From the IMG/VR virus record IMGVR_UViG_3300031718_000007, positions 1,789 to 65,788 of that record: 64,000 bases of DNA, one strand, 5' to 3'. This DNA comes from a virus (lineage: Duplodnaviria > Caudoviricetes). Positions 1-64,000 of the stretch are shown here, one piece after another; position 1 is the first letter of the stretch; every line of letters begins with the position of its first letter. Below the pieces are notes generated by a model, which was given only the letters and a program-made list of their open reading frames with translations, was not told the origin of the DNA and did not search any database. Both the position numbers and the translations under genes were made by a program.

Positions 1-94
1 GCAGCGGCGCCCGTGATCCCAGACGAACCTGACGACAGTGGCCCCACGTTACAGGGTGCTGTAACGCAAGCGGCGGCCGATCACGCAACAGTGG

Positions 95-331
95 ATGCAG
101 CTACAGAGGCGCAAAGTGACAACGCTTGATCTGGATGCGCTCACACCCGACGAGCTAGATGATGCGCGCAGGAAGCTGACGCATCGCCTGCGCGTGCGGC
201 TAGGCGATCTGCTCTTTCAGCATCTTGATCTGGAAGATGTTACCGCCGGCGACGCGGGGCTTGTTTCGAACGTGATGGAACGATTTTGCGCAGCCCAAGC
301 GAAAGCTGGTGGACCGGCGGACAAGAATTAG
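95..331 (+). CDS. hypothetical protein
   Basis: 78-aa ORF with natural-looking composition, convergent with and overlapping the 3' end of the Ntn protease gene. Confidence 0.45.
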   Translation: MQLQRRKVTTLDLDALTPDELDDARRKLTHRLRVRLGDLLFQHLDLEDVTAGDAGLVSNVMERFCAAQAKAGGPADKN

Positions 332-755
332 TATCGCGCCGGCAAGCCAGATGAATGGCTTCCACAGCATTCTTTCCACACTCGATTGCCACCAACGCGA
401 ATTTGCCGCCTGACCCACAGGCGGCAAATTTTTCACTTGCAGGGTAGAGACCGCCTTCCCAGACGCCTTTGCGGTGCATGCACTCAACATAATAGACCAT
501 GCCGTTCGGCATGATGAACAGTCCGTCAGTGTCACACTGGATATCGAGGATCGCCTTGCGGGTCGGCAGGTGCCGTGTCTGTTTGACCTTGTCGAAAAGC
601 GCGACCATGTCACGATGGTCACAGGCGCCGGCGAACCCCATCAGGCCGCCAGATGACAACCGATGGATTTTCGGCATGCGACTGTAGATGGTCTCGCCAG
701 ATGTAACTTGACTGTCGCTAGCGATGATCCCGTTGGCGTAAGCGATCGTCGTCAT
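240..755 (-). CDS. Ntn-hydrolase, HslV/proteasome beta-subunit-like threonine protease
   Basis: Start moved to MTTIAY (AAGGA SD upstream); N-terminal Thr, ASDSQ, K, GFAG and CGSGG match T1 peptidase motifs. Confidence 0.8.
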   Translation of the reverse strand: MTTIAYANGIIASDSQVTSGETIYSRMPKIHRLSSGGLMGFAGACDHRDMVALFDKVKQTRHLPTRKAILDIQCDTDGLFIMPNGMVYYVECMHRKGVWEGGLYPASEKFAACGSGGKFALVAIECGKNAVEAIHLACRRDTNSCPPVHQLSLGLRKIVPSRSKQAPRRRR

Positions 756-915
756 GGCCCTGGTCCTTTTTGAAAATTTTGCACACACCCATCGGATAGA
801 TCGGGTCTACCACTGCGGTGCAATGTGGTCCAGGACGAAACATCGTACACACCGAGCAGTGACGCGCCGGCGTGCCATGATCATAGTTCACAGCAGAATG
901 AGACTGCTTAGCCAA
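718..915 (-). CDS. HiPIP-like (high-potential 4Fe-4S) small protein
   Basis: VNY...CxxCxxF...C...IxPxGxCxxF four-Cys pattern; TTG start with AGAGGA SD right after the upstream stop. Confidence 0.7.
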   Translation of the reverse strand: MAKQSHSAVNYDHGTPARHCSVCTMFRPGPHCTAVVDPIYPMGVCKIFKKDQGHDDDRLRQRDHR

Positions 916-918
916 GGT

Positions 919-1320
919 TTATCCTCTTGGCTTAATCGGCTTTTCAGACTTGGACTTGGCCGCCGGTGCGGCGGGTCCGCCGTCACCTTTCTTGCCTTTG
1001 GCGCCCTTGCCCCAGTTCTCGTCTGTGGCTTGGTTGGGCGGGTTCGGCTGCAGCTTGCCGCGGAACGTGTCCGGGGTCTTCATAAAGTCTGTGCTCCGGC
1101 CGAGGACGGCACCGCCCTGGGCGTAGCTCTCCGTCTTGCCGAGATATCCCTTGTTCATGACTGGCCCTCCTTGGGCATGTGATACGACGTGCTCGGGGAG
1201 CGACCCATATTTCCCCTTGGTAGCTTGATCCCACTCGTGAACCTTGGCCGGGCCGCCGAGGGCCTTTTCACCAGCGGGCGTGTGAGCCCATCCTTGCTGT
1301 GCGCGACTGACATACGGCAT
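919..1320 (-). CDS. small basic protein, putatively virion-associated, with two AQGG motifs
   Basis: MPYVSRAQQGWAH N-terminus typical of small phage proteins; HAQGGPV and YAQGGAV; GAAGG SD. Confidence 0.65.
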   Translation of the reverse strand: MPYVSRAQQGWAHTPAGEKALGGPAKVHEWDQATKGKYGSLPEHVVSHAQGGPVMNKGYLGKTESYAQGGAVLGRSTDFMKTPDTFRGKLQPNPPNQATDENWGKGAKGKKGDGGPAAPAAKSKSEKPIKPRG

Positions 1321-1351
1321 GATAGCACCTTCGTTATAGGCGATGTAACCC

Positions 1352-4300
1352 TCAGCGGTTAAAGACTTTCTCAAAAAACCCTTCGGGGGCTTTTTCGCGG
1401 TGGCGTAGCTCAGCCTCATTGTGCTTGCCCTGCTGGGCCTCATAACGAGCCGCGGCGTCGCTGGGCTCTTTCAGGCCGACACCGCTTTCGAGCATCTTCT
1501 TCAGCACGGCTCCCACCGTTACACCTTGCTGGCGTGCCAGGGCCGCCGCCTGGGCATACGGCGGGACGAGCGCGCGGGCAGCGTAATCCACGCCCTGGGC
1601 CGCCTGGGTAACCGCCGGCGCGCCAGGGGTGAGCACATGCTGGCCCTTCCAGTCGAGATTATGGGTGGCCTCCCAGATCGTGTTGAGCGGGATCGAGGGA
1701 GTGAACAAGTTCATGCCGGCCTGGGTATAGGCGTTCGGCTCGCCCTCGTAGAGTTCGCCAGGGATTTGCGCGAGCGCGGCCGCGCCGCGGCGCCCCAGCG
1801 TGGCGTTCTGGTTGCCGGTGATCATCTTGGCGAACGGGTCGAGGATATACGGGTAGATGCCATAGGTCAGCAGCCCGAGCGCAGCAGTGGCGCCGACGGC
1901 TTCTCGCCAGTCTGCCGGGTTCTCCGGAGTTGCGATGTTCTTCGCTGTGCGGCCGATCGACTGCCACAGGTCTTGGTGGTACGGTCCGAACCAAGAGAAC
2001 GCTGGGTCGTTCAGAATTTTCTGCGCCCAGCGCGCGCCCATAAAGGTCGGGCTGTCCGGCCGATAGGCGCCGATGTAGTTGTGCGCCGCGGCGGCGGCCT
2101 CTTGCGGGCTCATGCCAAGCCGCTTGGCTGTCTGGTACAGCGATGTGAGCAGAATATCGTTGCCGGCCCACATGACCTTGTTGGACGCTCGCATGAGCGA
2201 GTGTCCCCACTGGTCAATAGGAATACCCGAGGCCTGCGCGAATTTGCTCCACAAGCCGGGTCGCTGACTGATCCGGATGCCAGCCGATTTCATCATGTCC
2301 TGGATCACGCCGTGGTCGAACACCTGTGAGGCGTACATCGGCCGGCCACCCGCCGCGCGCATTTCCTGCTGCAGGGCGTCTTGCGACAGCACGGACTTGT
2401 AGGCGCTGGCGAGGTCCGGAATGAAATTCCGGAACACGTTGCCGGCTTTCGCGGGCTCGCGCGCCAGCATGGCCGCGGTGCCAATGAAGTGCTGTGCGGC
2501 GATGTTCATGACGTGGAACGTCGGCGAAAGCAAATAGAGTGGCTTCGCCATGTTCTGCGCGAAGTTACGCAGGCTCTCAAGCGCGTCTTCGTTCACGCCA
2601 GGACGCCGGAAATCGTCGAACAACTGCTGTAACCGCGGGTCGTAGTAGACGGTCTTTCCGGAGCGCGGGGCCTTCTGAAGCTGCTCAAGCTGCGTCTCTT
2701 TGTATCCGAGGGTCCGCGCCTTCTCAGCGTCGGTCGTGGAGAACCCCTGCACGGTCGTGTTGGCCTGGATACGCTTGAGCAGATTGTCGCGCATAATCGC
2801 GGCGCGCATGCCGCGGATCGAGTTCGCGTAGGCGATCAGCGGATGCTCCGCAAACTTGACCTCGCCGTTCGTGGCGTTGGTGATCTCATGGGCAGTGGCT
2901 TCGTCCACCGTGAAGGTGCCTTTCTTGCCACCAACGTTGAGCGGGATCGTATCGCCCAACTTGCCTTCGAACGACGCCGGCGCGCTCTTAAGCACAGTGG
3001 GCGCACCGTTTCGGATGATCACGGGATTGCCATTTTCGTCCATGCTGAAGATCAAACGCTGACCAGCGTTGTCATCGAGCGCGAAGAACACGCGGTCCTG
3101 CAGCGCGCCATCCCAGCTTGAAAGGTTGCGGGACCACGGCGTGTCATTGTCCCGGGGCTGCGCATCCGGCACGCGGGCGCGAGGAATGTTCGCTACGTTG
3201 CCGTTGTACTCATCCGGCAGCTTGAACCCCATTTTCTTGGCGAGGTTATAGAGCCGCTGGCGCTCATCCACGAGCGGCTTGACGTACTGGTCATAAACCG
3301 CCTGCTCTTTCGGACCAAGCGGGGTCTGGGTCTCCATGTCCCGATAAACCTTCGTCCATTCAGCGTCGCTGAGTTGCGGGTGGCCGGCCGCGAAGTTCGC
3401 GCCCAGCTTGCCGTCCATTGTCCGCATGGTGCCTTCGTTCACGTTGAACTCGTGCGACAGGTCTTCGGCCACGCGGTCAGCGATCGGATTGCGTGACTTG
3501 GGGAAAATATACGGCAGCAGGTTGCGCACAGCACCGCTGTTATCACCGAGGAATTTTGCGGCCGCATCCTGAACACCCTGCAAGGTGCCGGGCGCCGTTT
3601 TCGGTGCCGCTTTCTTGGCCTTGTACGCAGCAAGCTGCTCAGGGGTCAGCTTACCGCCGTATTTCGCTTGTTCCTCCGCGGTTGGCGCACGCACGGTCCC
3701 GGCGCTGGCAGCGCCTTCGCTCTCCCCCAATGGGGCGCCGGCGATCTGTTTCGGTACGCCCGGGGTCTCATGCGGTTCAACGCGTCCGCGCTGACCGGCC
3801 GCGAGCGTCGCTTTCATGTCATCCATCAACTGGGCCGGGTCAGCGGGCTCAGTGAGTTCATTGTGCAGGTCATAGTTCTCCGCGAGCGTGGAGTAATCCT
3901 TGTTTGGTAGCTCGTTCAGCCAGCTTCGCAGATCGTTCTGCGCTTCCACGTAGGAGTTGTCCTTGCCGGGAGCGACAGGCTCGATCGGATCAAAGGTCTC
4001 ACGCTCGATGTTCTGTGCCTCGTTCTCGCCCTCCGGCACGAAACCCTTTTTGGCTATGTCAGCGTCAATGCGTGTCGTCGCCTGCACATCAGCCGCCCCG
4101 CCGGCTTTCAGCATTTTTTCGGCGGCGATGTAATCCGTGATGTTCTTCGGGGTCGGCTTGGTGATCGCGCGCTGTGCGGCCTTCAGCATCTGCCACTCCG
4201 GCGGCTTTACGCGCGGCTTGTATGCAGTCAGCGGGTCCTGGCCACCGTTTGCAGCCGTCGCGGCGTCAACCATCTTCTGAAGGCGCCCCACCAGCGCCTG

Positions 4301-6493
4301 CTTGTCAGGCACAGAGGTCGGAATAAAATCCGGGTTCTCGTTCGGATGGGCAGCCACAGCCTTTTGGATCGCGTCGAGCGCACCCTGGCGCTTGGTCGCG
4401 AGCGCCGGCGTGTTCGCCACCATACCATTCACGGTCGGCCGGCGTCCCTCGGTGAATTCCTTGGACCGCGCGATTTGATCCAACTGACGGGCAATCGCGA
4501 TCTGCTGGTCCGGCGGCGCGGCCTGAAGACGCTGCGCAACACGCGACATGTTGTTATCAGCGGCGAACTGCAGCGCCTTCTGCACGATCTTTGGCACGCG
4601 GCCGGGCTTCGTTACAGGCGCTGTAACCTCCTGCGGCGGCGCCGTTAGCCGCTGCAGTATCTCGTCCTTGCCCATGTGATGGGTCATCTGATCATTGTCG
4701 GCCGCCTCGGGGTTCACATGCAGGTCAGTCGGCAGATCAGTCGGGTGCTCGCGCTCTGTGTTCGCCAGATACCCGTCAATCGTCTTCGTGTATTCACCCC
4801 AGTCAAGTCCAGCGCGTACGACCGCGGCGTGCTCGGCCGCGGTAGCGACCGTGTGCGCGTCCGGATACTTCATGCCGTTCGCCATCAGTAACTGCTCGAC
4901 CGTCTCATGGACAGCGAGCGGGCGCTGGAATTGCTCGGGGATGCTCGGGTCCACGTAGACCGGTCCGTTGATATCCTTCGACGAGTTCGCACCCGATGGC
5001 ATGGGGCGTGTCTCGATCGGGCGTGTCATCGCGTGCTCGGTCGCCGCCTGTACAAAGGGCGTTTCCACAATTTCCGCGATTTTCGGATGCAACTGTGGAA
5101 CAGCTTGCTGCGGCTGCATTTCTTGCTGGATTGCAGCGTTGCGCGTGGCGCGCGCCGGGGTCTGTGCTACCGGTTGAGCAGGTGCAGCCGGGGGCGGCTG
5201 CTTGAACGAGCCGTCCGGGTTGCGCTGCAGGAACGCCGGGATGCTTTCGTCGGTCGCGCCCAGACCAGTGTTGATCGGTGGAGTAGGAGGCTCGGCCGTG
5301 GCGGCAGGTGGCGCAGCGCTCGTAAGCGCAGCCGTGACCGTTGGATCAGTGTCGCCGACCGAGATATTGGGTTGCGACGGAGTAGTCTCGATACCTTTGG
5401 CCTGCGCGGGTGAGCCCTTGCCGTAATCGCGGCCAGGGTCAGACGGCCGTGCAGCAGTGCGCGCCACCATGGGGGCGCCGACTGGATTACCTGCGCCGGA
5501 AATTTCCGGGGCAGGCGCATTTTCTGCTGCGATACCCGGCGCTGTAGTGGTGAGATCATTGGCGACTTCGATATCCGATTTGCCGGCGCCTTCGGCTTCC
5601 TGACCTTGGAGATCGGGGCGACCCGCAGTTCCAGGCTCAGTCGCGATGGCATTGGGTACTTCGCCTGTGCCCGTGCCTTTGAGACCCGCCGCTGTGCTTG
5701 CCACACGGCCGCCGAGACCTGAGACCCAATCGCGCGCAACAGGAGCGGCAGCGCCCGCACCAGCGGCCAGAAGGACTTTTCCGGGGTCGACGGAGCCGTC
5801 ATTGTACGCCTCGTTGCCAGCTTCACCGGCACCCATGATAGCAGCGCTCACGGCCCGCGTGCCAGCGGAAGCCGCAGGGGCGTTCGCGCCGAGCGCGGTG
5901 CGGAGTATTTTTCCGCCGGCGCCCCCGATTTGGTTCAGTGCCTGGATATTTCCAGTGCCCAGCGACAGCAAGGTATCAAGAAGTCCCCCTGCTTCGCTGG
6001 CATACGGATGCTGCGAAACGTCGGCTTGTTCCTGGGCCGGGTTGAACGCGCTCGTCAGGGTGCCGGATGCGTTACGCAGGCCCAGCTTGTCGAGCACCCA
6101 GTCTTCGCCCTTGGATGCGAGATAGCCGCCGCCCAGCGCACCGGCCACACCGCCAGCGATTGCACCGGGAAGCCCGGCGCGCGCGCCGAGTTCAGTACCC
6201 GCCAGAGTATCGGCGGCGAGACTGCCGCCCACCACAGCGCCAGTCGTCGGAACCGCTTGCCGGATCGCACCGCGCGCCGCGGCGCCCAGCGCGCTGGGGT
6301 CCTGGATTGGAGGTTGCTGCTGTTGAAGCTGAAACCCAGGAGGCAACGGGGGCGCGCTGGATTGATCCCCCTCAAGCTGGAAGCCATCAGGAAGCGGAGG
6401 CGTGCTCGTGGGTGCAGACTGATCGCCCTGCATGACAAAGCCGTCAGGCAGGGGAGGCAATCCGTTTACTGCCCCGGTGGGATCGGGACCCAT
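1352..6493 (-). CDS. large internal virion / DNA-ejection protein (1713 aa)
   Basis: Last and largest of three Ala/Gly/Gln-rich ORFs after the tail nozzle; N-terminal LP[DP]GF repeats; internal HExxE domain. Confidence 0.75.
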   Translation of the reverse strand: MGPDPTGAVNGLPPLPDGFVMQGDQSAPTSTPPLPDGFQLEGDQSSAPPLPPGFQLQQQQPPIQDPSALGAAARGAIRQAVPTTGAVVGGSLAADTLAGTELGARAGLPGAIAGGVAGALGGGYLASKGEDWVLDKLGLRNASGTLTSAFNPAQEQADVSQHPYASEAGGLLDTLLSLGTGNIQALNQIGGAGGKILRTALGANAPAASAGTRAVSAAIMGAGEAGNEAYNDGSVDPGKVLLAAGAGAAAPVARDWVSGLGGRVASTAAGLKGTGTGEVPNAIATEPGTAGRPDLQGQEAEGAGKSDIEVANDLTTTAPGIAAENAPAPEISGAGNPVGAPMVARTAARPSDPGRDYGKGSPAQAKGIETTPSQPNISVGDTDPTVTAALTSAAPPAATAEPPTPPINTGLGATDESIPAFLQRNPDGSFKQPPPAAPAQPVAQTPARATRNAAIQQEMQPQQAVPQLHPKIAEIVETPFVQAATEHAMTRPIETRPMPSGANSSKDINGPVYVDPSIPEQFQRPLAVHETVEQLLMANGMKYPDAHTVATAAEHAAVVRAGLDWGEYTKTIDGYLANTEREHPTDLPTDLHVNPEAADNDQMTHHMGKDEILQRLTAPPQEVTAPVTKPGRVPKIVQKALQFAADNNMSRVAQRLQAAPPDQQIAIARQLDQIARSKEFTEGRRPTVNGMVANTPALATKRQGALDAIQKAVAAHPNENPDFIPTSVPDKQALVGRLQKMVDAATAANGGQDPLTAYKPRVKPPEWQMLKAAQRAITKPTPKNITDYIAAEKMLKAGGAADVQATTRIDADIAKKGFVPEGENEAQNIERETFDPIEPVAPGKDNSYVEAQNDLRSWLNELPNKDYSTLAENYDLHNELTEPADPAQLMDDMKATLAAGQRGRVEPHETPGVPKQIAGAPLGESEGAASAGTVRAPTAEEQAKYGGKLTPEQLAAYKAKKAAPKTAPGTLQGVQDAAAKFLGDNSGAVRNLLPYIFPKSRNPIADRVAEDLSHEFNVNEGTMRTMDGKLGANFAAGHPQLSDAEWTKVYRDMETQTPLGPKEQAVYDQYVKPLVDERQRLYNLAKKMGFKLPDEYNGNVANIPRARVPDAQPRDNDTPWSRNLSSWDGALQDRVFFALDDNAGQRLIFSMDENGNPVIIRNGAPTVLKSAPASFEGKLGDTIPLNVGGKKGTFTVDEATAHEITNATNGEVKFAEHPLIAYANSIRGMRAAIMRDNLLKRIQANTTVQGFSTTDAEKARTLGYKETQLEQLQKAPRSGKTVYYDPRLQQLFDDFRRPGVNEDALESLRNFAQNMAKPLYLLSPTFHVMNIAAQHFIGTAAMLAREPAKAGNVFRNFIPDLASAYKSVLSQDALQQEMRAAGGRPMYASQVFDHGVIQDMMKSAGIRISQRPGLWSKFAQASGIPIDQWGHSLMRASNKVMWAGNDILLTSLYQTAKRLGMSPQEAAAAAHNYIGAYRPDSPTFMGARWAQKILNDPAFSWFGPYHQDLWQSIGRTAKNIATPENPADWREAVGATAALGLLTYGIYPYILDPFAKMITGNQNATLGRRGAAALAQIPGELYEGEPNAYTQAGMNLFTPSIPLNTIWEATHNLDWKGQHVLTPGAPAVTQAAQGVDYAARALVPPYAQAAALARQQGVTVGAVLKKMLESGVGLKEPSDAAARYEAQQGKHNEAELRHREKAPEGFFEKVFNR

Positions 6494-8808
6494 TGGCCAT
6501 TCCTCACGGTCATCCGTTGCCCCGTCGCCGGGTTAACTGCGATCGGGCCAGTGATAGGAGCCGGTTGGGCCGGTTGTCCACCCTGTTGCGGCGCCCCTGC
6601 ACCCGGCGCCTGGAACGGCATGCCAATCGGACCGCCATTCTGGATGGTTGCTAAGGCAGCTTTGGCATATTGCTCTGGCGTCAAACCGGGCGCCGCGGCG
6701 CGCTGTGAATTCACGAGCGACGTAAAATCGCGCTGGCCGGCAGCCCATGCACGCTGCATGGCTTGCATCTGAGCGACCTGCAAACGTGTGGTATTCGTTG
6801 CAGCATTGCGGCTGTTAATAGCGCCCTCTTTGGTGCCCCAAAGGTCTTTCATGCCCTGATTGCGCAGCTTCTGCAGTTCGACTTGACCTTGCTGCCCCTG
6901 TGAAGTTTTCAGTGCATCGGCAATATAGGCTGAGCGCTGCGCCCCTTGACTTGCAAACGGGAAGGCCGCTTGCGCCTGCGCCTGGATGCGATCAACAATG
7001 GGATCACTGCCGCCACCGCCGCCGCGATTACCGCCGTTCGACGCGTTGAACGCGTCAATCTGCGCACGAGTGGGGTGTTCCGGCAGAACAGTGATCTCGT
7101 TCGGGTCATTCCCAAACGGTCGCACGTCTTGATCGGCTTGCTGGGCTGCAGACGACGCCGGTTCGCCGGGAGCCTGATCCGCGTTGCCATACACGATCGG
7201 CGTAGGCTTCGCAGTGCGAGCGGCTGCTGGCGCGGCCGGTGTCTCGTCCGGCGTGCTACCGCCGCCTTGAGCCGCTTTGCTCAGAACCTGATCCGGCTCA
7301 GTCTTGCCCAGGTACGCGTCATACATGCTGTTCTTCAGCGCGTTGAGATAATCCGATACCGACATGACGGTTTGCTTGACGCCACCCTCTGCGGCTTTCT
7401 CAGCACCTTGCACGCCGCGGACAACTTTACCGGCAACACGCGCGCCAGTGATCAGCGGGTTCTCCGGAGTGGGGAGCAAGCCTTTCGCGTCGTCGGCGCT
7501 AACCGGCTGTGTCATCGTCTGGTCGGCATCTGCTTCAGTGTCCTGCGCACCTTCAGCGCCACCTTGCAGTGCGCCACCAATATCAGGCGGCATACCGCTC
7601 ATAGCTTCCGGCCCGCTATCCTCCGGATCGGGGGTGTCATCAGGCACGGGGCCGCCGGCCGCATAGGACTTTTGTTTGGAGCCGCCGGCGTAGTTGGCCA
7701 TCGTCACGGCGACTTTGCCGGGCCCCGCGGGAGCAAAGCTGATCGAGTGCCCGTTGGGCACGTTATGGAATGCACGCGTCGCGGCGTCGGTCGACGCAGA
7801 TATGTTAGCCGGGCGGGCCTGCGTTCCTGTAGCAGCGGCGCGTGCAAAGGCGCTCAGCGCCTGGAAGCGCTGGCGATAATGTTGAAGGAGGCTGAACTGG
7901 GCCTTCGGGTCCTGTGCGGCCGCAACGGCCATCAGCTTGCGCTGTGACGGGTCCATGGTACCTTGCGGATCGACGCGCTGTTCCAGCGCCAGCGCCTGAT
8001 CGGGCGGCATGGCGCCGGCCCCCATCGCGTAGGCTTTGAGTGCTTGCTGCGGATCATTCGCCGGCTGGGTCTGGCCCGGCTGCGGCGACGGCACGTTGTC
8101 CTGCGGTTGAGGCGATGACTGCTCGGACGGCGTGTCCATATCACCGCCATCGTCAAAGGCGGGGATCACACCGCCCTGGGACATGGCCGGGCCCGGTACA
8201 GGCGGCAGACTGTCGTTGCGCAGCGCCGTCGCCATGCCGGAACCGATGCCGGTGACCGCCGGAATATACGCCTTGTCCATCTGCTGCTCGGGGGTCTCCT
8301 GTGCAGCCTCAACGAAATCCTGCGGTGGCTGCCATGTGCTGCCGTCTTGCTTGTTCTTGTTGCTGTCGCTGTCGCTATCGTTACCTTGGTCGCCGCCTTC
8401 ACCCAGGAGATCGCTAGGCAGGCCGAACGCTTTACGGCCAGTCCCGAGCGCGGATTGCACAGAGGCAAGCGCCGTGTCCAGGTCAGGTGCTACCGTGCCA
8501 CCTTGAGCAGGGATCAGGCCGCCATCGGCCATCCCCATCGTTGAAGCTTGGGTTGTCGGCAAGATACCCGGCATCGGATCGCCGGGCTTATAATCCCAGT
8601 AGCTGCCCCCTACCCTGCCCGAATTGGCAGGACCACCAGTCGCAGGAACCCCGGACGGGCCTGTCGGCGGGGGCGGCGGCGCCGTAGGCGCAGGCGGTGT
8701 CAGTGGCGACGTGGATTGATCGGTGAGGCCACTTTGGAAGCTGCCACCGCCGGGATTATCGAACGGACCGAAGCGGCCGTTGCCGCCGTTTTGATTATTC
8801 CAGGACAT
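6466..8808 (-). CDS. internal virion protein (780 aa)
   Basis: Low-complexity Pro/Gly/Gln/Ala composition; several AxGG motifs; TAATG coupling to the upstream gene. Confidence 0.7.
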   Translation of the reverse strand: MSWNNQNGGNGRFGPFDNPGGGSFQSGLTDQSTSPLTPPAPTAPPPPPTGPSGVPATGGPANSGRVGGSYWDYKPGDPMPGILPTTQASTMGMADGGLIPAQGGTVAPDLDTALASVQSALGTGRKAFGLPSDLLGEGGDQGNDSDSDSNKNKQDGSTWQPPQDFVEAAQETPEQQMDKAYIPAVTGIGSGMATALRNDSLPPVPGPAMSQGGVIPAFDDGGDMDTPSEQSSPQPQDNVPSPQPGQTQPANDPQQALKAYAMGAGAMPPDQALALEQRVDPQGTMDPSQRKLMAVAAAQDPKAQFSLLQHYRQRFQALSAFARAAATGTQARPANISASTDAATRAFHNVPNGHSISFAPAGPGKVAVTMANYAGGSKQKSYAAGGPVPDDTPDPEDSGPEAMSGMPPDIGGALQGGAEGAQDTEADADQTMTQPVSADDAKGLLPTPENPLITGARVAGKVVRGVQGAEKAAEGGVKQTVMSVSDYLNALKNSMYDAYLGKTEPDQVLSKAAQGGGSTPDETPAAPAAARTAKPTPIVYGNADQAPGEPASSAAQQADQDVRPFGNDPNEITVLPEHPTRAQIDAFNASNGGNRGGGGGSDPIVDRIQAQAQAAFPFASQGAQRSAYIADALKTSQGQQGQVELQKLRNQGMKDLWGTKEGAINSRNAATNTTRLQVAQMQAMQRAWAAGQRDFTSLVNSQRAAAPGLTPEQYAKAALATIQNGGPIGMPFQAPGAGAPQQGGQPAQPAPITGPIAVNPATGQRMTVRNGQWVPIPPGQ

Positions 8809-10247
8809 TACATTGCTCCCGCTGTCATCGGCCGCGAGCGGAACGTGGGCCGGCCGGCAAGCGGCGGTTTCATCTGTGCGCCGATCGGCTGCGGCGGGGC
8901 GCCACGCGCCTTGCGGGACTGCTGGATCAGCTTCTCGAAGAACTCCTTGCCTTTCCAGTGGACCACGTCTCGCGGGATCACGTATTCGTCTGCGTTCAGG
9001 CGCGCGGGGATATCGTCCGTCTGGGCGCCGTGGCTCGGGCTAGCCGACGGCGGCACATGGCCACCGGTCGTGGGGATCACGCCGCCGCTTGCAAAGGAAC
9101 TCGTATCTGGCGTGCTGTAGTTGCCGAAATCGCTGGTGCTCAGCGACGGGTCGACAAAGCTGGACATATCCGTGGTGCCAGTCGCATCTGCGCCACCGAC
9201 ACCGCCATAGCCGCCCCCCGTGCCGAACGTATCCCAGGTGCCGCCGTTGCTGCCGCTATCGCTGCCGGGAACGCTCAGTATTCCGGCGCTAGGCTGTCCG
9301 CCGCCACCACCGCCACCACCGCCACCGGCGCCACCAGTACTGAAATCTCCGGGTTGCGCACCAAACCCTGCATTGCTGTTGTCGCCCGAGCCGGTCTGCC
9401 ACGGATTGCTCTGTGACGGCGCATTGCCGCTGCCACTCCCGCTGCCACCCTGCGACTGGCCCTGGCTTTGGTTCGTGGACGTGCCGAATGATTGCGATTG
9501 AGAATTCTGGCCCACCGCCGGCATCTTGATCGCGTTGGCCGCGCTGGAAAAATACGGATTGGCGCTGTCCATCAGGTTCACGCCGGTGTTTTCCAGCCCG
9601 AGAATGCTGTTCTCGGCACCACTGACACCTTGATAGGCGGCGTTCATCGCGTTCACAGACTGGCCAGGAAGCTGCTGACCAAGCTGCGCCGCGGTTGTCA
9701 GCATCTGGTTGCCCTGTTCCTGCGTCTGCAGGCTGGCCTGTGTACCGGCAGAGGCCTGGGACGCTGCGCGCGCCGCTTGCTGCGCATCTTCGAGTTCGCC
9801 GTACATGCCGCTCGACGGGTTCACGCCGAACGACATGAGTTGATTTTTGGCATTGTTCGCAGCCAGATCGGCCGCCTGTCCCGCGGTGCTCTCGGCTTGC
9901 CCCGCGTTAAAATTCTGCCGCGCGGGCGATGCCCACGTTTCGGCTTGCTGCGCCACTTGGTTCATCACCGGCGCGAACGTATTATTGTACTGGTTCCACA
10001 GGCTATCGGACTGCGCCAGCGACTTGTTGGCGTCGGTCAGGTAGTTATTGATCTGCTGATCGGTGACACTTTGGGCGTTGTTAAATTGCCCTTGGGCCCA
10101 CTGATACTGTCCCTGCCCGATGTTCGACAGCAACTGCGAAAGCTGCAGGCCCCACTGGCTTTGCGGCGTCTGGACCACAACAGGCGTTGAGGAACTGCTG
10201 CTGGAATTGGTCGAGCGACCGGTGGACTGGGTAGTGGAGGTAACCAT
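8808..10247 (-). CDS. internal virion / DNA pilot-like protein (479 aa)
   Basis: Gln/Ser/Ala-rich helical body; C-terminal FASGG...DDIPARLNADEYVIP motif of the kind found in tape-measure and pilot proteins. Confidence 0.7.
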   Translation of the reverse strand: MVTSTTQSTGRSTNSSSSSSTPVVVQTPQSQWGLQLSQLLSNIGQGQYQWAQGQFNNAQSVTDQQINNYLTDANKSLAQSDSLWNQYNNTFAPVMNQVAQQAETWASPARQNFNAGQAESTAGQAADLAANNAKNQLMSFGVNPSSGMYGELEDAQQAARAASQASAGTQASLQTQEQGNQMLTTAAQLGQQLPGQSVNAMNAAYQGVSGAENSILGLENTGVNLMDSANPYFSSAANAIKMPAVGQNSQSQSFGTSTNQSQGQSQGGSGSGSGNAPSQSNPWQTGSGDNSNAGFGAQPGDFSTGGAGGGGGGGGGGQPSAGILSVPGSDSGSNGGTWDTFGTGGGYGGVGGADATGTTDMSSFVDPSLSTSDFGNYSTPDTSSFASGGVIPTTGGHVPPSASPSHGAQTDDIPARLNADEYVIPRDVVHWKGKEFFEKLIQQSRKARGAPPQPIGAQMKPPLAGRPTFRSRPMTAGAM

Positions 10248-10319
10248 TTTGCGCCCTTAGAGGCCCGCGTGCCAAGACCCCGGCGAGCCTATGCAGCGGG
10301 ACTTATCAAAGGGTTAAAG

Positions 10320-10748
10320 TTAGTTCGTGTACGTCAGCTTCTGCTTGAGCTTATTGGCAAACTGGACGTGCTCGACCTGCTCCACGTCCACATACTGTGT
10401 GTGGTCCTGCGGGTTGTAAATTCGCACGGTCGTCATCCGCCGGGTCCCGGGGACCTCCACGAAATCACTGGGGTTCGGAGGTTTAGGGGGCGGTCGTTGG
10501 CCCCCGCCGCCTCCACCGCCGCCAAAGCCACCGCCTCCACCGCCCCCGAAATAGAAATTATTCGGCCCCCAGCCCTGCCCGAGCATGTTCTGCAGGGTCT
10601 GGGCCATCTTGTTAATGGCCTGCAGCGCGCTCGCCAGATCAGTGGCGACCGGGATTTGCGGCGTGATCGGCGGGTCCGGCTGAACCGTGTTGCGGTTGGT
10701 ATTCAGATTGCAGACCGGCCCTTCATAATTGGTAGGGACGTTGGCCAT
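10320..10748 (-). CDS. putative virion protein
   Basis: 142 aa, TAATG-coupled to the tail nozzle gene, Gly-rich linker. Confidence 0.6.
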   Translation of the reverse strand: MANVPTNYEGPVCNLNTNRNTVQPDPPITPQIPVATDLASALQAINKMAQTLQNMLGQGWGPNNFYFGGGGGGGFGGGGGGGGQRPPPKPPNPSDFVEVPGTRRMTTVRIYNPQDHTQYVDVEQVEHVQFANKLKQKLTYTN

Positions 10749-13663
10749 TACACGTTCCCCAGTTCTTTCACAGAGGTCGCGATCTGCACGTTGGAAATGA
10801 TCACGCGGCCGTCAATCTCCCAAGCCCACTGTTCAGCTTTGAAGTCGCCAACGATGCGCAGCAACTCGCCGGACCGGCGGATTTCACGCGCGTCGACGAG
10901 GATCATTTCGCCGGTGCAGTCCACATCGGCGTAGGTCTTGATAATCCCCAACTGGTTGGCCGCGAGCGTGTTCCAACTAGGATCGTTGGCGCAGGCCTCG
11001 TTCGGGCAAGCGGCCTGGGCCGGCGTGTTCGGCGGCAGGGTGAAGAACACCCGGATCGCCGAGTAATTTTTCTTGGTATTTTGTTGATATATTTTGCTTT
11101 TCCAGGTGTACGGCGCCATCGTGTAATTGGTGGTGCTGAAGTCGTAGAAGTACACGTTGCCGGCCGAGATCACCATCCCGATCCCGGTCCACGGGTCACT
11201 GAAAAGGTTGTCGATATCCGTGCCCAGATGGCTCACCTGCGGGATGAACCCGAGCCTGTGGCCACCCGGCTGCGGCCAGATGCTGAACGACTGATTGTCC
11301 TGATCAAGTTCAATCGTGAAACCTTGCTGCGCGACAGAGGTATCCACAGGGGTCACCGCCGGCGGCGACACGCTGCCAAAGCAGAAATAGCACGACGCCA
11401 GGAAGATTGCGCGCGTGTACTTCTGCGGCGTCAGGGTCTGCCAGCCTTCGCGGGTGAACCACAAGTCAGTTGTGTTGCTCACGATCCCGGTGTTCGTCAC
11501 GTTCATGAGCCCGTTGGGCGACATGTAGACCACGGAGTTCTCGCCGCTGAGGATGCTTCCGCGGCTCATGCAGGGGGCGGACACAGGGCATTTCAGCGGC
11601 GTCATGGCGGCAGGGTTGATGCCAGTCAGCACGTACGGGTTCGCACCTGTGCATACCACCAGCGCGCCGTTCGCCACCCCGAGCCCGACGATCGGGTACT
11701 CCGTAGTCTGCACGTAGCCCGGCGGCCACGCGTGCGGGTGATACGGCTCGCAGAACCAAATCTCGTTCGCCTTGAAGCCGGCCATGATGCCGTTGGGCAA
11801 TGCGACCATACCCTGCAGGTTGGCAGGGGGCGGGAACCAGTTCGTGCTCGCGATCTGGTTGTTCAGCGACACGTAGTTGTCCGGCAACGCGTCGGTGAAG
11901 CTTTCCGTCGTCGAGGCGAGCCCGCTGATCGGGTTACCGTTGACTGTAACGGTGGGCGACCCGAGGTCAGACAAGCCGCCATACCACGGCCCCGCGGTGT
12001 AGTTCAGGCTGAAGGCCCAGTCAGACAGGCGCAAGGTGGCAACATAGAAGAACACAGCGCCGCCACCGGTCCCCGTGACTGTTCTGTAGAGGTTGATGTA
12101 CGAGAGATCGCGCAGGATACCCATGTCGTCGGCAAGGGGCGGGAATATCTGGGTGATCGACCAGACGCCATTGCTCCATCCGTTGACCAGCGTAGCCGGC
12201 GACGGCGGACCTTCCTCGTTATACGCGCTCTGATAGGTATAGAAATACGCACGGCCCTCGATCACGTCGCTGGTCAAGAGATCAGCGAACATCTGGATAT
12301 TCGCGTTGCCCGCGCTCGCCGCCGGCGCTTCACCGGGCGGACCATTCGCAAACGTGTTCGCAAACGTGCTCATGCTGGCGCCCTGCGCCGCCTGCCACGT
12401 CTCCGCGCTATCGGTCATGAAACCGATCCAGTATTGCGTGTTCGCGTTGAGCCCGGATGGGTTCTCAAATGCACTCGATGTGCTCACGTTCGCCGTGATG
12501 CCAGTGACGACAAAGCCAGTGTTCAGCAGTTCGCCGGGCACGCCGCCATTATCGGCGTAGAGCAGCGCTGCGAAGTTGCAGTTCACGTCCGTGGACTGCG
12601 GGATGATCTGCACGTCTTGTATCTGGGTGCCGCCTGTCGGCTTGATCGGAATGAGATACACATAGTTGCCCAGGCCGCTGACCGTACCTGCAGCGGCGTT
12701 CGGAGCGCCCATCTGCAGGTTGTTACCGCCGCCTGTAACGCTCACACCGGGCGAGCACCCGGGAGCCGGCACGCCAAGCTGCCACGGTGGCATGCCTGCA
12801 ACGATGCGAGCGCGTGTGTTGTACTGCGGCGTCTGGCTCGGGCTCGCGAAGTAATAGCGGTCCCAGCTATCGTTGACCACCTGGGAGCGGACCACGTTCG
12901 TGTCCGGGTCGGGGAATTCCAGCCACGTCGCCGGGCCGGTGATGATGTTGTTGAAATTTGGATTGCTGCCACCTTGATACGTCGTGGTCACGTCGGCGAA
13001 GGCGAGCAGGTCTTTGAGCCATGTAGTACGCACGTTTACGGTGCTCTCGGCCACACCGATCTCGTTAAACGACGTACCGAAGTCCACACTGCCAATCTGA
13101 AGATAGCTGTAATTAGTGCCACCGATATTCGCGACGCCAGTAGTAGAAGCAGGAAGCCCCGTAAGGGGTGTCGCGCCGGGCGGGTATGAAAGCACATTCT
13201 CGTTGGCCACCGTGAACGAACCATAGAGCACCCCCGAATTGGTGTTCTGCCCGCTGTCCGTCGTGAGGGCTGCCAGCGCGTTAGCCGCGCTCGCCGCCGT
13301 CGTAGCACCGATCAGGATTTGATAAGGAAAGCCAATCTGTCCGGGTATGCCGCCCGAAATTACACCAAGCGCATTGACCCATGTATAGGTGATCTCGCCA
13401 ATGGTGAACGTGTCACCGTTGTTGGGTTGCGCCTTAAAGACCAGATACGCGAGCGCTTGCGTCTCGCTGATCGTCGGCAGACGATACACGAAGCGCGCCG
13501 CGGAGTTGGTCAGCGTGCGCAAGAAAGATGGCACACGCCATCCCTTCAGCGCGCCGCTGAACAGATAAGCGTTTTGGCAGTCGGCGGCTTGGCCATTCGG
13601 GAGCAGGTGATCATCCCATGCCGGCAAACGCCCGCCGAACTGCTCAAGCTTAAGGGCCGGCAT
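10748..13663 (-). CDS. tail nozzle / stabilisation protein (beta-propeller type)
   Basis: 971 aa, beta-rich, GIMAGF..NEIWFCEPYHPHAWP motif, located just before the ejection proteins. Confidence 0.7.
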   Translation of the reverse strand: MPALKLEQFGGRLPAWDDHLLPNGQAADCQNAYLFSGALKGWRVPSFLRTLTNSAARFVYRLPTISETQALAYLVFKAQPNNGDTFTIGEITYTWVNALGVISGGIPGQIGFPYQILIGATTAASAANALAALTTDSGQNTNSGVLYGSFTVANENVLSYPPGATPLTGLPASTTGVANIGGTNYSYLQIGSVDFGTSFNEIGVAESTVNVRTTWLKDLLAFADVTTTYQGGSNPNFNNIITGPATWLEFPDPDTNVVRSQVVNDSWDRYYFASPSQTPQYNTRARIVAGMPPWQLGVPAPGCSPGVSVTGGGNNLQMGAPNAAAGTVSGLGNYVYLIPIKPTGGTQIQDVQIIPQSTDVNCNFAALLYADNGGVPGELLNTGFVVTGITANVSTSSAFENPSGLNANTQYWIGFMTDSAETWQAAQGASMSTFANTFANGPPGEAPAASAGNANIQMFADLLTSDVIEGRAYFYTYQSAYNEEGPPSPATLVNGWSNGVWSITQIFPPLADDMGILRDLSYINLYRTVTGTGGGAVFFYVATLRLSDWAFSLNYTAGPWYGGLSDLGSPTVTVNGNPISGLASTTESFTDALPDNYVSLNNQIASTNWFPPPANLQGMVALPNGIMAGFKANEIWFCEPYHPHAWPPGYVQTTEYPIVGLGVANGALVVCTGANPYVLTGINPAAMTPLKCPVSAPCMSRGSILSGENSVVYMSPNGLMNVTNTGIVSNTTDLWFTREGWQTLTPQKYTRAIFLASCYFCFGSVSPPAVTPVDTSVAQQGFTIELDQDNQSFSIWPQPGGHRLGFIPQVSHLGTDIDNLFSDPWTGIGMVISAGNVYFYDFSTTNYTMAPYTWKSKIYQQNTKKNYSAIRVFFTLPPNTPAQAACPNEACANDPSWNTLAANQLGIIKTYADVDCTGEMILVDAREIRRSGELLRIVGDFKAEQWAWEIDGRVIISNVQIATSVKELGNV

Positions 13664-13672
13664 AGGAGCACC

Positions 13673-14251
13673 TTACAGCGACTTCACCGTCCGGGTTGGC
13701 GTGTGGGCGGATGCGTCAGTCTTGAGGGGCGGCTGCGTGTAATCAGCCGGACGGAACACGGGGACCATCTTTGCCCCACCCGCCACGTCGACCGGAGGGG
13801 TATTCACGCGGCCGCCGCGGAGTGCGGCATGATGCTCGTTCAGCTTGGCGCCGGCGGCCATTTCCAGTTTGGTCTGCTCAGCTACGGCCGGGGCCACAGG
13901 CTGGGTGACCACGCGCGGCGAGCAAGTTTCCTCGCGGGCCGCATAATAGCGCTTCATAAAATCGCGGCGTTTCTCGTCCTGCTCAGACTTCCAGGCTTCC
14001 TCAGCCGCATCACGGGCGTTCAGCTTGGGAGCATCGGCTTTTGGCGAGGCTGTCGGGATCGGCGCAAAATCCGGAGGCGTCTCAGGTTCCTCGTCAGCTA
14101 GGGCCATCTTGAAGCGCACGGGGGCTTCATCCGGCATAACGAGATTGATGGGTTCGGAAGGGACTGCGGGCTGATATTCAGCTACTAGCCCGGTCTGAAC
14201 CGCTGGTTCCTGCGGCGTCGGCTCCTGGCGATCCTGGGGGTTGGCTTCCAT
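13673..14251 (-). CDS. hypothetical protein
   Basis: 192-aa ORF with AGGAG SD, co-oriented in the late operon. Confidence 0.6.
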   Translation of the reverse strand: MEANPQDRQEPTPQEPAVQTGLVAEYQPAVPSEPINLVMPDEAPVRFKMALADEEPETPPDFAPIPTASPKADAPKLNARDAAEEAWKSEQDEKRRDFMKRYYAAREETCSPRVVTQPVAPAVAEQTKLEMAAGAKLNEHHAALRGGRVNTPPVDVAGGAKMVPVFRPADYTQPPLKTDASAHTPTRTVKSL

Positions 14252-14395
14252 TGTCTTCTCCTGATGCTTGTGGCGACAAGGCGTCGCCGGCGGCTAAATC
14301 TGCACCGTGGTTACGCCGAACGCCGTGCCCTATAGACACGCTGTGCGGCTTAATCAGCGCTGGGAGCAGCGTATGATCTGAAAGTTTACGGCTCA

Positions 14396-14614
14396 TTAAA
14401 CAAGCCGGTAACGCTTGGTCAGCGCATCCTGCACATAGCCGCGGCCAAGCTTGTCAATCTGGCGTTTGCCTTTCTTGGGACCCGGCAACTGATGCCATAT
14501 TTCACTGACCACTGCGTCAAGCGCCTGCAGGGTATCAGATACGCGCGCGTGCGGGTGCTCATCAATGACCGCCCAGAACTCGTCGTGCATCTGTTGTTTA
14601 TGGGTCTTGGCCAT
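14396..14614 (-). CDS. hypothetical protein
   Basis: 72 aa, GGAGG SD. Confidence 0.6.
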   Translation of the reverse strand: MAKTHKQQMHDEFWAVIDEHPHARVSDTLQALDAVVSEIWHQLPGPKKGKRQIDKLGRGYVQDALTKRYRLV

Positions 14615-14627
14615 GGGGGCCTCCGGG

Positions 14628-14822
14628 TTAGCTATTGATCTTCCGTGCCGTCCGCGCGAGCGCCGCCTGACGTTTGGTCTTGGTCGACGCGGTCGGAGAG
14701 TTCTTCACGTCCTCGGCATAGGCCTGCGTGCTCTCGCCGTGCGCCTTAGCCTTCGCCTTAAACTGGCCGTGGGAGTTGGCGAACGCCTTCTCCATCCAGT
14801 GCGAATTTGCTCCTTCGGGCAT
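14628..14822 (-). CDS. small basic phage protein
   Basis: 64 aa, W...A....G and AxLARTxRK pattern seen in small phage proteins; GAGGA SD. Confidence 0.6.
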   Translation of the reverse strand: MPEGANSHWMEKAFANSHGQFKAKAKAHGESTQAYAEDVKNSPTASTKTKRQAALARTARKINS

Positions 14823-14829
14823 GATATCC

Positions 14830-14934
14830 TCACTTGCTTAAGAACGACGCGATCACGCAAATCGCGAATATAAACGCGAAGATCGTGGCGACGATGGACC
14901 CAGCTATCTTGTTTTGTTGGTCCTCCGTCATCAT
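14830..14934 (-). CDS. 34-aa single-pass membrane peptide (not in ORF track)
   Basis: MMTEDQQNKIAGSIVATIFAFIFAICVIASFLSK; GAGGG SD; fills the gap between its neighbours. Confidence 0.55.
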   Translation of the reverse strand: MMTEDQQNKIAGSIVATIFAFIFAICVIASFLSK

Positions 14935-14944
14935 TGGTCTGCCC

Positions 14945-15379
14945 TCACTTGTTCAGGCAGGCGAGCACCTTGGCCTGTTTGGCTTCGCTCACCCCGCGCT
15001 CACGCATCGCTTGTATGATCGTCTCACGACTGAAGTTGTACGCGATAGCAGGGATTTGCTTACAAAAATCTGAACGCCGGGAAGCGCGCGGGCGCCCCAC
15101 CCAGAAGTCAGGCGAGCCGCGCCTAGTAACATGCGACCGGGTCGGGCTCGTATCCACCGGGCGCGTTCCATGGCGATGGGTCCGAGTTGGCGAGACAGTC
15201 TCCCTGCGCGGCGTAGGAGCCGCTTCCGTAGGGCGGGCAGCGTTATTATCGAACGTGCTCGTAGTTACAGGCGCTGTAACCGGCGGTCGTGGACGCCGCT
15301 GCCAGTATAGGTCGGCTCCAAGGCCGGCAAGGAAGACAAGCACAGCGAGTTCCACGAGAGCAGTTTTCCATTTGATCAT
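14945..15379 (-). CDS. membrane-anchored protein downstream of the spanins
   Basis: N-terminal TM segment; TAATG coupling to the o-spanin gene. Confidence 0.55.
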   Translation of the reverse strand: MIKWKTALVELAVLVFLAGLGADLYWQRRPRPPVTAPVTTSTFDNNAARPTEAAPTPRRETVSPTRTHRHGTRPVDTSPTRSHVTRRGSPDFWVGRPRASRRSDFCKQIPAIAYNFSRETIIQAMRERGVSEAKQAKVLACLNK

Positions 15380-15618
15380 TAGTGCCTCCGGTACTGCGGG
15401 CAGCCGAGATACGTGCCAACCTGATTGCGCCGCTTGAGATCAGGCGCGAGGTCAGGGCCGGCATAGCGGCGGCTCTTGGGGACGTAGGTGTTATACCGGA
15501 TCGGGCCGATCAGCGCCGAACACGCAGGCGCAAGGCGTTTCTCTGGTTTGGGGCCGCCGGCGCAGCCGGTCAATCCCAGCAAGAGCACGACCAGCAAAAT
15601 GAGCAGGATCAGCTTCAT
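15379..15618 (-). CDS. o-spanin (Rz1-like outer-membrane lipoprotein)
   Basis: MKLILLILLVVLLLGLTGC signal peptide with LTGC lipobox; Pro-rich mature part; in lysis cassette. Confidence 0.7.
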   Translation of the reverse strand: MKLILLILLVVLLLGLTGCAGGPKPEKRLAPACSALIGPIRYNTYVPKSRRYAGPDLAPDLKRRNQVGTYLGCPQYRRH

Positions 15619-15619
15619 A

Positions 15620-15931
15620 TCAGTTGCTCCGGCTGTCGTACGGATCAGCGGCCTTGCGCGATCGAGGCGTGTTGGTCCTGGCCACCGCGTTGTCGACCGT
15701 GGCTGCCACCACCTGTTCCTGTGCGTTCGTTCGCACTTTCTCGTCATGAATGCCCATAACCTCGCCGAACAGGAACATTCCAATCACAAACGCGAGCCAG
15801 AGGCAAGTCTTCCGGCCGACCGGGCTAGCGTAGGCCAAGAACAGGCACAGCGCGATGGCGCCGCCGGCCACGCCGACATGCAGGAGGATTTCTTTCACTC
15901 CGGCGAAAAACAGTGCGATAGGTGTGAACAT
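15620..15931 (-). CDS. i-spanin (Rz-like inner-membrane protein)
   Basis: Hydrophobic N-terminal helices then a helical tail, between endolysin and lipoprotein. Confidence 0.55.
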   Translation of the reverse strand: MFTPIALFFAGVKEILLHVGVAGGAIALCLFLAYASPVGRKTCLWLAFVIGMFLFGEVMGIHDEKVRTNAQEQVVAATVDNAVARTNTPRSRKAADPYDSRSN

Positions 15932-16468
15932 TTAATCGTTCCTGAAGCAGGCCACGCGCTCCTGGCGCCGGCGATTAACGAGCCCTTTGATTACCCGCCC
16001 GCCCCCGTGGGAGAATTTAAGGAAGTCATTGCACGCCCCTGGAAGAAGGTGCCCGTGCGCATCATAAGGGTTTCCGGGGTGTCCGAGCCTACCGGCATTG
16101 AGGTCGCGCACGACACTGGATCGACAGACGCCAGCAGAGCCGATGTTATACGCCAAGCTAACCAGGGCAGCATGACGATGTGCAGGTAGAGCATCGTAGA
16201 CCTCCGGTTTGATACAGCGCTTCAGCGGCGCATCATACTTCGGTAAATCCTTTGCCAAAATTTGCAAGCATTCCTGTTTGGTGTACGTGCGGTTGAAGTC
16301 GATCCCGTCTGCCGCGGTCGCGCCATAGCAAATAGTCTTGACACCAACACTGTCTCGATAGGGATGCCCATAGTATCCCTCAAACGGTGCGATCATCGTG
16401 ATCGCGACGGCGATCCACGCATACTTGGAACCGTGAGCCTGCAGGTGATTAGCGACACGCTCAAACAT
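15932..16468 (-). CDS. endolysin, GH24 lysozyme, probable SAR type
   Basis: E-8x-D-5x-T catalytic triad (FEGYYGHPYRDSVGVKT), YNIG, GLVNRR; weakly hydrophobic N-terminal segment. Confidence 0.9.
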   Translation of the reverse strand: MFERVANHLQAHGSKYAWIAVAITMIAPFEGYYGHPYRDSVGVKTICYGATAADGIDFNRTYTKQECLQILAKDLPKYDAPLKRCIKPEVYDALPAHRHAALVSLAYNIGSAGVCRSSVVRDLNAGRLGHPGNPYDAHGHLLPGACNDFLKFSHGGGRVIKGLVNRRRQERVACFRND

Positions 16469-16688
16469 CAGGTATCCCTTTCTGGTGCGTCACGCGAGCG
16501 ATCATGATCAACACAGAGCCGACCATACAAAGCGCCAGCATCACGAACGGCGACAGCATCGACTGGAACGCCGGGAGCGCGACCCAGGCACCAGAGAGCA
16601 ACGCTACGCAGAACGCGATACGCATACTCCATAGCTGATGCCAATACCGCGCGTCCCGGTCAAGCCGAGCCGCGATCCACCGTTTGAT
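16461..16688 (-). CDS. putative holin with two TM segments (start uncertain: ATC at 16688 or ATG at 16625)
   Basis: RDARYWHQLWSMR, two TM helices and an ARVTHQ ending; directly upstream of the endolysin; not in ORF track. Confidence 0.65.
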   Translation of the reverse strand: MKRWIAARLDRDARYWHQLWSMRIAFCVALLSGAWVALPAFQSMLSPFVMLALCMVGSVLIMIARVTHQKGIPDV

Positions 16689-16960
16689 TACGCCCCCGTC
16701 GGGCCGGTAGCGCCCGTAGGAGCGGCCGAAGGGACTGCCGGCTGGGACGCCAGATAAGCCTCGTAGTCCGCCTTGAATTGTGCCCAGTTGGTGCGCTTAG
16801 CCGCAAGGGTAGCGCTCGCCGCGGCTTGCGTGGCCTTCAGCTTCGCCGCGGCGATATCCGCGTTGGCCTTTTGCTGGATCGCTGCGATCTCCGCATCCAC
16901 GCTGGACGCAGCGCTCGAAGCGAACGGCAGAAGGGCCTTGAAAAACGATCCGATGGACAT
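16688..16960 (-). CDS. Ala-rich helical protein ending in a short collagen-like tail
   Basis: MSIGSFFK start with AGGAG SD; C-terminus [10 protein letters not shown]. Confidence 0.6.
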   Translation of the reverse strand: MSIGSFFKALLPFASSAASSVDAEIAAIQQKANADIAAAKLKATQAAASATLAAKRTNWAQFKADYEAYLASQPAVPSAAPTGATGPTGA

Positions 16961-17009
16961 GGTGAACTCTCCTGTTCGTAGCCAGTCTACAGGCCACGCA
17001 GTAAAGAAA

Positions 17010-18548
17010 TTATGCAATGCGCCAGATGTTAAGCCAAGTCAATTGCGCGGCACCGCTATCTTGGATTGTGGTATTATGCTCAAACTGACAGAATAGTTCT
17101 ACAAAGTCTCCCGCGATCAGATTGAGCAGCCCGTGGATCGGACCGGTTCCTTCGGTCGCATCATCGGTTGCGAAACCACCGCCGTAAACACCGGCCCCGT
17201 TCACATAAATAAAAGCATAAGCATAGTTTCCCGCGACAAGAGACCCCCCTGTCGCGCGGACATTCGCAACCACGGCATAGATACCAGAATTCGAGACCGT
17301 AATTTTTCCGCTCGCAAAGGTCAGGCCACTGCCGATAAATTTCGACAAGTTCAATGGGACTTTCGAGATCGTGGTGGCAGTATACCCAGTTGTCCCAGTC
17401 AAATAAAATGCGCCATAACAACCAAAGCCTGACCCCTGTGCGCCTGTACTGCCGGTAGGTCCCGTCGCACCCGTCGGCCCAGTAGAACCGGTCGGACCCG
17501 TCGGCCCCGAGACGCCCGTAGGGCCAGTCGGCCCAAGCTGACCGAACGAAATATAGCACAGATCGCCGACGGTGAAAGTTCCGAAAGCATAAAGCGGCGT
17601 GATGTTCAGCGTTTCCCACTGTGAGTTCGGCGATTGCGAGCTAGCCGTAAAGCTAAACAACGCGTTGTTCACAGTGTCGACGATATTGACAATGATCGGG
17701 CCGTTCAGCAGCGGCGTGGAGAATACGTTTCCAATGCTCTGGGCAAACGCGTCAGTGAACGCAACCATCACATGCGCGGCAGACGCGAGAGACGCGTTAT
17801 CAGCAGCGAAATTGCCGGCGCCAGGGTTGCTCCCACTGGCTAGATGCGACGCAAACAAGAACGGATATCCAAGCCCGATGCCTGCTGACCCCGTTGGCCC
17901 GGTGTTACCGGTTGGGCCGGTCACTGTGCTCGCAGCGCCTACTGATCCCGTAGGACCGGTAGCGCCGGTCAACCCAACCGAGCCAGTCGGCCCGGTAGGA
18001 CCAGTAAACCCCACAGCACCAGCAGGGCCTTGCGTTCCCGTAGGGCCGGTGTTACCGGTGTAACCGGTAACACCGGTAGCTCCCACACCCGTTGGGCCGG
18101 TAGGGCCGCCAGCGGGGCCAGTCGGGCCAAGTGGCCCAGTAGCACCCGTCGTAGATGCAAAACCATCCGATCCAGTAGCGCCAGTCGGGCCGATGATCAA
18201 CGGCACGGGGTTGGGCAAGTTGGTTTGAACACTCGGGCTCTGAATTTTGAAGATGATCGTGTAGTTCAGCGTCTCCCCGCGCGAGGTCTGCACCTGCAGG
18301 GAGATCGTGAACACTTCGAACGCCGTGTTAGCCGTCACGAAAAACTGGACGATTTGTTGGTCATCAGGCAGGAGCGCCGGGCTAGTCGCCGTGGAGACCT
18401 GACTGGTCGAACTGGCCGTGGCGCTCGTGAGAATATTATGCTCGCCTAGATAGTCCCGGAAGTGCGCAAGCACGCGGATAGTGTCGCCAGCAACGATCGC
18501 GTGCTCGCCCAGATCACCGTCAGCGCTCTGAACGTTTAACTCAATCAT
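17010..18548 (-). CDS. collagen-like tail fibre with C1q/BclA-CTD-like tip
   Basis: N-terminal adaptor domain, two G-X-T runs, C-terminal KVPL..G..T...GIY...L.L.AGD.VELF jelly-roll pattern. Confidence 0.8.
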
Positions 18549-19123
18549 GTCGCCTGAACCTGTGAAGTGAGCACGCCGTTCGTGAAAGTCATCGAGCCCG
18601 CGGCGCCGGCCGAAGTCAGCTTCGCCGTGGTGACGGTGACTGTGAGACCCGCTGCAGCGGCGCCAGTGGGGCCCGTGATGCCCGTCGGGCCCGTCGGACC
18701 CGCGCTCGGACCTGTAACGCCAGTCGGGCCGGTCGGCCCAGAAGCCGGGCCAGTAGCGCCGGTCGGACCGATGATCAGCGCTTGCGGGTTCGGCGTGATG
18801 GTCTCAGTGACCGGCGCGTCGACGTGAAAGATCAGCGTCCAGTTCGTGGTCTGGCCGGTGCTGTCGGTGACGTTGAACGCCGCAGTGAAGACCTCGAACG
18901 CATTATTCGACGTGATAAAGAACGTGAAACTCTTATAATCGTCCCAGAGCACCGGCACGGAAACCGTGGAGATCGAAGACGTTACAGACGCTGTAACGCC
19001 CGTGAGGACGTTCCGCCCGAGCACGCCTTCGAAGCGAACCCGATACTCACGCTTATCCCCGCCGACGATGTTCAGGTCACCGAGGTAGCCTGTATCCAGG
19101 TTGAATGCTTCGATCTCGCGCAT
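18545..19123 (-). CDS. short collagen-like fibre/adaptor, paralog of the N-terminus of 17010-18548
   Basis: Shared AFEVFT...[13 protein letters not shown] domain followed by GPT repeats. Confidence 0.75.
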
Positions 19124-19124
19124 G

Positions 19125-19865
19125 TTAAAATCCTACCAGTGCGACTTGCGCTCGTTGACCAAGAGCGGCGGTACTATCACCCGTAACTGCAAACAGGATC
19201 ATAACGCAATCGGGGTTCGGGTTTGTATCGCCCATCAGTTTAGTAACGTTCGATTGTGACGAACTAACGATTAAAGTGGCCATTGAGACCTCGTTATCCC
19301 ATACAGCCGGAGAATGATCATTGATCGTAACTTGAGACGTAAATCCACTTGAAATAGCAGGGGACCCTCCACTATTACTTGCAACACACCATTCCACCAG
19401 CACGTTATCTGCAAGCGTCGTTGAAAATGTGATAGCACATTGAGTGTTCGTGTTGGCCTTCAAATCGACCGCCGGCAAACTTGTGTTCGGGTCAATGAAC
19501 GGAGGCACGCTATTTGGTGAGCCGCTTATTGCCAAAAAACATACAGTGCCGCCATCGGTTGCATGACTGTAGTTAACCGTGACAACCTCAGTCGTTAACT
19601 GAGTAAGCGGAAACGCCTGCCAAATTTCAACATCCATCAAGGCAGTAAATTGCCCGGACATAGACTGCTGGGTAGAAAACAATTTGGTCCAGGTCGCGTG
19701 CGAAGACGTAACAGAAGTCACATTTGGGGCAGCCGAGACCGAGTTTTGTTCGGCACTGATGATCAGATAACATACGCGGTTGGTGCCGCTCGTGTTAACC
19801 GTAATCGTCCCCGATGATGCACCGTTAATGCTAGCGCTTGTCGCATTTTCAACTGCGAGGGCCAT
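19125..19865 (-). CDS. Ser/Thr-rich beta protein, putative fibre tip or receptor-binding subunit
   Basis: 246 aa, visibly more AT-rich than its flanks, within the fibre cluster. Confidence 0.6.
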   Translation of the reverse strand: MALAVENATSASINGASSGTITVNTSGTNRVCYLIISAEQNSVSAAPNVTSVTSSHATWTKLFSTQQSMSGQFTALMDVEIWQAFPLTQLTTEVVTVNYSHATDGGTVCFLAISGSPNSVPPFIDPNTSLPAVDLKANTNTQCAITFSTTLADNVLVEWCVASNSGGSPAISSGFTSQVTINDHSPAVWDNEVSMATLIVSSSQSNVTKLMGDTNPNPDCVMILFAVTGDSTAALGQRAQVALVGF

Positions 19866-19869
19866 AGAT

Positions 19870-20871
19870 TTAGCTCCGCGTAGTTTTCAGCGTCACGACA
19901 ACCCGCTGACAAGTCGCAATGCTCTTAACGTTGAACGCGAGCACACTGCCGGCAGCGATGGATGTATTCCACCCTGACAGCGTACTGTCTTGCATCTTAT
20001 ACGTTGACGAAATCGAAGGTGTATCGCTGGCCGTGATGCTGTCGCCGACCACTGGATGCGTCGCGCCCGCATCAAACTGCGCATACGTGCATTTCCAGAT
20101 ATCGACGGTAATTGAACCAGTTTGATCAGCCAGCATCGTAACCTGATTGATCGTCATGGCCTCATCGAGAAAGATGTATCCGCGGACACCAGTAGAAATT
20201 GTCGAACCACCGCCGTCAATTATGAAATTGATATCACTGAGAAGCCCCGTACCTGTGGCGCCAGTGGCACCTGTAGCACCCGTAGGGCCAGTCGGGCCTC
20301 CGCTCGGGCCGGTATTACCAGTCGCGCCAGTGTTAGCCGCCGTCCCCGCCGGACCAGTGTTGCCTGTGGGGCCAGTTGGCCCTGGTACTGTGCTCACAGG
20401 CCCAGTAGGGCCAGTCTGCGTGCTCGCGGCGCCAGTCGGTCCAGTGATAGAGTTGCCGGGCGGTCCAGTAAAACCTGTCTGGCCGGTGGGGCCGGTAACG
20501 CCAGCGCCAGTCGGTCCAGTGTTACCTGTCGGGCCGCCGTTTGGGCCAGTATAGCCGGTAGGACCAGTCCCAAGCGGCCCAGTTGGGCCCGTTGCGCCGA
20601 TACCCGTGGGGCCGGTGGCGCCGGTGTTTGTGGCGCTGCTCGCCGGCCCAGTGAAGCCAGTCGGGCCAGTGAAGCCGGTGGGGCCAGTTGAGCCAGTGTT
20701 GCCGGTCACGCCGGTCGGTCCTGTGCCGATCGGGCCCGTAGAGCCAGTGAAGCCAGTCGGACCCGTCGGGCCGCCGAATGCTCCGTTCGGGCCGGTCGCA
20801 CCAGTGGGGCCTACTGAAATAACGACGGGGCGCGCGTAGACCGGGCTTGGCCCCTCGACGAAAACGGCCAT
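19870..20871 (-). CDS. collagen-like fibre protein
   Basis: Long interrupted GPT/GAT run followed by a beta-sandwich C-terminal domain. Confidence 0.8.
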
Positions 20872-20872
20872 G

Positions 20873-21295
20873 TTACCCTCCACTCACGCCGTGCCTAAGC
20901 ACGAACGTGCCGCCCATCAACACTGTGCGAATGGGTGGCGTTGAATTGTCATATTGCACTAAGTCGTACACGTATTCTCCCGGCACGAGAACGGCGGTCA
21001 CCGCCGTTTCAGGGACGTTCATATGAAAGATGCGGTTCACCGGATCGTCAATGATGATCTGGCTGCCTGCGGACGTGAGCGAAAGGAGCGCTGTCGTGTC
21101 GTTGCGATTGCGCTTGATATCCAGACGCAGGTTCGGACCAAGTATCCATGCGGGCCCGGTCGCGCCCGCGGCGCCAGTCGCGCCGGCGCAGCCGCAATCC
21201 GTATCAGGCGGATCGAGTTGGAACGCATCCTGGAACGTCTCGTTGTCCAGAGTGACGATCTTCACGCGCGCTGCAGCGGGGCCAGGACCGAACAT
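20873..21295 (-). CDS. Ig-like fibre attachment protein
   Basis: Start moved to MFGPG (TAATG coupling); GEYVYDL...LMGG.F pattern; short GAT insert. Confidence 0.6.
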
Positions 21296-21987
21296 TAGAA
21301 CCTCGTGGGGGGCGGGAAATAGCTCACCATTCCAGCCCGCTGAGTACGGCTCTCCCAGCCGCCAGGGAACCGCCATGTCTGCGCTCCGAAAGCGTTCTCG
21401 CGCGCGGCGGCGGTGCGTGCAATCTGTATACCTTGCCGGAACCGTTTCAGATGGTACGCGGCATTCGTTTGGTTCGAGTAACTTTTCCCGGGCTGCTCCA
21501 TCAAGTTGCCGAGCACGCCATCCAGGATATCGGGGTAATATTCTTGCAGGACCCAGTGCGGCGCGATTGGCCAGCCATCTTTGTTCACATGCTTGACGGT
21601 CTCGGCGACGTACACGAGCCACGGGTTTGTAGCGCTGAGCGGCGCCGGCGTGGGTGGATTTGTCGTCACTGGCTGCACGGAGGAAGTCTGTATGTTGCAG
21701 CGGACGTGTAGCTCACCGAAATGCGGCATGAAGGCCGGCACGCCGAGGCGCCAGCCGTCCCAGACACCAAGCAGCGTGATCGGCTGACCGCCATCGCGCG
21801 TGAGAATTTTGTACTCCTGCACCCCGACCGTCACGAGCAAGTGGATATGCTCGCGCCAGGACAGGCTGTCGCGGAAGAACTCTGTCAACACGCTGCGCAG
21901 CGCGATCTGCAGCGCGCCCTCGGACACGCCGGTCGTGCGGGTCTGAACCTCATCCATCAGTCGCTGCAGATCAGGTTTTTCGAGCAT
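21295..21987 (-). CDS. head-tail adaptor / tail tube-like protein
   Basis: Position after the capsid gene; G.L..LM.QPGK.YSN...A motif. Confidence 0.6.
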   Translation of the reverse strand: MLEKPDLQRLMDEVQTRTTGVSEGALQIALRSVLTEFFRDSLSWREHIHLLVTVGVQEYKILTRDGGQPITLLGVWDGWRLGVPAFMPHFGELHVRCNIQTSSVQPVTTNPPTPAPLSATNPWLVYVAETVKHVNKDGWPIAPHWVLQEYYPDILDGVLGNLMEQPGKSYSNQTNAAYHLKRFRQGIQIARTAAARENAFGAQTWRFPGGWESRTQRAGMVSYFPPPTRF

Positions 21988-21990
21988 GGC

Positions 21991-22392
21991 TTACCTCTGC
22001 GCGCTGCCGGGGCCGGGCGTCCCGCCGTGAACCGGCGGCGTCTGCACGCCAGTCAGAACAGCCTGAAAACTAGCCATGTACGTCGCGGCGCGCTCGTCGT
22101 TCACGTCTTCCTGATCCTGCTCATAGACCTGCCAGACGATGCCATGCACGAAGCCGAGCCGGAACTGCCGTTCGATTGGCACATAGGCGCCTTCGCTGTC
22201 GGCGGTGAAGTGCGGTACATGGCCGTGGGTCCGGACAAAAAAGTCCGCGCGCAAGCGTTTCGCCTCGCCGAGCGCGTTGTTCAGCGCGTCCACGATCGCC
22301 TCGTCCGTGTAACGGAACGGAGCCCGCTTGTCCTGCAGGAGACGCCGGGCGGCGCTCACGTAATCTTCGACGGTATCGAGGTCATCTGACAT
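21991..22392 (-). CDS. head-tail connector / adaptor protein
   Basis: ARRLLQD...RYTDE.....LN.A....RLR.D.F helical adaptor pattern. Confidence 0.6.
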   Translation of the reverse strand: MSDDLDTVEDYVSAARRLLQDKRAPFRYTDEAIVDALNNALGEAKRLRADFFVRTHGHVPHFTADSEGAYVPIERQFRLGFVHGIVWQVYEQDQEDVNDERAATYMASFQAVLTGVQTPPVHGGTPGPGSAQR

Positions 22393-22446
22393 GGCAGCGC
22401 TCATGCGGCGAATAGGGTATTTATTAGCCAGTTCGTTAAGGATAGG

Positions 22447-22782
22447 TCAACGCGCGTACCGCGCAACGGCAGCCAATTCAGCGGGAGACGCGTCTGACTT
22501 AATACGATTTGCTCGATGGGATATAACGAAAACGTTTCCGCGCACGTAACCGCGTGTATTATCCTTTCGATCTAGGGTCGGACTATTGCTTCTGGTACGA
22601 CCATCAGAGGCATAATCAAGAACCATTCCTAGGACGGGACACACTGATGGCCAAACAAGATCAGTCTCTGTCAAATTAAATGGTAACCCCTTCCGTTTTG
22701 CCTTCGCTTTAGCATTAGTCAACATCGTAGTACGTGGATGCCCACGCCGGTATCGTCGTTGCCATGCTGCCTTGGAACGCAT
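22447..22782 (-). CDS. free-standing HNH-type endonuclease
   Basis: AK.KGL.FNL, CPVLG, SPTLDRKDNTRGYVRGNV..IS.RAN..K; lower GC than neighbours. Confidence 0.75.
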   Translation of the reverse strand: MRSKAAWQRRYRRGHPRTTMLTNAKAKAKRKGLPFNLTETDLVWPSVCPVLGMVLDYASDGRTRSNSPTLDRKDNTRGYVRGNVFVISHRANRIKSDASPAELAAVARYAR

Positions 22783-22810
22783 AATGGCGGGGAGGTTATC
22801 CCCGCCATTA
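22782..22810 (-). terminator. 12-bp perfect hairpin after the major capsid gene
   Basis: TAATGGCGGGGA-N5-TCCCCGCCATTA about 22 nt after the capsid stop; U-tract weak. Confidence 0.55.
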
Positions 22811-22832
22811 GTAACTTGCAACACCAACCCTA

Positions 22833-23843
22833 TTAGCTGGCGGGTGTCACTTGCGCTTGCACGAGAGCCCGGCCATCGACCACTTGGTAGCCGTAGACCT
22901 GCAGGCCGCGCAGGATTTGGCCGAAAGTCAACTCAGACCGCAGGGTCTCGACCTTGCTGATCTGGCTCGCGAACGTCAGTCCGTGAGCATGGCCTGCGTA
23001 GATCGGCCATTCGCCGGCATTGAAGTGGGTGCTGTCGGAGCCGTTGTTCGGCAGCAGGTTCGAAATATAGATCGTGAACCGATCCACCATTCCGAGACGC
23101 CCGTTGCGGAGCATCGACACGCTGTCGCCAGACAGATAGGCCTGACGGAGTTCCGACTGCTTGATCATGCGGCCGGCCCACGCCGGAAGCACGACCCAGC
23201 GCCCTACCTCGGGAATGTTCTGCTCGTCGAGGACCTGCCCCATGCGGAGCAGAACGTCGAGCAGTTCAAGCTGGCCGACACCGGGGTTCCGGCCGACCAC
23301 CGCCAGGGGAGTACCCTGGACGCCGAGGTTCAGCGAGCCGCTGATGGCACCGGCAGCGACGCCCTGGTTCTGGGCGACCATCTGGCCATAGATGCCGTCG
23401 AGCACGTCGCTGTCGACTGCGATCTTCATCTGCTGGGCAGCATCGTCCGACCACATGGAGAGGACGTTGAGGTCAGACTGGACCTCCATCACGTCATCCA
23501 GCACGACGGAGAAATACTTGCCGTTGCCGATATAGAGTTCTACGGTCCCACCCGTCGGACGGTCGAGGCCCAGGAGGCCGTCGGCGTCGTAGTTGTGGAT
23601 CGTGATCGTGGGCTTCGTGCGGATTTTCACACGATCGCCTTTATTCTTGATCTCGCCCTCGTAGTCCGTGTTGCTGATCGCAGCAAGGACCGTCGAGGCG
23701 TAGAACTTCTCAACCAACTTGCCGGACCAGATTTCCGGGATGAACCCGGTGGCCTGCAGGTTGTTGCCCGAGCTACCGGTGGGGTAGATCGGGGGCGTTG
23801 AGCCGGACGTTGCGCCCGGAAATGCGCCGCTCGGGATAGGCAT
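22833..23843 (-). CDS. major capsid protein (HK97 fold)
   Basis: FIPEIWSGK...NTDYEGEI...GD.V.I and RGLQVYG motifs; directly after the scaffold gene. Confidence 0.9.
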   Translation of the reverse strand: MPIPSGAFPGATSGSTPPIYPTGSSGNNLQATGFIPEIWSGKLVEKFYASTVLAAISNTDYEGEIKNKGDRVKIRTKPTITIHNYDADGLLGLDRPTGGTVELYIGNGKYFSVVLDDVMEVQSDLNVLSMWSDDAAQQMKIAVDSDVLDGIYGQMVAQNQGVAAGAISGSLNLGVQGTPLAVVGRNPGVGQLELLDVLLRMGQVLDEQNIPEVGRWVVLPAWAGRMIKQSELRQAYLSGDSVSMLRNGRLGMVDRFTIYISNLLPNNGSDSTHFNAGEWPIYAGHAHGLTFASQISKVETLRSELTFGQILRGLQVYGYQVVDGRALVQAQVTPAS

Positions 23844-23888
23844 GGCAGTCCCTCAGTTTAGGGGCTGCCACCATTGGCGTGCCCCTGG

Positions 23889-24932
23889 TTAACGAATGCG
23901 CCCTTCTCGCTGTGCTTCGAAGATGCGTGCCTCATCCGCTTTTCGGGCATCGGGCCGTCCGTAGTAGGACGCCTGACCTTCGGGCGAATAAAACCAGCGA
24001 ATATCTGCGCGGGTGAAAACAGGTTTTGCATCGGTCGGCGCGGTATCCCCGCCGGGATGCGGTCTGCCAGGGGTTGACAGGGCTGCCAGGGGGACCGCGG
24101 CGTTCCCGGGAGCCGGAGGCTGCAGGGAAGGCTCTGGGCCGGGCATCTGACCCGTAGCTTGTTCGTCAGTGACGAACCCTTTGAAGAACGCCAGGACCCG
24201 AGGCGCATCACCGCGTCGGAAGGCGTCCATGAGCAATGCACTCCTTACACCACCCGAGTAAACATCACGTAAAGCACTCCACGCCTTGAAGCGTGGGCTC
24301 GCGTTTATAGCCCGCCAATCGGGGATTTCTGCATCGAGCAGCGCGTAGACGGAGTTCACCGTGGTCTGCTGAACTTGCTGGCCAAGGCGGCTCGTGCGTT
24401 GCTCAAGAGGCGTGACGGCCTGCGCCACAACGCCGCGGGCGACACGCTCGGCAAGACCGATCAGGTCTTCGCCAAACGTCTTGCGATCTTCCTCGGTGAT
24501 AGTCGGGACGGGCTGTGGCGGCTGCGGCGGCTGCGGCGGCTGCGCGCGAAGGCGCTGTTGCAGTTCGTCGCCCATAGCGCTGATCTGCCCCTGCAAGTCG
24601 CCAATCGTCTGGACGCTCTGGTCGTAACGTCCCTTCATGGCATTGAAACGGGCTTCCCAGTCGATAGGCTTGGGCTCGGCTGCGGCCGGCGCGGGCGGCG
24701 TTACAGGCGCTGTAACGGGCTGCGGCGCGGGCTCAGTGGGCTGCGGCTGCGGCTGTGGCTGCGGCACAGGCTCAGCGACCGGCGGCATGAAAGCGGGGGG
24801 TGCTGCGGGCGCAGACGCCGGCGCGGGAGCGTCGTAGGCCTGCGCATGAATGGCTTCGGAGCGCGCCGCGGCGGCAAGGACGGCCGGCGGCAGGGTGACA
24901 TTCGGGTCGACGGGAGGATGGTTCTGGGGCAT
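23889..24932 (-). CDS. capsid scaffolding protein
   Basis: Pro-rich N-terminus, coiled coil, IPDWRAIN..P.F, C-terminal I..AQ.EGRI; precedes the capsid gene. Confidence 0.75.
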   Translation of the reverse strand: MPQNHPPVDPNVTLPPAVLAAAARSEAIHAQAYDAPAPASAPAAPPAFMPPVAEPVPQPQPQPQPTEPAPQPVTAPVTPPAPAAAEPKPIDWEARFNAMKGRYDQSVQTIGDLQGQISAMGDELQQRLRAQPPQPPQPPQPVPTITEEDRKTFGEDLIGLAERVARGVVAQAVTPLEQRTSRLGQQVQQTTVNSVYALLDAEIPDWRAINASPRFKAWSALRDVYSGGVRSALLMDAFRRGDAPRVLAFFKGFVTDEQATGQMPGPEPSLQPPAPGNAAVPLAALSTPGRPHPGGDTAPTDAKPVFTRADIRWFYSPEGQASYYGRPDARKADEARIFEAQREGRIR

Positions 24933-24956
24933 TTTACTCTCCTTGGCGTCCGTGGC

Positions 24957-25205
24957 TTAATGCGACGGAGGCCGCTGTTGGGTGCGTTCCACGAAGTGGC
25001 ATTCGCGGAAGGCTCGAAGAAAAGCCTTTGCCTGTCGGGCTCGGCCTTGCATTTCCAGGATTTGGTCCTGGGGTGCATCCACCATCGCGGTTAAGACTTC
25101 GGCCGTGTAAATTGCCAAAGCGTTAATCGTATGGGTGAATTCATCAGGGTTGCATTTACGGAGGCGGTTCAGCGCCACCATAAGGGGGTCGGCGTTCGCA
25201 GCCAT
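24957..25205 (-). CDS. hypothetical head-region protein
   Basis: 82-aa helical ORF with QGRAR motif; TAATG coupling. Confidence 0.6.
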   Translation of the reverse strand: MAANADPLMVALNRLRKCNPDEFTHTINALAIYTAEVLTAMVDAPQDQILEMQGRARQAKAFLRAFRECHFVERTQQRPPSH

Positions 25206-25438
25206 TACATGCCGTTTCCGCCCCAATCACCACTTCCCAGGCCACCTGCATCGGGCGGCGTCGGCTGAGGCATCGGGGCTGCCTTTGCATAGTCGTTGAT
25301 GGAATTCGTGGCCGGCTTCTGCAGCGCGGTGAGAGTGTTGCGGTTCGGCATGGGAGCCGTTTGGGAGCCCTTGCCGGCGTGCTTGTGGACGGCCCCGCCC
25401 TTCGAGAGGGGAGTGAGGTTCTTTTTGAACGGAGCCAT
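25205..25438 (-). CDS. small basic protein with LSKGG motif
   Basis: 77 aa in a tight gene chain. Confidence 0.55.
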   Translation of the reverse strand: MAPFKKNLTPLSKGGAVHKHAGKGSQTAPMPNRNTLTALQKPATNSINDYAKAAPMPQPTPPDAGGLGSGDWGGNGM

Positions 25439-25442
25439 GGCT

Positions 25443-25655
25443 TTAACTCAGTTGGCCGGTGTCACCGAAGCCGGCGGTGTTGCTAGGAGGGGTCTTGCCG
25501 TAATTGCGGGTGCTAGCCGCACTGGGCTTGATCCGGGGAATAGGCGGCGTCCGCAGGCTTTCCGGCCGCGATCCGAGGACAAAGGACGGCCGAATGCCCG
25601 GTGTCGGGACACTCTTATGACCACCCTTGCCGGTGTTGACACTGAGAGCCGCCAT
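25443..25655 (-). CDS. small basic hypothetical protein
   Basis: Start moved to MAALSV; fits between neighbours. Confidence 0.5.
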   Translation of the reverse strand: MAALSVNTGKGGHKSVPTPGIRPSFVLGSRPESLRTPPIPRIKPSAASTRNYGKTPPSNTAGFGDTGQLS

Positions 25656-25659
25656 GGGC

Positions 25660-25956
25660 TTAGCTCTGGGGCGCCGTGCAGCCCGCTTCAGCAGGGGTGC
25701 TCGCCCGGAAGCCGAACATCTTGCCCTTGCCACCAGACGCAAAGTCAGCGCCGGGCGCAGCACTCTCGGTATGAGCGGTGCCACCGGGCTTCTGTTCGCC
25801 GGCCGATTGCTCGCCAAACATGTGCGTGTCGCCGCCTTCGGCGAACTTTACGTTGTGCGTGGTCTCGTTCCGGTCGACTTTCTTCGCGCCGCCCTTCCCT
25901 TTAAGTTCGGGCACGCTGCCGGTATCCTTGACGCCGGACTTCAAACCGTTGGCCAT
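25660..25956 (-). CDS. small protein with FAEGG and FASGG motifs
   Basis: 98 aa, GGGAG SD. Confidence 0.6.
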   Translation of the reverse strand: MANGLKSGVKDTGSVPELKGKGGAKKVDRNETTHNVKFAEGGDTHMFGEQSAGEQKPGGTAHTESAAPGADFASGGKGKMFGFRASTPAEAGCTAPQS

Positions 25957-26022
25957 AGTAGTCTCCCAGGTCGGGTGTGTTACTGTCCCGACCTGGGTTA
26001 AAGACCAACGGTGAATAACTGC

Positions 26023-26622
26023 TTAAGCGCCGGGGCGCCGGATCACCAACAAATGCTCACACGGGGAGTGCGACTTGCCAATGCCCGGCTCGCAGTAGAT
26101 CGCGTCCCAATCGAAATCGTCCCGCAGGTGTTGCGCGAGCGTGAGGGGATTATCCCGGTCGCGTATGTCCTCGACCACGTAGATGCCATCGTCTTCGAGA
26201 AACGGCGCGAGCGTGTTCATAGTCAAAATCTGATGTGCCAATTCGTGGGACCCGTCGTCAATGATCAGATCGAACTTGCCGCCAACGAACTCCATCGCAG
26301 CCAAGAGAGATTGCTTGTCACCTTGATCAGCCTGACCACAATAAATCCGTTCATCTACAAACAGGCAATGAACATTGTTATCAAGACCGACGATCAGCGC
26401 GTTCGGGAAATACTCCCGCCACATACGCAGGCTGCTGCCAGCGTTCACCCCGATCTCTAAGACACGCTTCACGCTCTCACGTCGGTGCCCGAGCAAGTCG
26501 TGATAGATCGGCGTATACTCATGGCAAGTGTCGCTGTCGGCACCGCCGTATCGCAGGTGCCGTCCGCCTTTATCGGTCTCGTGCTTTTTCGCCAGCAAGC
26601 ACAGCGGCGTCAGTTCCCTCAT
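26023..26622 (-). CDS. class I SAM-dependent methyltransferase (sugar O-methyltransferase-like)
   Basis: TDKG..H.Y..IY, VLEIGV..GSS, GLD, DLIIDDGSH, YVVED. Confidence 0.85.
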   Translation of the reverse strand: MRELTPLCLLAKKHETDKGGRHLRYGGADSDTCHEYTPIYHDLLGHRRESVKRVLEIGVNAGSSLRMWREYFPNALIVGLDNNVHCLFVDERIYCGQADQGDKQSLLAAMEFVGGKFDLIIDDGSHELAHQILTMNTLAPFLEDDGIYVVEDIRDRDNPLTLAQHLRDDFDWDAIYCEPGIGKSHSPCEHLLVIRRPGA

Positions 26623-26813
26623 GTCGTTCTCCTATGATAGCGCATCCAGCGCTTGAGGCCGGCACGATCGCCGGGATGGGGTTCTTCACCCTTGAACCGG
26701 GCGAACGCATTACGCGCCTGCCGAGACGAAAGCCCCTTGCGGGCGCGGAACGCCTGCAGGACTTCGATGGGGGCGCTTTTCAGATATTGGTTCAGCGTGA
26801 CAGGAGGGGCCAC
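26619..26813 (-). CDS. small basic hypothetical protein
   Basis: GTG start with GGGAG SD; ATGA overlap with the methyltransferase gene. Confidence 0.4.
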   Translation of the reverse strand: MAPPVTLNQYLKSAPIEVLQAFRARKGLSSRQARNAFARFKGEEPHPGDRAGLKRWMRYHRRTT

Positions 26814-27508
26814 GACGTATCTCCCTGCAGGTAACCAGTGAACTGTGTCTGGTCGTGATTGCCGGGATACCACCGCATAGGGAGTATGTTCAACAACTCG
26901 GCGTAGGACCACGACGAATTGTCCCAGCACAGCCGGTGCGTCATGCGCGTGCGCAGCGTGATCAACGCCTTCATCGCGTATGTCACTTTATACGCATACT
27001 TGGCCGGGCAGACCCAGACAGAGCCGGCGAAACGCCAGTGATTGATGTGATCCTGGATCGGCTGCTTGTGCCAGATACCCGGCAGAGAGATCGCGTCGAA
27101 CGGCACGTCCTCGATATCTTTCAGAAACTGCCGGATCACGTCCGGGGTGACACCGCGTTGCTTGAAAATAGTCGGTTCGACCCACGCCCAAATATCCACG
27201 TCCTGTTCCGTGGCCGCGGCGGCTGCGATCCATTGGAACCGCTGGCATAGGACGACCTGGGAAATCATGGCATGCGCCGGGTCCGCGTAGCGATCTTTCG
27301 GTTCATTCGGATGGTCAGCAGACAAAACGGTTTCAGGTAACAGCGCCCGAACCATGTCATGCGCCCAACACATATCCAGTGAAGTCGTGAAATGTGTAAC
27401 CGGCGCCGTACCCTGAAGTCGCACCAGCCAGTCGCGCATCTGGTCCTGAGACTGGTGCTTCGCCGGAAACGCATCCGGTACGAAACCGTTAAATATTTTT
27501 ACCTTCAC
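26792..27508 (-). CDS. HtrL/YibB-like putative glycosyltransferase (paralog 2)
   Basis: QRFQW, WAWVE, PGIW, WRFAG, WY.GNHDQTQF shared with 28173-28838. Confidence 0.6.
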   Translation of the reverse strand: MKVKIFNGFVPDAFPAKHQSQDQMRDWLVRLQGTAPVTHFTTSLDMCWAHDMVRALLPETVLSADHPNEPKDRYADPAHAMISQVVLCQRFQWIAAAAATEQDVDIWAWVEPTIFKQRGVTPDVIRQFLKDIEDVPFDAISLPGIWHKQPIQDHINHWRFAGSVWVCPAKYAYKVTYAMKALITLRTRMTHRLCWDNSSWSYAELLNILPMRWYPGNHDQTQFTGYLQGDTSWPLLSR

Positions 27509-28176
27509 GGAGCGCTCCTAAATGTGGCCCGGTCGCGCGTCGGCGCGTCTGCATCAGGCGCACAGAGATAGTACACAGCGAGACTGCGGCGATAGACGCC
27601 CTCGGGCATCGTCAACGGCCGGCTCATGCCGTGCCAAGAATTTTTGGTTGTGTCGAAGATCACCGCACGATTGTAGAGCGGCGCGATTTCACGGACCAGC
27701 TTGCCGGGCTTCTCGCTGTCACCTTCCCAGAGCCCAAGATGGCCGCCGTACTCAGCTTCCATCCGCGGCTCAACGTAGATGATGATATTGATCTTGCGTT
27801 GCATGCCCATCTTCGGGTGGATGCTATAATCCAGGTGGGGCGCGAGCACGCCGCCGTTTCCGTGTGCGTGCCATCCGCCGCCGTGCAAGCCCATGTCCGG
27901 CACAAGGGTGACACCACAGGCGCGGCTCAGCCGGTGGATCACACCGGGCGACATGAGAAACTGAAACAGCTTGTACGTCTCCGGCGGGAACAAGAACCAG
28001 TTGTTGCAAGCCTTTTTGATCTGGTGGGCCTGATCGTAGCAAAACCAGTTCGGGCTATCGAACGGCAGGAACTCGTGCGCAATCACGTCTGGATTTTCCA
28101 GAAAGTTATCAATTATCGCGTGCGGAAACGGGTCACCATCGCTCTCGGCGCGACCCCAGCCTTTTGGATCAATCAT
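27505..28176 (-). CDS. 2OG-Fe(II) oxygenase, prolyl-hydroxylase-like
   Basis: PFPH.IIDNFL, HLD facial-triad motif, GG.L.LW, P.YNRAVIF, WHG, RRSLA.YY. Confidence 0.85.
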   Translation of the reverse strand: MIDPKGWGRAESDGDPFPHAIIDNFLENPDVIAHEFLPFDSPNWFCYDQAHQIKKACNNWFLFPPETYKLFQFLMSPGVIHRLSRACGVTLVPDMGLHGGGWHAHGNGGVLAPHLDYSIHPKMGMQRKINIIIYVEPRMEAEYGGHLGLWEGDSEKPGKLVREIAPLYNRAVIFDTTKNSWHGMSRPLTMPEGVYRRSLAVYYLCAPDADAPTRDRATFRSAP

Positions 28177-28838
28177 AGCCCGTTCTCATAGTTGGTGAAC
28201 ATTGTCTGGTCGTGATCTGCCTTGTACCAGCGGATCGGAAGCTTATCAGTTTGATCCACGCGTGCAAGCGTATTCACTTCCCAGGTGATGTTCTTCGTTG
28301 CGCTCGCGTGCAGCAGCGCCATTGCCTGCACAAGGTTCTTAAGTTTGCCGATGCAAGAACGAGGAACGACCAGAAGCCCACCGCAAAAACGCCAGCAAGG
28401 CACGTCATCGCGTATATCACTGCGAGGCCAGCACCCGGGTATCGCAAAGTCGCTACGACGAACTCTTGCCAGAAAGTCATTGATCACTCCTGGGGTGACG
28501 CCCGGGACATGGCAAATGCCATAGTCGAGCCAGACGAACGTATCTGGGGCCGGGTCCATGTTGGCCGCATCGAACAGCCACTGAAATTTTTGATGCTGCA
28601 CGCAGTGATAAGGCAAGGTGTTCTTCTGGGGATTATCGGCCACACTCCATGTCGGACCGAACGGAAGATGCTCAATCATCGTGTAAAGCCACGTCGACGT
28701 GACGTTGGCATAGAACGGCTGCACGGGGACTTTTAGTTCGCGCAACTTTTCTCCGAGAGCGCCATACTCTGTAGCGTCACGCGGATGGCCGGCTATCGGC
28801 ACGTAACCCGTTACGACCTTAAGTTTGAGCTTGCGCAC
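28173..28838 (-). CDS. HtrL/YibB-like putative glycosyltransferase (paralog 1)
   Basis: VVTGY, HQKFQW, FVWLDYGI, WRFCGG, TWEVN, WYKADHD. Confidence 0.65.
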   Translation of the reverse strand: MRKLKLKVVTGYVPIAGHPRDATEYGALGEKLRELKVPVQPFYANVTSTWLYTMIEHLPFGPTWSVADNPQKNTLPYHCVQHQKFQWLFDAANMDPAPDTFVWLDYGICHVPGVTPGVINDFLARVRRSDFAIPGCWPRSDIRDDVPCWRFCGGLLVVPRSCIGKLKNLVQAMALLHASATKNITWEVNTLARVDQTDKLPIRWYKADHDQTMFTNYENGL

Positions 28839-30862
28839 AGGAAGGCCTCCACGTCGCCGCGATCCACGAAAGCGATCCGCGCTTCCTCGTCTTTGTAGCC
28901 GTAAGAGATCGCCAACTTATCACTGCCATATTCGCACATGCCAGCAACAAACTCGATTACGCGGTCATTCATCACGAACGGGCGCGAGACGCGCATTAGC
29001 TCGCCGGTATGCCCGTATTCAACAAAACGATGCCAGTAGAACCGCTTGCTCGATCCCGGTAGGCAGCGCGCTTCATGGACGATCGCCAGATAGCGTGCGC
29101 CCCACTGGATAAGCTGCGAGCCACCACGCAGGTCAACAGTGTACATGCCAGTGTCCGTGACTGAAACGTCCTGACCGACCTCATCTACGACATGACCCGG
29201 TTGGTACATGAAGGCTAACTTACTATCGCCGGCGCGCGGCCAGGGCGCCCAGTTTTTCTCGGTGACGCGTTGCGCCCGTAGCATGCGATGATATCCCTCA
29301 ACGCACGGATCATCAATATCCCAATCTGAAATCCGGGCACGCACCTGCTCACATTGGCCATCGGCGGCGAACTGGCGCACGGTCGACGAGGACCATAGTT
29401 CGCCCTTCCACGAAAACAGCCGCATGTCCTCGAACCCGATCACCAGCGGAAAATCGCATGGGAGTGGGGTCGGCAGCATGATCTCTCGGGCACGTTTCAC
29501 TTCCATAACACAGGGCGTTACAGGCGCATGTAACTCAAGCAGCCAGTTGCGCGTATGGATCGGATTTTCGGCAGTCGCGTTGCAGCCAGTCGTGCCGTCG
29601 TCGTACACGTCCTTGATCAGATACCGACCTTGCTCGTCCATGCGATAGTTCACGGTGCGCATGTTCATCAGATGGCGCCCAGCATGGCGCACGATCGACG
29701 GGTTCATGCAGGTCCAGCCCTCGAACGGTGGCGTCCAATCCACTTTGTGCCATGTGAACGAGGGGCAATATTCCTTGAGCGGCTTCAGATAGTAGAACAT
29801 GTTCGAGCGTGCAGTCTCGCGGGCCTGCACGTACGGGGTCTTCATCAGCGATAACTTGTCAGTCGCCGCAAATCCCTTCGTCCGCATGTGCTCAACATAG
29901 AACCCGTTGATGCTCAATTCCTCCAAGAGGCCGGCGTTATACACGAAATCGTTCACAAACAGCACGTCCTTGGATGGCGGAATGGTCAGCCCTTGCTCGG
30001 CAAAGAACGCCGCGGCGCCGTTCTGGTTGTTGTCTCGATAGTATCGCGCCAGATCATACACGGCCTCCGCGCGTGACGGCCGCATATTGATTGCCTTGAT
30101 GGTCTCAGCAACGAAATCATTCTCGCGCTTCAGATCGCGCATGCAGGCAGCGTACCGGTATTGCGCCTGCCAGACTTCCTCGTCCCAGCCGCCAGCTTCG
30201 ACACGGCGCTTGTACCAATCAGCAGCTTTTTGCGGCATCCCGGCGTCACGGTAGGAATTGGCGAGGTAGAACATGTACCGGGCGTTGTCCGGCTCGTCGC
30301 GCAGACCAGCTTTCAACAGACGGATATCGCGCTTGAATTTCTCCGGCCGGTTCGCGCCGTCAGCGTGGTCAATGCACAGGACCTTATTCACCGGCAACGA
30401 AACTGGCGGCACGTCCAGATATTCATGTGTGACCCCGAGATACTGTCCATAGCGATCCGCGCGTAGAAGCCGCGGGTTCTCATAATGCACGGTGCCAGCA
30501 AACTGCGTGATCGAATACGCCGCATCGGTGAGCCCATCGAACACCGTCGGGTCATTCACCTTTAATTCCATGTCGGCGTCGATCAGTAGCAGATAATCGA
30601 ACGCCTGGGTCTCGCACCAAACCTGACGGGCGCGCGCGAGCGCAGCGTTGCGGGCCTGCGACCAGTTCTCGAATGGCGCGTCAAACAGCCAGCACGTAAT
30701 TTTGTGGTCGGTACACCAACTTGATATCTTTGCTTTCGTGTCGTCAGTGCTTCCCGTGTCAACCATTACGACGCAGTTAATGAACGGGCCAATGCTGTCC
30801 AGCATGCGTTCGATACGTGCAGCCTCGTTCTTCACGATGCCGTTCAAACAAAGACGGACCAT
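28811..30862 (-). CDS. GT2 glycosyltransferase with TPRs and a C-terminal beta-propeller glycosidase/phosphorylase-like domain
   Basis: IVKNE, DTGSTD, ARN, IDAD, GVTHE; TPR-like FYLANSY...WY..R; C-terminal NPSI, EDMRL, EKNW, RGG, IEF..G motifs. Confidence 0.85.
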   Translation of the reverse strand: MVRLCLNGIVKNEAARIERMLDSIGPFINCVVMVDTGSTDDTKAKISSWCTDHKITCWLFDAPFENWSQARNAALARARQVWCETQAFDYLLLIDADMELKVNDPTVFDGLTDAAYSITQFAGTVHYENPRLLRADRYGQYLGVTHEYLDVPPVSLPVNKVLCIDHADGANRPEKFKRDIRLLKAGLRDEPDNARYMFYLANSYRDAGMPQKAADWYKRRVEAGGWDEEVWQAQYRYAACMRDLKRENDFVAETIKAINMRPSRAEAVYDLARYYRDNNQNGAAAFFAEQGLTIPPSKDVLFVNDFVYNAGLLEELSINGFYVEHMRTKGFAATDKLSLMKTPYVQARETARSNMFYYLKPLKEYCPSFTWHKVDWTPPFEGWTCMNPSIVRHAGRHLMNMRTVNYRMDEQGRYLIKDVYDDGTTGCNATAENPIHTRNWLLELHAPVTPCVMEVKRAREIMLPTPLPCDFPLVIGFEDMRLFSWKGELWSSSTVRQFAADGQCEQVRARISDWDIDDPCVEGYHRMLRAQRVTEKNWAPWPRAGDSKLAFMYQPGHVVDEVGQDVSVTDTGMYTVDLRGGSQLIQWGARYLAIVHEARCLPGSSKRFYWHRFVEYGHTGELMRVSRPFVMNDRVIEFVAGMCEYGSDKLAISYGYKDEEARIAFVDRGDVEAFLCASSNLRS

Positions 30863-30918
30863 GGGGGTCTCCCTCAATGGTCCGTCAGTTACCTCGTCGC
30901 ACGGAGAACTGTCAAGCG

Positions 30919-31593
30919 TTACGATGCACCGCCGTGAAGCCCCGGCACAATCGTCAACACCCCGTTATTGTTCCAGACCGCACCGGGAACGCCCGGGCTA
31001 GTCGTCGGGGGAATGAATTTCGAATTCAATACCGGGCCAATGCCACCGGGCGGTCCACTCATACCAGTCGGCCCAGTAGCGCCAGTCTTACCAGTCGGAC
31101 CTTGCGGGCCCGTCAGTCCGAGCAGACCCGTCGGACCAGTCGGACCAGTGAAGCCCGTGATACCACTCGGCCCGGTCGGGCCGGCCATGAACGCCGGGCC
31201 AACGAAACCGGTTGGGCCAGTTGCGCCGGTGAGCCCCGTCGAACCAGTCGGACCTGTCGGACCCGTATTGCCCACGAGGCCCGTATAGCCCGTATAGCCA
31301 GTCGGACCCGTCGCGCCGCCGTACGGACCCTGCGGGCCAACGTACTGAGCGGTGCCAGTGAAGAACCCGCCTGTCTCTCCCGGAGCGGTTGCACCAGTCG
31401 CGATCGTAGTCAGCGTGCCACCAGTTGACCCAGTCGGACCTGTGTTCGTGTTCGCACCTGCATGACCTGCAGGACCGGCGGGACCCGTCAAGGAATTGCC
31501 ATTGAGCGCTTCCACGACCTGCGTGAGAACGGTAGGGATCAGATTGTCGTCGTACGTGTCCGGTGCGACTGTCGGTTGCGGAACGATTGCCAT
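30919..31593 (-). CDS. collagen-like protein (paralog 3), putative head fibre
   Basis: GPT repeats between YDxN..QV..A.N and FIPPT..PGV.G.VWNN.GVLT caps. Confidence 0.8.
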
Positions 31594-31596
31594 GGC

Positions 31597-32205
31597 TTAC
31601 CCCGCTGAGATCGTCAGAACGCCGGCGTTGTTCCACACCTGACCCACAACGTGTGGATCAGCCGAGACCGGCGTGAATACAAAGTTGCTCTGACCAGTGG
31701 GGCCAGTGTTCCCAGTGACGCCGCCGGGTCCCTGCGGGCCGGTCGGGCCAACCACGCCAGTGGTGCCGGTGGGGCCGGTTTGCCCCGTGGCGCCGGTGAA
31801 GGATGCAAGTGTGCTCGTGGTCGGGCCGGTCCCGGTGGGGCCAGTCGGGCCAGTCGCATTATTGCCAGAGTTCAGGCCAGTCGGGCCGGTCGGGCCGGTC
31901 GGACCAGTGACGCCGCCAATGCCAGCAGGACCTTGCCCGCCGGTGAGGCCGGTCGCTCCGGTGACGCCTGTAGCGCCAGCGGGACCGGACGGCCCACCCG
32001 CAGGACCCGTGGGACCTGTATACGTGCCAGCCGGACCTTTCGGGCCGGTCGCGCCGCCAGGGAGCCCAGTCGCGCCCGTGGCGCCCGTGGGGCCGCTGAT
32101 GCCGCCTGCGTTTACGACTGCGACGACCTGACCCAGGATTTCCGGGATCAGGTTCTTGTCGTAGTCCTTCGACGCGAAAAGACTGTTCGGGTTGAAAAGA
32201 GGCAT
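31597..32205 (-). CDS. collagen-like protein (paralog 2), putative head fibre
   Basis: Same terminal caps and GPT repeats. Confidence 0.8.
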
Positions 32206-32214
32206 GGCTACACC

Positions 32215-32808
32215 TTACGTTCCCGGTCCCGCGGACACTGTGAGGACACCGTTCTTGTTCCACACTTGCCCGGTGACACCGGGGCTCGAAGTCGGCGGGA
32301 TGAAGATGTTGCCCATGACGTTCAGGCCGGTCGCACCCGTCGGGCCGGTCAAGCCAAACGCGCCGTACGGGCCTTGCGCGCCTGTGGCGCCGGTGTTGCC
32401 AGTGGGACCAGTCGGACCTTGTTTGCCGGTGGCGCCAGTCGCCCCCGTGCCACCGCCCGTCGGGCCAGTGGGGCCAGTCGTGCCAACGCCGGGGCCTGTC
32501 ACACCAACAGGGCCAGCGGCACCAGTTTGACCTGAGACACCCGTAACGCCGGTCGGGCCAGTGAAACCAGTCGGGCCGCGCCAGCCAAAAGAGCCTTGCG
32601 GTCCAGTATTCGCGCCAGTCGGACCTGTGGGACCCGTCATACCGTTACCGGCGGGACCAGTCGGACCAGTACCAGAGCCAGTTGGGCCAGTCGGGCCAGT
32701 CGCAGCGCCAAGCTGACCGTTGTTGATCGCTGCAGCAACCTGCGCGAGGATATTGCCAACCGAATTGCGGTCGGCGTCATACGAACCTGTTACACCGGTG
32801 AACGTCAT
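32215..32808 (-). CDS. collagen-like protein (paralog 1), putative head fibre
   Basis: Same terminal caps and GPT repeats; directly after the portal gene. Confidence 0.8.
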
Positions 32809-32861
32809 GGCGCGATCCTTGAATTCTAGTGGACACTACGCAGTCGGCAGTTGCGATCTCC

Positions 32862-35180
32862 TTAACCGACGCCGGCGGAAATCGGCTTAGCATTTTTTCC
32901 TGGCTGATTACCAGTCAAATTCGTAGCTGGGCCCATACCTTGTCGGGTCATAGGCGAAGGCTGGCTGCCTTGGCTCGCCGCGGCGCGCGCCGCCATCCCG
33001 CCGGGCCCAAGGTCCATGGCCGGATTATTAGTCTGCGGCTGCGGGGGCGCACCGGGTTCTTGCCCGGGCATGCTGCCAGGGGTGCCAATGTGGGTCGGCA
33101 TCCCCTCCGGCATACCAAACTGCTGCGCGATATCGCCGGCCGTGAGTTCAGTGGCGATCCGCTGGACGCCCTGCGCGACGCCCTTCATGACACCTTGCTG
33201 AACAACCTTCCCGATCGGGCCGGTTTGCTGCTGTTGCTGCTGCTGCGCCGCCATCCGTTCAAGCTGATCCTCTGGCGGAACGACCTGTTCGCCATTGAGA
33301 CCGATAGTCTGCGACACCGCGCGGAGCACTTCGCCACGCCCCTTGATGCCCACGATGGACATGTCAGTCGGATTGTTCGTAGCGCCCAGGAACTCGATCT
33401 GGCGCTGCCGGATCGTCTCGCGCTGGATGGCCACGTTAACGCCCTGGACCGTGATGCGTTCCTCACCAGTCAGGATGCCGCTTGTGTCGGTCAGCATGAT
33501 CAGGTCGGCAAGCTGTTTCAGCGCCGGCTCCATCACGTCGCGGTCGATATTCGCGCTGACCGTCTGCAAAATTTTACTCGCGTTGCCCATGAGCATCGCG
33601 AGACCTGAAGCCGTGCGCCCGGCGCCGCCGCCAGCTTGGCCGCCGACGTATTTCGGGATCGCGGACACGTCATCTGCGATCTGGATCAGTTCCTGATAGG
33701 CCTGCATCAACTGCTGTACGTTCGAGGTCGGCATGAAGAAGCTGACCGGCTGCTGCCCCGCGTTCCCGAGGGGATCATTGCGGACGTGCCAGCGCTTCCA
33801 GGCGTACAGGTCATCAGTGTTCTCGCCCGGCGTCAGGCGGTCGTCATTGATCACCACCTGGGGACCAGACGAAATCGAGAGGTTGTTCACCAGCGAGCGC
33901 AGACAGGCGTTCGCAGCCTCTTGGATATCCAAGAGTAGGTCGCACAGCGAGTTGCCCACCGGCGTGCCTGGGACTTTTTCGAACGACGTGATGAAATAGG
34001 GGTGCCGCTGCCGCGGGCTCGGGGAGAGATTGGCCTTGATAACATGGCTGCCCACGCACCACACCTGGACGTGATAGTCGCGCAACTCGTCCGGCACCGC
34101 GAGGCCATAATCCTGAAGGATGCGCCCCTGCACGTTACCATTGAATTCCATCATGGAAATCAGCGCGGACCGGTTCCAGGCCGGATTTTCGCGGCTTTCA
34201 AGGACGGCGCGCTCGGCGTCCGTCGTGTCCCAGTTGTCATAGAGGCCGCCGCGGCCATACTCGTCCAAAACCGCCCGAATTTCGTCGTGATTGTAGCCGG
34301 GCAGATCGAGCATGTCATTGAGTTCGCTACGCGTAAGGCGAGATTTTTCAATGGTATTTGCGTTCGAAATATCTGCTACGCCCGGCGTGAACCACAGGTC
34401 GAACGGCGACACGCGCTCCCACATAAGGCGCGGCTTCTGCATGATGGTCGGCTGTCCACCGCCTTTGGGCCACACGACCTCGGGGCAAATTCGCACTATC
34501 GGGCCCTTCAGGACCGCGAAAGGGAACACCGGAAGATCAACAAGGAACTCTGCGAGCGCGTTGTAAAACTCGCCCTGCCGCAGCATGTCCTCAATCTTGT
34601 CCTCGCTGTCCCGGGCCTGCTGGCCAGCTTTCTTTTTGGCCGCGTCCATCGCGCTATCCATGAGCGCCATGCGGCGCTGCTGTACGTCCTGAGCCTGCGG
34701 AGGCTGCCCTTTTTGCTGCTGAACTAGCTGATTTTCCTGCTGCAGGAGCGCATTGATCGACTGCGTGATCTCATCCGGAATTTCCGGCTGCGCCGGTGGC
34801 CGCACCGCATATGGGCGGTCCTGAGACAGGTAAATGTCGCGGAGCAACGAACTGGCCGCGCGGCACTTCTGCGCGATCACGCGGGCGTAAATGGTCGAAC
34901 CGCCCCACTTCGTGATCTCCATCAGCTTCGTGGCGTCATACTGACCGTTGAAGGTCCGGAGAGACTGCAGGAGCCGTTCGGACCAGCCAGACGACGTGTT
35001 GCGATGGTTGCGGAAAATTTCGAATTGCCCCCGGATATAGGAAATCAGTTGCTGCGGGGGCGGCGGGGGGTTGTTGAGCACATTCGCCTGGGCCGCGGCG
35101 CGCTGGGTAAGCTGCGCCTCAAGCTGCGCAGGCGGGATCACCTGCAACACACCTTGCTGACCCAAACTCTGGTCGCTCAT
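32862..35180 (-). CDS. portal protein
   Basis: 772 aa, RVSPFD, GPQV, G...TASGLAMLM motifs; first gene of the structural operon. Confidence 0.85.
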   Translation of the reverse strand: MSDQSLGQQGVLQVIPPAQLEAQLTQRAAAQANVLNNPPPPPQQLISYIRGQFEIFRNHRNTSSGWSERLLQSLRTFNGQYDATKLMEITKWGGSTIYARVIAQKCRAASSLLRDIYLSQDRPYAVRPPAQPEIPDEITQSINALLQQENQLVQQQKGQPPQAQDVQQRRMALMDSAMDAAKKKAGQQARDSEDKIEDMLRQGEFYNALAEFLVDLPVFPFAVLKGPIVRICPEVVWPKGGGQPTIMQKPRLMWERVSPFDLWFTPGVADISNANTIEKSRLTRSELNDMLDLPGYNHDEIRAVLDEYGRGGLYDNWDTTDAERAVLESRENPAWNRSALISMMEFNGNVQGRILQDYGLAVPDELRDYHVQVWCVGSHVIKANLSPSPRQRHPYFITSFEKVPGTPVGNSLCDLLLDIQEAANACLRSLVNNLSISSGPQVVINDDRLTPGENTDDLYAWKRWHVRNDPLGNAGQQPVSFFMPTSNVQQLMQAYQELIQIADDVSAIPKYVGGQAGGGAGRTASGLAMLMGNASKILQTVSANIDRDVMEPALKQLADLIMLTDTSGILTGEERITVQGVNVAIQRETIRQRQIEFLGATNNPTDMSIVGIKGRGEVLRAVSQTIGLNGEQVVPPEDQLERMAAQQQQQQQTGPIGKVVQQGVMKGVAQGVQRIATELTAGDIAQQFGMPEGMPTHIGTPGSMPGQEPGAPPQPQTNNPAMDLGPGGMAARAAASQGSQPSPMTRQGMGPATNLTGNQPGKNAKPISAGVG

Positions 35181-35286
35181 GATTGACGTTTCCTACGGCG
35201 CCGGCACAGGGAGCGAACCTAACTACCGCGACGTTAATAGATACTTTAGGCTTGCCGCGCGCTTATGGCCGCCGTAGGTTCGAACC

Positions 35287-35979
35287 ATGACAGCAACCGG
35301 CCCGCCATCCGTGCCCGTTACAGCGCCTGTAACGCTGCCGCCCGACTTCACGATCCACCAGATCGCCGCCCTCGTGCGCGACGTGGCCGTGCAGTTGGAG
35401 GACATGCCGGTCATCCTCAAAAAGCACGGACTGAGCAAGCAACAGTACGACAGCCTCGCCGGCAATCAGTTCTTCCAGAACGTCCTTCAAGAGGCTGTCA
35501 AAAACTGGCACAGCCCGCAGTCGACCAAGGAACGGGTTGCACTCGGCGCTCTCCTTGCGCTAGAAGATGCGCTCCCCCGCATCGCTGCGCGCATGACCGC
35601 TGGCAGGGAAGACCTCGCTGATGTTGTCGAAACAGCCAAACTGTTCGCAGACCTCGCAGGGATCGGCCCGAAGCAAAACCAGCAAGTCCAGCCGTCGGGC
35701 GAAAAATTCTCGATCAACATCAACCTCGGCAGCGACGTTGAGCAGTTCAATACGACGCGCCCAGTGGCGTCAGTACAACAATTCGGCGAAGGGTCTGGCA
35801 CGCACACAGCGCTACGACCAATCATCGAAGGGGAGAGCCAAGCAGTTCAGCTTTCGACGTTCCCCGAAAATGATCATCGCGCAGTACCGATACGATCACT
35901 CCCCCAAGGGGATAGCGAGACGGGCCCGGCTGGACAAAAGCCGCCGCCTGAAACGCGCATTGCTACGGGCCTCAATTAA
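35287..35979 (+). CDS. putative terminase small subunit
   Basis: Helical N-terminal domain, G.KFSININLG motif, upstream of TerL. Confidence 0.6.
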   Translation: MTATGPPSVPVTAPVTLPPDFTIHQIAALVRDVAVQLEDMPVILKKHGLSKQQYDSLAGNQFFQNVLQEAVKNWHSPQSTKERVALGALLALEDALPRIAARMTAGREDLADVVETAKLFADLAGIGPKQNQQVQPSGEKFSININLGSDVEQFNTTRPVASVQQFGEGSGTHTALRPIIEGESQAVQLSTFPENDHRAVPIRSLPQGDSETGPAGQKPPPETRIATGLN

Positions 35980-35990
35980 CGGAGAAAACA

Positions 35991-37103
35991 ATGGGCATTC
36001 TTAAAACCGACACCGATCGGCTAAAAGACGCTGTCAACGAGCAGCGGAAGCTTCAACGCGAACTCACCGCCAGCCGTGCGCTTGTGCGCCGCCTGGAAAA
36101 GGACGCAGACCTCGCGGACCGGGTCTCGCAGATCGTCGGCAATATCATGGAACGCCAGCCGAAACCACCGGCCTGGACGTTCGGTAAGGGCGCTCCGAAC
36201 AGTGAGCGCGGCGGCCCCGTCCTGATGGTCAGCGACATTCACCACGGCGAGCGCATCAGCAAGCGCGAGACCGGCGGCCTTAACGAATTCAATCGTGATA
36301 TCTCAGCCCGACGCCTCGAACGCCTGTTCAGCACAACCGTGGACTTGTGCGAGAACCACATGGGCCGCGCCGGCCGCAAATACCCTGGCATTGTCGTGTG
36401 TCTGGGTGGCGATCTGATCGGCGGTGATATCCATGAAGAACTAGCTGTCACGAACGAACTGACCCCGCAGGAAGCCGTCGACGATCTGACTGATCTTCTG
36501 GCTGGCGGGATAGAGAGCCTGCTGCAATATTTTGGCAACGTGTTCGTGCCGGGCGTCGTCGGCAATCACGGGCGTGGCACGCTCAAGCCGCGCGCGAAGG
36601 GCGCCGTCTTCACGAACTACGACTGGCTGATCATGCGCAATCTGAAGCGCTATTTCGAGGCCAAGGGCGAGGAACGCGTAAAATTCCTGATCCCGCCGGA
36701 GCCCGATGCCTATTTCACCGTCTATGGGACACGGTTTCTGCTCACCCACGGCGACCGGATGGGCGTCAAGGGCGGCGACGGCATCATTGGCGCGCTCGGC
36801 CCGATCGCTCGCGGCATCATCAAGATCGGCAACAGTTACAGCCATATCGGCGTCGACTTCGATTTCTTGCTCGGCGGCCACTACCACCAGCTTTTCTGGC
36901 TCCCGAACGCGATCTTTAACGGCTGCGTAAAGGGCTACGATGAATACGCCCGGCTCGTGCTACGCGTGCCTTATGGCCGGCCTACTCAGGCGCTGTTCTT
37001 CGTGCATCCGGAACACGGCATCACCGCCCGCTGGGCCGTCTACCTCGAAGGCCGCAAGCGCGCGCATCAAGATAACGCCTGGGTGCAATGGCAGGACCAG
37101 TAA
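35991..37103 (+). CDS. calcineurin-like metallophosphoesterase
   Basis: SDIH, GGD, GNHG, THGD and GHYH motifs. Confidence 0.85.
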   Translation: MGILKTDTDRLKDAVNEQRKLQRELTASRALVRRLEKDADLADRVSQIVGNIMERQPKPPAWTFGKGAPNSERGGPVLMVSDIHHGERISKRETGGLNEFNRDISARRLERLFSTTVDLCENHMGRAGRKYPGIVVCLGGDLIGGDIHEELAVTNELTPQEAVDDLTDLLAGGIESLLQYFGNVFVPGVVGNHGRGTLKPRAKGAVFTNYDWLIMRNLKRYFEAKGEERVKFLIPPEPDAYFTVYGTRFLLTHGDRMGVKGGDGIIGALGPIARGIIKIGNSYSHIGVDFDFLLGGHYHQLFWLPNAIFNGCVKGYDEYARLVLRVPYGRPTQALFFVHPEHGITARWAVYLEGRKRAHQDNAWVQWQDQ

Positions 37104-38603
37104 ATGGCGGGCAGTCTGGACTACACGGCGCCGTACACCTGCGCCCGGTTTATGAAGTCGGAGGCTTTCGGACGGATAATCACCGGCCCAGTAGGCTCCG
37201 GCAAGACGACGGCGTGCGTGATCGAGCTACTGCGCCGTGCCATGATGCAGACCCCCGGCAAGGACGGCTATCGCTATACCCGGTTCGCTATCATCCGGCA
37301 GACGTTGAAGCAGTTGAAAGACACTGTGCTTAAAGACTGTGATACGTGGCTCGCGACAAACGGTCTCGGCGTCTGGAAAGTCAGCGATAGCACGTACCAT
37401 GTTTGCTTTGATAACGTCCGCAGCGAGTGGGTGTTCCTGCCCCTTGAGAGCGCTGAGGATCAAGCCCGCGTCCTGTCGATGCAGTTGACGGGGTCCTGGA
37501 TATCAGAAGCGATCGAGAGCGATATTTCAATCTTGGCGCCGATCTCCGGCCGTCTCGGCCGCTACCCGAGCGGCGCGCGCGGGACGCCGACATGGCACGG
37601 GATCATCGCCGACACGAACATGCCGACCGAAATGACGGACTGGCACAAGTTCATGACGACGATCGAGGCCCAGCAGGTCCCGGACTGGCAACTGTTTCAC
37701 CAGCCGGGCGGCATGGACCCGCGAGCGGAGAACTTGGACAACCTGTTACAGACGCCTGTAACGTCGAAGCTGCCCGAGAGCCATCCAGCCCGGCTCGCGC
37801 AGGGGCGCAAGTATTACGAGCGCTTCGTCAACATGTACGGCGAGCAGAGCGACTGGGTGAAGCGCTACGTTCATGCCCAGTACGGCGACGACCCGAGCGG
37901 TTCCGCGGTCTTCAAGAACACGTTTAAGCCAGATTTTCACATTGTTGACGAAACGAGCCTATTCCCTGGATATCCGATCCTCGTGGGCCAGGACTTCGGG
38001 CGCAACCCATGGAGCCTGATTGCCCAGTGTGATCACCAAGGAAGGCTGATCATCCATGAAGAAGTCCCAGGGATCAACGTCGGGCTCGAAAAACATATCC
38101 AGTACAACCTGCGACCCCGACTGCTCAGCGACCGGTACATGGCCTTCCGGGTGGCTCTGGTGGGCGACCCGGCCGGCGTGGCGAAAGACAGCCACAGCGA
38201 GGAAAGCAGCTTTGAACTCCTTCAGCGATTTGGCTTCCCTGCGTTCCCGGCTGTTACAAACTCCATTGAGCCCCGAATTCGAGCCGTTGAGGCCCTTCTA
38301 CTGCGACAAACTAACGGAGGCCCAACACTCGTTATTAACCGCGGTGGCTGCCCTATCCTATGTCGAGCGCTTGCTGGCGGGTATCGCTTTGCAAAAACAA
38401 AGGGGGGAATTCTCAAACCCGTCCCCGACAAGGAAAACGGTGTCCAGGTGGACGGCGTTCATATCGCATTTTCGCACGTAGTCGACGATCTGCAGTATCT
38501 GGCGCTCACGGTGCATGGCGGCGTGACCAGCTACATCGGTGAGTACATGCGGCCGCGCCCGCGGCCCGCAGGACCCCGCATTACAGCGGCCGGCTGGACT
38601 TAA
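37104..38603 (+). CDS. terL: terminase large subunit
   Basis: Walker A GPVGSGKT, Walker B-like WISE, GQDFG nuclease motif, GDPAG, SHVVDDLQY. Confidence 0.92.
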   Translation: MAGSLDYTAPYTCARFMKSEAFGRIITGPVGSGKTTACVIELLRRAMMQTPGKDGYRYTRFAIIRQTLKQLKDTVLKDCDTWLATNGLGVWKVSDSTYHVCFDNVRSEWVFLPLESAEDQARVLSMQLTGSWISEAIESDISILAPISGRLGRYPSGARGTPTWHGIIADTNMPTEMTDWHKFMTTIEAQQVPDWQLFHQPGGMDPRAENLDNLLQTPVTSKLPESHPARLAQGRKYYERFVNMYGEQSDWVKRYVHAQYGDDPSGSAVFKNTFKPDFHIVDETSLFPGYPILVGQDFGRNPWSLIAQCDHQGRLIIHEEVPGINVGLEKHIQYNLRPRLLSDRYMAFRVALVGDPAGVAKDSHSEESSFELLQRFGFPAFPAVTNSIEPRIRAVEALLLRQTNGGPTLVINRGGCPILCRALAGGYRFAKTKGGILKPVPDKENGVQVDGVHIAFSHVVDDLQYLALTVHGGVTSYIGEYMRPRPRPAGPRITAAGWT

Positions 38604-38983
38604 TCTTTCTTGTTCGTGTCAGTGGTGTGAATTGTGGTGGTCTGCTGTCCCAGGACAGAGGACGCGGACTGCTCCACCGTGGTCTGAACGTGCATCAGCA
38701 CGCCGAGTTCTTTAAGCTGATTGACAATGCGTGTCTGCTTGTACTGCAGCTTCGCGACCCGCAACGCGTCCCGGCGCTCCCGACGGCGCTTTCGCCATGC
38801 CTGACAGGTGGGGCTCTCATAGATTTGCATCATATAAAACGCAAACGCCCCGAACGCGGCCATTGTGCCAAATAAAGCAGGCAACAGGCCCAAAACTGAC
38901 AAAAGTGCCACGAAAATGCCCCCAGGTGGCAGCACATGTGCCACCATTGAGTGATGCGTCAGCGGCGCCAGATCGTCTTGCAT
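38600..38983 (-). CDS. membrane protein (holin-like topology)
   Basis: Two hydrophobic segments followed by a basic cluster. Confidence 0.5.
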   Translation of the reverse strand: MQDDLAPLTHHSMVAHVLPPGGIFVALLSVLGLLPALFGTMAAFGAFAFYMMQIYESPTCQAWRKRRRERRDALRVAKLQYKQTRIVNQLKELGVLMHVQTTVEQSASSVLGQQTTTIHTTDTNKKD

Positions 38984-39027
38984 GGCGAACTTGCCTCAAC
39001 CAGTAACCCCACCTGCGCAGGGATTTC

Positions 39028-39486
39028 TTAAGAAATTGCTTTTCCCTCGGGCGCGCACTGCATGGAGAGGGTCAGCACCTTCATCGCCTGCCGCCGAATT
39101 GCCATAATTTCGTCCACTAGCTTCTGCTGGGTCTCGTCAATGTTCGGGGTCTCCTGGCCGGCCTCGTTGAGCCGTGTCTTGTAGAGCGTGCAGTCTTCTA
39201 GCTTGGCGAGGGCCGCGTGCATCTTGGTGCAGCGCTTCAGCGCCTCATGGAATTCTTCATCTATGTATTTGCGCCGGTAGGCGACGAACACCGTGGCATC
39301 CATCATGTCGAGCAGTGCTTGACTGTGAATTTCGCCACCGACATCAGGATCAAGACTATCGTGGAGCACGCCTTCCATCTGCATGAGATAGGCGTTCGCG
39401 ACGAGCGCTTCTTCCGTGGTGGGTGACTTAGGTGGGGAGGACGCCGAGGTCTGCGACGGCGGCTGGGCTTTTGGCTGCTTGGGCAT
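39028..39486 (-). CDS. hypothetical protein
   Basis: Start moved to MPKQPK with AGGAGG SD. Confidence 0.6.
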   Translation of the reverse strand: MPKQPKAQPPSQTSASSPPKSPTTEEALVANAYLMQMEGVLHDSLDPDVGGEIHSQALLDMMDATVFVAYRRKYIDEEFHEALKRCTKMHAALAKLEDCTLYKTRLNEAGQETPNIDETQQKLVDEIMAIRRQAMKVLTLSMQCAPEGKAIS

Positions 39487-40087
39487 CTGCGCCTCCTGGC
39501 ACTCCGTGTTCAGCGAGCACGGCCAGAATAGCAGCCTTGACGGGCGGGTCAATGTAATATCCGCCAGACCAGACGGTTTTGATGCAGCCAGCAAATTTCG
39601 CGTCAAAGTCCTTCATCTTTTTGCGCAGTTTGCAGATCATCACGTCGACCATCTTCGGATCGGTGGCCTCGGTCTTGTTCGGCCGCTGCTGGCGTTGCAG
39701 ACGCTGTTCCTCAATGATCCCGTGGAGCATGCCTTTGTCGGCGTGATCACAGCGGAGCAGCGCCGCCATGAACCCGGCTTCAAGCTTTGTCAGCTTCAGC
39801 GCGCGCTGTGCGACGAATTGCACATCGAGCGGTTTGCCTCTCACGTCGTACTGCGGCATGCGATCGGCGCGGCGCGTGCCCGGCGGCCAGTCGGCGCGCG
39901 GGACTTCGGCGATGGTTCCCATGGAGTGCAGATAGTTCAGCACCACGTAGACTTCGCCAATGTCGTGAAGGAAAATCCGTGAGATCGCCGCGACAGGAAT
40001 ACCCTCGTGCGCGGCCCGGCCAATGGGGGCGTGTAACTCCGCGGGGACGGCGTCGATTTCATCTGGGTTGGGGGCCAGCATATTCAT
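39428..40087 (-). CDS. transcriptional regulator with CtrA-like OmpR/PhoB winged-helix domain and no receiver domain
   Basis: LTKLE...KMVDVMICKLRKK...IKTVWSGGY. Confidence 0.8.
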   Translation of the reverse strand: MNMLAPNPDEIDAVPAELHAPIGRAAHEGIPVAAISRIFLHDIGEVYVVLNYLHSMGTIAEVPRADWPPGTRRADRMPQYDVRGKPLDVQFVAQRALKLTKLEAGFMAALLRCDHADKGMLHGIIEEQRLQRQQRPNKTEATDPKMVDVMICKLRKKMKDFDAKFAGCIKTVWSGGYYIDPPVKAAILAVLAEHGVPGGADAQAAKSPAAVADLGVLPT

Positions 40088-40220
40088 GCTGACACCTTTT
40101 CTGTCGCCGGTAAACGATTGGTAAACAGGTGGGTGCGCGGGCCGAACCCCCATGTTCTGCGCGGCCCTCCATCAAAGGCCGTAAGCACCGCGCACCCATT
40201 TCCCGCATACTGCAAACACA

Positions 40221-40904
40221 TTAAGACACCGTGTGCGTGATCAGTGAATTCAGCACAGGCGGTTCGAGCGGCGTTGAGAAGAACGAGAACACGCCGGTAT
40301 TACCGGATGGCTTTTTGCGATTGAAATCAGGCGATACGCTCGCCTGCACGCCAAAGAACGTGTCATCCGGATACGTGAAGTGCAGATCGTTCTGCGGCAG
40401 GCCGGCGCCACGGAAGTCATGATAAAGCTGTCCGCCGGTGCCATCCGTGGCCGTGGCGTCGATCCCTGACTGACCGGTGGTCGGCGACACCGGGCTTTTG
40501 ACCGTCACGGTGCCGTTCGTGAAGTGCCCGATCGCGACGAAACTGCCCCACAACGCGACCGGGCCGCCGAGGTCGACGTTGGCCATGTCAATCAGACCGG
40601 CAAAGTTCTCGGCCGTGTCGTAGAGGTTCAGGATGCACCCGCCGGATTTGATCTGCTGCAGGGCAAGCGAGATTGAGACAGTTCCCAGGCCGTAGCCGAA
40701 ACTTTTGAATGCCTGATTTGTCGGGTCTTCCAGGGCGGAAAGCTGTGCGATAGCAGTTTCCAGCGGCGGATTTCCGCCGAGCACAGTCAGCGTGTAGGTA
40801 ATATCGTAGGAGAGAAATCCGCCTGGAAACGGCCCCGTCGAACCTGTCCCCGGAAAGTGTATCGCCTTTAACTGCTGGAACGGACTGAAGGGACCATACG
40901 GCAT
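40221..40904 (-). CDS. hypothetical beta-rich protein
   Basis: 227-aa Gly/Thr/Phe-rich ORF. Confidence 0.55.
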   Translation of the reverse strand: MPYGPFSPFQQLKAIHFPGTGSTGPFPGGFLSYDITYTLTVLGGNPPLETAIAQLSALEDPTNQAFKSFGYGLGTVSISLALQQIKSGGCILNLYDTAENFAGLIDMANVDLGGPVALWGSFVAIGHFTNGTVTVKSPVSPTTGQSGIDATATDGTGGQLYHDFRGAGLPQNDLHFTYPDDTFFGVQASVSPDFNRKKPSGNTGVFSFFSTPLEPPVLNSLITHTVS

Positions 40905-41004
40905 GGGGGTTCTCTATTGGTTGCCCCCGGGTGGAGTATGAAGCACCCGGGGGCTCTCCCTCACTAGCCCGGAGCAGGCTACCGCATCCTGCGGCCGAGG
41001 GATA

Positions 41005-41463
41005 TTAACACGGGTTAAGCCAGCCAAATTTCACGATGTCGTCGGCGCCAACCAGGATCGGTTCCGGGGTGATGGTCTGCAGGGCGAGCCACCTTTGCAC
41101 GATGGCCGGATAGAACCGCCGCATAAAGGACTTGGTGATGATCATGTTCGGCACGCCGCTAATGCTGGCCTCATGGAAACCTAAGATCGCAGTAGGCTCG
41201 ACGCAGACTTGGTCCTTGGGAAGCGAGAGCACTAGCGTGCAGGCGCTGATACAGACACCGCGGAGGATCACCGGCACATGGCTGGCGCGAATGGCACCGT
41301 AGAAATACGCGAACGTGTCGACGACCCCACCTGGGTTGTCGTCAATGATGATCGGCTGGATCGTCGGCAGGGGGTGCGGCAGCGCTTCCTGGGCGCGAAC
41401 CGCCATACTGCAGGAGCTAGCGATCATCGCACCGACGATCATGCCGAACAGGAATTTCAGCAT
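41005..41463 (-). CDS. secreted ClpP/crotonase-fold protein
   Basis: Signal peptide; DNPGG, G.CISACT and LGFH motifs. Confidence 0.7.
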   Translation of the reverse strand: MLKFLFGMIVGAMIASSCSMAVRAQEALPHPLPTIQPIIIDDNPGGVVDTFAYFYGAIRASHVPVILRGVCISACTLVLSLPKDQVCVEPTAILGFHEASISGVPNMIITKSFMRRFYPAIVQRWLALQTITPEPILVGADDIVKFGWLNPC

Positions 41464-41468
41464 GGCCG

Positions 41469-41699
41469 TTACTCTGGCGTCACGGGCGGCCGCGGCATCT
41501 TCGTAAGATCGAAGCAGATCATGTCGGCCAGCACGACCGGCTTGTCGGCGATCTGCGGAAGAATAGCCTCGCGTTGCTTGGCCATGTCGGCTTGGCACGC
41601 CTCAATCGTGGCATAGTGTCCTTTGTCGCCGGCAAGATCGTCGACAACGACAACCGGGCCATTAAGCCCGATCAGTACCAGCAGGAGCAGAACGTTCAT
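41469..41699 (-). CDS. small exported protein with two Cys
   Basis: Hydrophobic N-terminus, Y.T.EAC...C; GGGAGG SD. Confidence 0.55.
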   Translation of the reverse strand: MNVLLLLVLIGLNGPVVVVDDLAGDKGHYATIEACQADMAKQREAILPQIADKPVVLADMICFDLTKMPRPPVTPE

Positions 41700-41946
41700 G
41701 GGAGCCTCCCTCATCATCATGGTCAGTGCGCGGCGTGCCATCGGCATGCCGGGTGATAGTCACGTTAGCCCACATGCCGAGGTCGCGCAACTGGCGAAAG
41801 ATGTAGGTCTTGTCGGCGCCGGGCGGCAGCGAAACATCCAGCACGCCGGCGAACATCGCGAACGCGTTGCGCACAGCGGCCATCTGCTCGATCTGCTTCT
41901 CGGTGGGCTTGAGATACTCGAACGTAGAAGGATGCACCTGTGACAT
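41662..41946 (-). CDS. Acb2/Tad1-like helical-hairpin protein (putative nucleotide-signal sponge)
   Basis: F.Y..PT..Q......R...P.G.DK......L....MWAN..I.R pattern. Confidence 0.65.
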   Translation of the reverse strand: MSQVHPSTFEYLKPTEKQIEQMAAVRNAFAMFAGVLDVSLPPGADKTYIFRQLRDLGMWANVTITRHADGTPRTDHDDEGGSHERSAPAGTDRA

Positions 41947-42029
41947 GGGGGTCCACTCTCCGGTTTTCAGGTTAAAGTGCCGCTGGAACATTTCCGCCTC
42001 CCGCTTGCGCTCGACTGCGCAGTTCTGCG

Positions 42030-42287
42030 TTAGGACGGTGCTGTATAGCCGTTCACGTAAATGGTTGGCAACCCTTTTGTTGAACTCGACGCTGCCATGA
42101 ACACCGGGATAGAATTCGTTTTATCTTTAGAGGCTTGCGAGGCAGTGACTTGCAGATACTCTTTCCAGTGCATCTTGGCGTCCGCCTGCTGCGACGCGCT
42201 CACGTTCACCGTGCGCAGGAAATGCGTCAGCTTCGCGTTGTACGCGATGATCCGGCAGGTGGGCCTATGGTCGACGGGTGTTGCCAT
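42030..42287 (-). CDS. hypothetical protein
   Basis: 85-aa ORF in the accessory gene chain. Confidence 0.5.
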   Translation of the reverse strand: MATPVDHRPTCRIIAYNAKLTHFLRTVNVSASQQADAKMHWKEYLQVTASQASKDKTNSIPVFMAASSSTKGLPTIYVNGYTAPS

Positions 42288-42317
42288 TGTGCTTGTCCAG
42301 GATGACAAGGTAACACG

Positions 42318-42479
42318 TTACAGTGAATGTAACGTTTCCATGAAGCGCCGGAACGTCCGCAGCGACTGAGCGGCGAACCAGCGGATTGGACACATATGCA
42401 CAATGCCGCGCTCTTTGAGCACCCACCACACGGGCGCTGCAAGCACTACCGGCATGCCGGCCCACAGCCAGATGTTCAT
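42318..42479 (-). CDS. 53-aa membrane peptide (not in ORF track)
   Basis: MNIWLWAGMPVVLAAPVWWVLK...; ATGA overlap with the upstream gene; its stop lies inside a palindrome copy. Confidence 0.5.
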   Translation of the reverse strand: MNIWLWAGMPVVLAAPVWWVLKERGIVHMCPIRWFAAQSLRTFRRFMETLHSL

Positions 42480-42697
42480 AGCCCTGTCTCCCTGATCGGC
42501 TTATGCGCTTTCAAGGTATCATCGTATGCGGATACAAAGATGCCGGCCATCATGCGCATATCGAGATCAGTCAGTTCGTCCGCGGGTGCGACCATCAGCC
42601 AGCCGGCAGGGGTGTCGATCCGTGCCACCTTCAGACCTTGAGGGCTGGTGCCGCGCTCGATCGGCCATGTCTGCATGTCGCTGTCACGGGGCTGCAT
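42476..42697 (-). CDS. hypothetical protein
   Basis: 73 aa, fits the gene chain. Confidence 0.5.
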   Translation of the reverse strand: MQPRDSDMQTWPIERGTSPQGLKVARIDTPAGWLMVAPADELTDLDMRMMAGIFVSAYDDTLKAHKPIRETGL

Positions 42698-42702
42698 GGG
42701 AT

Positions 42703-42858
42703 TTACTCGCAATCGCAGATGCGCTCGTGACCTGTATACTCGCAATGCCGCGGAACGCAACCGGCGCCGTGCGACGGCGACGCGCCTATGATATAGAAGA
42801 TTGCGCACCAGCCGACGATGGCCAGGATCAGGTAGAAGGGTTTCCGCCAGTCACGCAT
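42703..42858 (-). CDS. 51-aa secreted Cys-rich peptide (not in ORF track)
   Basis: MRDWRKPFYLILAIVGWCAIFYIIGASPSHGAGCVPRHCEYTGHERICDCE; GGAG SD. Confidence 0.55.
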   Translation of the reverse strand: MRDWRKPFYLILAIVGWCAIFYIIGASPSHGAGCVPRHCEYTGHERICDCE

Positions 42859-42888
42859 CGGGGTCTCCGTTTTGAGCGTGTTACCGTT

Positions 42889-43470
42889 TTACGTGGGCCC
42901 TATTAGGCTTTCAACTGGTGCCACCTTTGCACCTTCCGCCCACGGCTGTCCACTCCTACGATACTGGTGAGACCGTTCCAAGAGAAATTCGACGGACAAA
43001 CTGAACACTCCGCGGGCTCGAAGCTTGGCCGCGCGCTTTCGTAACGTGTGCGGCCCGCATTGAAGGGCCGCGGCGGCGGTAGCAGTTGATACTGGCGTGC
43101 CCTGCATGGTGTAGGTAAATAGACAGCTCTGTTTTGAGCGACGGTCGGTCGGGGTTATTGTGTTGAGCAGCTTTTCCCCGGCTTGGCGTTGCGCCCCCCT
43201 AATGTATGCTGCTTCAGCCTTCAGTAAGGCGTCACGGTCGGCCCCTGGGTATTCCTGCAGAATAATAAATTCCCAATCCACGGGATCAGTCATGGCATCC
43301 TTCATACGGGGGCTTTTGAATCCAATGCCAGACTGGGCGGCTACTTTCCATTCGGCCCAACGCTGTCGCAGATTTTTTGCTTGCCCGATGTAGACCTCGT
43401 CCGTCGGGATTTTTCGAAGCATGTACACGCCGGGGCCAGTCGGTGGTGCGGCCAATGTGAACCGATCCAT
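42889..43470 (-). CDS. GIY-YIG endonuclease
   Basis: GVY...VYIGQA.NL..R...E...LN; C-terminal HTH-like region. Confidence 0.8.
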   Translation of the reverse strand: MDRFTLAAPPTGPGVYMLRKIPTDEVYIGQAKNLRQRWAEWKVAAQSGIGFKSPRMKDAMTDPVDWEFIILQEYPGADRDALLKAEAAYIRGAQRQAGEKLLNTITPTDRRSKQSCLFTYTMQGTPVSTATAAAALQCGPHTLRKRAAKLRARGVFSLSVEFLLERSHQYRRSGQPWAEGAKVAPVESLIGPT

Positions 43471-43635
43471 GGAACTGTTTTATGTTTTAGCGTGTTACCT
43501 TGTCAAGGATTTCCTAATTGACATTAAGGAAAGATGAATGAGCCTTTTTGGGGTCCTACAGATTTTCGGGACACGCTTGTTCCGCGCGCGGCCGGCACGC
43601 CTGTCCAGCCTGGGGTGGGAGGGCAAACGCCGAAA

Positions 43636-43662
43636 GCCCCGCACGGTCACCCGTGCAGGGCA
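43636..43662 (-). terminator. putative intrinsic terminator
   Basis: GC-rich hairpin followed by TTTCGGCGTTT on the minus strand, downstream of 43756-44019. Confidence 0.45.
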
Positions 43663-43719
43663 AAAAGCTTAAAAGCTTTTTAGTCTAGCTAATCGGGGAG
43701 GGTGACCCTCCCAGATTAA

Positions 43720-43747
43720 CGGGTGCGCTGCACGTGCAGCGCACCCG
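43720..43747. repeat. perfect 28-bp palindrome
   Basis: CGGGTGCGCTGCAC followed directly by GTGCAGCGCACCCG. Confidence 0.9.
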
Positions 43748-43755
43748 AGCTAACA

Positions 43756-44019
43756 TCAAGCGGCCTTCGCGGCTTTCGCGGCATCCGTGATGGCATCGGC
43801 CGCAGCGTAGCAAGCTTCGACCGTTGCCTTGGCATCGAACACGCGGCGCCATTGCGAGGCGTAGAGCGAAACCGGGAAGCGCTGCAAACCGTAGATGCAG
43901 ATAGTTCCGGTTTCGGCTTTGACTTTGACCGTAAGCTTGCCCTGCGGCGCGCTCTGAAGCTTGGCGACCAGTGCGCGAAGTTCGTCGGCAGTCATCTTTG
44001 ATGTATCGATAGCAGACAT
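43756..44019 (-). CDS. conserved small protein (KV...G...YGL.RFPV.LY..QW family)
   Basis: Recognisable motif; GGAG SD before MSAID. Confidence 0.7.
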   Translation of the reverse strand: MSAIDTSKMTADELRALVAKLQSAPQGKLTVKVKAETGTICIYGLQRFPVSLYASQWRRVFDAKATVEACYAAADAITDAAKAAKAA

Positions 44020-44402
44020 GGGACTTGGCTCCGTTCGTTTCAGCACCGCACCATGCGGCGCTTGCTTCTGCGGCGGTGGCAGAAACCGCGTTTCAGTGCC
44101 TGTAACGTGAACGCTTGCAAAGCAAACCGTGATAGCGAGCAAAAGGTAAAACCCTAGGAATGTTTTCATAAGAACGCTAAAAACCACAGATACTGTGGCT
44201 AATTTATGGTGAGCCGTCACTACATTAAGGCGCTAAATGTCCTGTTAACCGACTTATTACCGTTTAAATGCCGGAGAAAATTTACGGTAATTAAGAAATC
44301 GTAACAGCTTGATAACGCTAGAGAATTTTATACTTAATTTTTATTACCTTAAAACCAGTCGATTTTGAACGTGTGAGATTAGGAAAATCAGTTTTACCTT
44401 GT

Positions 44403-44563
44403 GTAGTTACGTAGAACGCGTAGTTACGTAGTTACGCACGAGATCGGCAGGGGGTTTTCCGTTCCGTCACTACGTAACTACGCTAGGCGTTTGTATTTAC
44501 GGCATTGGACTATCTTCTTCTTATTTCTATATATTTAACGTAACTACGTAACTACGTAACTAC
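44403..44563. repeat. inverted arrays of 8-bp iterons GTAGTTAC / GTAACTAC in the AT-rich divergent region (origin or control region candidate)
   Basis: GTAGTTAC at 44403, 44420, 44428; GTAACTAC at 44474, 44540, 44548, 44556, plus degenerate copies. Confidence 0.8.
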
Positions 44564-44570
44564 AAAAGGG

Positions 44571-44599
44571 TTGACTAGCTATAGTTCTCATGCTAAAGA
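44571..44599 (+). promoter_or_regulatory. putative sigma70 early promoter
   Basis: TTGACT-17 nt-TAAAGA with extended TGn, upstream of AGGAGG and the first rightward gene. Confidence 0.5.
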
Positions 44600-44643
44600 T
44601 CGTCGCATTAAGGTTTTAAGGTAATAAGGTACAGGAGGTTGCA

Positions 44644-44955
44644 ATGCCCCACCGTACAACTCCGCCCCTCACCCCGCGTGAAAGGATGCAACGCTACCAT
44701 GCTAAGCACCCTGAAAAGAAAGAACAATTCCGGTTGGCAATGCGCGCCAAGCGAGCCGCAGAGCGGCAAAAGCGCGATGCCGAACGCCTCGCAATCCAAT
44801 TACCAGACCAAAACGAGCTACCTCCGGACGTTTTGGAGCGCATCGCGGCAATTACCAAGCGACCCAAAATTGTCACGGGTCTGGCACAGGATGATATTCC
44901 TACTAAGGCAGGCTGCGCAGCGCAAGCTGCGCAAATCCAAGGTAGCAAGGTATGA
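44644..44955 (+). CDS. basic early protein
   Basis: AGGAGG SD; first gene of the right arm. Confidence 0.6.
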   Translation: MPHRTTPPLTPRERMQRYHAKHPEKKEQFRLAMRAKRAAERQKRDAERLAIQLPDQNELPPDVLERIAAITKRPKIVTGLAQDDIPTKAGCAAQAAQIQGSKV

Positions 44956-45110
44956 GGGTTTCGCGCGCGCGATGGCATATCCGTAGCTCGTATTGACCTG
45001 ATATGGCTTGTATGCGCTCCACCTTTATACCGCGGCGCGACCACCGCCGCAAACGCGAGCGCCGACCGCACCGGCCGGTGCCGAGAGCCACAAACGCATA
45101 GGAGCCACCA

Positions 45111-45491
45111 ATGCGCACAGTGATTATCAAAGGCTCGATCTTCCGGGCCATGCTCGCCGCCAATCGCCGCAGCATCGTGCTGCACGATATCCAGGCGCAT
45201 CCCAAGTTCAACGAGGTCATCGCCCGCGTCGACAACGAGTGCTTGCCTGAGCTAGTCCAGTGGTTCACAGAGCCCCTGCCGCAGGATGAAAGTCAGCCAG
45301 CCCCAGCCGGTACGCTGATGTTCTACAGCGAAACTCGCGACTTTGGCGCCAAGCCGGACTGCGAAGCACTCGATCGGCATGTGATCGAAGTCATACACGA
45401 CGAGGTCAAGGACGTTACATTCGCTGTAACGCCGACACCCTTCGAGCGCGTATGGTCGCAGACCGGCCAGCAAGCGCAGCGGAGGGCCTGA
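45111..45491 (+). CDS. hypothetical early protein
   Basis: AGGAG SD, 126 aa. Confidence 0.6.
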   Translation: MRTVIIKGSIFRAMLAANRRSIVLHDIQAHPKFNEVIARVDNECLPELVQWFTEPLPQDESQPAPAGTLMFYSETRDFGAKPDCEALDRHVIEVIHDEVKDVTFAVTPTPFERVWSQTGQQAQRRA

Positions 45492-45494
45492 GCC

Positions 45495-45728
45495 ATGAAA
45501 ACGTTCAACGTGACACTGACCCGGACTGCGTATGAGAACGTTGTTCTGGAAGTTAAGGCATCTAGCCTTGGGGCTGCTGAGGATAAGATCAACCAAGTGT
45601 TGGACGGGCCTACTCGGGTGAGCATTGACACGCTGTGCGAACTGCGTGGCGTGCGATACCTGACCACGGACTTAAATGGCGATGACGAGAGTTCATGGGA
45701 AATTCTAGACACTGAGGAAGCACCATGA
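45495..45728 (+). CDS. acidic hypothetical protein
   Basis: GGAGG SD; part of the coupled gene chain. Confidence 0.6.
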   Translation: MKTFNVTLTRTAYENVVLEVKASSLGAAEDKINQVLDGPTRVSIDTLCELRGVRYLTTDLNGDDESSWEILDTEEAP

Positions 45729-45913
45729 GCCCGAGAGCATACCGAGACGCAAACGGCGAATGGGCTTGGGAAAACGAACCACGCCCAAAAACGATGGATG
45801 AGTTTATCCAGCGTGAAATGGAGCACCGTCAGTGGGCTGGCTGGTATCGCCTTATCAGCGAACACATGACGCGTTTTCGTGAAGCGCTGTGCTTTGCGGA
45901 GAACGAGCTATGA
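45725..45913 (+). CDS. hypothetical protein
   Basis: ATGA overlaps at both ends. Confidence 0.55.
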   Translation: MSPRAYRDANGEWAWENEPRPKTMDEFIQREMEHRQWAGWYRLISEHMTRFREALCFAENEL

Positions 45914-46059
45914 CATACGCGATCATCGTAGCCGCGTTGCTGTTCGCCTATGCGTTTGCGTTCATGCGCGGATACAAGCGCGGCTACGAGTTCGCACGTT
46001 CGCTGGTCGGCAGAGACAAGCTGCCGCCTTACGACAAGCTGCATGAGGAACTGCCATGA
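45910..46059 (+). CDS. 49-aa membrane peptide (not in ORF track)
   Basis: MTYAIIVAALLFAYAFAFMRGYKRGY...; ATGA overlaps at both ends. Confidence 0.55.
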   Translation: MTYAIIVAALLFAYAFAFMRGYKRGYEFARSLVGRDKLPPYDKLHEELP

Positions 46060-46253
46060 CAACGTTGCAAGGGTTCAAGGCTGCACTCAAGCACCATGAT
46101 GTGTGCGAAGCGGGCAAGCATTGGGGCAGCGAAACTGCGGTGAGGCGCGCGCTGTTTGCGGCATGGTGGTACATCGAAAACGTGCCGGCAGACGATAAGT
46201 CCAATGAGCGGATATTCTTCAAAGTTCGTGAGCTAACGAGGAACGCGCTATGA
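46056..46253 (+). CDS. hypothetical protein
   Basis: GAGGA SD, ATGA coupling. Confidence 0.55.
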   Translation: MTTLQGFKAALKHHDVCEAGKHWGSETAVRRALFAAWWYIENVPADDKSNERIFFKVRELTRNAL

Positions 46254-46373
46254 GCGACGAAGCGCTGTTAGAGCTAGCGTATATCGAACGCTGCGCGCTT
46301 GAAGCAATTCGCGCGAAGCAAGCGGCTGAGCAATATGGGGAAATCTTTGAAACGGCAACAGAGGACCGGAGCC

Positions 46374-46994
46374 ATGACCACGCTTTACAAACTTACTAAC
46401 TGCAAGCACCAAACATACAATGGTTGCCAGTGGGGCGAGAACGTAACTCATATGGCCTCTGGCGGCGATATGCCGCTCTGCACAGAGAATTGGCTGCATG
46501 CCTATACGCATCCCGTACTTGCATTGCTTCTTAATCCTATCCATGCACGTACATATGAGCCAGTTTTGTGGATATGCGAGGGCAGGGTAGGGAAAACGGA
46601 CCACGGCCTTAAAGTTGGCTGCACGTCGCTGACCACACTGCGCACCATGCCTTTGCCAGTGATCACGGCGGTAAACCGGATAGCGTTTGCCATTGGCTGT
46701 GCCGCTAACGTCTATCACAATTCGCACTGGACTAACTGGGCACGAAATTGGATTTTGAATAACGACCGCAATGCTTATGCTGCTGCTGATGCTGCTGATG
46801 CTGCTTATGCTGCTGATGCTGCTGCTTATGCTGCTGCTGATGCTGCTAATGCTGCTGCTTATGCTGATGCTGCTGCTTATGCTGCTGCTGATGCTGATGC
46901 TGCTAATGCTGCTGCTTATGCTGCTGCTGATGCTGCTTATGCTGCTGAGTTGCCTTTAGGCGCATTGGCAGAGTGGGCGATGACCATCAAATGA
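46374..46994 (+). CDS. hypothetical protein with AAYAA/AADAA repeat
   Basis: YKLT...LC..WLHAY domain followed by an Ala-rich repeat; GGAG SD. Confidence 0.7.
   Translation: MTTLYKLTNCKHQTYNGCQWGENVTHMASGGDMPLCTENWLHAYTHPVLALLLNPIHARTYEPVLWICEGRVGKTDHGLKVGCTSLTTLRTMPLPVITAVNRIAFAIGCAANVYHNSHWTNWARNWILNNDRNAYAAADAADAAYAADAAAYAAADAANAAAYADAAAYAAADADAANAAAYAAADAAYAAELPLGALAEWAMTIK
46771..46947 (+). repeat. trinucleotide-phase tandem repeat (GCT with GAT/TAT/AAT)
   Basis: Directly visible; every codon ends in T. Confidence 0.9.
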
Positions 46995-47079
46995 TGCAGA
47001 TTGAGATCATCGCTTGGATATCCGTTGCGCTGCTGGCGCTTGCGCTGGTAGCGATCACGTTTCTGCATGGAGTAGTGCT

Positions 47080-47349
47080 ATGAGCAAGCTGCGCACTAAT
47101 TTGCCCCCGCCCTGGGTGACGTTGAGCGACGAGCGGTCTCCCAACGCATGGTCACGGCGTACCTACGAAATGGTCGCTGAGGTCATTCGCAAGGTGCGAA
47201 GGTATGACGATGGCGAGGTTGAAGGCGCGGCGAGCGAGAATGAGCGCGTTAGGCTTATCGTCGCAAAGTTGTTTGCAGACCAGTTCGAAGCTGATAATGC
47301 TCAGTTCGATCGCTCACGCTTTCTGAAAGCATGCAACAATGCACGATGA
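47080..47349 (+). CDS. hypothetical protein
   Basis: C-terminal F..DN..FD..RFL.AC motif common in small phage proteins. Confidence 0.6.
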   Translation: MSKLRTNLPPPWVTLSDERSPNAWSRRTYEMVAEVIRKVRRYDDGEVEGAASENERVRLIVAKLFADQFEADNAQFDRSRFLKACNNAR

Positions 47350-47754
47350 TGACAGGGACGATGAGGATTACGTCCCGCATTTCTTTCCGGGTGATCCGAT
47401 CGTGAGGATCACGCGCTGGGATATCGCGCTGGCAGTAGCGATCCTGCTGTTCAGCGTGGTGTACTGCTCGCTGCAATAGGGCGAAGCATCACAGCAAAGT
47501 GATGCAACCGAAATAGCTCTCTGGCGATAGCCCATTCAAGAGTGAGTGGGCTATTATGGAGAACTAAAATGACCGCCGCACAAAGAAAGATCGAGACAGG
47601 TTTGGAGCAATTCGCTCCACAGAGCGAGATAGAGTTGATGGAACGCGCTCTTACAAAGCTTAAGGCGCTTTCGACCACCGCCGCAAATGCGACCGGCATC
47701 GCCGCGCCGCCGGACGTTACAGGGCGCGGTAACGTGAAACCGAAGGAGCCACAA

Positions 47755-48471
47755 ATGGCTGACACTGCAACGGCTGCTGCTACTGCCCCGCAGGCAGGCA
47801 GCAACATGACGTTCGAATATCTGCTGGAAGTCGCGAAGGAAAGCGGCCAGAAGGAAGCGCAGGGTGCTGACAGCTTGCCGCAGTTCTTCCTCGATATCGC
47901 ACAGGGCGCGTTCCTGGGCGTGATCGACGTGACTGCGAACAAGCATGGCGCCGGCGTAAACGATGCGGCCAAACTCACGCAGGCTCGTACGCAAGCGCGT
48001 ACAGGCAGCACGATTTTCGACCGTAAGGCGTTGAACGTGCGCGTCGCTGTGAACCGCACGAACACGATGATCAAACTGGGCATGTGGCCGAAAGGCGGGC
48101 CCGGCGAGCCGCTGAGCACGCTCAACAAGCTGCTCACCAATCATCGTAAGGCGATCCAGACCGGCAAGAAAGTGGTTGACGCGGCAAACGCGATGCTGAA
48201 CTATGCTCGCGCACAGACCAAGTCCGATCACATTCTGCCGGACACCGAACTGGAAAAATGCTTTCTTAAACCCGATCCGACAAAGCCCAGCGAGGAAGAT
48301 ATGCTTGCCAGTCTGCGCAAGCGCTTGCAGGCTGCCAAGGTCGGCAAGGGACTGGACGGCACGCTGGAAGGTGACACCGCCGATAAGATGATTGGCGCGA
48401 TCACCAAGCGGCTGAAGGTAATCGCAGCGGCTAAGACTGGTACTGGGCCAGCTTCCCCGGCCACGCCTTAA
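47755..48471 (+). CDS. hypothetical protein
   Basis: AAGGAG SD before MADTAT; alternative in-frame start at 47569. Confidence 0.65.
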   Translation: MADTATAAATAPQAGSNMTFEYLLEVAKESGQKEAQGADSLPQFFLDIAQGAFLGVIDVTANKHGAGVNDAAKLTQARTQARTGSTIFDRKALNVRVAVNRTNTMIKLGMWPKGGPGEPLSTLNKLLTNHRKAIQTGKKVVDAANAMLNYARAQTKSDHILPDTELEKCFLKPDPTKPSEEDMLASLRKRLQAAKVGKGLDGTLEGDTADKMIGAITKRLKVIAAAKTGTGPASPATP

Positions 48472-48593
48472 AAGCAAGCCTTGGGTGCGTTTTTGCAATT
48501 TCACGCCCAAGGCGCTGCGGCTGGCGCGGGTTTGGTGGCTCCGGCCCGCGCCAGCATTACCCTACGGAGCCTCAATCTCACGGAGCTACGAAA

Positions 48594-49751
48594 ATGAATT
48601 TGCGCGAAGCGATGCAGACGGCCAAATATAATATCCAGGCCGGCAACGCCACGATCATTAAGTCTGATCCTGGCGTAGGTAAGACCGATATGTCGCACAG
48701 CCTTGTGCGATGGTTCGCGAACGGGCTCCATGCCGGCAAGCGTGTCGGCTGGAACTCGATCTTCATGGCCACGCAATCGGGCGTGAGTTTCACCGGCTTG
48801 CCTTGGAAGGGCGAGATCAAAGTGAAAGACGCTGCCGGAAACGACGTTGAGTTTACAGTCACCAAGCCGGCGATCCCGTCATGGGCCATGATGACTGACG
48901 TTGCGACTGGCGAGCGCTTGCCGGCATGTTGCTTCGATGTTTGCATCCTGATCATCGAAGAATGGGGTCAGGGAGAGCGCGAGGCAAAGGTGGCAGGCGC
49001 GGAGGTTTTGCTTAACGGGGGAACACCCCCGTTTTATATGCCGCCTGGGTCGGCGCGTATCGCCTTGTCGAACATCGACAGCAAGGACGCCGTGACCAAA
49101 GAGTTCGATTTTATCATCAACCGCCGAGACGAGATCATCGTCAAAGGCGACGTTGACGTGTGGATCGAGGACTTTGCCGACAAGCCGTATCGGTTCAACG
49201 GCAAGGACTGGCAGGTAATGCCGGTCACCAAAGCGTGGGCCAAGGCCAAGCCGGACGAATTGTTCGGCGAGAAGCCCAAGACCCAAGGGTCATGGGCCAC
49301 GGCGCGTAGCGTGACCATGTGGGATCGGTTTGCGCAGGTTGCCGCGGCCGAGAACGGCGGCAAGGTGCCAATTGAAAACAGCGCCTTCACTGATGCCAGC
49401 GCCGGCTATATCGGGATGGGTGCCACAGCGTCGCTGTTCTCGCATTTGCAGTTCCTGGTCGAACTGCCAGCCTATGAGGACGTGATCGCGGACCCGGCAA
49501 GCTGCCCGATCCCGACCAAGGCCGATCTGAAGATGCTGATGATGTATGAACTGGCGCACCGGGCCCGGCCGGAAGGTCTGGCGCCTGTGATCCAGTACAT
49601 TCAGCGCTACCCGAAGGACATGAGCGTGACGTTTATCACGGCCATGTTGCGCCGCGACTACGCTGGCCTGATCAATCAGCCGGCCATGACGGCGTGGGTG
49701 GCGAAGAACGCTTCGCTGGTGAGCATTATCAGTTCGCTGGCGCAGACGTGA
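48594..49751 (+). CDS. MoxR-like AAA+ ATPase
   Basis: Walker A SDPGVGKT, Walker B IIEE, SN sensor, T.RS; adjacent to a VWA gene. Confidence 0.8.
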   Translation: MNLREAMQTAKYNIQAGNATIIKSDPGVGKTDMSHSLVRWFANGLHAGKRVGWNSIFMATQSGVSFTGLPWKGEIKVKDAAGNDVEFTVTKPAIPSWAMMTDVATGERLPACCFDVCILIIEEWGQGEREAKVAGAEVLLNGGTPPFYMPPGSARIALSNIDSKDAVTKEFDFIINRRDEIIVKGDVDVWIEDFADKPYRFNGKDWQVMPVTKAWAKAKPDELFGEKPKTQGSWATARSVTMWDRFAQVAAAENGGKVPIENSAFTDASAGYIGMGATASLFSHLQFLVELPAYEDVIADPASCPIPTKADLKMLMMYELAHRARPEGLAPVIQYIQRYPKDMSVTFITAMLRRDYAGLINQPAMTAWVAKNASLVSIISSLAQT

Positions 49752-49945
49752 AGCGTCCCCGACCACTGCGACAGGTTACAGCGGCGGTAACGGCCGCCGC
49801 TGTTTCTTCGCTTCGGATGGTGCGCAACATTAACGAAACATTTATGCCAGATAAAGCCTTCGATGACCTAATCCAATGGCGGTTAGGCGATCCGAGGTTT
49901 TGGTATGAAGGCCAAGCTTCGAGAGTGAAACCAAAGGAGCCTCAC

Positions 49946-50275
49946 ATGAGCGATGCGATCAAGCGTAATCAGTGCCAGTGGACCATCGAAATCCGCGCAC
50001 ACGTTAGCGAAAGCGAGCGTGATGCCGTGAACCAGACCATGAGCCGGCTGGCGCGGCACGCCGATGCCACGGTTAAACTCTTGCCCAACTCGAACATCAT
50101 GAAGCCGGAGACGGTTTGCTACGGCGATGACTTTTTCGTCGGGCATTTCGACGTGGCCATGCTGCCCGACGAGATCGGCGACGCCATAGCGCAGACTGGG
50201 CTGGGCGAGGAGGAAGTCGTGTCTGATGAGTTGCTACAGGCCGCGCGAGACATGGCGCATGATAAAGCCAAGTGA
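49946..50275 (+). CDS. hypothetical protein
   Basis: AAGGAG SD before MSDAIK. Confidence 0.6.
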   Translation: MSDAIKRNQCQWTIEIRAHVSESERDAVNQTMSRLARHADATVKLLPNSNIMKPETVCYGDDFFVGHFDVAMLPDEIGDAIAQTGLGEEEVVSDELLQAARDMAHDKAK

Positions 50276-50382
50276 TATAGCGGCGTCGACCACCGCCGCA
50301 ATACGAAAGCGCCGCCGAGCGCTTCTAAATGACCTGCGCATGGTGTATCACGAAGGAAAATCAGTACCACTAGGAGCCAACA

Positions 50383-51759
50383 ATGAGCAATGGAATGATT
50401 ACCTCGGCTGGCGGCGTGCATGGTACGACGCCGTTATCGCCGCCTTCCCCGAGTTCTTCGGAGACCGAGGCCGAGACTATCACGTCGACAGAGAAGCTTT
50501 CATCCCAGAACGCAACCAAGTGGGATGACACTACCGCCATGATCCAGTGGTGCGCCCCTGGGTTTCGGCATATCTGGTACAAGCTGCTGGTGCAGAACGG
50601 CAACGACTACAACGCCGTGATGACCAAGCGCGTGCCGGTCGCCGCAACCGATGGGCAGAACCTGATAATCAATCCGGACACGTTCTTCGAATACAAGCTG
50701 CGCGAGCGTGCGTTCATTGGAGCGCACGAGATTTTGCACGCGATCTTCGATGACTGCGGTTTGCTGCACAAATGCACCAAGTCGGAGACCGTGCCGATGC
50801 AGGACGGCACGACGCTGCCGTTTGTCAATGAAACCATGCAAATCGCCATGGACCTGCGGAATAACGCGCTGCTGATCGAGAGCCATATTGGCTCTTGCCC
50901 GAAAGACGCCGTGGTCAGCGAGCGCGAAATGCCGGACGGCACGAAGCTGCCCAAGGTGACAGGGCAGGAAAGCATCCTCGATATCTATCAGCAGGTCTAC
51001 AAGGCCTACGAGGACAATGGCGGTCAGCCGGGGCAGGGCACAGTCATGGTTGACGTGCTGCAGCCGGGCGCGAGCACTGGGCAAAGCCCGTCACAGGCGC
51101 AAGGCCAGCGTGATCCTAACCGCTGGGCAATCGAGCTAAAGACTGCCCAAAACCTGCAGGAACGCCACCAAGGCAAGCTGCCCGCGGGACTGAACCGCAT
51201 GTTCGCAGACTTGCTTGAGCCCGAGGTCTACTGGCTGGACTATATTCAAACGCTGATCCAGCGGCATACCGGCTCAGGCGGCCGGGACTGGCGCGAGCCG
51301 GACCCGTGGTTCATTGGCCGCGATATCTATCTGCCCAAGAAAACCGGCTATGGCGCCGGCTGGATAGTGATCTGGGGTGACACATCAGGTTCGCGTGGTG
51401 ACACTGAGATCGCTAGCAGCATGTCTGAGACCAGTGGTATCTTGGAGGACATTAACCCGAAGCGCCTGACAGTGATTTGGGGTGATGCTGCCATCAGCTA
51501 CATTGACGAAATCGAAGACCCTGCGGATATTGCCAACATTCAAGCCCGTGGAACTGGTGGCGGTGGCGGCACAGACTTTCAGCCGGTGCTCGATTGGATA
51601 CGCGAGCAAGGTGAAACGCCGGAACTGTTTATCGGTTTCACTGACGGTTATGTCAGCTATCCGGATCAAGAACCGCCGTTCCCCACGATCTGGGCCAGCA
51701 GCACGGACTATGACTATCCGTACGGTCAGAAGGTCCGCGTGAACCAGCGCGCGCCGTGA
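50383..51759 (+). CDS. DUF2201-type metallopeptidase-VWA protein
   Basis: AATDG, HEILH (HExxH), DTSGS MIDAS motif, GGGGTDF, FTDG. Confidence 0.88.
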   Translation: MSNGMITSAGGVHGTTPLSPPSPSSSETEAETITSTEKLSSQNATKWDDTTAMIQWCAPGFRHIWYKLLVQNGNDYNAVMTKRVPVAATDGQNLIINPDTFFEYKLRERAFIGAHEILHAIFDDCGLLHKCTKSETVPMQDGTTLPFVNETMQIAMDLRNNALLIESHIGSCPKDAVVSEREMPDGTKLPKVTGQESILDIYQQVYKAYEDNGGQPGQGTVMVDVLQPGASTGQSPSQAQGQRDPNRWAIELKTAQNLQERHQGKLPAGLNRMFADLLEPEVYWLDYIQTLIQRHTGSGGRDWREPDPWFIGRDIYLPKKTGYGAGWIVIWGDTSGSRGDTEIASSMSETSGILEDINPKRLTVIWGDAAISYIDEIEDPADIANIQARGTGGGGGTDFQPVLDWIREQGETPELFIGFTDGYVSYPDQEPPFPTIWASSTDYDYPYGQKVRVNQRAP

Positions 51760-52253
51760 ACATTAAAGCTGCACAGGTCTACGGTTATTTGCAGCATGAC
51801 ATGCGAAACATACGCATCATGCGCCTGGACGATGGAGAGGGCAACATGCCTATCGGACAAGAGAACACGCGGTTCCGTTCGTTTGCGGAGCGCTACATTA
51901 TCGAGCGTGCTAGTAGCTTTGAGACTGGCAAGGAAGATGCAGGTATCTGGAAAGCGCTTCAAGATGCCAAGCGCGCTTATAGTATGATCGAGCGCAGCGC
52001 GCACGCCGTGGAAAAAACCATGCAAGAGGCTATGGAGCACGAATATCGAAATGCGTTACAGGTCGGTAACGCCAGCAATAACAACATCGCCCCCGGTCAG
52101 CTTATCCCCGTCGCTAGGCCAATAATCAGTGGTCCTCCAAGTCTGTCGAAAACCGTACAAGAGCAAGCGCTTAAAGCGCTTGCTGATCCGAACACGCCCC
52201 CGACTATCAAAGAGCGCGTGAGAAAGTTTCTGCAAGGGGGACCAATCGTCTAA
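51756..52253 (+). CDS. hypothetical protein
   Basis: GTGA overlap with the VWA gene. Confidence 0.55.
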   Translation: MNIKAAQVYGYLQHDMRNIRIMRLDDGEGNMPIGQENTRFRSFAERYIIERASSFETGKEDAGIWKALQDAKRAYSMIERSAHAVEKTMQEAMEHEYRNALQVGNASNNNIAPGQLIPVARPIISGPPSLSKTVQEQALKALADPNTPPTIKERVRKFLQGGPIV

Positions 52254-52283
52254 GTCTACCAACCCAAACCAAAGGAGCCAATC

Positions 52284-52976
52284 ATGAGCCGTCGCAAGAA
52301 AGAACCCGGACCGAAACTGTTAGGGCTGGCCCGCGCTGTCGAAGGCAACCTAAACCGGCTGGAAGAAGCTGTTGCCTATCAGACCGTGCTGCGGAATTAT
52401 ACGTTTAGCCGCGAGGAAATAGTGGCGTGTGTGCTGCCGCCCGAGGATATCGAGGCGCTGCGGCGGGCAGAATGCCTTGTGGAAACGCATTACAGCAAGC
52501 TGGTGCGGGCTCGTTTTCGGGATAGCTTTCAAACATATCCGGTCACTGTCCTGCTCAATATTGATGGCATGGGACTGGCGCTATGGCGCGGTGATGCGTG
52601 CAAGTTTCAGCACGAGGCTCCGCGCGCTGCTGATTTTCTGGCAATGACTACCGCCTTGTCGCGCATCCGACAACGTTTTGCGGTGGTAGAAACCCTGGTC
52701 GAATGGTTTGATAAGAATGCAAGCTGGGGCGCTGTGCGCTACTACTGGCCAAGCGCTTGTGCTTTGCTGCCGAGTGATCATCTGATCCACCGACTGGATG
52801 GCACGATTTTTCGCGAGCCAGTAGCGTCTATTGGCGCCATGATTCCTCTTTGCCGGGAAACGGCTATCACCGTTACGGAGGCAATGCTATGCCCGCTCGA
52901 CGCGCCAACCGGGAATTCTCCGGTCTCTGTGACGATAGGCGATCGGTCGTTCAACGTTCCGTTACCGCCGCTGTAA
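52284..52976 (+). CDS. hypothetical protein
   Basis: AAGGAG SD, 230 aa. Confidence 0.6.
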   Translation: MSRRKKEPGPKLLGLARAVEGNLNRLEEAVAYQTVLRNYTFSREEIVACVLPPEDIEALRRAECLVETHYSKLVRARFRDSFQTYPVTVLLNIDGMGLALWRGDACKFQHEAPRAADFLAMTTALSRIRQRFAVVETLVEWFDKNASWGAVRYYWPSACALLPSDHLIHRLDGTIFREPVASIGAMIPLCRETAITVTEAMLCPLDAPTGNSPVSVTIGDRSFNVPLPPL

Positions 52977-53115
52977 CGCATGAAGGCATAAAGGCAATTT
53001 ATCGCGACTACTGGTATCGGACGCACGGCGTTCACGCGCCTGCTCACTTGCCAGAGTTTGTGGCATGGCGTAGACAATGGCAACGCGACCTCCGTATCAG
53101 ATCGGAAGAACTCCT

Positions 53116-55011
53116 ATGCCGCAGCAACTCTGGTTCTTCGACCTCGAAACATATTACGACGACGGATATTCGCTGCGCCGAATGACGCCACCAGAGTATA
53201 TCCTGGATGACCGCTATGAAGGTATCATGCTCGCAGCCGCGGAAGGCGAAAACCCCTCGTTCATGGTCGATGGCCCAGACATTGGACGCTTTCTATCATC
53301 CCTTCCTATTCGGGACACCACAACCGTATGCTTCAACGCATTGTTTGATAATTGCGTTCTTGCGTGGCGGTATGGTTTCGTTCCAGCGAGAATGCTGTGC
53401 TCGATGCGGATGGCAGTGGCGACGCGAGGGCATACGCTGCAGCGACATTCCCTGGCCGCAGTCAGCCAAAGCCTTGGAGTGGGGACTAAGGGGACGGAAA
53501 TTGAGAACGTTAAGGGGCTTCACCGCGAGCAAATTATCGCGTCTAGGCGGTGGAACGCGTTCACGCGTTACGCGCTCAACGACAACGACCTGAACCGTAG
53601 TATTTTTTTCGAGTGCGCGAAAGATTTCCCTAGTAGCGAGCGCCGGGTGATGGACAGGGTTCTACGCTGTGCCATAGAGCCGCGCTTTCAGATCAACATC
53701 CCTCTACTCAAACAGCATCTGGTGGACTTGGAAGTGAGCAAAACGCAGCTTCTTGCGCAAGCCGGAGTAACGGACCCTTCGGAGTTGCGTAGCGCCACTA
53801 AGTTTCAGGCGTTGCTCGAAGCGCGCGGCGTGGACGTGGAAATGAAAACGACTACCACGGGCAACGTGGCGCCGGCGTTCGCCAAGACTGACGAGTTCAT
53901 GGAGAAGTTGCAAGCGCACGAGGACCCGGTAGTCTCCGCGCTCGCGTGCGCGCGGTTAGGAGTACGGTCGACGATCGAGCAATCGCGCGGCCAGCGCATG
54001 CTGCAGATCGCGTCGCTGAACTGGGACGCCGTTACAGCGCCTGAAACGGGCGTGCCGCTGATGCCGTTCCCGCTGCGATATAGCGGCGCCCATACGCATC
54101 GGCTGTCGGGCGACTGGCTGATCAACACGCAGAACCTGCCGACTGGCCGAGGCGGGAGCACGAGCAACACGCTGCGAAAAGCGATTGTTGCGCCGTTCGG
54201 GCACGAGGTAGCGATAGCGGACTTGGAACAAATCGAGTGCCGCGTGAACGCTTGGTTTTGCGGGCAGCAAGACCTGCTCGACGTGTTCGCGCAGGGGCTC
54301 GACCCGTACGCACTGCTCGCAAGCGCGATTTTCGGTTTCAAGGTCGACAAGAAAGTGCATCTGCTGGAACGTTTTATCGGGAAATCGGGCGTACTAGGGC
54401 TCGGCTTCCAGTGCGGGGCAACGAAATTCTACAACATGGTGATACGCTCGGCGCGCGTGATGGGGATGGACATGAATGCGCTGCTGCAGGTATGGACGCC
54501 GGAGTTAGCGCAACGCACCGTGGACATTTATCGCCGGCAGAACGCGGCGATCCGTCGGATGTGGGCTGCGTTGGACCTTGCGCTGGCCAGCGCATGGTCC
54601 GGGCGTAGCGGGCCTGTCCAGATTGGGCCTGTGGAGATCGGCTACGGCTACGTGCTGCTGCCGAACGGCATGAAGATGAACTATCAAGTCAAGAGCACCG
54701 ACACGAATGCCGGGCTGAGCTACATTTACGAGGGCCGCGAGCATCCGATCTACGGCGGGAAATTTCTCGAAAACATTGTGCAGGCCCTGGCGCGGATCAT
54801 CTTGATGAACGCTGCCATGCGCATCTGGGATCGTGGTTATCCGTTCAAGCTGCAGGCGCATGACGAGCTAGGTTGGGTGGTGCGCACTGAGGACAAGGAT
54901 GAAGCTATGCGTGTGATCCACGAGGAAATGATCCGGCCGCCATCGTGGGCGCGAAGGATACCGCTTGGCGCGGCGGTCTCATGCGGAGCATCGTATGGCG
55001 ACGCGAAGTAG
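53116..55011 (+). CDS. DNA polymerase, family A, with 3'-5' exonuclease
   Basis: DLET, FNALFD, T.RLSG..N.QNLP, DLEQIE.R, R..GK...LGLGF, HDE. Confidence 0.92.
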   Translation: MPQQLWFFDLETYYDDGYSLRRMTPPEYILDDRYEGIMLAAAEGENPSFMVDGPDIGRFLSSLPIRDTTTVCFNALFDNCVLAWRYGFVPARMLCSMRMAVATRGHTLQRHSLAAVSQSLGVGTKGTEIENVKGLHREQIIASRRWNAFTRYALNDNDLNRSIFFECAKDFPSSERRVMDRVLRCAIEPRFQINIPLLKQHLVDLEVSKTQLLAQAGVTDPSELRSATKFQALLEARGVDVEMKTTTTGNVAPAFAKTDEFMEKLQAHEDPVVSALACARLGVRSTIEQSRGQRMLQIASLNWDAVTAPETGVPLMPFPLRYSGAHTHRLSGDWLINTQNLPTGRGGSTSNTLRKAIVAPFGHEVAIADLEQIECRVNAWFCGQQDLLDVFAQGLDPYALLASAIFGFKVDKKVHLLERFIGKSGVLGLGFQCGATKFYNMVIRSARVMGMDMNALLQVWTPELAQRTVDIYRRQNAAIRRMWAALDLALASAWSGRSGPVQIGPVEIGYGYVLLPNGMKMNYQVKSTDTNAGLSYIYEGREHPIYGGKFLENIVQALARIILMNAAMRIWDRGYPFKLQAHDELGWVVRTEDKDEAMRVIHEEMIRPPSWARRIPLGAAVSCGASYGDAK

Positions 55012-55166
55012 GGCGACGTGCGTAAGGTCATCATCCTGCGGTTCAGATTTTGAACGGGATGTGTATCTCGATATGTACCTAACCAAGGTTGTGACCGGGC
55101 GCCGTGATTATATGAGAGCCGACGTGTTCGGAAAATGGTGGGACTGGTATAAGGAAGGACCTGCGT

Positions 55167-55529
55167 ATGCACGAGCAAAAGCTGCTGCTGGAAGATCACT
55201 CTCAAGAAATACCCCCGTTCCTGCAACGCAACGAGGACGGGACAATGAAGTACCCCGGCATCCCGGTGGCGGTTACAGCAAATGTAACGCCGCCAACGCG
55301 CGAGGAAAACCGCCATCTTGACAAGTGGGGCTGGCCGGTCAACCCTGCGGATGAGAAGGCCCGCAAACTGCTGCTGGCAGATCAGGATCGCGTGCAATCA
55401 ATCAAGAAAGCCGAGAGCACGAAGGCCAGCCGTGCCAAACAGGCCGCGGAGGCTGAGATCAAACGCAAGGCGCTGCTGGCCAGCAAGGCTAACTTCTTGC
55501 AGCATTTCAAGTGGGACTGGGAAAAATGA
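55167..55529 (+). CDS. hypothetical protein
   Basis: EIPPFL.R motif; GGAAGG SD. Confidence 0.55.
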   Translation: MHEQKLLLEDHSQEIPPFLQRNEDGTMKYPGIPVAVTANVTPPTREENRHLDKWGWPVNPADEKARKLLLADQDRVQSIKKAESTKASRAKQAAEAEIKRKALLASKANFLQHFKWDWEK

Positions 55530-55747
55530 TTTACGCGTTCGCCGGTATGTTCTGTATGGACGTGTGCTACGCGCTCTACACCAAGAGCCTCGTCAAAGAC
55601 CAGCATATCCGCGCGAGCGCGTACGCATCTGGGATCACTCTCTGCATGGGCGTCGTGACCCTTGCATACGTCCATAATCCTGTGGCACTACTCTCTGCGA
55701 TGGCTGGCGCATTTGCCGGTACACTCGTAGGGAGTTTGATCAAATGA
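55526..55747 (+). CDS. small multi-pass membrane protein
   Basis: Hydrophobic, GAF.GT motif, ATGA coupling. Confidence 0.6.
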   Translation: MIYAFAGMFCMDVCYALYTKSLVKDQHIRASAYASGITLCMGVVTLAYVHNPVALLSAMAGAFAGTLVGSLIK

Positions 55748-56106
55748 AACTCTATCTGGCGGGACCAATGCGTGGTATCCCGAACTTTAACTTCCCGGCC
55801 TTCGACTATGCGGCAGCGAAGCTGCGAGCCGCCGGGTTTGAAGTATTCTCACCGGCTGAGCGTGACCGGCAAACGTACGGTAGCGAGATCGAGATCAACC
55901 CGACCGGCGATGAGAGCAAAGTTGCCAATCCGGAATGCACGATCAATGACTGCATGGCGGCAGATTGTGAGTGGATTTGCCGCAACGCAAATGCCATTGC
56001 GCTTCTCCCCGGTTGGGAGAAATCTTCTGGCGCGAACGCCGAATTGGCGCTAGCAAAGGCCCTCGGTCTCACTGAGATCACGCTGGGCAAGGAGTATGTG
56101 CAGTGA
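55744..56106 (+). CDS. DUF4406 / nucleoside 2-deoxyribosyltransferase-like protein
   Basis: YLAGPM.G..FN..AF, SPA, LPGWE.S.GA..E...A. Confidence 0.85.
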   Translation: MKLYLAGPMRGIPNFNFPAFDYAAAKLRAAGFEVFSPAERDRQTYGSEIEINPTGDESKVANPECTINDCMAADCEWICRNANAIALLPGWEKSSGANAELALAKALGLTEITLGKEYVQ

Positions 56107-56576
56107 GCCTACTCCATGATAAAAACTGTCAGTGCTCGCGCTGCGAGGATAAACGCAATGCTGCTAGGGCTAACGCCGGTATAGGCATGTACGCGGATCG
56201 AGACGCCCTTTCCCATGCGGCAGGACCCTCAAAAGCTGCACCCTTTGTGCCGCTGGCTAAGGCCAACTCTGCCCAGCGAAAAATGCTGCCAGTGGCGAGC
56301 GGAGTGCTGGATTACTTCCCAGACGCGCTCTCCGCAGTGGCGTATGTCTCTTATCTGGGCAACCAGAAGCACAATCCCGGCGAGCCGCTGCACTGGGTTC
56401 GCGGCAAGTCGGGCGATCACATCGACTGCGCGGCCCGCCACATGCTGCGGCGGACTGAACTGGACGCCGACGGTATCATGGAAGCCGCCGAAATGGTCTG
56501 GCGCAGCCTCGCGTGGCTTCAGTTGGAGATCGAGCGGGCGCACAAGCTTCCGCCGTCGCCGGGTTCAACCACGTAA
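56103..56576 (+). CDS. dATP/dGTP diphosphohydrolase domain protein (DUF5664-like)
   Basis: YFPDAL.AVA.VS..G..KH.PG..L.W...KS.DH.D...RH. Confidence 0.75.
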   Translation: MSLLHDKNCQCSRCEDKRNAARANAGIGMYADRDALSHAAGPSKAAPFVPLAKANSAQRKMLPVASGVLDYFPDALSAVAYVSYLGNQKHNPGEPLHWVRGKSGDHIDCAARHMLRRTELDADGIMEAAEMVWRSLAWLQLEIERAHKLPPSPGSTT

Positions 56577-56590
56577 CAGCGGGCTGTAAC

Positions 56591-56950
56591 GTGCCGATCA
56601 CTGAACGGACACGGATGGAAATGGCGGCCGGGGCGCAGGCTGTCGCTAATCAAAGCGGCAAAGTGCTCCCGGCCGACTATATGGATGCCATCTTGCGCAC
56701 GGCCGACCGGCATGCGCAGCTTAAAGCATGGGAAGCGGAAGGGCGCATCCACATCGAGAAGCGAGTCAGCTATCCGCCTTATGACGCTGCGGAAACCGGC
56801 GGTTTAACCGTACGCTGGATCGAGATAAGGATCGGTAGTAAGCTGAAATTTGACACGCGCGAAACCGAACAGGACATGGGCTCATTCCCTAGCGAGTTGC
56901 TGATCGCTAGGATTGCGCTCGCGCTGGAAGCAAATCAGGACAAGGTGTGA
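56591..56950 (+). CDS. hypothetical protein
   Basis: T..EM.AG and FPSE.L motifs; start uncertain. Confidence 0.5.
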   Translation: MPITERTRMEMAAGAQAVANQSGKVLPADYMDAILRTADRHAQLKAWEAEGRIHIEKRVSYPPYDAAETGGLTVRWIEIRIGSKLKFDTRETEQDMGSFPSELLIARIALALEANQDKV

Positions 56951-57615
56951 TGCCTAAAGCTTTTTCATGGTCGTTCTCGCGGCTCAAGAATTACGAGACG
57001 TGCCCGAAGCGGTACTACGAGATCGACGTACAAAAACATTTCAAGGAGAGCAGCGCCCAGCTAGACTGGGGTGGCGCGGTCCATGAGGCCATGGCGGACG
57101 CAATCAAGAGCGGCAAACCGCTGCCGGCGGATATACCGTTCCAGCGCTGGATCAACAGCGTGAACAAGTTTCAAGGTGAAAAGCTGGTAGAGCAAAAGTG
57201 GGCGCTGACGAAAGACTTTCAACCTACCGAATGGTTCTCGCCCCTGGCTTGGTTCCGGAGCGTCGGGGATTTTGTTGGCATCGCGGCCCCCGGGGCACTG
57301 ATCCTAGACTGGAAAACAGGCAAGCCAACTCGCGATAGCCAACAGCTTATGCTGACTGCTGCCTGCGTGTTTGCGTTCCATCCTGACGTTCACGAGGTCG
57401 ACAGCGGGTTCGTGTGGCTCAAGGACGACGCCCTGACCAGTGAGCACTACACGCGCGCCGACATGCCGAAGCACTGGATGGATATCATTCCACGCGTGCA
57501 GCGCATGGAACAAGCGACAGCGACACTGACGTTTCCCCCGCAGCCTGATCGCCTCTGCAAGAAATACTGCCCGGTTTCGTCGTGCCCGTTCTGGCGGAAA
57601 GGACCGCAGGGATGA
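56950..57615 (+). CDS. PD-(D/E)XK Cas4/RecB-like exonuclease
   Basis: WSFS....TCP, G..VH, DF...DWKTG, QL, C-terminal C..C....C. Confidence 0.85.
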   Translation: MPKAFSWSFSRLKNYETCPKRYYEIDVQKHFKESSAQLDWGGAVHEAMADAIKSGKPLPADIPFQRWINSVNKFQGEKLVEQKWALTKDFQPTEWFSPLAWFRSVGDFVGIAAPGALILDWKTGKPTRDSQQLMLTAACVFAFHPDVHEVDSGFVWLKDDALTSEHYTRADMPKHWMDIIPRVQRMEQATATLTFPPQPDRLCKKYCPVSSCPFWRKGPQG

Positions 57616-57741
57616 ACCTGCTACGATCACTAAAACGTTACTTGTGGCTTAGAGCTAAGCCAGCCTACGATCCCGTTGCGACCAAACAGCGCGCAGCCGC
57701 TGCACTCGCCGCGGCCGATGCTTGGTTGGAGGGAGAGGGTG

Positions 57742-58065
57742 ATGCTGATCCGAACCGACTTTCAGACGAGGCTCGTGCACGCGACCGCAGGCGAACGTAT
57801 AATTTATCACACGGGAGACCTGATGTTTGCTAGGGAACGCGGGTCCCAGCTTGACGCCACTGCCAACGCCGCCTGGGACGCGCACCTAGCCGGGGAATGT
57901 CTCTTAGTCCAGCGGCGCGTCGGCCCGAGCACCTGGGAGTACATCGCGATCCGCACTCCTGCGGGCTATCCGAAGCCGGAGTATACCGGCGCCTATGATG
58001 CTGATTTTCTCACCGGCAAACAGCCGCGATCGGGCGGCGTTCGTACTGCGTTACAGCGGAGGTAA
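57742..58065 (+). CDS. hypothetical protein
   Basis: YHTG.L...L.QRR....YIA motif; GGAGAGG SD. Confidence 0.6.
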   Translation: MLIRTDFQTRLVHATAGERIIYHTGDLMFARERGSQLDATANAAWDAHLAGECLLVQRRVGPSTWEYIAIRTPAGYPKPEYTGAYDADFLTGKQPRSGGVRTALQRR

Positions 58066-58069
58066 CACG

Positions 58070-58210
58070 ATGTTACACAACATAAGTATGCTGCTCGCCT
58101 TGTGGTTTTTGGCAATGGGCGTCGTGAATGCCGTAAAGGGGCGCAGTTTGCTCGCCCTTTGGTGCGCTATGGTATTCCTGGTTATCGGCGTAGTGGCGTT
58201 GAGCACATGA
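58070..58210 (+). CDS. small membrane protein
   Basis: Two hydrophobic segments; GGAGG SD; ATGA overlap downstream. Confidence 0.5.
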   Translation: MLHNISMLLALWFLAMGVVNAVKGRSLLALWCAMVFLVIGVVALST

Positions 58211-58626
58211 CCCCCGAAGGTAGGATCAAAGCAAAGGTGAAACGTGCGCTCGCCACATTGGGCAAGCGCTATTGCTTCATGCCAGTGCAGAACGGCATGG
58301 GCGCACCGAGCCTGGATTTTGTTAACTCTATCTACGGGTTTTTTGTCGCGATTGAAACAAAGACCCCTGGCAAACAGTTGACCCCACGGCAGAAGACGAC
58401 TGCCCGGGCAGTCGCCTATGGCAGTTTGGGCAGTGTGTTTGTCATTCGAGACGATACGGACATAGCAGTAGCTATGATGCACATGCGGGACCCAATATTA
58501 TTGAACCGCAACCGCGTCTGCGGCGGGGCCATCTATGATACGCTGTGGGATGGCTCTGCACCGGGAGAAGCCAATGGGCATCCATCAGTGGACGAAGCCG
58601 AGCGTACACCGGATAACGATAACTGA
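58207..58626 (+). CDS. VRR-NUC domain nuclease
   Basis: TPEG.IK, G...D, AIETK..G...T.RQ. Confidence 0.85.
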   Translation: MTPEGRIKAKVKRALATLGKRYCFMPVQNGMGAPSLDFVNSIYGFFVAIETKTPGKQLTPRQKTTARAVAYGSLGSVFVIRDDTDIAVAMMHMRDPILLNRNRVCGGAIYDTLWDGSAPGEANGHPSVDEAERTPDNDN

Positions 58627-58724
58627 CGGCGACTACGCCAACGTCGTAGTGACTTTTGAGCAGAATACGGAGCGCAGCGTGGTGGAAGCCATCCTGCGAT
58701 CTCCCAAATGGTACGTGCTGAATA

Positions 58725-60269
58725 ATGCAAGTCCTCGTAAGCAAACCTAATCAGGCTCTCGTGCTGCCGCCCGAGCCGGCGGTGCTCTCGATGTTCCCAG
58801 GAGCACCGACGTTACAGGGCGGTAACTTGATCGTGCCGCACGGCGTTCGCGAGACGCTGATCATGCGGCACCTGGGCGTCGACGTTCCGAGCCCGATGCT
58901 GTGTTACTATGACTGGGTGGGCGGCAAGCCCTATGCCGTGCAGCGCGCGACGTGCAAGCTGCTCACCGAGCACCCGCGGGCGTACGTGCTCAACGACCTC
59001 GGCACCGGCAAGACGAAGACGGTATTATGGGCGTGGGACTATCTGAACAAGTGCGGCCTCGCCGGCAAGCTGTTGGTGGTGGCTCCCCTGTCGACGCTGA
59101 ACTTTGTCTGGGCGCACGAAGTGTTCTCTACGCTGCCGCACCGTCGCTGTGTGATCCTGCACGGCACGAAGGCCGAGCGACTGGCGCGGCTCGCGACCGA
59201 CGCGGATATCTACGTGGTCAACCATGACGGCCTAAAGGTGATCGAGGAAGCGCTGCACTGTCGCGCGGACGTAGACGTGTTGGCCATCGACGAGCTAGCG
59301 GCCTATCGAAACAATTCAGAGCGCTCAAAACGCATGCGCAAGTTCGCAGCGAGATTTACCTACGCCTGGGGGATGACCGGCAAGCCCATGCCGCACGAGC
59401 CAGTGGACGTGTGGGGGCAGTGCATGATCCTCACCCCGCACACGGTTCCCAAGTATCGTAACCGCTGTAAAGAAATTCTGATGAACAAACAGAGCCAGTT
59501 CGTCTGGACGCCTAAGCCGGACGCGGTCGAGCGCGCATTTCAAATGATGCAGCCGAGCGTGCGGTACACGCTCCAAGATGTGACAGAACTGCCTGACGTG
59601 ACGTATCGAGACATAGACGTAGGCATGAGCGCGGAGCAGGAAAAAACCTACAAGAAAGTTGCGACGACGATGCAGGCAATGGTGAAGAACCACCAGATTA
59701 CCGCCGTCAACGCCGGCGCCGCCATGAATAAGCTGCTGCAGATCGCCGGCGGCTGGGTCTATACTCAGAACCCGGATTTTATCCGTGTGGACCCGACACC
59801 GCGGCTGGTCGCGCTCGCAGATATCTTATCAGATGCCACCGAGAAGGTGCTGGTCGCGATCCCGTATCGGCATATGATCGACGGCGTGAGCAAGATACTC
59901 AGCCTGAAGGGCGTCGAGATCGAACATTGTGTGGTGCATGGTGACACCAAGGACCGCGACGTGCTGTTCAACCTATTTCAGAACACAGACAAATATCCGG
60001 TCATGTTGGTGCATCCGCAGTGCGTCGCGCACGGACTGACGTTGACGCGAGCCAGCACGATCGTCTGGTATCTGCCGACCACGTCGCTGGAAATCTACGA
60101 CCAGTTCAACGCGCGCATTCGGCGCATAGGCCAGAAATACAAACAACAGGTGTTGCACCTGTTCGGCACGCCGGTCGAGAAGAAAGTCTACCGGATGCTC
60201 CGGCATCACCAGAAGATGCAGAACATGTTCCTGCAAATGGTGGAAGATGCGACGAGCGAGGCGATTTAG
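58725..60269 (+). CDS. SNF2-like SF2 helicase
   Basis: GTGKT, IDEL, MTG.P, HGLTL, Q...RI.R.GQ. Confidence 0.9.
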   Translation: MQVLVSKPNQALVLPPEPAVLSMFPGAPTLQGGNLIVPHGVRETLIMRHLGVDVPSPMLCYYDWVGGKPYAVQRATCKLLTEHPRAYVLNDLGTGKTKTVLWAWDYLNKCGLAGKLLVVAPLSTLNFVWAHEVFSTLPHRRCVILHGTKAERLARLATDADIYVVNHDGLKVIEEALHCRADVDVLAIDELAAYRNNSERSKRMRKFAARFTYAWGMTGKPMPHEPVDVWGQCMILTPHTVPKYRNRCKEILMNKQSQFVWTPKPDAVERAFQMMQPSVRYTLQDVTELPDVTYRDIDVGMSAEQEKTYKKVATTMQAMVKNHQITAVNAGAAMNKLLQIAGGWVYTQNPDFIRVDPTPRLVALADILSDATEKVLVAIPYRHMIDGVSKILSLKGVEIEHCVVHGDTKDRDVLFNLFQNTDKYPVMLVHPQCVAHGLTLTRASTIVWYLPTTSLEIYDQFNARIRRIGQKYKQQVLHLFGTPVEKKVYRMLRHHQKMQNMFLQMVEDATSEAI

Positions 60270-60300
60270 ACCACCGCGGCAAAGGTAACAGGAGCAAAAG

Positions 60301-60495
60301 ATGACAGTTGCACGGACAGCAAGACGCCGCCGCAAGCAAGCCGTTAATCGCTTTCGGCACCTTGCGCGGATCGGCCGCGGCAATAACAATCGTACGATCT
60401 ATTCCATGCACAGCGTGGAAACGTACGAGAAGCGCGCTGCTGCGGCCCGCGAACGCCGGCTGAATATCGCGGCTCGCAAAGGAAGGAAATCCTAA
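60301..60495 (+). CDS. small Arg-rich protein
   Basis: AGGAG SD. Confidence 0.5.
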   Translation: MTVARTARRRRKQAVNRFRHLARIGRGNNNRTIYSMHSVETYEKRAAAARERRLNIAARKGRKS

Positions 60496-60497
60496 CG

Positions 60498-60911
60498 ATG
60501 GACATTGACAAAAAGGTGGAACAGTTCATCGCACTGCGCGACGCGCGCCGTGATCTGAAAAAGAACTACGAAGATACTGACCGGGGTTTACGAGTTCTTC
60601 AGGAAACTCTGGAAGGACAGTTATCAGCGTTCATGAGCGCGAACAAAACAGAGAACTTGAAGACCGCCCATGGGACATGCTACACGACTGTCAGATATTC
60701 AGCCTCGCTCGCAGATGCAGATGCCTTCATGAACTTTGTGATAAGCAATCAGGCCTATGACCTGCTGGATCGGCGGGCGAACGCCAACGCGGTGCGCGAC
60801 TATCTGTCCGAGCACCCCAAATCAACAGTACCCGGCTGCAACCTCAGCGCCTTGGAGCATGTCGGGGTCCGTCGCAAATCAGCTAACGGCAAGAGCGACA
60901 ACGACGAGTAA
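60498..60911 (+). CDS. conserved coiled-coil replication-module protein
   Basis: KT..GT...D...F...LL..R...PG pattern. Confidence 0.65.
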   Translation: MDIDKKVEQFIALRDARRDLKKNYEDTDRGLRVLQETLEGQLSAFMSANKTENLKTAHGTCYTTVRYSASLADADAFMNFVISNQAYDLLDRRANANAVRDYLSEHPKSTVPGCNLSALEHVGVRRKSANGKSDNDE

Positions 60912-60946
60912 CAGGCGCTGTAACGCATCCTCGAAAGGAGAACCCA

Positions 60947-62245
60947 ATGGGTCAAGAACTCGTGATCCCCGGCACGTTCAAGGGGCCGGCAAAAGCGTTC
61001 CAGCAGCTTGCTGGAAAAGGTGACAGCCTCGCAGTTGGCATCGGCCAGAGCTACGGCGTGCTCAACTACAAGGGCAAAGTCTGGTCGCTGCGCTACCGCG
61101 GCGAAAAGAAAACGTTCGTGCGGCCGGATGACGGCACGCCGGCGAACTATCTCGATGTGATCATCCTCGGGCAGGCGAAGACCAAGTCCAAGTCCTTCTT
61201 CGCCAAATATGACCCGAACAGTGGCGACAGCGGCGACCGGCCGATCTGCTCGTCCATTGACGGCATCCTGCCGGACGATGACGTGACGCAGAAGCAAGCG
61301 GAAAGCTGCTCTCTGTGCCCCCGCAACGTCTGGAAGACTGACCCGGCGACTGGCCGGCGGGGCCGCGAATGCACGGATTACAAGCGCCTTGCAGTGCTTG
61401 TGCTCCCGCCGCAGACCCGGGCGATCCTGGGCCAGCCGCTTATGGAGGCTGTGTTCCTGCGCGTGCCGCCCGCATCGCTGAACTCGCTCGCGATCATGGG
61501 CGACACGATGGAGAAGCAAGGCTATCACTTTTCGAGCTACATCACGCGGATCACGTTCGACCCGCAGAAATCGTGGCCCGAAATGGTGTTCAAGCCGGTG
61601 CAGGAACTGACTGATGCCGAGGCCCCGGTGATCTTCGAATTGATGGGGGATGACCTCGTCAAGCGCATCACGGAAGGTGATATCTCTCGACGCAACAACG
61701 GTGAGGACGGCGTAGGCATTCAGGTGATCCCGCCCGGACAGAGCGCGTTACAGAACGCTCCGCAGACCTTGCAGGCGGCGCAACCGCAGCCGGGAGCGCC
61801 CTTGAGCCCTTTGCAGAACGCATCCGCTGGCGCAACCTCGCCGCCCGCCGCGGCGCCGCCTCCCCAACCGGGGTCTTCCATTATCGTGCCCCAGGCTCCC
61901 GTACAGGCCACAGCCTTGCATACCGAGGCATCTGCCCCGCCTGCTATTACCAATGGGGCACAGATGAACGGTGGCGCATTCGGCGGCTTGAGTGCCCCGC
62001 CATCCGCGTCGCCGGCGGATGGACAGCGCCTCCAAGCACAGCCGTCTGTGGCGGATACGGGCACTGTGGCGGATACGGGCATTCTGTCTGGTGGTGCGAA
62101 TGGTGTGATCCCTTCCGACCATAAGGCGGCCCCATCGGCACCCCCGGCAGTGGCCGTCGCGTCGAATTCTGACGCTGGTGTAGCGGAGGAAAGTGACGCC
62201 GATCTGGACGCACGCATCGCAAGCATCCTCGCCAAAAAAGCGTAA
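60947..62245 (+). CDS. putative ssDNA-binding or annealing protein
   Basis: P.C.S.DG..P...C..CP.N...C, LRVP.ASL; disordered acidic tail. Confidence 0.6.
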   Translation: MGQELVIPGTFKGPAKAFQQLAGKGDSLAVGIGQSYGVLNYKGKVWSLRYRGEKKTFVRPDDGTPANYLDVIILGQAKTKSKSFFAKYDPNSGDSGDRPICSSIDGILPDDDVTQKQAESCSLCPRNVWKTDPATGRRGRECTDYKRLAVLVLPPQTRAILGQPLMEAVFLRVPPASLNSLAIMGDTMEKQGYHFSSYITRITFDPQKSWPEMVFKPVQELTDAEAPVIFELMGDDLVKRITEGDISRRNNGEDGVGIQVIPPGQSALQNAPQTLQAAQPQPGAPLSPLQNASAGATSPPAAAPPPQPGSSIIVPQAPVQATALHTEASAPPAITNGAQMNGGAFGGLSAPPSASPADGQRLQAQPSVADTGTVADTGILSGGANGVIPSDHKAAPSAPPAVAVASNSDAGVAEESDADLDARIASILAKKA

Positions 62246-62262
62246 AGCTGGACAGGTGAGGG

Positions 62263-62646
62263 GTGTCCACTCCGCGGGAACGAGCAAGAGAGAGCCGTCG
62301 TAAATGGGCGGCCTCTCCTAAAGGACAGGCGTGGCTCGCGGTGCATCATCGTGGGCCGACCTGGAACGCACGACAGTGTGAACTGCGCCGCATTCGTCTG
62401 TATGGGCTTTCTAATGCAGCCGTTGAAAATCTATTGCGGCAACAGCACCGACAATGTAAAATTTGTAGAAAGCCTCTCTCCAAATCCGTTTGTGTTGTTG
62501 ATCATAACCATAGAACAAACAAGGTTAGAGGCCTGCTTTGTCGAAAATGCAACGGAGGTTTAGGACAGTTTCAAGATGATCCGGCGATTGTGATGGCCGC
62601 CGTAGAATATCTTGCAAAGGATTTTTCAAATGCCAACGCCTCGTGA
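62263..62646 (+). CDS. endonuclease VII-like nuclease
   Basis: YGL, C.IC, VDHNH....VRGLLC..CN..LG.F.D; lower GC. Confidence 0.85.
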   Translation: MSTPRERARESRRKWAASPKGQAWLAVHHRGPTWNARQCELRRIRLYGLSNAAVENLLRQQHRQCKICRKPLSKSVCVVDHNHRTNKVRGLLCRKCNGGLGQFQDDPAIVMAAVEYLAKDFSNANAS

Positions 62647-64000
62647 TTTTTTAGAACGGGTGCTAGCTTGGCCTGCCGAAGGGGAGCCGGGTTTTTGTAA
62701 CCTTCACTGGAACAGTCAACGCGTGAACATGGCCGGTCGCCCATTCACGAAACTGGATGACATGATGGGTCTCGTGCAGTGGGGCGCGGTGAACCCGTCC
62801 GCGATGAAGGATATCTGGTTCTGCACGAGCACCCAGGCTGCGACCGGCAAGAGCAAGGCCACTGGAAAGATCATCGCCGCTCGTCACGCCGACATGGCGC
62901 TGAAGCTGAAATCACTTTGGTTAGATGTTGATGTTAAAGAGGAAAAGGGATATGCGACGCTCAACGAAGCGCTCGACGCCGTCAACGCCTTTGTCGCTGC
63001 AGCAGGCCTACCAGCGCCGTCTGCGCTGGTACTCTCTGGCGGGGGTGTACACGTCTACTGGATTAGCGATCGTGCGCTTACTACGACAGAGTGGCGACCT
63101 TTCGCCGCGGGCCTGCGAGCAGAAGCTGAACGACTTGGTCTCAAATGCGATTATGGCCTCACGACGGACCCTGCGCGCATCCTCCGCGTCCCGGGCACGT
63201 TCAACCACAAAACGATCCCACCGAAAGTTGTCAAGCTTGCGGCGCTCGGCGCCAGCTATGACTTCGCCACCGCGCCAGGACTTTCGGGGCTTGCGGCTCT
63301 CGCGCCGACCGTTACAGCGGCTGTAACCGCCGATGCCGCGTTCGATCTTTCAGGGTTCAGCGGTAAGATGGCAAGCGCATTCTCGCACCTGGACCCGCAT
63401 GACAGTCTCTCTGCAGGGATCAACACCTATGACGAAACGCCCCTCAACCCCGACGCTGTATTTCTATACTGCCCACACTTCCAACGCGCGGCCGTTGAGC
63501 ACGGACGGGACTTTCCACAAGGGCTGTGGATGCTCGACATGCTCGCAGCTACTTTCATGGATGACGGTCGCCGATGGGGACATTTTCTTTCCAGAGGATA
63601 CGCCGGGTATACACGAGACGAAACTGATAAGATGTATGACCGCAAGGTTCGGGATCGTGAAAGTGCGGGTCTTGGATGGCCATCTTGTAGCGCATTCGAG
63701 AACGAAGGTTCTAAAGATTGCAAGGGATGCATCTTCCATAACAAGATCAGATCACCACTTAACCTTGCCGAGCGCCAAACACCGGCCGCCCTTCCAGCAC
63801 CGCAGCCAGTCCCGCTAGCCCCCTTGCCGCCCGAGGACCTGGACGATCTGCCGACTGGGTGGGTGTACGGATCAGACGGCATCATCAACGAGATCGTGGC
63901 CGAGGAAGTGGACGGCCAGATGGTGGATAGGCTCTACCCGCTGTTCATGTCCCACCTGCGACGGTTCAAGGTATCAGGGTCGAGCAGCGGCGGGGCGGGT
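62630..64000 (+). CDS. primase-polymerase (AEP/RepB-like) with Cys-containing C-terminal region, truncated by the window end
   Basis: Translated in part by hand from ATG 62630: WLDVD, SGGGVHVYW, ARILRVPGT.N.K, GWPSC...C..C. Confidence 0.8.
   Translation, partial: MPTPRDFLERVLAWPAEGEPGFCNLHWNSQRVNMAGRPFTKLDDMMGLVQWGAVNPSAMKDIWFCTSTQAATGKSKATGKIIAARHADMALKLKSLWLDVDVKEEKGYATLNEALDAVNAFVAAAGLPAPSALVLSGGGVHVYWISDRALTTTEWRPFAAGLRAEAERLGLKCDYGLTTDPARILRVPGTFNHKTIPPKVVKLAALGASYDFATAPGLSGLAALAPTVTAAVTADAAFDLSGFSGKMASAFSHLDPHDSLSAGINTYDETPLNPDAVFLYCPHFQRAAVEHGRDFPQGLWMLDMLAATFMDDGRRWGHFLSRGYAGYTRDETDKMYDRKVRDRESAGLGWPSCSAFENEGSKDCKGCIFHNKIRSPLNLAERQTPAALPAPQPVPLAPLPPEDLDDLPTGWVYGSDGIINEIVAEEVDGQMVDRLYPLFMSHLRRFKVSGSSSGGAG

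Follow-up and report, generated by a model that had tools for sequence, protein, structure and literature searches.

Dispersed palindromes in phage and plasmid genomes

The closest precedent in print for the array described here is the 17-bp repeat of the Cluster O mycobacteriophages, Corndog and its relatives, a TGTTCGG-N3-CCGAACA word with 34 copies in Corndog, for which a dimeric binding protein was proposed (PMC4351075). The array of the soil phage, analysed in a 64,000-nucleotide stretch of its genome (the window), is alike in its two 7-bp inverted arms placed 3 bp apart, its tens of copies genome-wide (34 in Corndog versus 25 here), its intergenic, gene-end and mid-gene positions without convincing orientation, and the absence of the word from the host, which for the soil phage is presumed (PMC4351075). 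It differs in the word itself, the host phylum and the virion type, and the Cluster O arms are invariant, whereas 17 of the 25 soil phage sites carry a mismatch; the portion of the Cluster O description drawn on here contains no linked module, lineage re-specification or candidate reader family (PMC4351075).

The stoperators of Cluster A mycobacteriophages are also dozens of short sites, scattered over both arms of the genome and frequently in short gaps between genes, with a motif that varies among relatives and tracks the phage's own binding protein (PMC6550527, PMC9283540). They are asymmetric 13-bp sites for a monomeric repressor, mostly pointing one way relative to transcription and serving lysogenic immunity (PMC6550527, PMC9283540), whereas the soil phage site is two-fold symmetric and unoriented, and six-frame searches for ParB_N, Phage_integrase and HTH_3 were empty, in keeping with the first-pass annotation, which had seen neither a ParB nor a classical repressor. 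The IncP plasmid RK2 offers a further parallel, a mobile replicon of ~60 kb with a dispersed site and its own protein, KorB, which controls genes at a distance from its OB operators (PMC11790492). KorB is a ParB-family CTPase clamp (PMC11790492), whereas the soil phage is without ParB_N and its candidate reader is without a known fold.

Among the core genes of N4-like phages the literature drawn on here counts gp24 (an AAA ATPase) and gp25 (vWFA). The ATPase of the soil phage module is a distant homologue (22.6% identity to the 'N4 gp24-like' protein of LUZ7, E 2e-12), and the order ATPase, small ORF, VWA/peptidase-like gene, replication genes is common to both; unlike the soil phage, N4-like LUZ7 has neither a palindrome array nor a member of the 238-aa family described below in its first 30 kb, where the ATPase is present (E 4e-17). 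Repressor c of the temperate Streptomyces phage phiC31 binds a 17-bp inverted repeat at many loci of its own phage genome, and the OB site of KorB is a palindrome. The likeness to phiC31 lies in the many-locus 17-bp inverted repeat, the reader in the soil phage being a candidate; the 238-aa family was rejected as a homologue of the phiC31 repressor (hhalign probability 0.3%).

A genome-wide array of paired half-sites

The palindrome array is confirmed as real and not a chance occurrence. About 24 copies, 8 of them with perfect 7-bp arms, had been picked out by eye in the first-pass annotation, and this count was borne out: allowing spacers of 2-4 bp and at most two arm mismatches, 25 sites were found, of which 8 are perfect, 15 have one mismatch and 2 have two. 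The perfect GTTACAG-N3/4-CTGTAAC sites (window 48, 4611, 15264, 18981, 24700, 35317, 37745 and 63311) compare with 0.00 expected by chance when 100 dinucleotide shuffles were searched with the pattern GTTACAG-N(2-4)-CTGTAAC, and a fixed 3-bp spacer with at most one mismatch gave 14 sites versus 0.00 in 100 shuffles. The whole record comprises 65,788 bp, and the 1,788 bases beyond the window contribute 0 further sites. Of the 36 canonical half-sites in the window, 32 by hand count belong to one of the 25 sites, which makes the pair, rather than the single half, the unit.

Sites (window coordinates; strand "." throughout; spacer in bp; arm mismatches; context and peptide)
48..65: spacer 4, perfect; within primase/helicase-like gene ending at 129; TLQGAVT
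1333..1349: spacer 3, 2 mismatches; 3 nt past the stop (1352) of the 1713-aa gene (- strand)
4611..4627: spacer 3, perfect; within 1713-aa virion gene; VTAPVT
11933..11950: spacer 4, 1 mismatch (C, arm position 6); 971-aa internal virion protein gene; VTVNGN
12722..12739: spacer 4, 1 mismatch; 971-aa internal virion protein gene; VTGGGN (orthologues read V-x-G-G-G-x, no indel)
15264..15280: spacer 3, perfect; 144-aa ORF 14945-15379; VTAPVT
18981..18997: spacer 3, perfect; 192-aa ORF 18545-19123; VTASVT
24700..24716: spacer 3, perfect; 347-aa gene adjoining the major head protein gene; VTAPVT
29517..29534: spacer 4, 1 mismatch; 688-aa gene; ELHAPVT
35317..35333: spacer 3, perfect; first 16 codons of 230-aa ORF 35287-35979, divergent region by the portal gene start
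37745..37762: spacer 4, perfect; large terminase gene; LLQTPVT (orthologues read L-x-Q-T-x-x-T, no indel)
42317..42333: spacer 3, 1 mismatch; small-ORF junction, leftward early block
44090..44106: spacer 3, 1 mismatch; 154-aa ORF 43756-44220
45414..45430: spacer 3, 1 mismatch; 126-aa ORF 45111-45491; VTFAVT
47716..47733: spacer 4, 1 mismatch; followed by AAGGAG, 22 nt upstream of the 238-aa gene ATG (47755)
49775..49791: spacer 3, 1 mismatch; 24 nt past the ATPase gene stop
52055..52070: spacer 2, 1 mismatch; 165-aa ORF 51756-52253
52961..52977: spacer 3, 1 mismatch; TAA 52974-52976 is the stop of the 230-aa module gene
54031..54047: spacer 3, 1 mismatch; variable loop of DNA polymerase gene; VTAPET
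55272..55288: spacer 3, 1 mismatch; 120-aa ORF 55167-55529; VTANVT
56573..56590: spacer 4, 1 mismatch; TAA 56574-56576 is the stop of ORF 56103-56576
58050..58066: spacer 3, 2 mismatches; TAA 58063-58065 is the stop of ORF 57676-58065, 36 nt ahead of the next start
58811..58826: spacer 2, 1 mismatch; helicase gene; TLQGGN
60908..60924: spacer 3, 1 mismatch; TAA 60909-60911 is the stop of ORF 60498-60911, followed by AGGAG and ATG 60947
63311..63327: spacer 3, perfect; primase/helicase-like gene running off the window end; VTAAVT

Sites occur on average about once per 2.6 kb and cover the genome evenly, with no clustering and no large gaps; the smallest inter-site gap exceeds the random value in all 7 array genomes (P from 0.0 to 0.046), that is, spacing is more even than random. 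The early/replication arm is ~2.7 times denser in sites than the structural arm, and gene junctions host many of the sites.

Selection on the DNA word

The similar peptides that had been reported at the sites are present, VTAPVT in the 1713-aa, 144-aa, 347-aa and 230-aa ORFs and VTASVT in the 192-aa ORF, and translation of the sites confirmed VTFAVT, VTANVT and VTAAVT in other ORFs. The sites do lie in the ORFs that had been named ejection protein, scaffold, TerS and fibre, but the names themselves found no backing in family searches and derive from position. One reading frame, giving the similar peptides, is common to 14 of the 25 sites, a preference that arises because the other two frames would create a stop codon and a Cys codon; the remaining sites are in different frames, on stop codons or between genes.

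The array is selected at the DNA level and kept in place between close relatives, which upholds the earlier suggestion of selection on DNA. Counted against codon-shuffled genomes, a check that had been proposed with that suggestion, every site within called genes was lost: 200 synonymous-codon shuffles of the soil phage genome (G000) kept a mean of 2.0 of the 8 perfect sites, all outside called genes, and relatives G001, G003 and G007 kept 7.3 of 24, 6.1 of 18 and 5.1 of 17 sites, respectively. Orthologue alignments showed that sites arose by point substitution and not by insertion, and arm identity between relatives is 97-100% versus a background of 72-83% (by pair 83/84, 69/71, 24/24 and 48/48, with backgrounds of 0.82, 0.81, 0.76 and 0.73). 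These controls refute the reading of the sites as a by-product of composition, of a recurrent V-T-A-P-V-T peptide or of a small inserted element, to which we give almost no credence: the single frame and similar peptides of the 14 sites would suit it, but shuffles yield zero sites, codon shuffles that preserve all peptides still lose them, sites also stand outside that frame, at stop codons and in intergenic DNA, and no 6-codon insertion appears in orthologue alignments.

Re-specified words in relatives

The site word is re-specified between lineages. Related phages share the design and vary at arm position 6, which is constant within each genome: G000 has A, G001, G007, G011 and G012 have C, G003 has G and G006 has T. 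Different palindromes are found in more distant relatives, including the cultured Rhizobium phage RHph_TM27A, which has 17 GTTACC-N(4-8)-GGTAAC sites within 45 kb; Rhizobium is the host of the nearest cultured relatives. The ATPase retrieved 40 further loci: TACNG..CNGTA sites are present in 27 of the 28 close ones, and other palindrome families in the 12 distant ones.

Arrays occur only together with an early-gene module

Among the genomes compared, arrays occur only together with a module of accessory early genes (window 47755-52976):

47755..48471, +: 238-aa all-helical protein, 'p309' family; candidate reader (longest ORF starts at 47542)
48594..49751, +: 385-aa ATPase, phrog_1297, N4 gp24-like
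50383..51759, +: 458-aa protein with DUF2201_N (putative metallopeptidase) and DUF2201 VWA-like domain; N4 gp25-like by position
52284..52976, +: 230-aa module protein, no known family; DNA polymerase gene follows closely

Array and module were found together in 7 of 7 array genomes, and the module in 0 of 8 array-less genomes, a class defined by a screen for perfect palindromes only (arms of 5-7 bp, spacers of 0-8 bp), so that an asymmetric motif would be missed. Profiles of the ATPase, the 238-aa and the 230-aa proteins likewise gave matches in all 7 array genomes and in none of the 8 others. At least 3 gains or losses of the trait are needed on the core-gene tree, where array-less genomes are the sisters of G000 (G004) and of G001 (G008 and G009). 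Since a genome has its own word only where the early-gene set is present, docking of a phage protein is the most likely role of the word. The phyletic pattern singles out none of the four module genes, since every one of them accompanies the arrays; LUZ7 alone separates the ATPase from the array. Both the tie between array and module and the re-specified words in relatives lay beyond the view of the first-pass annotation.

The 238-aa protein as a candidate reader

We regard the 238-aa protein as a tentative candidate for the reader of the sites, possible rather than probable. Its family is present in every array lineage examined, including RHph_TM27A (E 4e-31). When modelled in two copies it scored 0.79, versus 0.00 for the best control. 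Of proteins solved as one-chain pairs, 20 of 30 attain that mark, compared with 1 of 23 for those solved as single chains; the runs had at least 78% of contacts in common and a partner pLDDT of at least 79. Searches of Pfam, PHROGs and PDB sequences with the 238-aa and 230-aa proteins were empty, and neither protein could be assigned to a DNA-binding fold or family; Foldseek gave E-values no better than 0.53 and 0.59, VIA reached a Z of at most 6.5 (over 51 residues), and none of 26 members of the 238-aa family matched any Pfam repressor model. A site stands just upstream of 7 of 23 reader genes versus 78 of 571 other genes (P 0.03, the lineages not being independent), so autoregulation is weakly supported at best. 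One column of the 238-aa protein changes with the base at arm position 6, E going with C and G, Q with A and M with T, with one lineage per base.

Duplex docking sites and alternative explanations

The first-pass annotation had read the palindrome as a site for a dimeric protein, and a symmetric site is indeed the best-fitting reading, the dimer itself being putative. The central triplet is Y-S-R, itself symmetric (283 sites, 23 non-redundant sequences), and intergenic sites have no orientation bias (30:24, P 0.50); the genic loop bias of 70:17 results from stop and Trp codons in the loop frame. Action of the sites as single-stranded RNA or DNA hairpins, whether as an N4-type promoter, an mRNA processing or stabilising stem-loop before ribosome-binding sites, or a priming signal on the lagging-strand template, seems unlikely to us. 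Phage N4 uses hairpin promoters, and the module ATPase is related to N4 gp24; perfect sites would form 7-bp RNA stems of -7 to -8.9 kcal/mol, spacers of 2, 3 and 4 nt are all accepted in G000 and G001, position 6 switches on both arms together between lineages, a Shine-Dalgarno sequence follows many intergenic sites by 3-12 nt, and the 3' arm shares bases with the Shine-Dalgarno sequence and with the upstream stop codon in two distant lineages. Yet strand-specific tests were negative, with no wobble signal on the sense strand of one-mismatch sites (21 G-T wobbles versus 25 C/A mismatches) and no orientation between genes; in G000, 17 of 25 sites have pair-breaking mismatches and 0 have compensated pairs, two one-mismatch sites fold no better than shuffles, a symmetric Y-S-R loop is not a hairpin requirement, and no Rfam family matched. 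A search for a T7/N4-type RNA polymerase domain gave no match, in control genomes either. Far less credible is a host protein, such as an alphaproteobacterial global regulator whose targets the phage mimics or exploits. The Rhizobium host of the nearest cultured relatives, the one helical turn between outer half-sites and a phage ORF weakly resembling OmpR/CtrA-type winged-helix proteins (Trans_reg_C 25.9 bits, cut-off 26.2) would suit it, but that ORF is matched in 6 of 8 array-less genomes too, the arrays track the phage module and not the core phylogeny, and the word varies among close relatives. Moreover, the 19-bp form occurs in only 85 stretches across 185,579 species (one genome each), in unrelated taxa and one each, except for 12 in one unrelated Neomarinimicrobiota MAG and two in one Acidovorax contig.

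On balance, the sites probably serve as places on duplex DNA where a protein docks in a module-dependent manner. That protein, a dimer with two-fold symmetry, would be encoded in the phage's own module, the best single candidate being the 238-aa protein; sites would be placed where they are cheapest, in intergenic gaps, over stop codons or in the V-T-x-x-V-T frame, and each lineage would have re-tuned the inner half-site bases along with its reader. Against this, spacers of 2, 3 and 4 bp are not expected of a rigid dimer on B-DNA. We infer that a protein binds the sites, that it may be the 238-aa one and that it would act genome-wide; our first guess at its function, by analogy with stoperators or KorB, would be transcription control by roadblock or long-range repression, and our second guess is marking of the genome as 'self'. 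The latter, which differs from the preferred explanation in function only and to which we assign a low probability, holds that a module activity attacks or silences DNA without the word, be it host DNA or that of a co-infecting relative, much as Chi protects against RecBCD. No link between the module and a nuclease or exclusion activity was found, MoxR-type ATPases are not known to be DNA translocases, a pure marker would not predict the denser early/replication arm, and the gp24/gp25-like pair is also present in N4-like phages without arrays. Marking would nonetheless fit the even coverage of the whole genome, the repeated gain or loss of an accessory module containing an ATPase and a peptidase-like VWA protein, and a specificity that differs among close relatives, as competition between phages would predict. 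It would also fit an exonuclease gene (window 35991-37103) that is present in 5 of 6 array genomes versus 1 of 8 others.

Genome organization of the phage

The window derives from soil metagenomes and covers bases 1789–65788 of a complete-rated virus record of 65,788 bp. Family searches revealed the gene content of a podovirus-like phage, with recognizable genes for the major head protein, portal, internal virion proteins, large terminase, DNA polymerase A, helicase and a primase-like protein. The closest cultured relatives are Rhizobium podophages of the RHph_TM27A group (portal identity of 55%), and megablast of 8 kb of the window against 50,697 phage records produced no match. Gene calls throughout the analysis are heuristic; the main blocks and genes are as follows.

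up to 35180, − strand: minus-strand genes
35287–38603, + strand: short plus-strand block
35991–37103, + strand: 370-aa exonuclease gene (phrog_284), between a small ORF and the large terminase gene
38600–44220, leftward: early block
39428–40153, − strand: 241-aa ORF with a weak OmpR/CtrA-type winged-helix match (Trans_reg_C, 25.9 bits; cut-off 26.2)
from ~44639 past the window end, rightward: early/replication block
62612–64000 and 1–129, same frame on both sides: primase/helicase-like gene over the record ends

Two ORFs, one of 463 codons left open where the window ends and one at the start of the record (record 70–1917), lie in a single frame across the record ends; joined, they would yield a primase/helicase-like gene of ~1,100 aa, with counterparts of 1,021–1,027 aa in the relative G004 and in RHph_TM27A. 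Because the two ORFs share one frame, the record looks circularly permuted and cut within this gene.

A dispersed palindrome maintained by selection on DNA

The first-pass annotation had noticed about 24 copies of the palindrome GTTACAG-N2-4-CTGTAAC. Allowing spacers of 2–4 bp and up to two arm mismatches, we counted 25, and recovered all 8 perfect copies that had been located by eye, of which shuffled sequences yield none. With the spacer fixed at 3 bp and at most one mismatch, there are 14 sites versus 0.00 in 100 shuffles. The spacer is 3 bp long in 16 of the 25 sites, 4 bp in 7 and 2 bp in 2. The site is a perfect dyad of 15–19 bp in which the central triplet (Y-S-R) is also symmetric, and by hand count the flanks extend it to c-GTTACAG...CTGTAAC-g at ~17 of 25 sites on each side. 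Arm mismatches among the 25 sites concentrate at inner positions, with A/C hybrids at arm position 6 in seven or eight sites and T at position 7 in five, and no site (0/25) contains a compensated base pair.

The earlier suggestion of selection at the DNA level was borne out when synonymous codons were permuted within each called gene, leaving the peptides unchanged: such shuffles removed the genic sites, reducing perfect sites from 8 to a mean of 2.0 and those with at most one mismatch from 23 to a mean of 3.8, the survivors being sites outside called genes. Three relatives (G001, G003 and G007) behaved in the same way. Alignment of ten site-bearing stretches with their orthologues revealed substitutions where the sequence already resembled the word, as in terminase L-x-Q-T-x-x-T and virion protein V-x-G-G-G-x, and a six-codon insertion in none of the ten. 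The aligned arms are 97–100% identical between relatives of 72–83% nucleotide identity, and site positions are not retained between more distant relatives. By sequence logic, of the two alternative frames of a site with a 3-bp spacer, one is terminated by the TAA of the arm and the other imposes Tyr...Cys-Asn; the V-T-x-x-V-T frame is common because these alternatives cost a stop or a Cys. Spacers of 2 or 4 bp and the right-arm C variant occur exactly where a stop or Cys codon is thereby avoided.

Across 283 sites from 23 non-redundant sequences, 96 lie in frame 0, 41 use the TAA of the motif as a stop codon and 115 are intergenic or at a gene edge. When 132 sites from 7 whole genomes were scored for proximity to start codons, 25% of site centres fell within 60 nt upstream of a start, compared to 6.7% of random positions. 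In the window genome, the site's own TAA is the stop codon of the upstream gene at four sites (52961, 56573, 58050 and 60908), one site lies 3 nt beyond a stop codon, and several are 20–40 nt ahead of the next start, before its Shine-Dalgarno sequence. The sites avoid one another, the smallest gap (461–2363 bp) exceeding random expectation in 7/7 genomes. In the window genome, sites are denser in the rightward early/replication block (one per 1.8 kb) than in the structural arm (one per 4.8 kb).

Related phages carry their own words

The word of the window genome, at up to one mismatch, was absent from all 80 loci retrieved with the major head protein. Whole records of six relatives have the same design with another base pair at arm position 6, which is A in the window genome: G001 contains 24 perfect GTTACCG sites, G003 18 perfect TTACGG sites, G006 6 perfect TTACTG sites (21 with at most one mismatch), and G007, G011 and G012 contain 17, 8 and 12 perfect TTACCG sites, respectively. 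In eight further relatives (G002, G004, G005, G008, G009, G010, G013 and G015) no perfect palindrome family was found, and they are termed array-less on this screen for perfect palindromes only. One genome (G014, 74% complete), with a match to the 238-aa protein family described below, a few GGTTAC palindromes and only 2 matches to the RHph-type pattern, was left unclassified and out of the counts. The first 45 kb of RHph_TM27A contain 17 GTTACC-N(4-8)-GGTAAC sites; according to the GenBank table, 4 of the 10 sites listed are intergenic and another 3 are no farther than ~30 nt from the end of a gene.

A further 40 loci were fetched by the ATPase of the module described below. TACNG...CNGTA sites are present in 27 of the 28 close loci, the lone exception being 11 kb long, and in each of the 12 distant loci (ATPase 27–31% identical) the sites belong to a different palindrome family, built as TAC-inner arm-loop-inner arm-GTA. 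Per 21 kb, distant words include TTACGCC-N3-GGCGTAA with 17 sites, TTACTC-N3-GAGTAA with 24 and T[AT]ACCT-N4-AGGTAA with 21, the weaker counts for 4–5-bp arms in L169, L171, L178 and L179 being raw numbers without shuffle control. At loci L168 and L174/L177, the Shine-Dalgarno sequence and a TAA fall within the palindrome's 3′ arm, the stop of the upstream gene is often in the left arm, the next ATG follows 3–7 nt on, and the word recurs at almost every early gene junction (21–24 sites in 21 kb).

An accessory gene module accompanies the array

Four genes form an accessory early module (47755–52976).

47542/47755–48471: 238-aa protein ('p309' family)
48594–49751: ATPase
50383–51759: DUF2201 VWA protein
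52284–52976: 230-aa protein

Each of the four has a match in every other array genome (six in total; by tblastn, five for the 230-aa gene), and the eight array-less genomes have none. Several counts in this analysis include lineages that are not independent. Six-frame profile searches agree for the ATPase, 238-aa and 230-aa proteins, with the 230-aa family found in 7/7 array genomes. In the array-less genomes, the block upstream of the polymerase gene is missing, without a shared replacement. On a core tree built from the head protein, portal, terminase and polymerase, the array trait changed at least 3 times: array-less genomes are the neighbours of both the window genome (G004) and G001 (G008 and G009), and the remaining five array genomes fall into a single clade. 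Module and array go together in each of these three independent contrasts, and the 40 ATPase-fetched loci display the same association.

The ATPase is distantly related to N4 gp24 (tblastn to the 'N4 gp24-like' protein of the N4-like phage LUZ7, E = 2e-12; profile versus LUZ7, 3.7e-17). The 458-aa module protein scores above the Pfam cut-offs for both DUF2201 and DUF2201_N and occupies the gp25 position after the gp24-homologous ATPase, reproducing the order of the MoxR-VWA pair (gp24/gp25) of N4-like phages, an ATPase followed by a DUF2201 VWA/peptidase-like protein. Pairs of this type are widespread in lytic phages, and no palindrome array was found in the first 30 kb of LUZ7, which contain the pair.

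The 238-aa family is the candidate whose distribution best fits a reader of the sites. Judging from sequence searches, it occurs in every array lineage with a locus that extends far enough, including RHph_TM27A (EVB29_028, E = 4e-31, seen only by profile), and profile searches did not find it in LUZ7 or the array-less genomes; the 230-aa protein was detected in fewer lineages. The 238-aa protein is the product of an early gene and is all-helical in its predicted structure (pLDDT 86). Its self-pairing prediction scored 0.79 versus 0.00 for the best control; among solved structures, 20 of 30 one-chain pairs and 1 of 23 single chains reach this mark. The pair runs have at least 78% of contacts in common with partner pLDDT of at least 79, and the prediction supports a putative dimer. 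At column 76 of the family, all 20 sequences of the C type read E, as do one more C-type relative and the G-type genome; the A-type genome (that of the window) has Q and the T-type genome M, a residue-to-base correspondence that is suggestive, with one lineage per base. A site lies just upstream of the candidate reader gene in 7 of 23 cases compared to 78 of 571 other genes, weakly hinting at autoregulation.

The 238-aa family comprises 644 representative clusters (E ≤ 0.001) among 1.84 billion representatives. No known fold or domain was found for the 238-aa or 230-aa protein, with no usable match in PHROGs, Pfam, PDB sequences, Foldseek or VIA wide, and ESM Atlas searches returned unnamed viral clusters only; tblastn of two 238-aa family members against phage records gave no match. 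A weak ESM Atlas lead (0.82) to the phiC31 repressor family was discarded, given an hhalign probability of 0.3%; PF25746 matched 0 of 26 members, and by these comparisons the 238-aa family is not homologous to repressor c.

Comparison with known systems and mode of recognition

A small number of phage groups are known to have 'private' palindromes across their genomes and, to our knowledge, no reader or purpose has been established for symmetric ones such as those of Cluster O. The Cluster O report describes TGTTCGG-N3-CCGAACA, a 7-3-7 repeat in 34 copies for which the function is unexplained and a dimeric binding protein is proposed (PMC4351075). The array in the window matches this type in its 7-bp inverted arms, 3-bp spacer and tens of intergenic and genic copies genome-wide, but differs in the word, and the nearest cultured relatives of its phage are Rhizobium podophages. 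The proposed likeness to mycobacteriophage stoperators holds only in part. Cluster A stoperators are asymmetric 13-bp sites bound by a monomeric repressor and mostly face the same direction with respect to transcription (PMC6550527). The present array shares with them its tens of sites over both arms and a motif that varies among related phages (A, C, G or T at position 6). It differs in that its site is two-fold symmetric, the intergenic copies are unoriented, and no temperate repressor system (an immunity repressor together with integrase or parABS) was found in the window genome. Indeed, six-frame searches for Phage_integrase, ParB_N and HTH_3 were empty where control genomes gave matches, in agreement with the initial impression that no obvious repressor or ParB is present; for ParB_N (PF02195), nothing matched at E ≤ 1, the control matching in 11/14 genomes. 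By these searches, the array does not appear to be a ParB/KorB system.

Several properties would suit strand-specific hairpins: perfect sites have predicted folds of −7 to −9 kcal/mol, the spacer varies in two genomes and ribosome-binding sites adjoin many sites. However, the intergenic loops are unoriented (30:24, P = 0.50), the loop itself is symmetric, 17 of the 25 sites of the window genome have unpaired arm positions, and one-mismatch sites fold no better than shuffles and show no wobble enrichment on the sense strand (21 wobble versus 25 C/A pairs). In their lack of loop orientation and wobble enrichment, the sites also differ from N4-type promoters, which are strand-specific hairpins with a defined loop; T7/N4-type RNA polymerase (PF00940) had no match in the window genome, nor in any of the 14 control genomes. 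An initial sense-strand loop bias (47:18) was dropped as evidence for an RNA or single-stranded DNA hairpin, since the larger set confines the bias to genic sites (70:17), where stop and Trp codons constrain the loop frame. Hairpins thus seem rather unlikely, and the sites are probably read as duplex DNA. It is highly improbable that a host protein does the reading: in one genome from each of 185,579 species, the 19-bp form occurred in 85 stretches, one each in unrelated taxa except for 12 in one Neomarinimicrobiota MAG and two in one Acidovorax contig. The weak CtrA/OmpR-type ORF, in which no receiver domain was detected, also has matches in relatives: 11 of the 15 genomes compared, including 6 of the 8 array-less ones.

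A description of the array was not found in the literature on RHph_TM27A, dispersed phage palindromes, gp24/gp25 and phiC31 repeats, and searches for the literal half-sites returned only primers from unrelated papers. Four elements are new: the association between array and module, a specificity series covering all four bases, a family of candidate readers and a representative in culture. With them, the question of who reads private palindromes becomes testable. The four-gene accessory module is a clean genetic correlate, gained or lost together with the array in three or more independent contrasts. Nature offers a specificity series in which every base is represented at a single arm position, alongside quite different inner arms in distant lineages, and the cultured phage RHph_TM27A has both an array and EVB29_028 as its candidate reader gene. 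Should the 238-aa family prove to be the reader, ~640 clusters of unknown proteins would gain a function and a programmable DNA-recognition scaffold would be obtained. It is a long shot that the 238-aa protein is the founder of a hitherto undescribed fold family that reads duplex DNA in a sequence-specific manner, reprogrammed by lineage, with the array serving as a private 'self' label or global switch. Under that joint reading, one base-contacting residue might set specificity (E, Q and M for C/G, A and T at position 6, respectively) and the array would settle encounters between related lytic phages within a single cell.

Additional sequence features

At 44400–44570, three copies of GTAGTTAC face four copies of GTAACTAC with a period of 8 and an AT-rich stretch between them, followed by a promoter-like TTGACT-N17-TAAAGA upstream of the rightward early genes; the repeat region is probably an origin or early control region. 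These iterons have GTTAC in common with the dispersed site, but the likeness was not taken to mark a loading site, and that idea was dropped, because iteron-like repeats of the relatives differ from the relatives' own words.

The phrog_284 exonuclease gene is present in 5 of the 6 other array genomes versus 1 of the 8 array-less ones (G015). In the Candidatus Neomarinimicrobiota MAG, the exact 19-bp word lies on 12 contigs (L211, L212, L218, L224, L232, L236, L249, L253, L256, L279, L282 and L287), three times paired 31 or 62 bp apart, and is an unrelated repeat family of that genome. Finally, collagen-like triplet repeats (CCAGTCGG, GGCCCGAC and others), located at 17010–21000 and 26000–32800 and similarly in the relatives, dominate every short-repeat count made for these phages.
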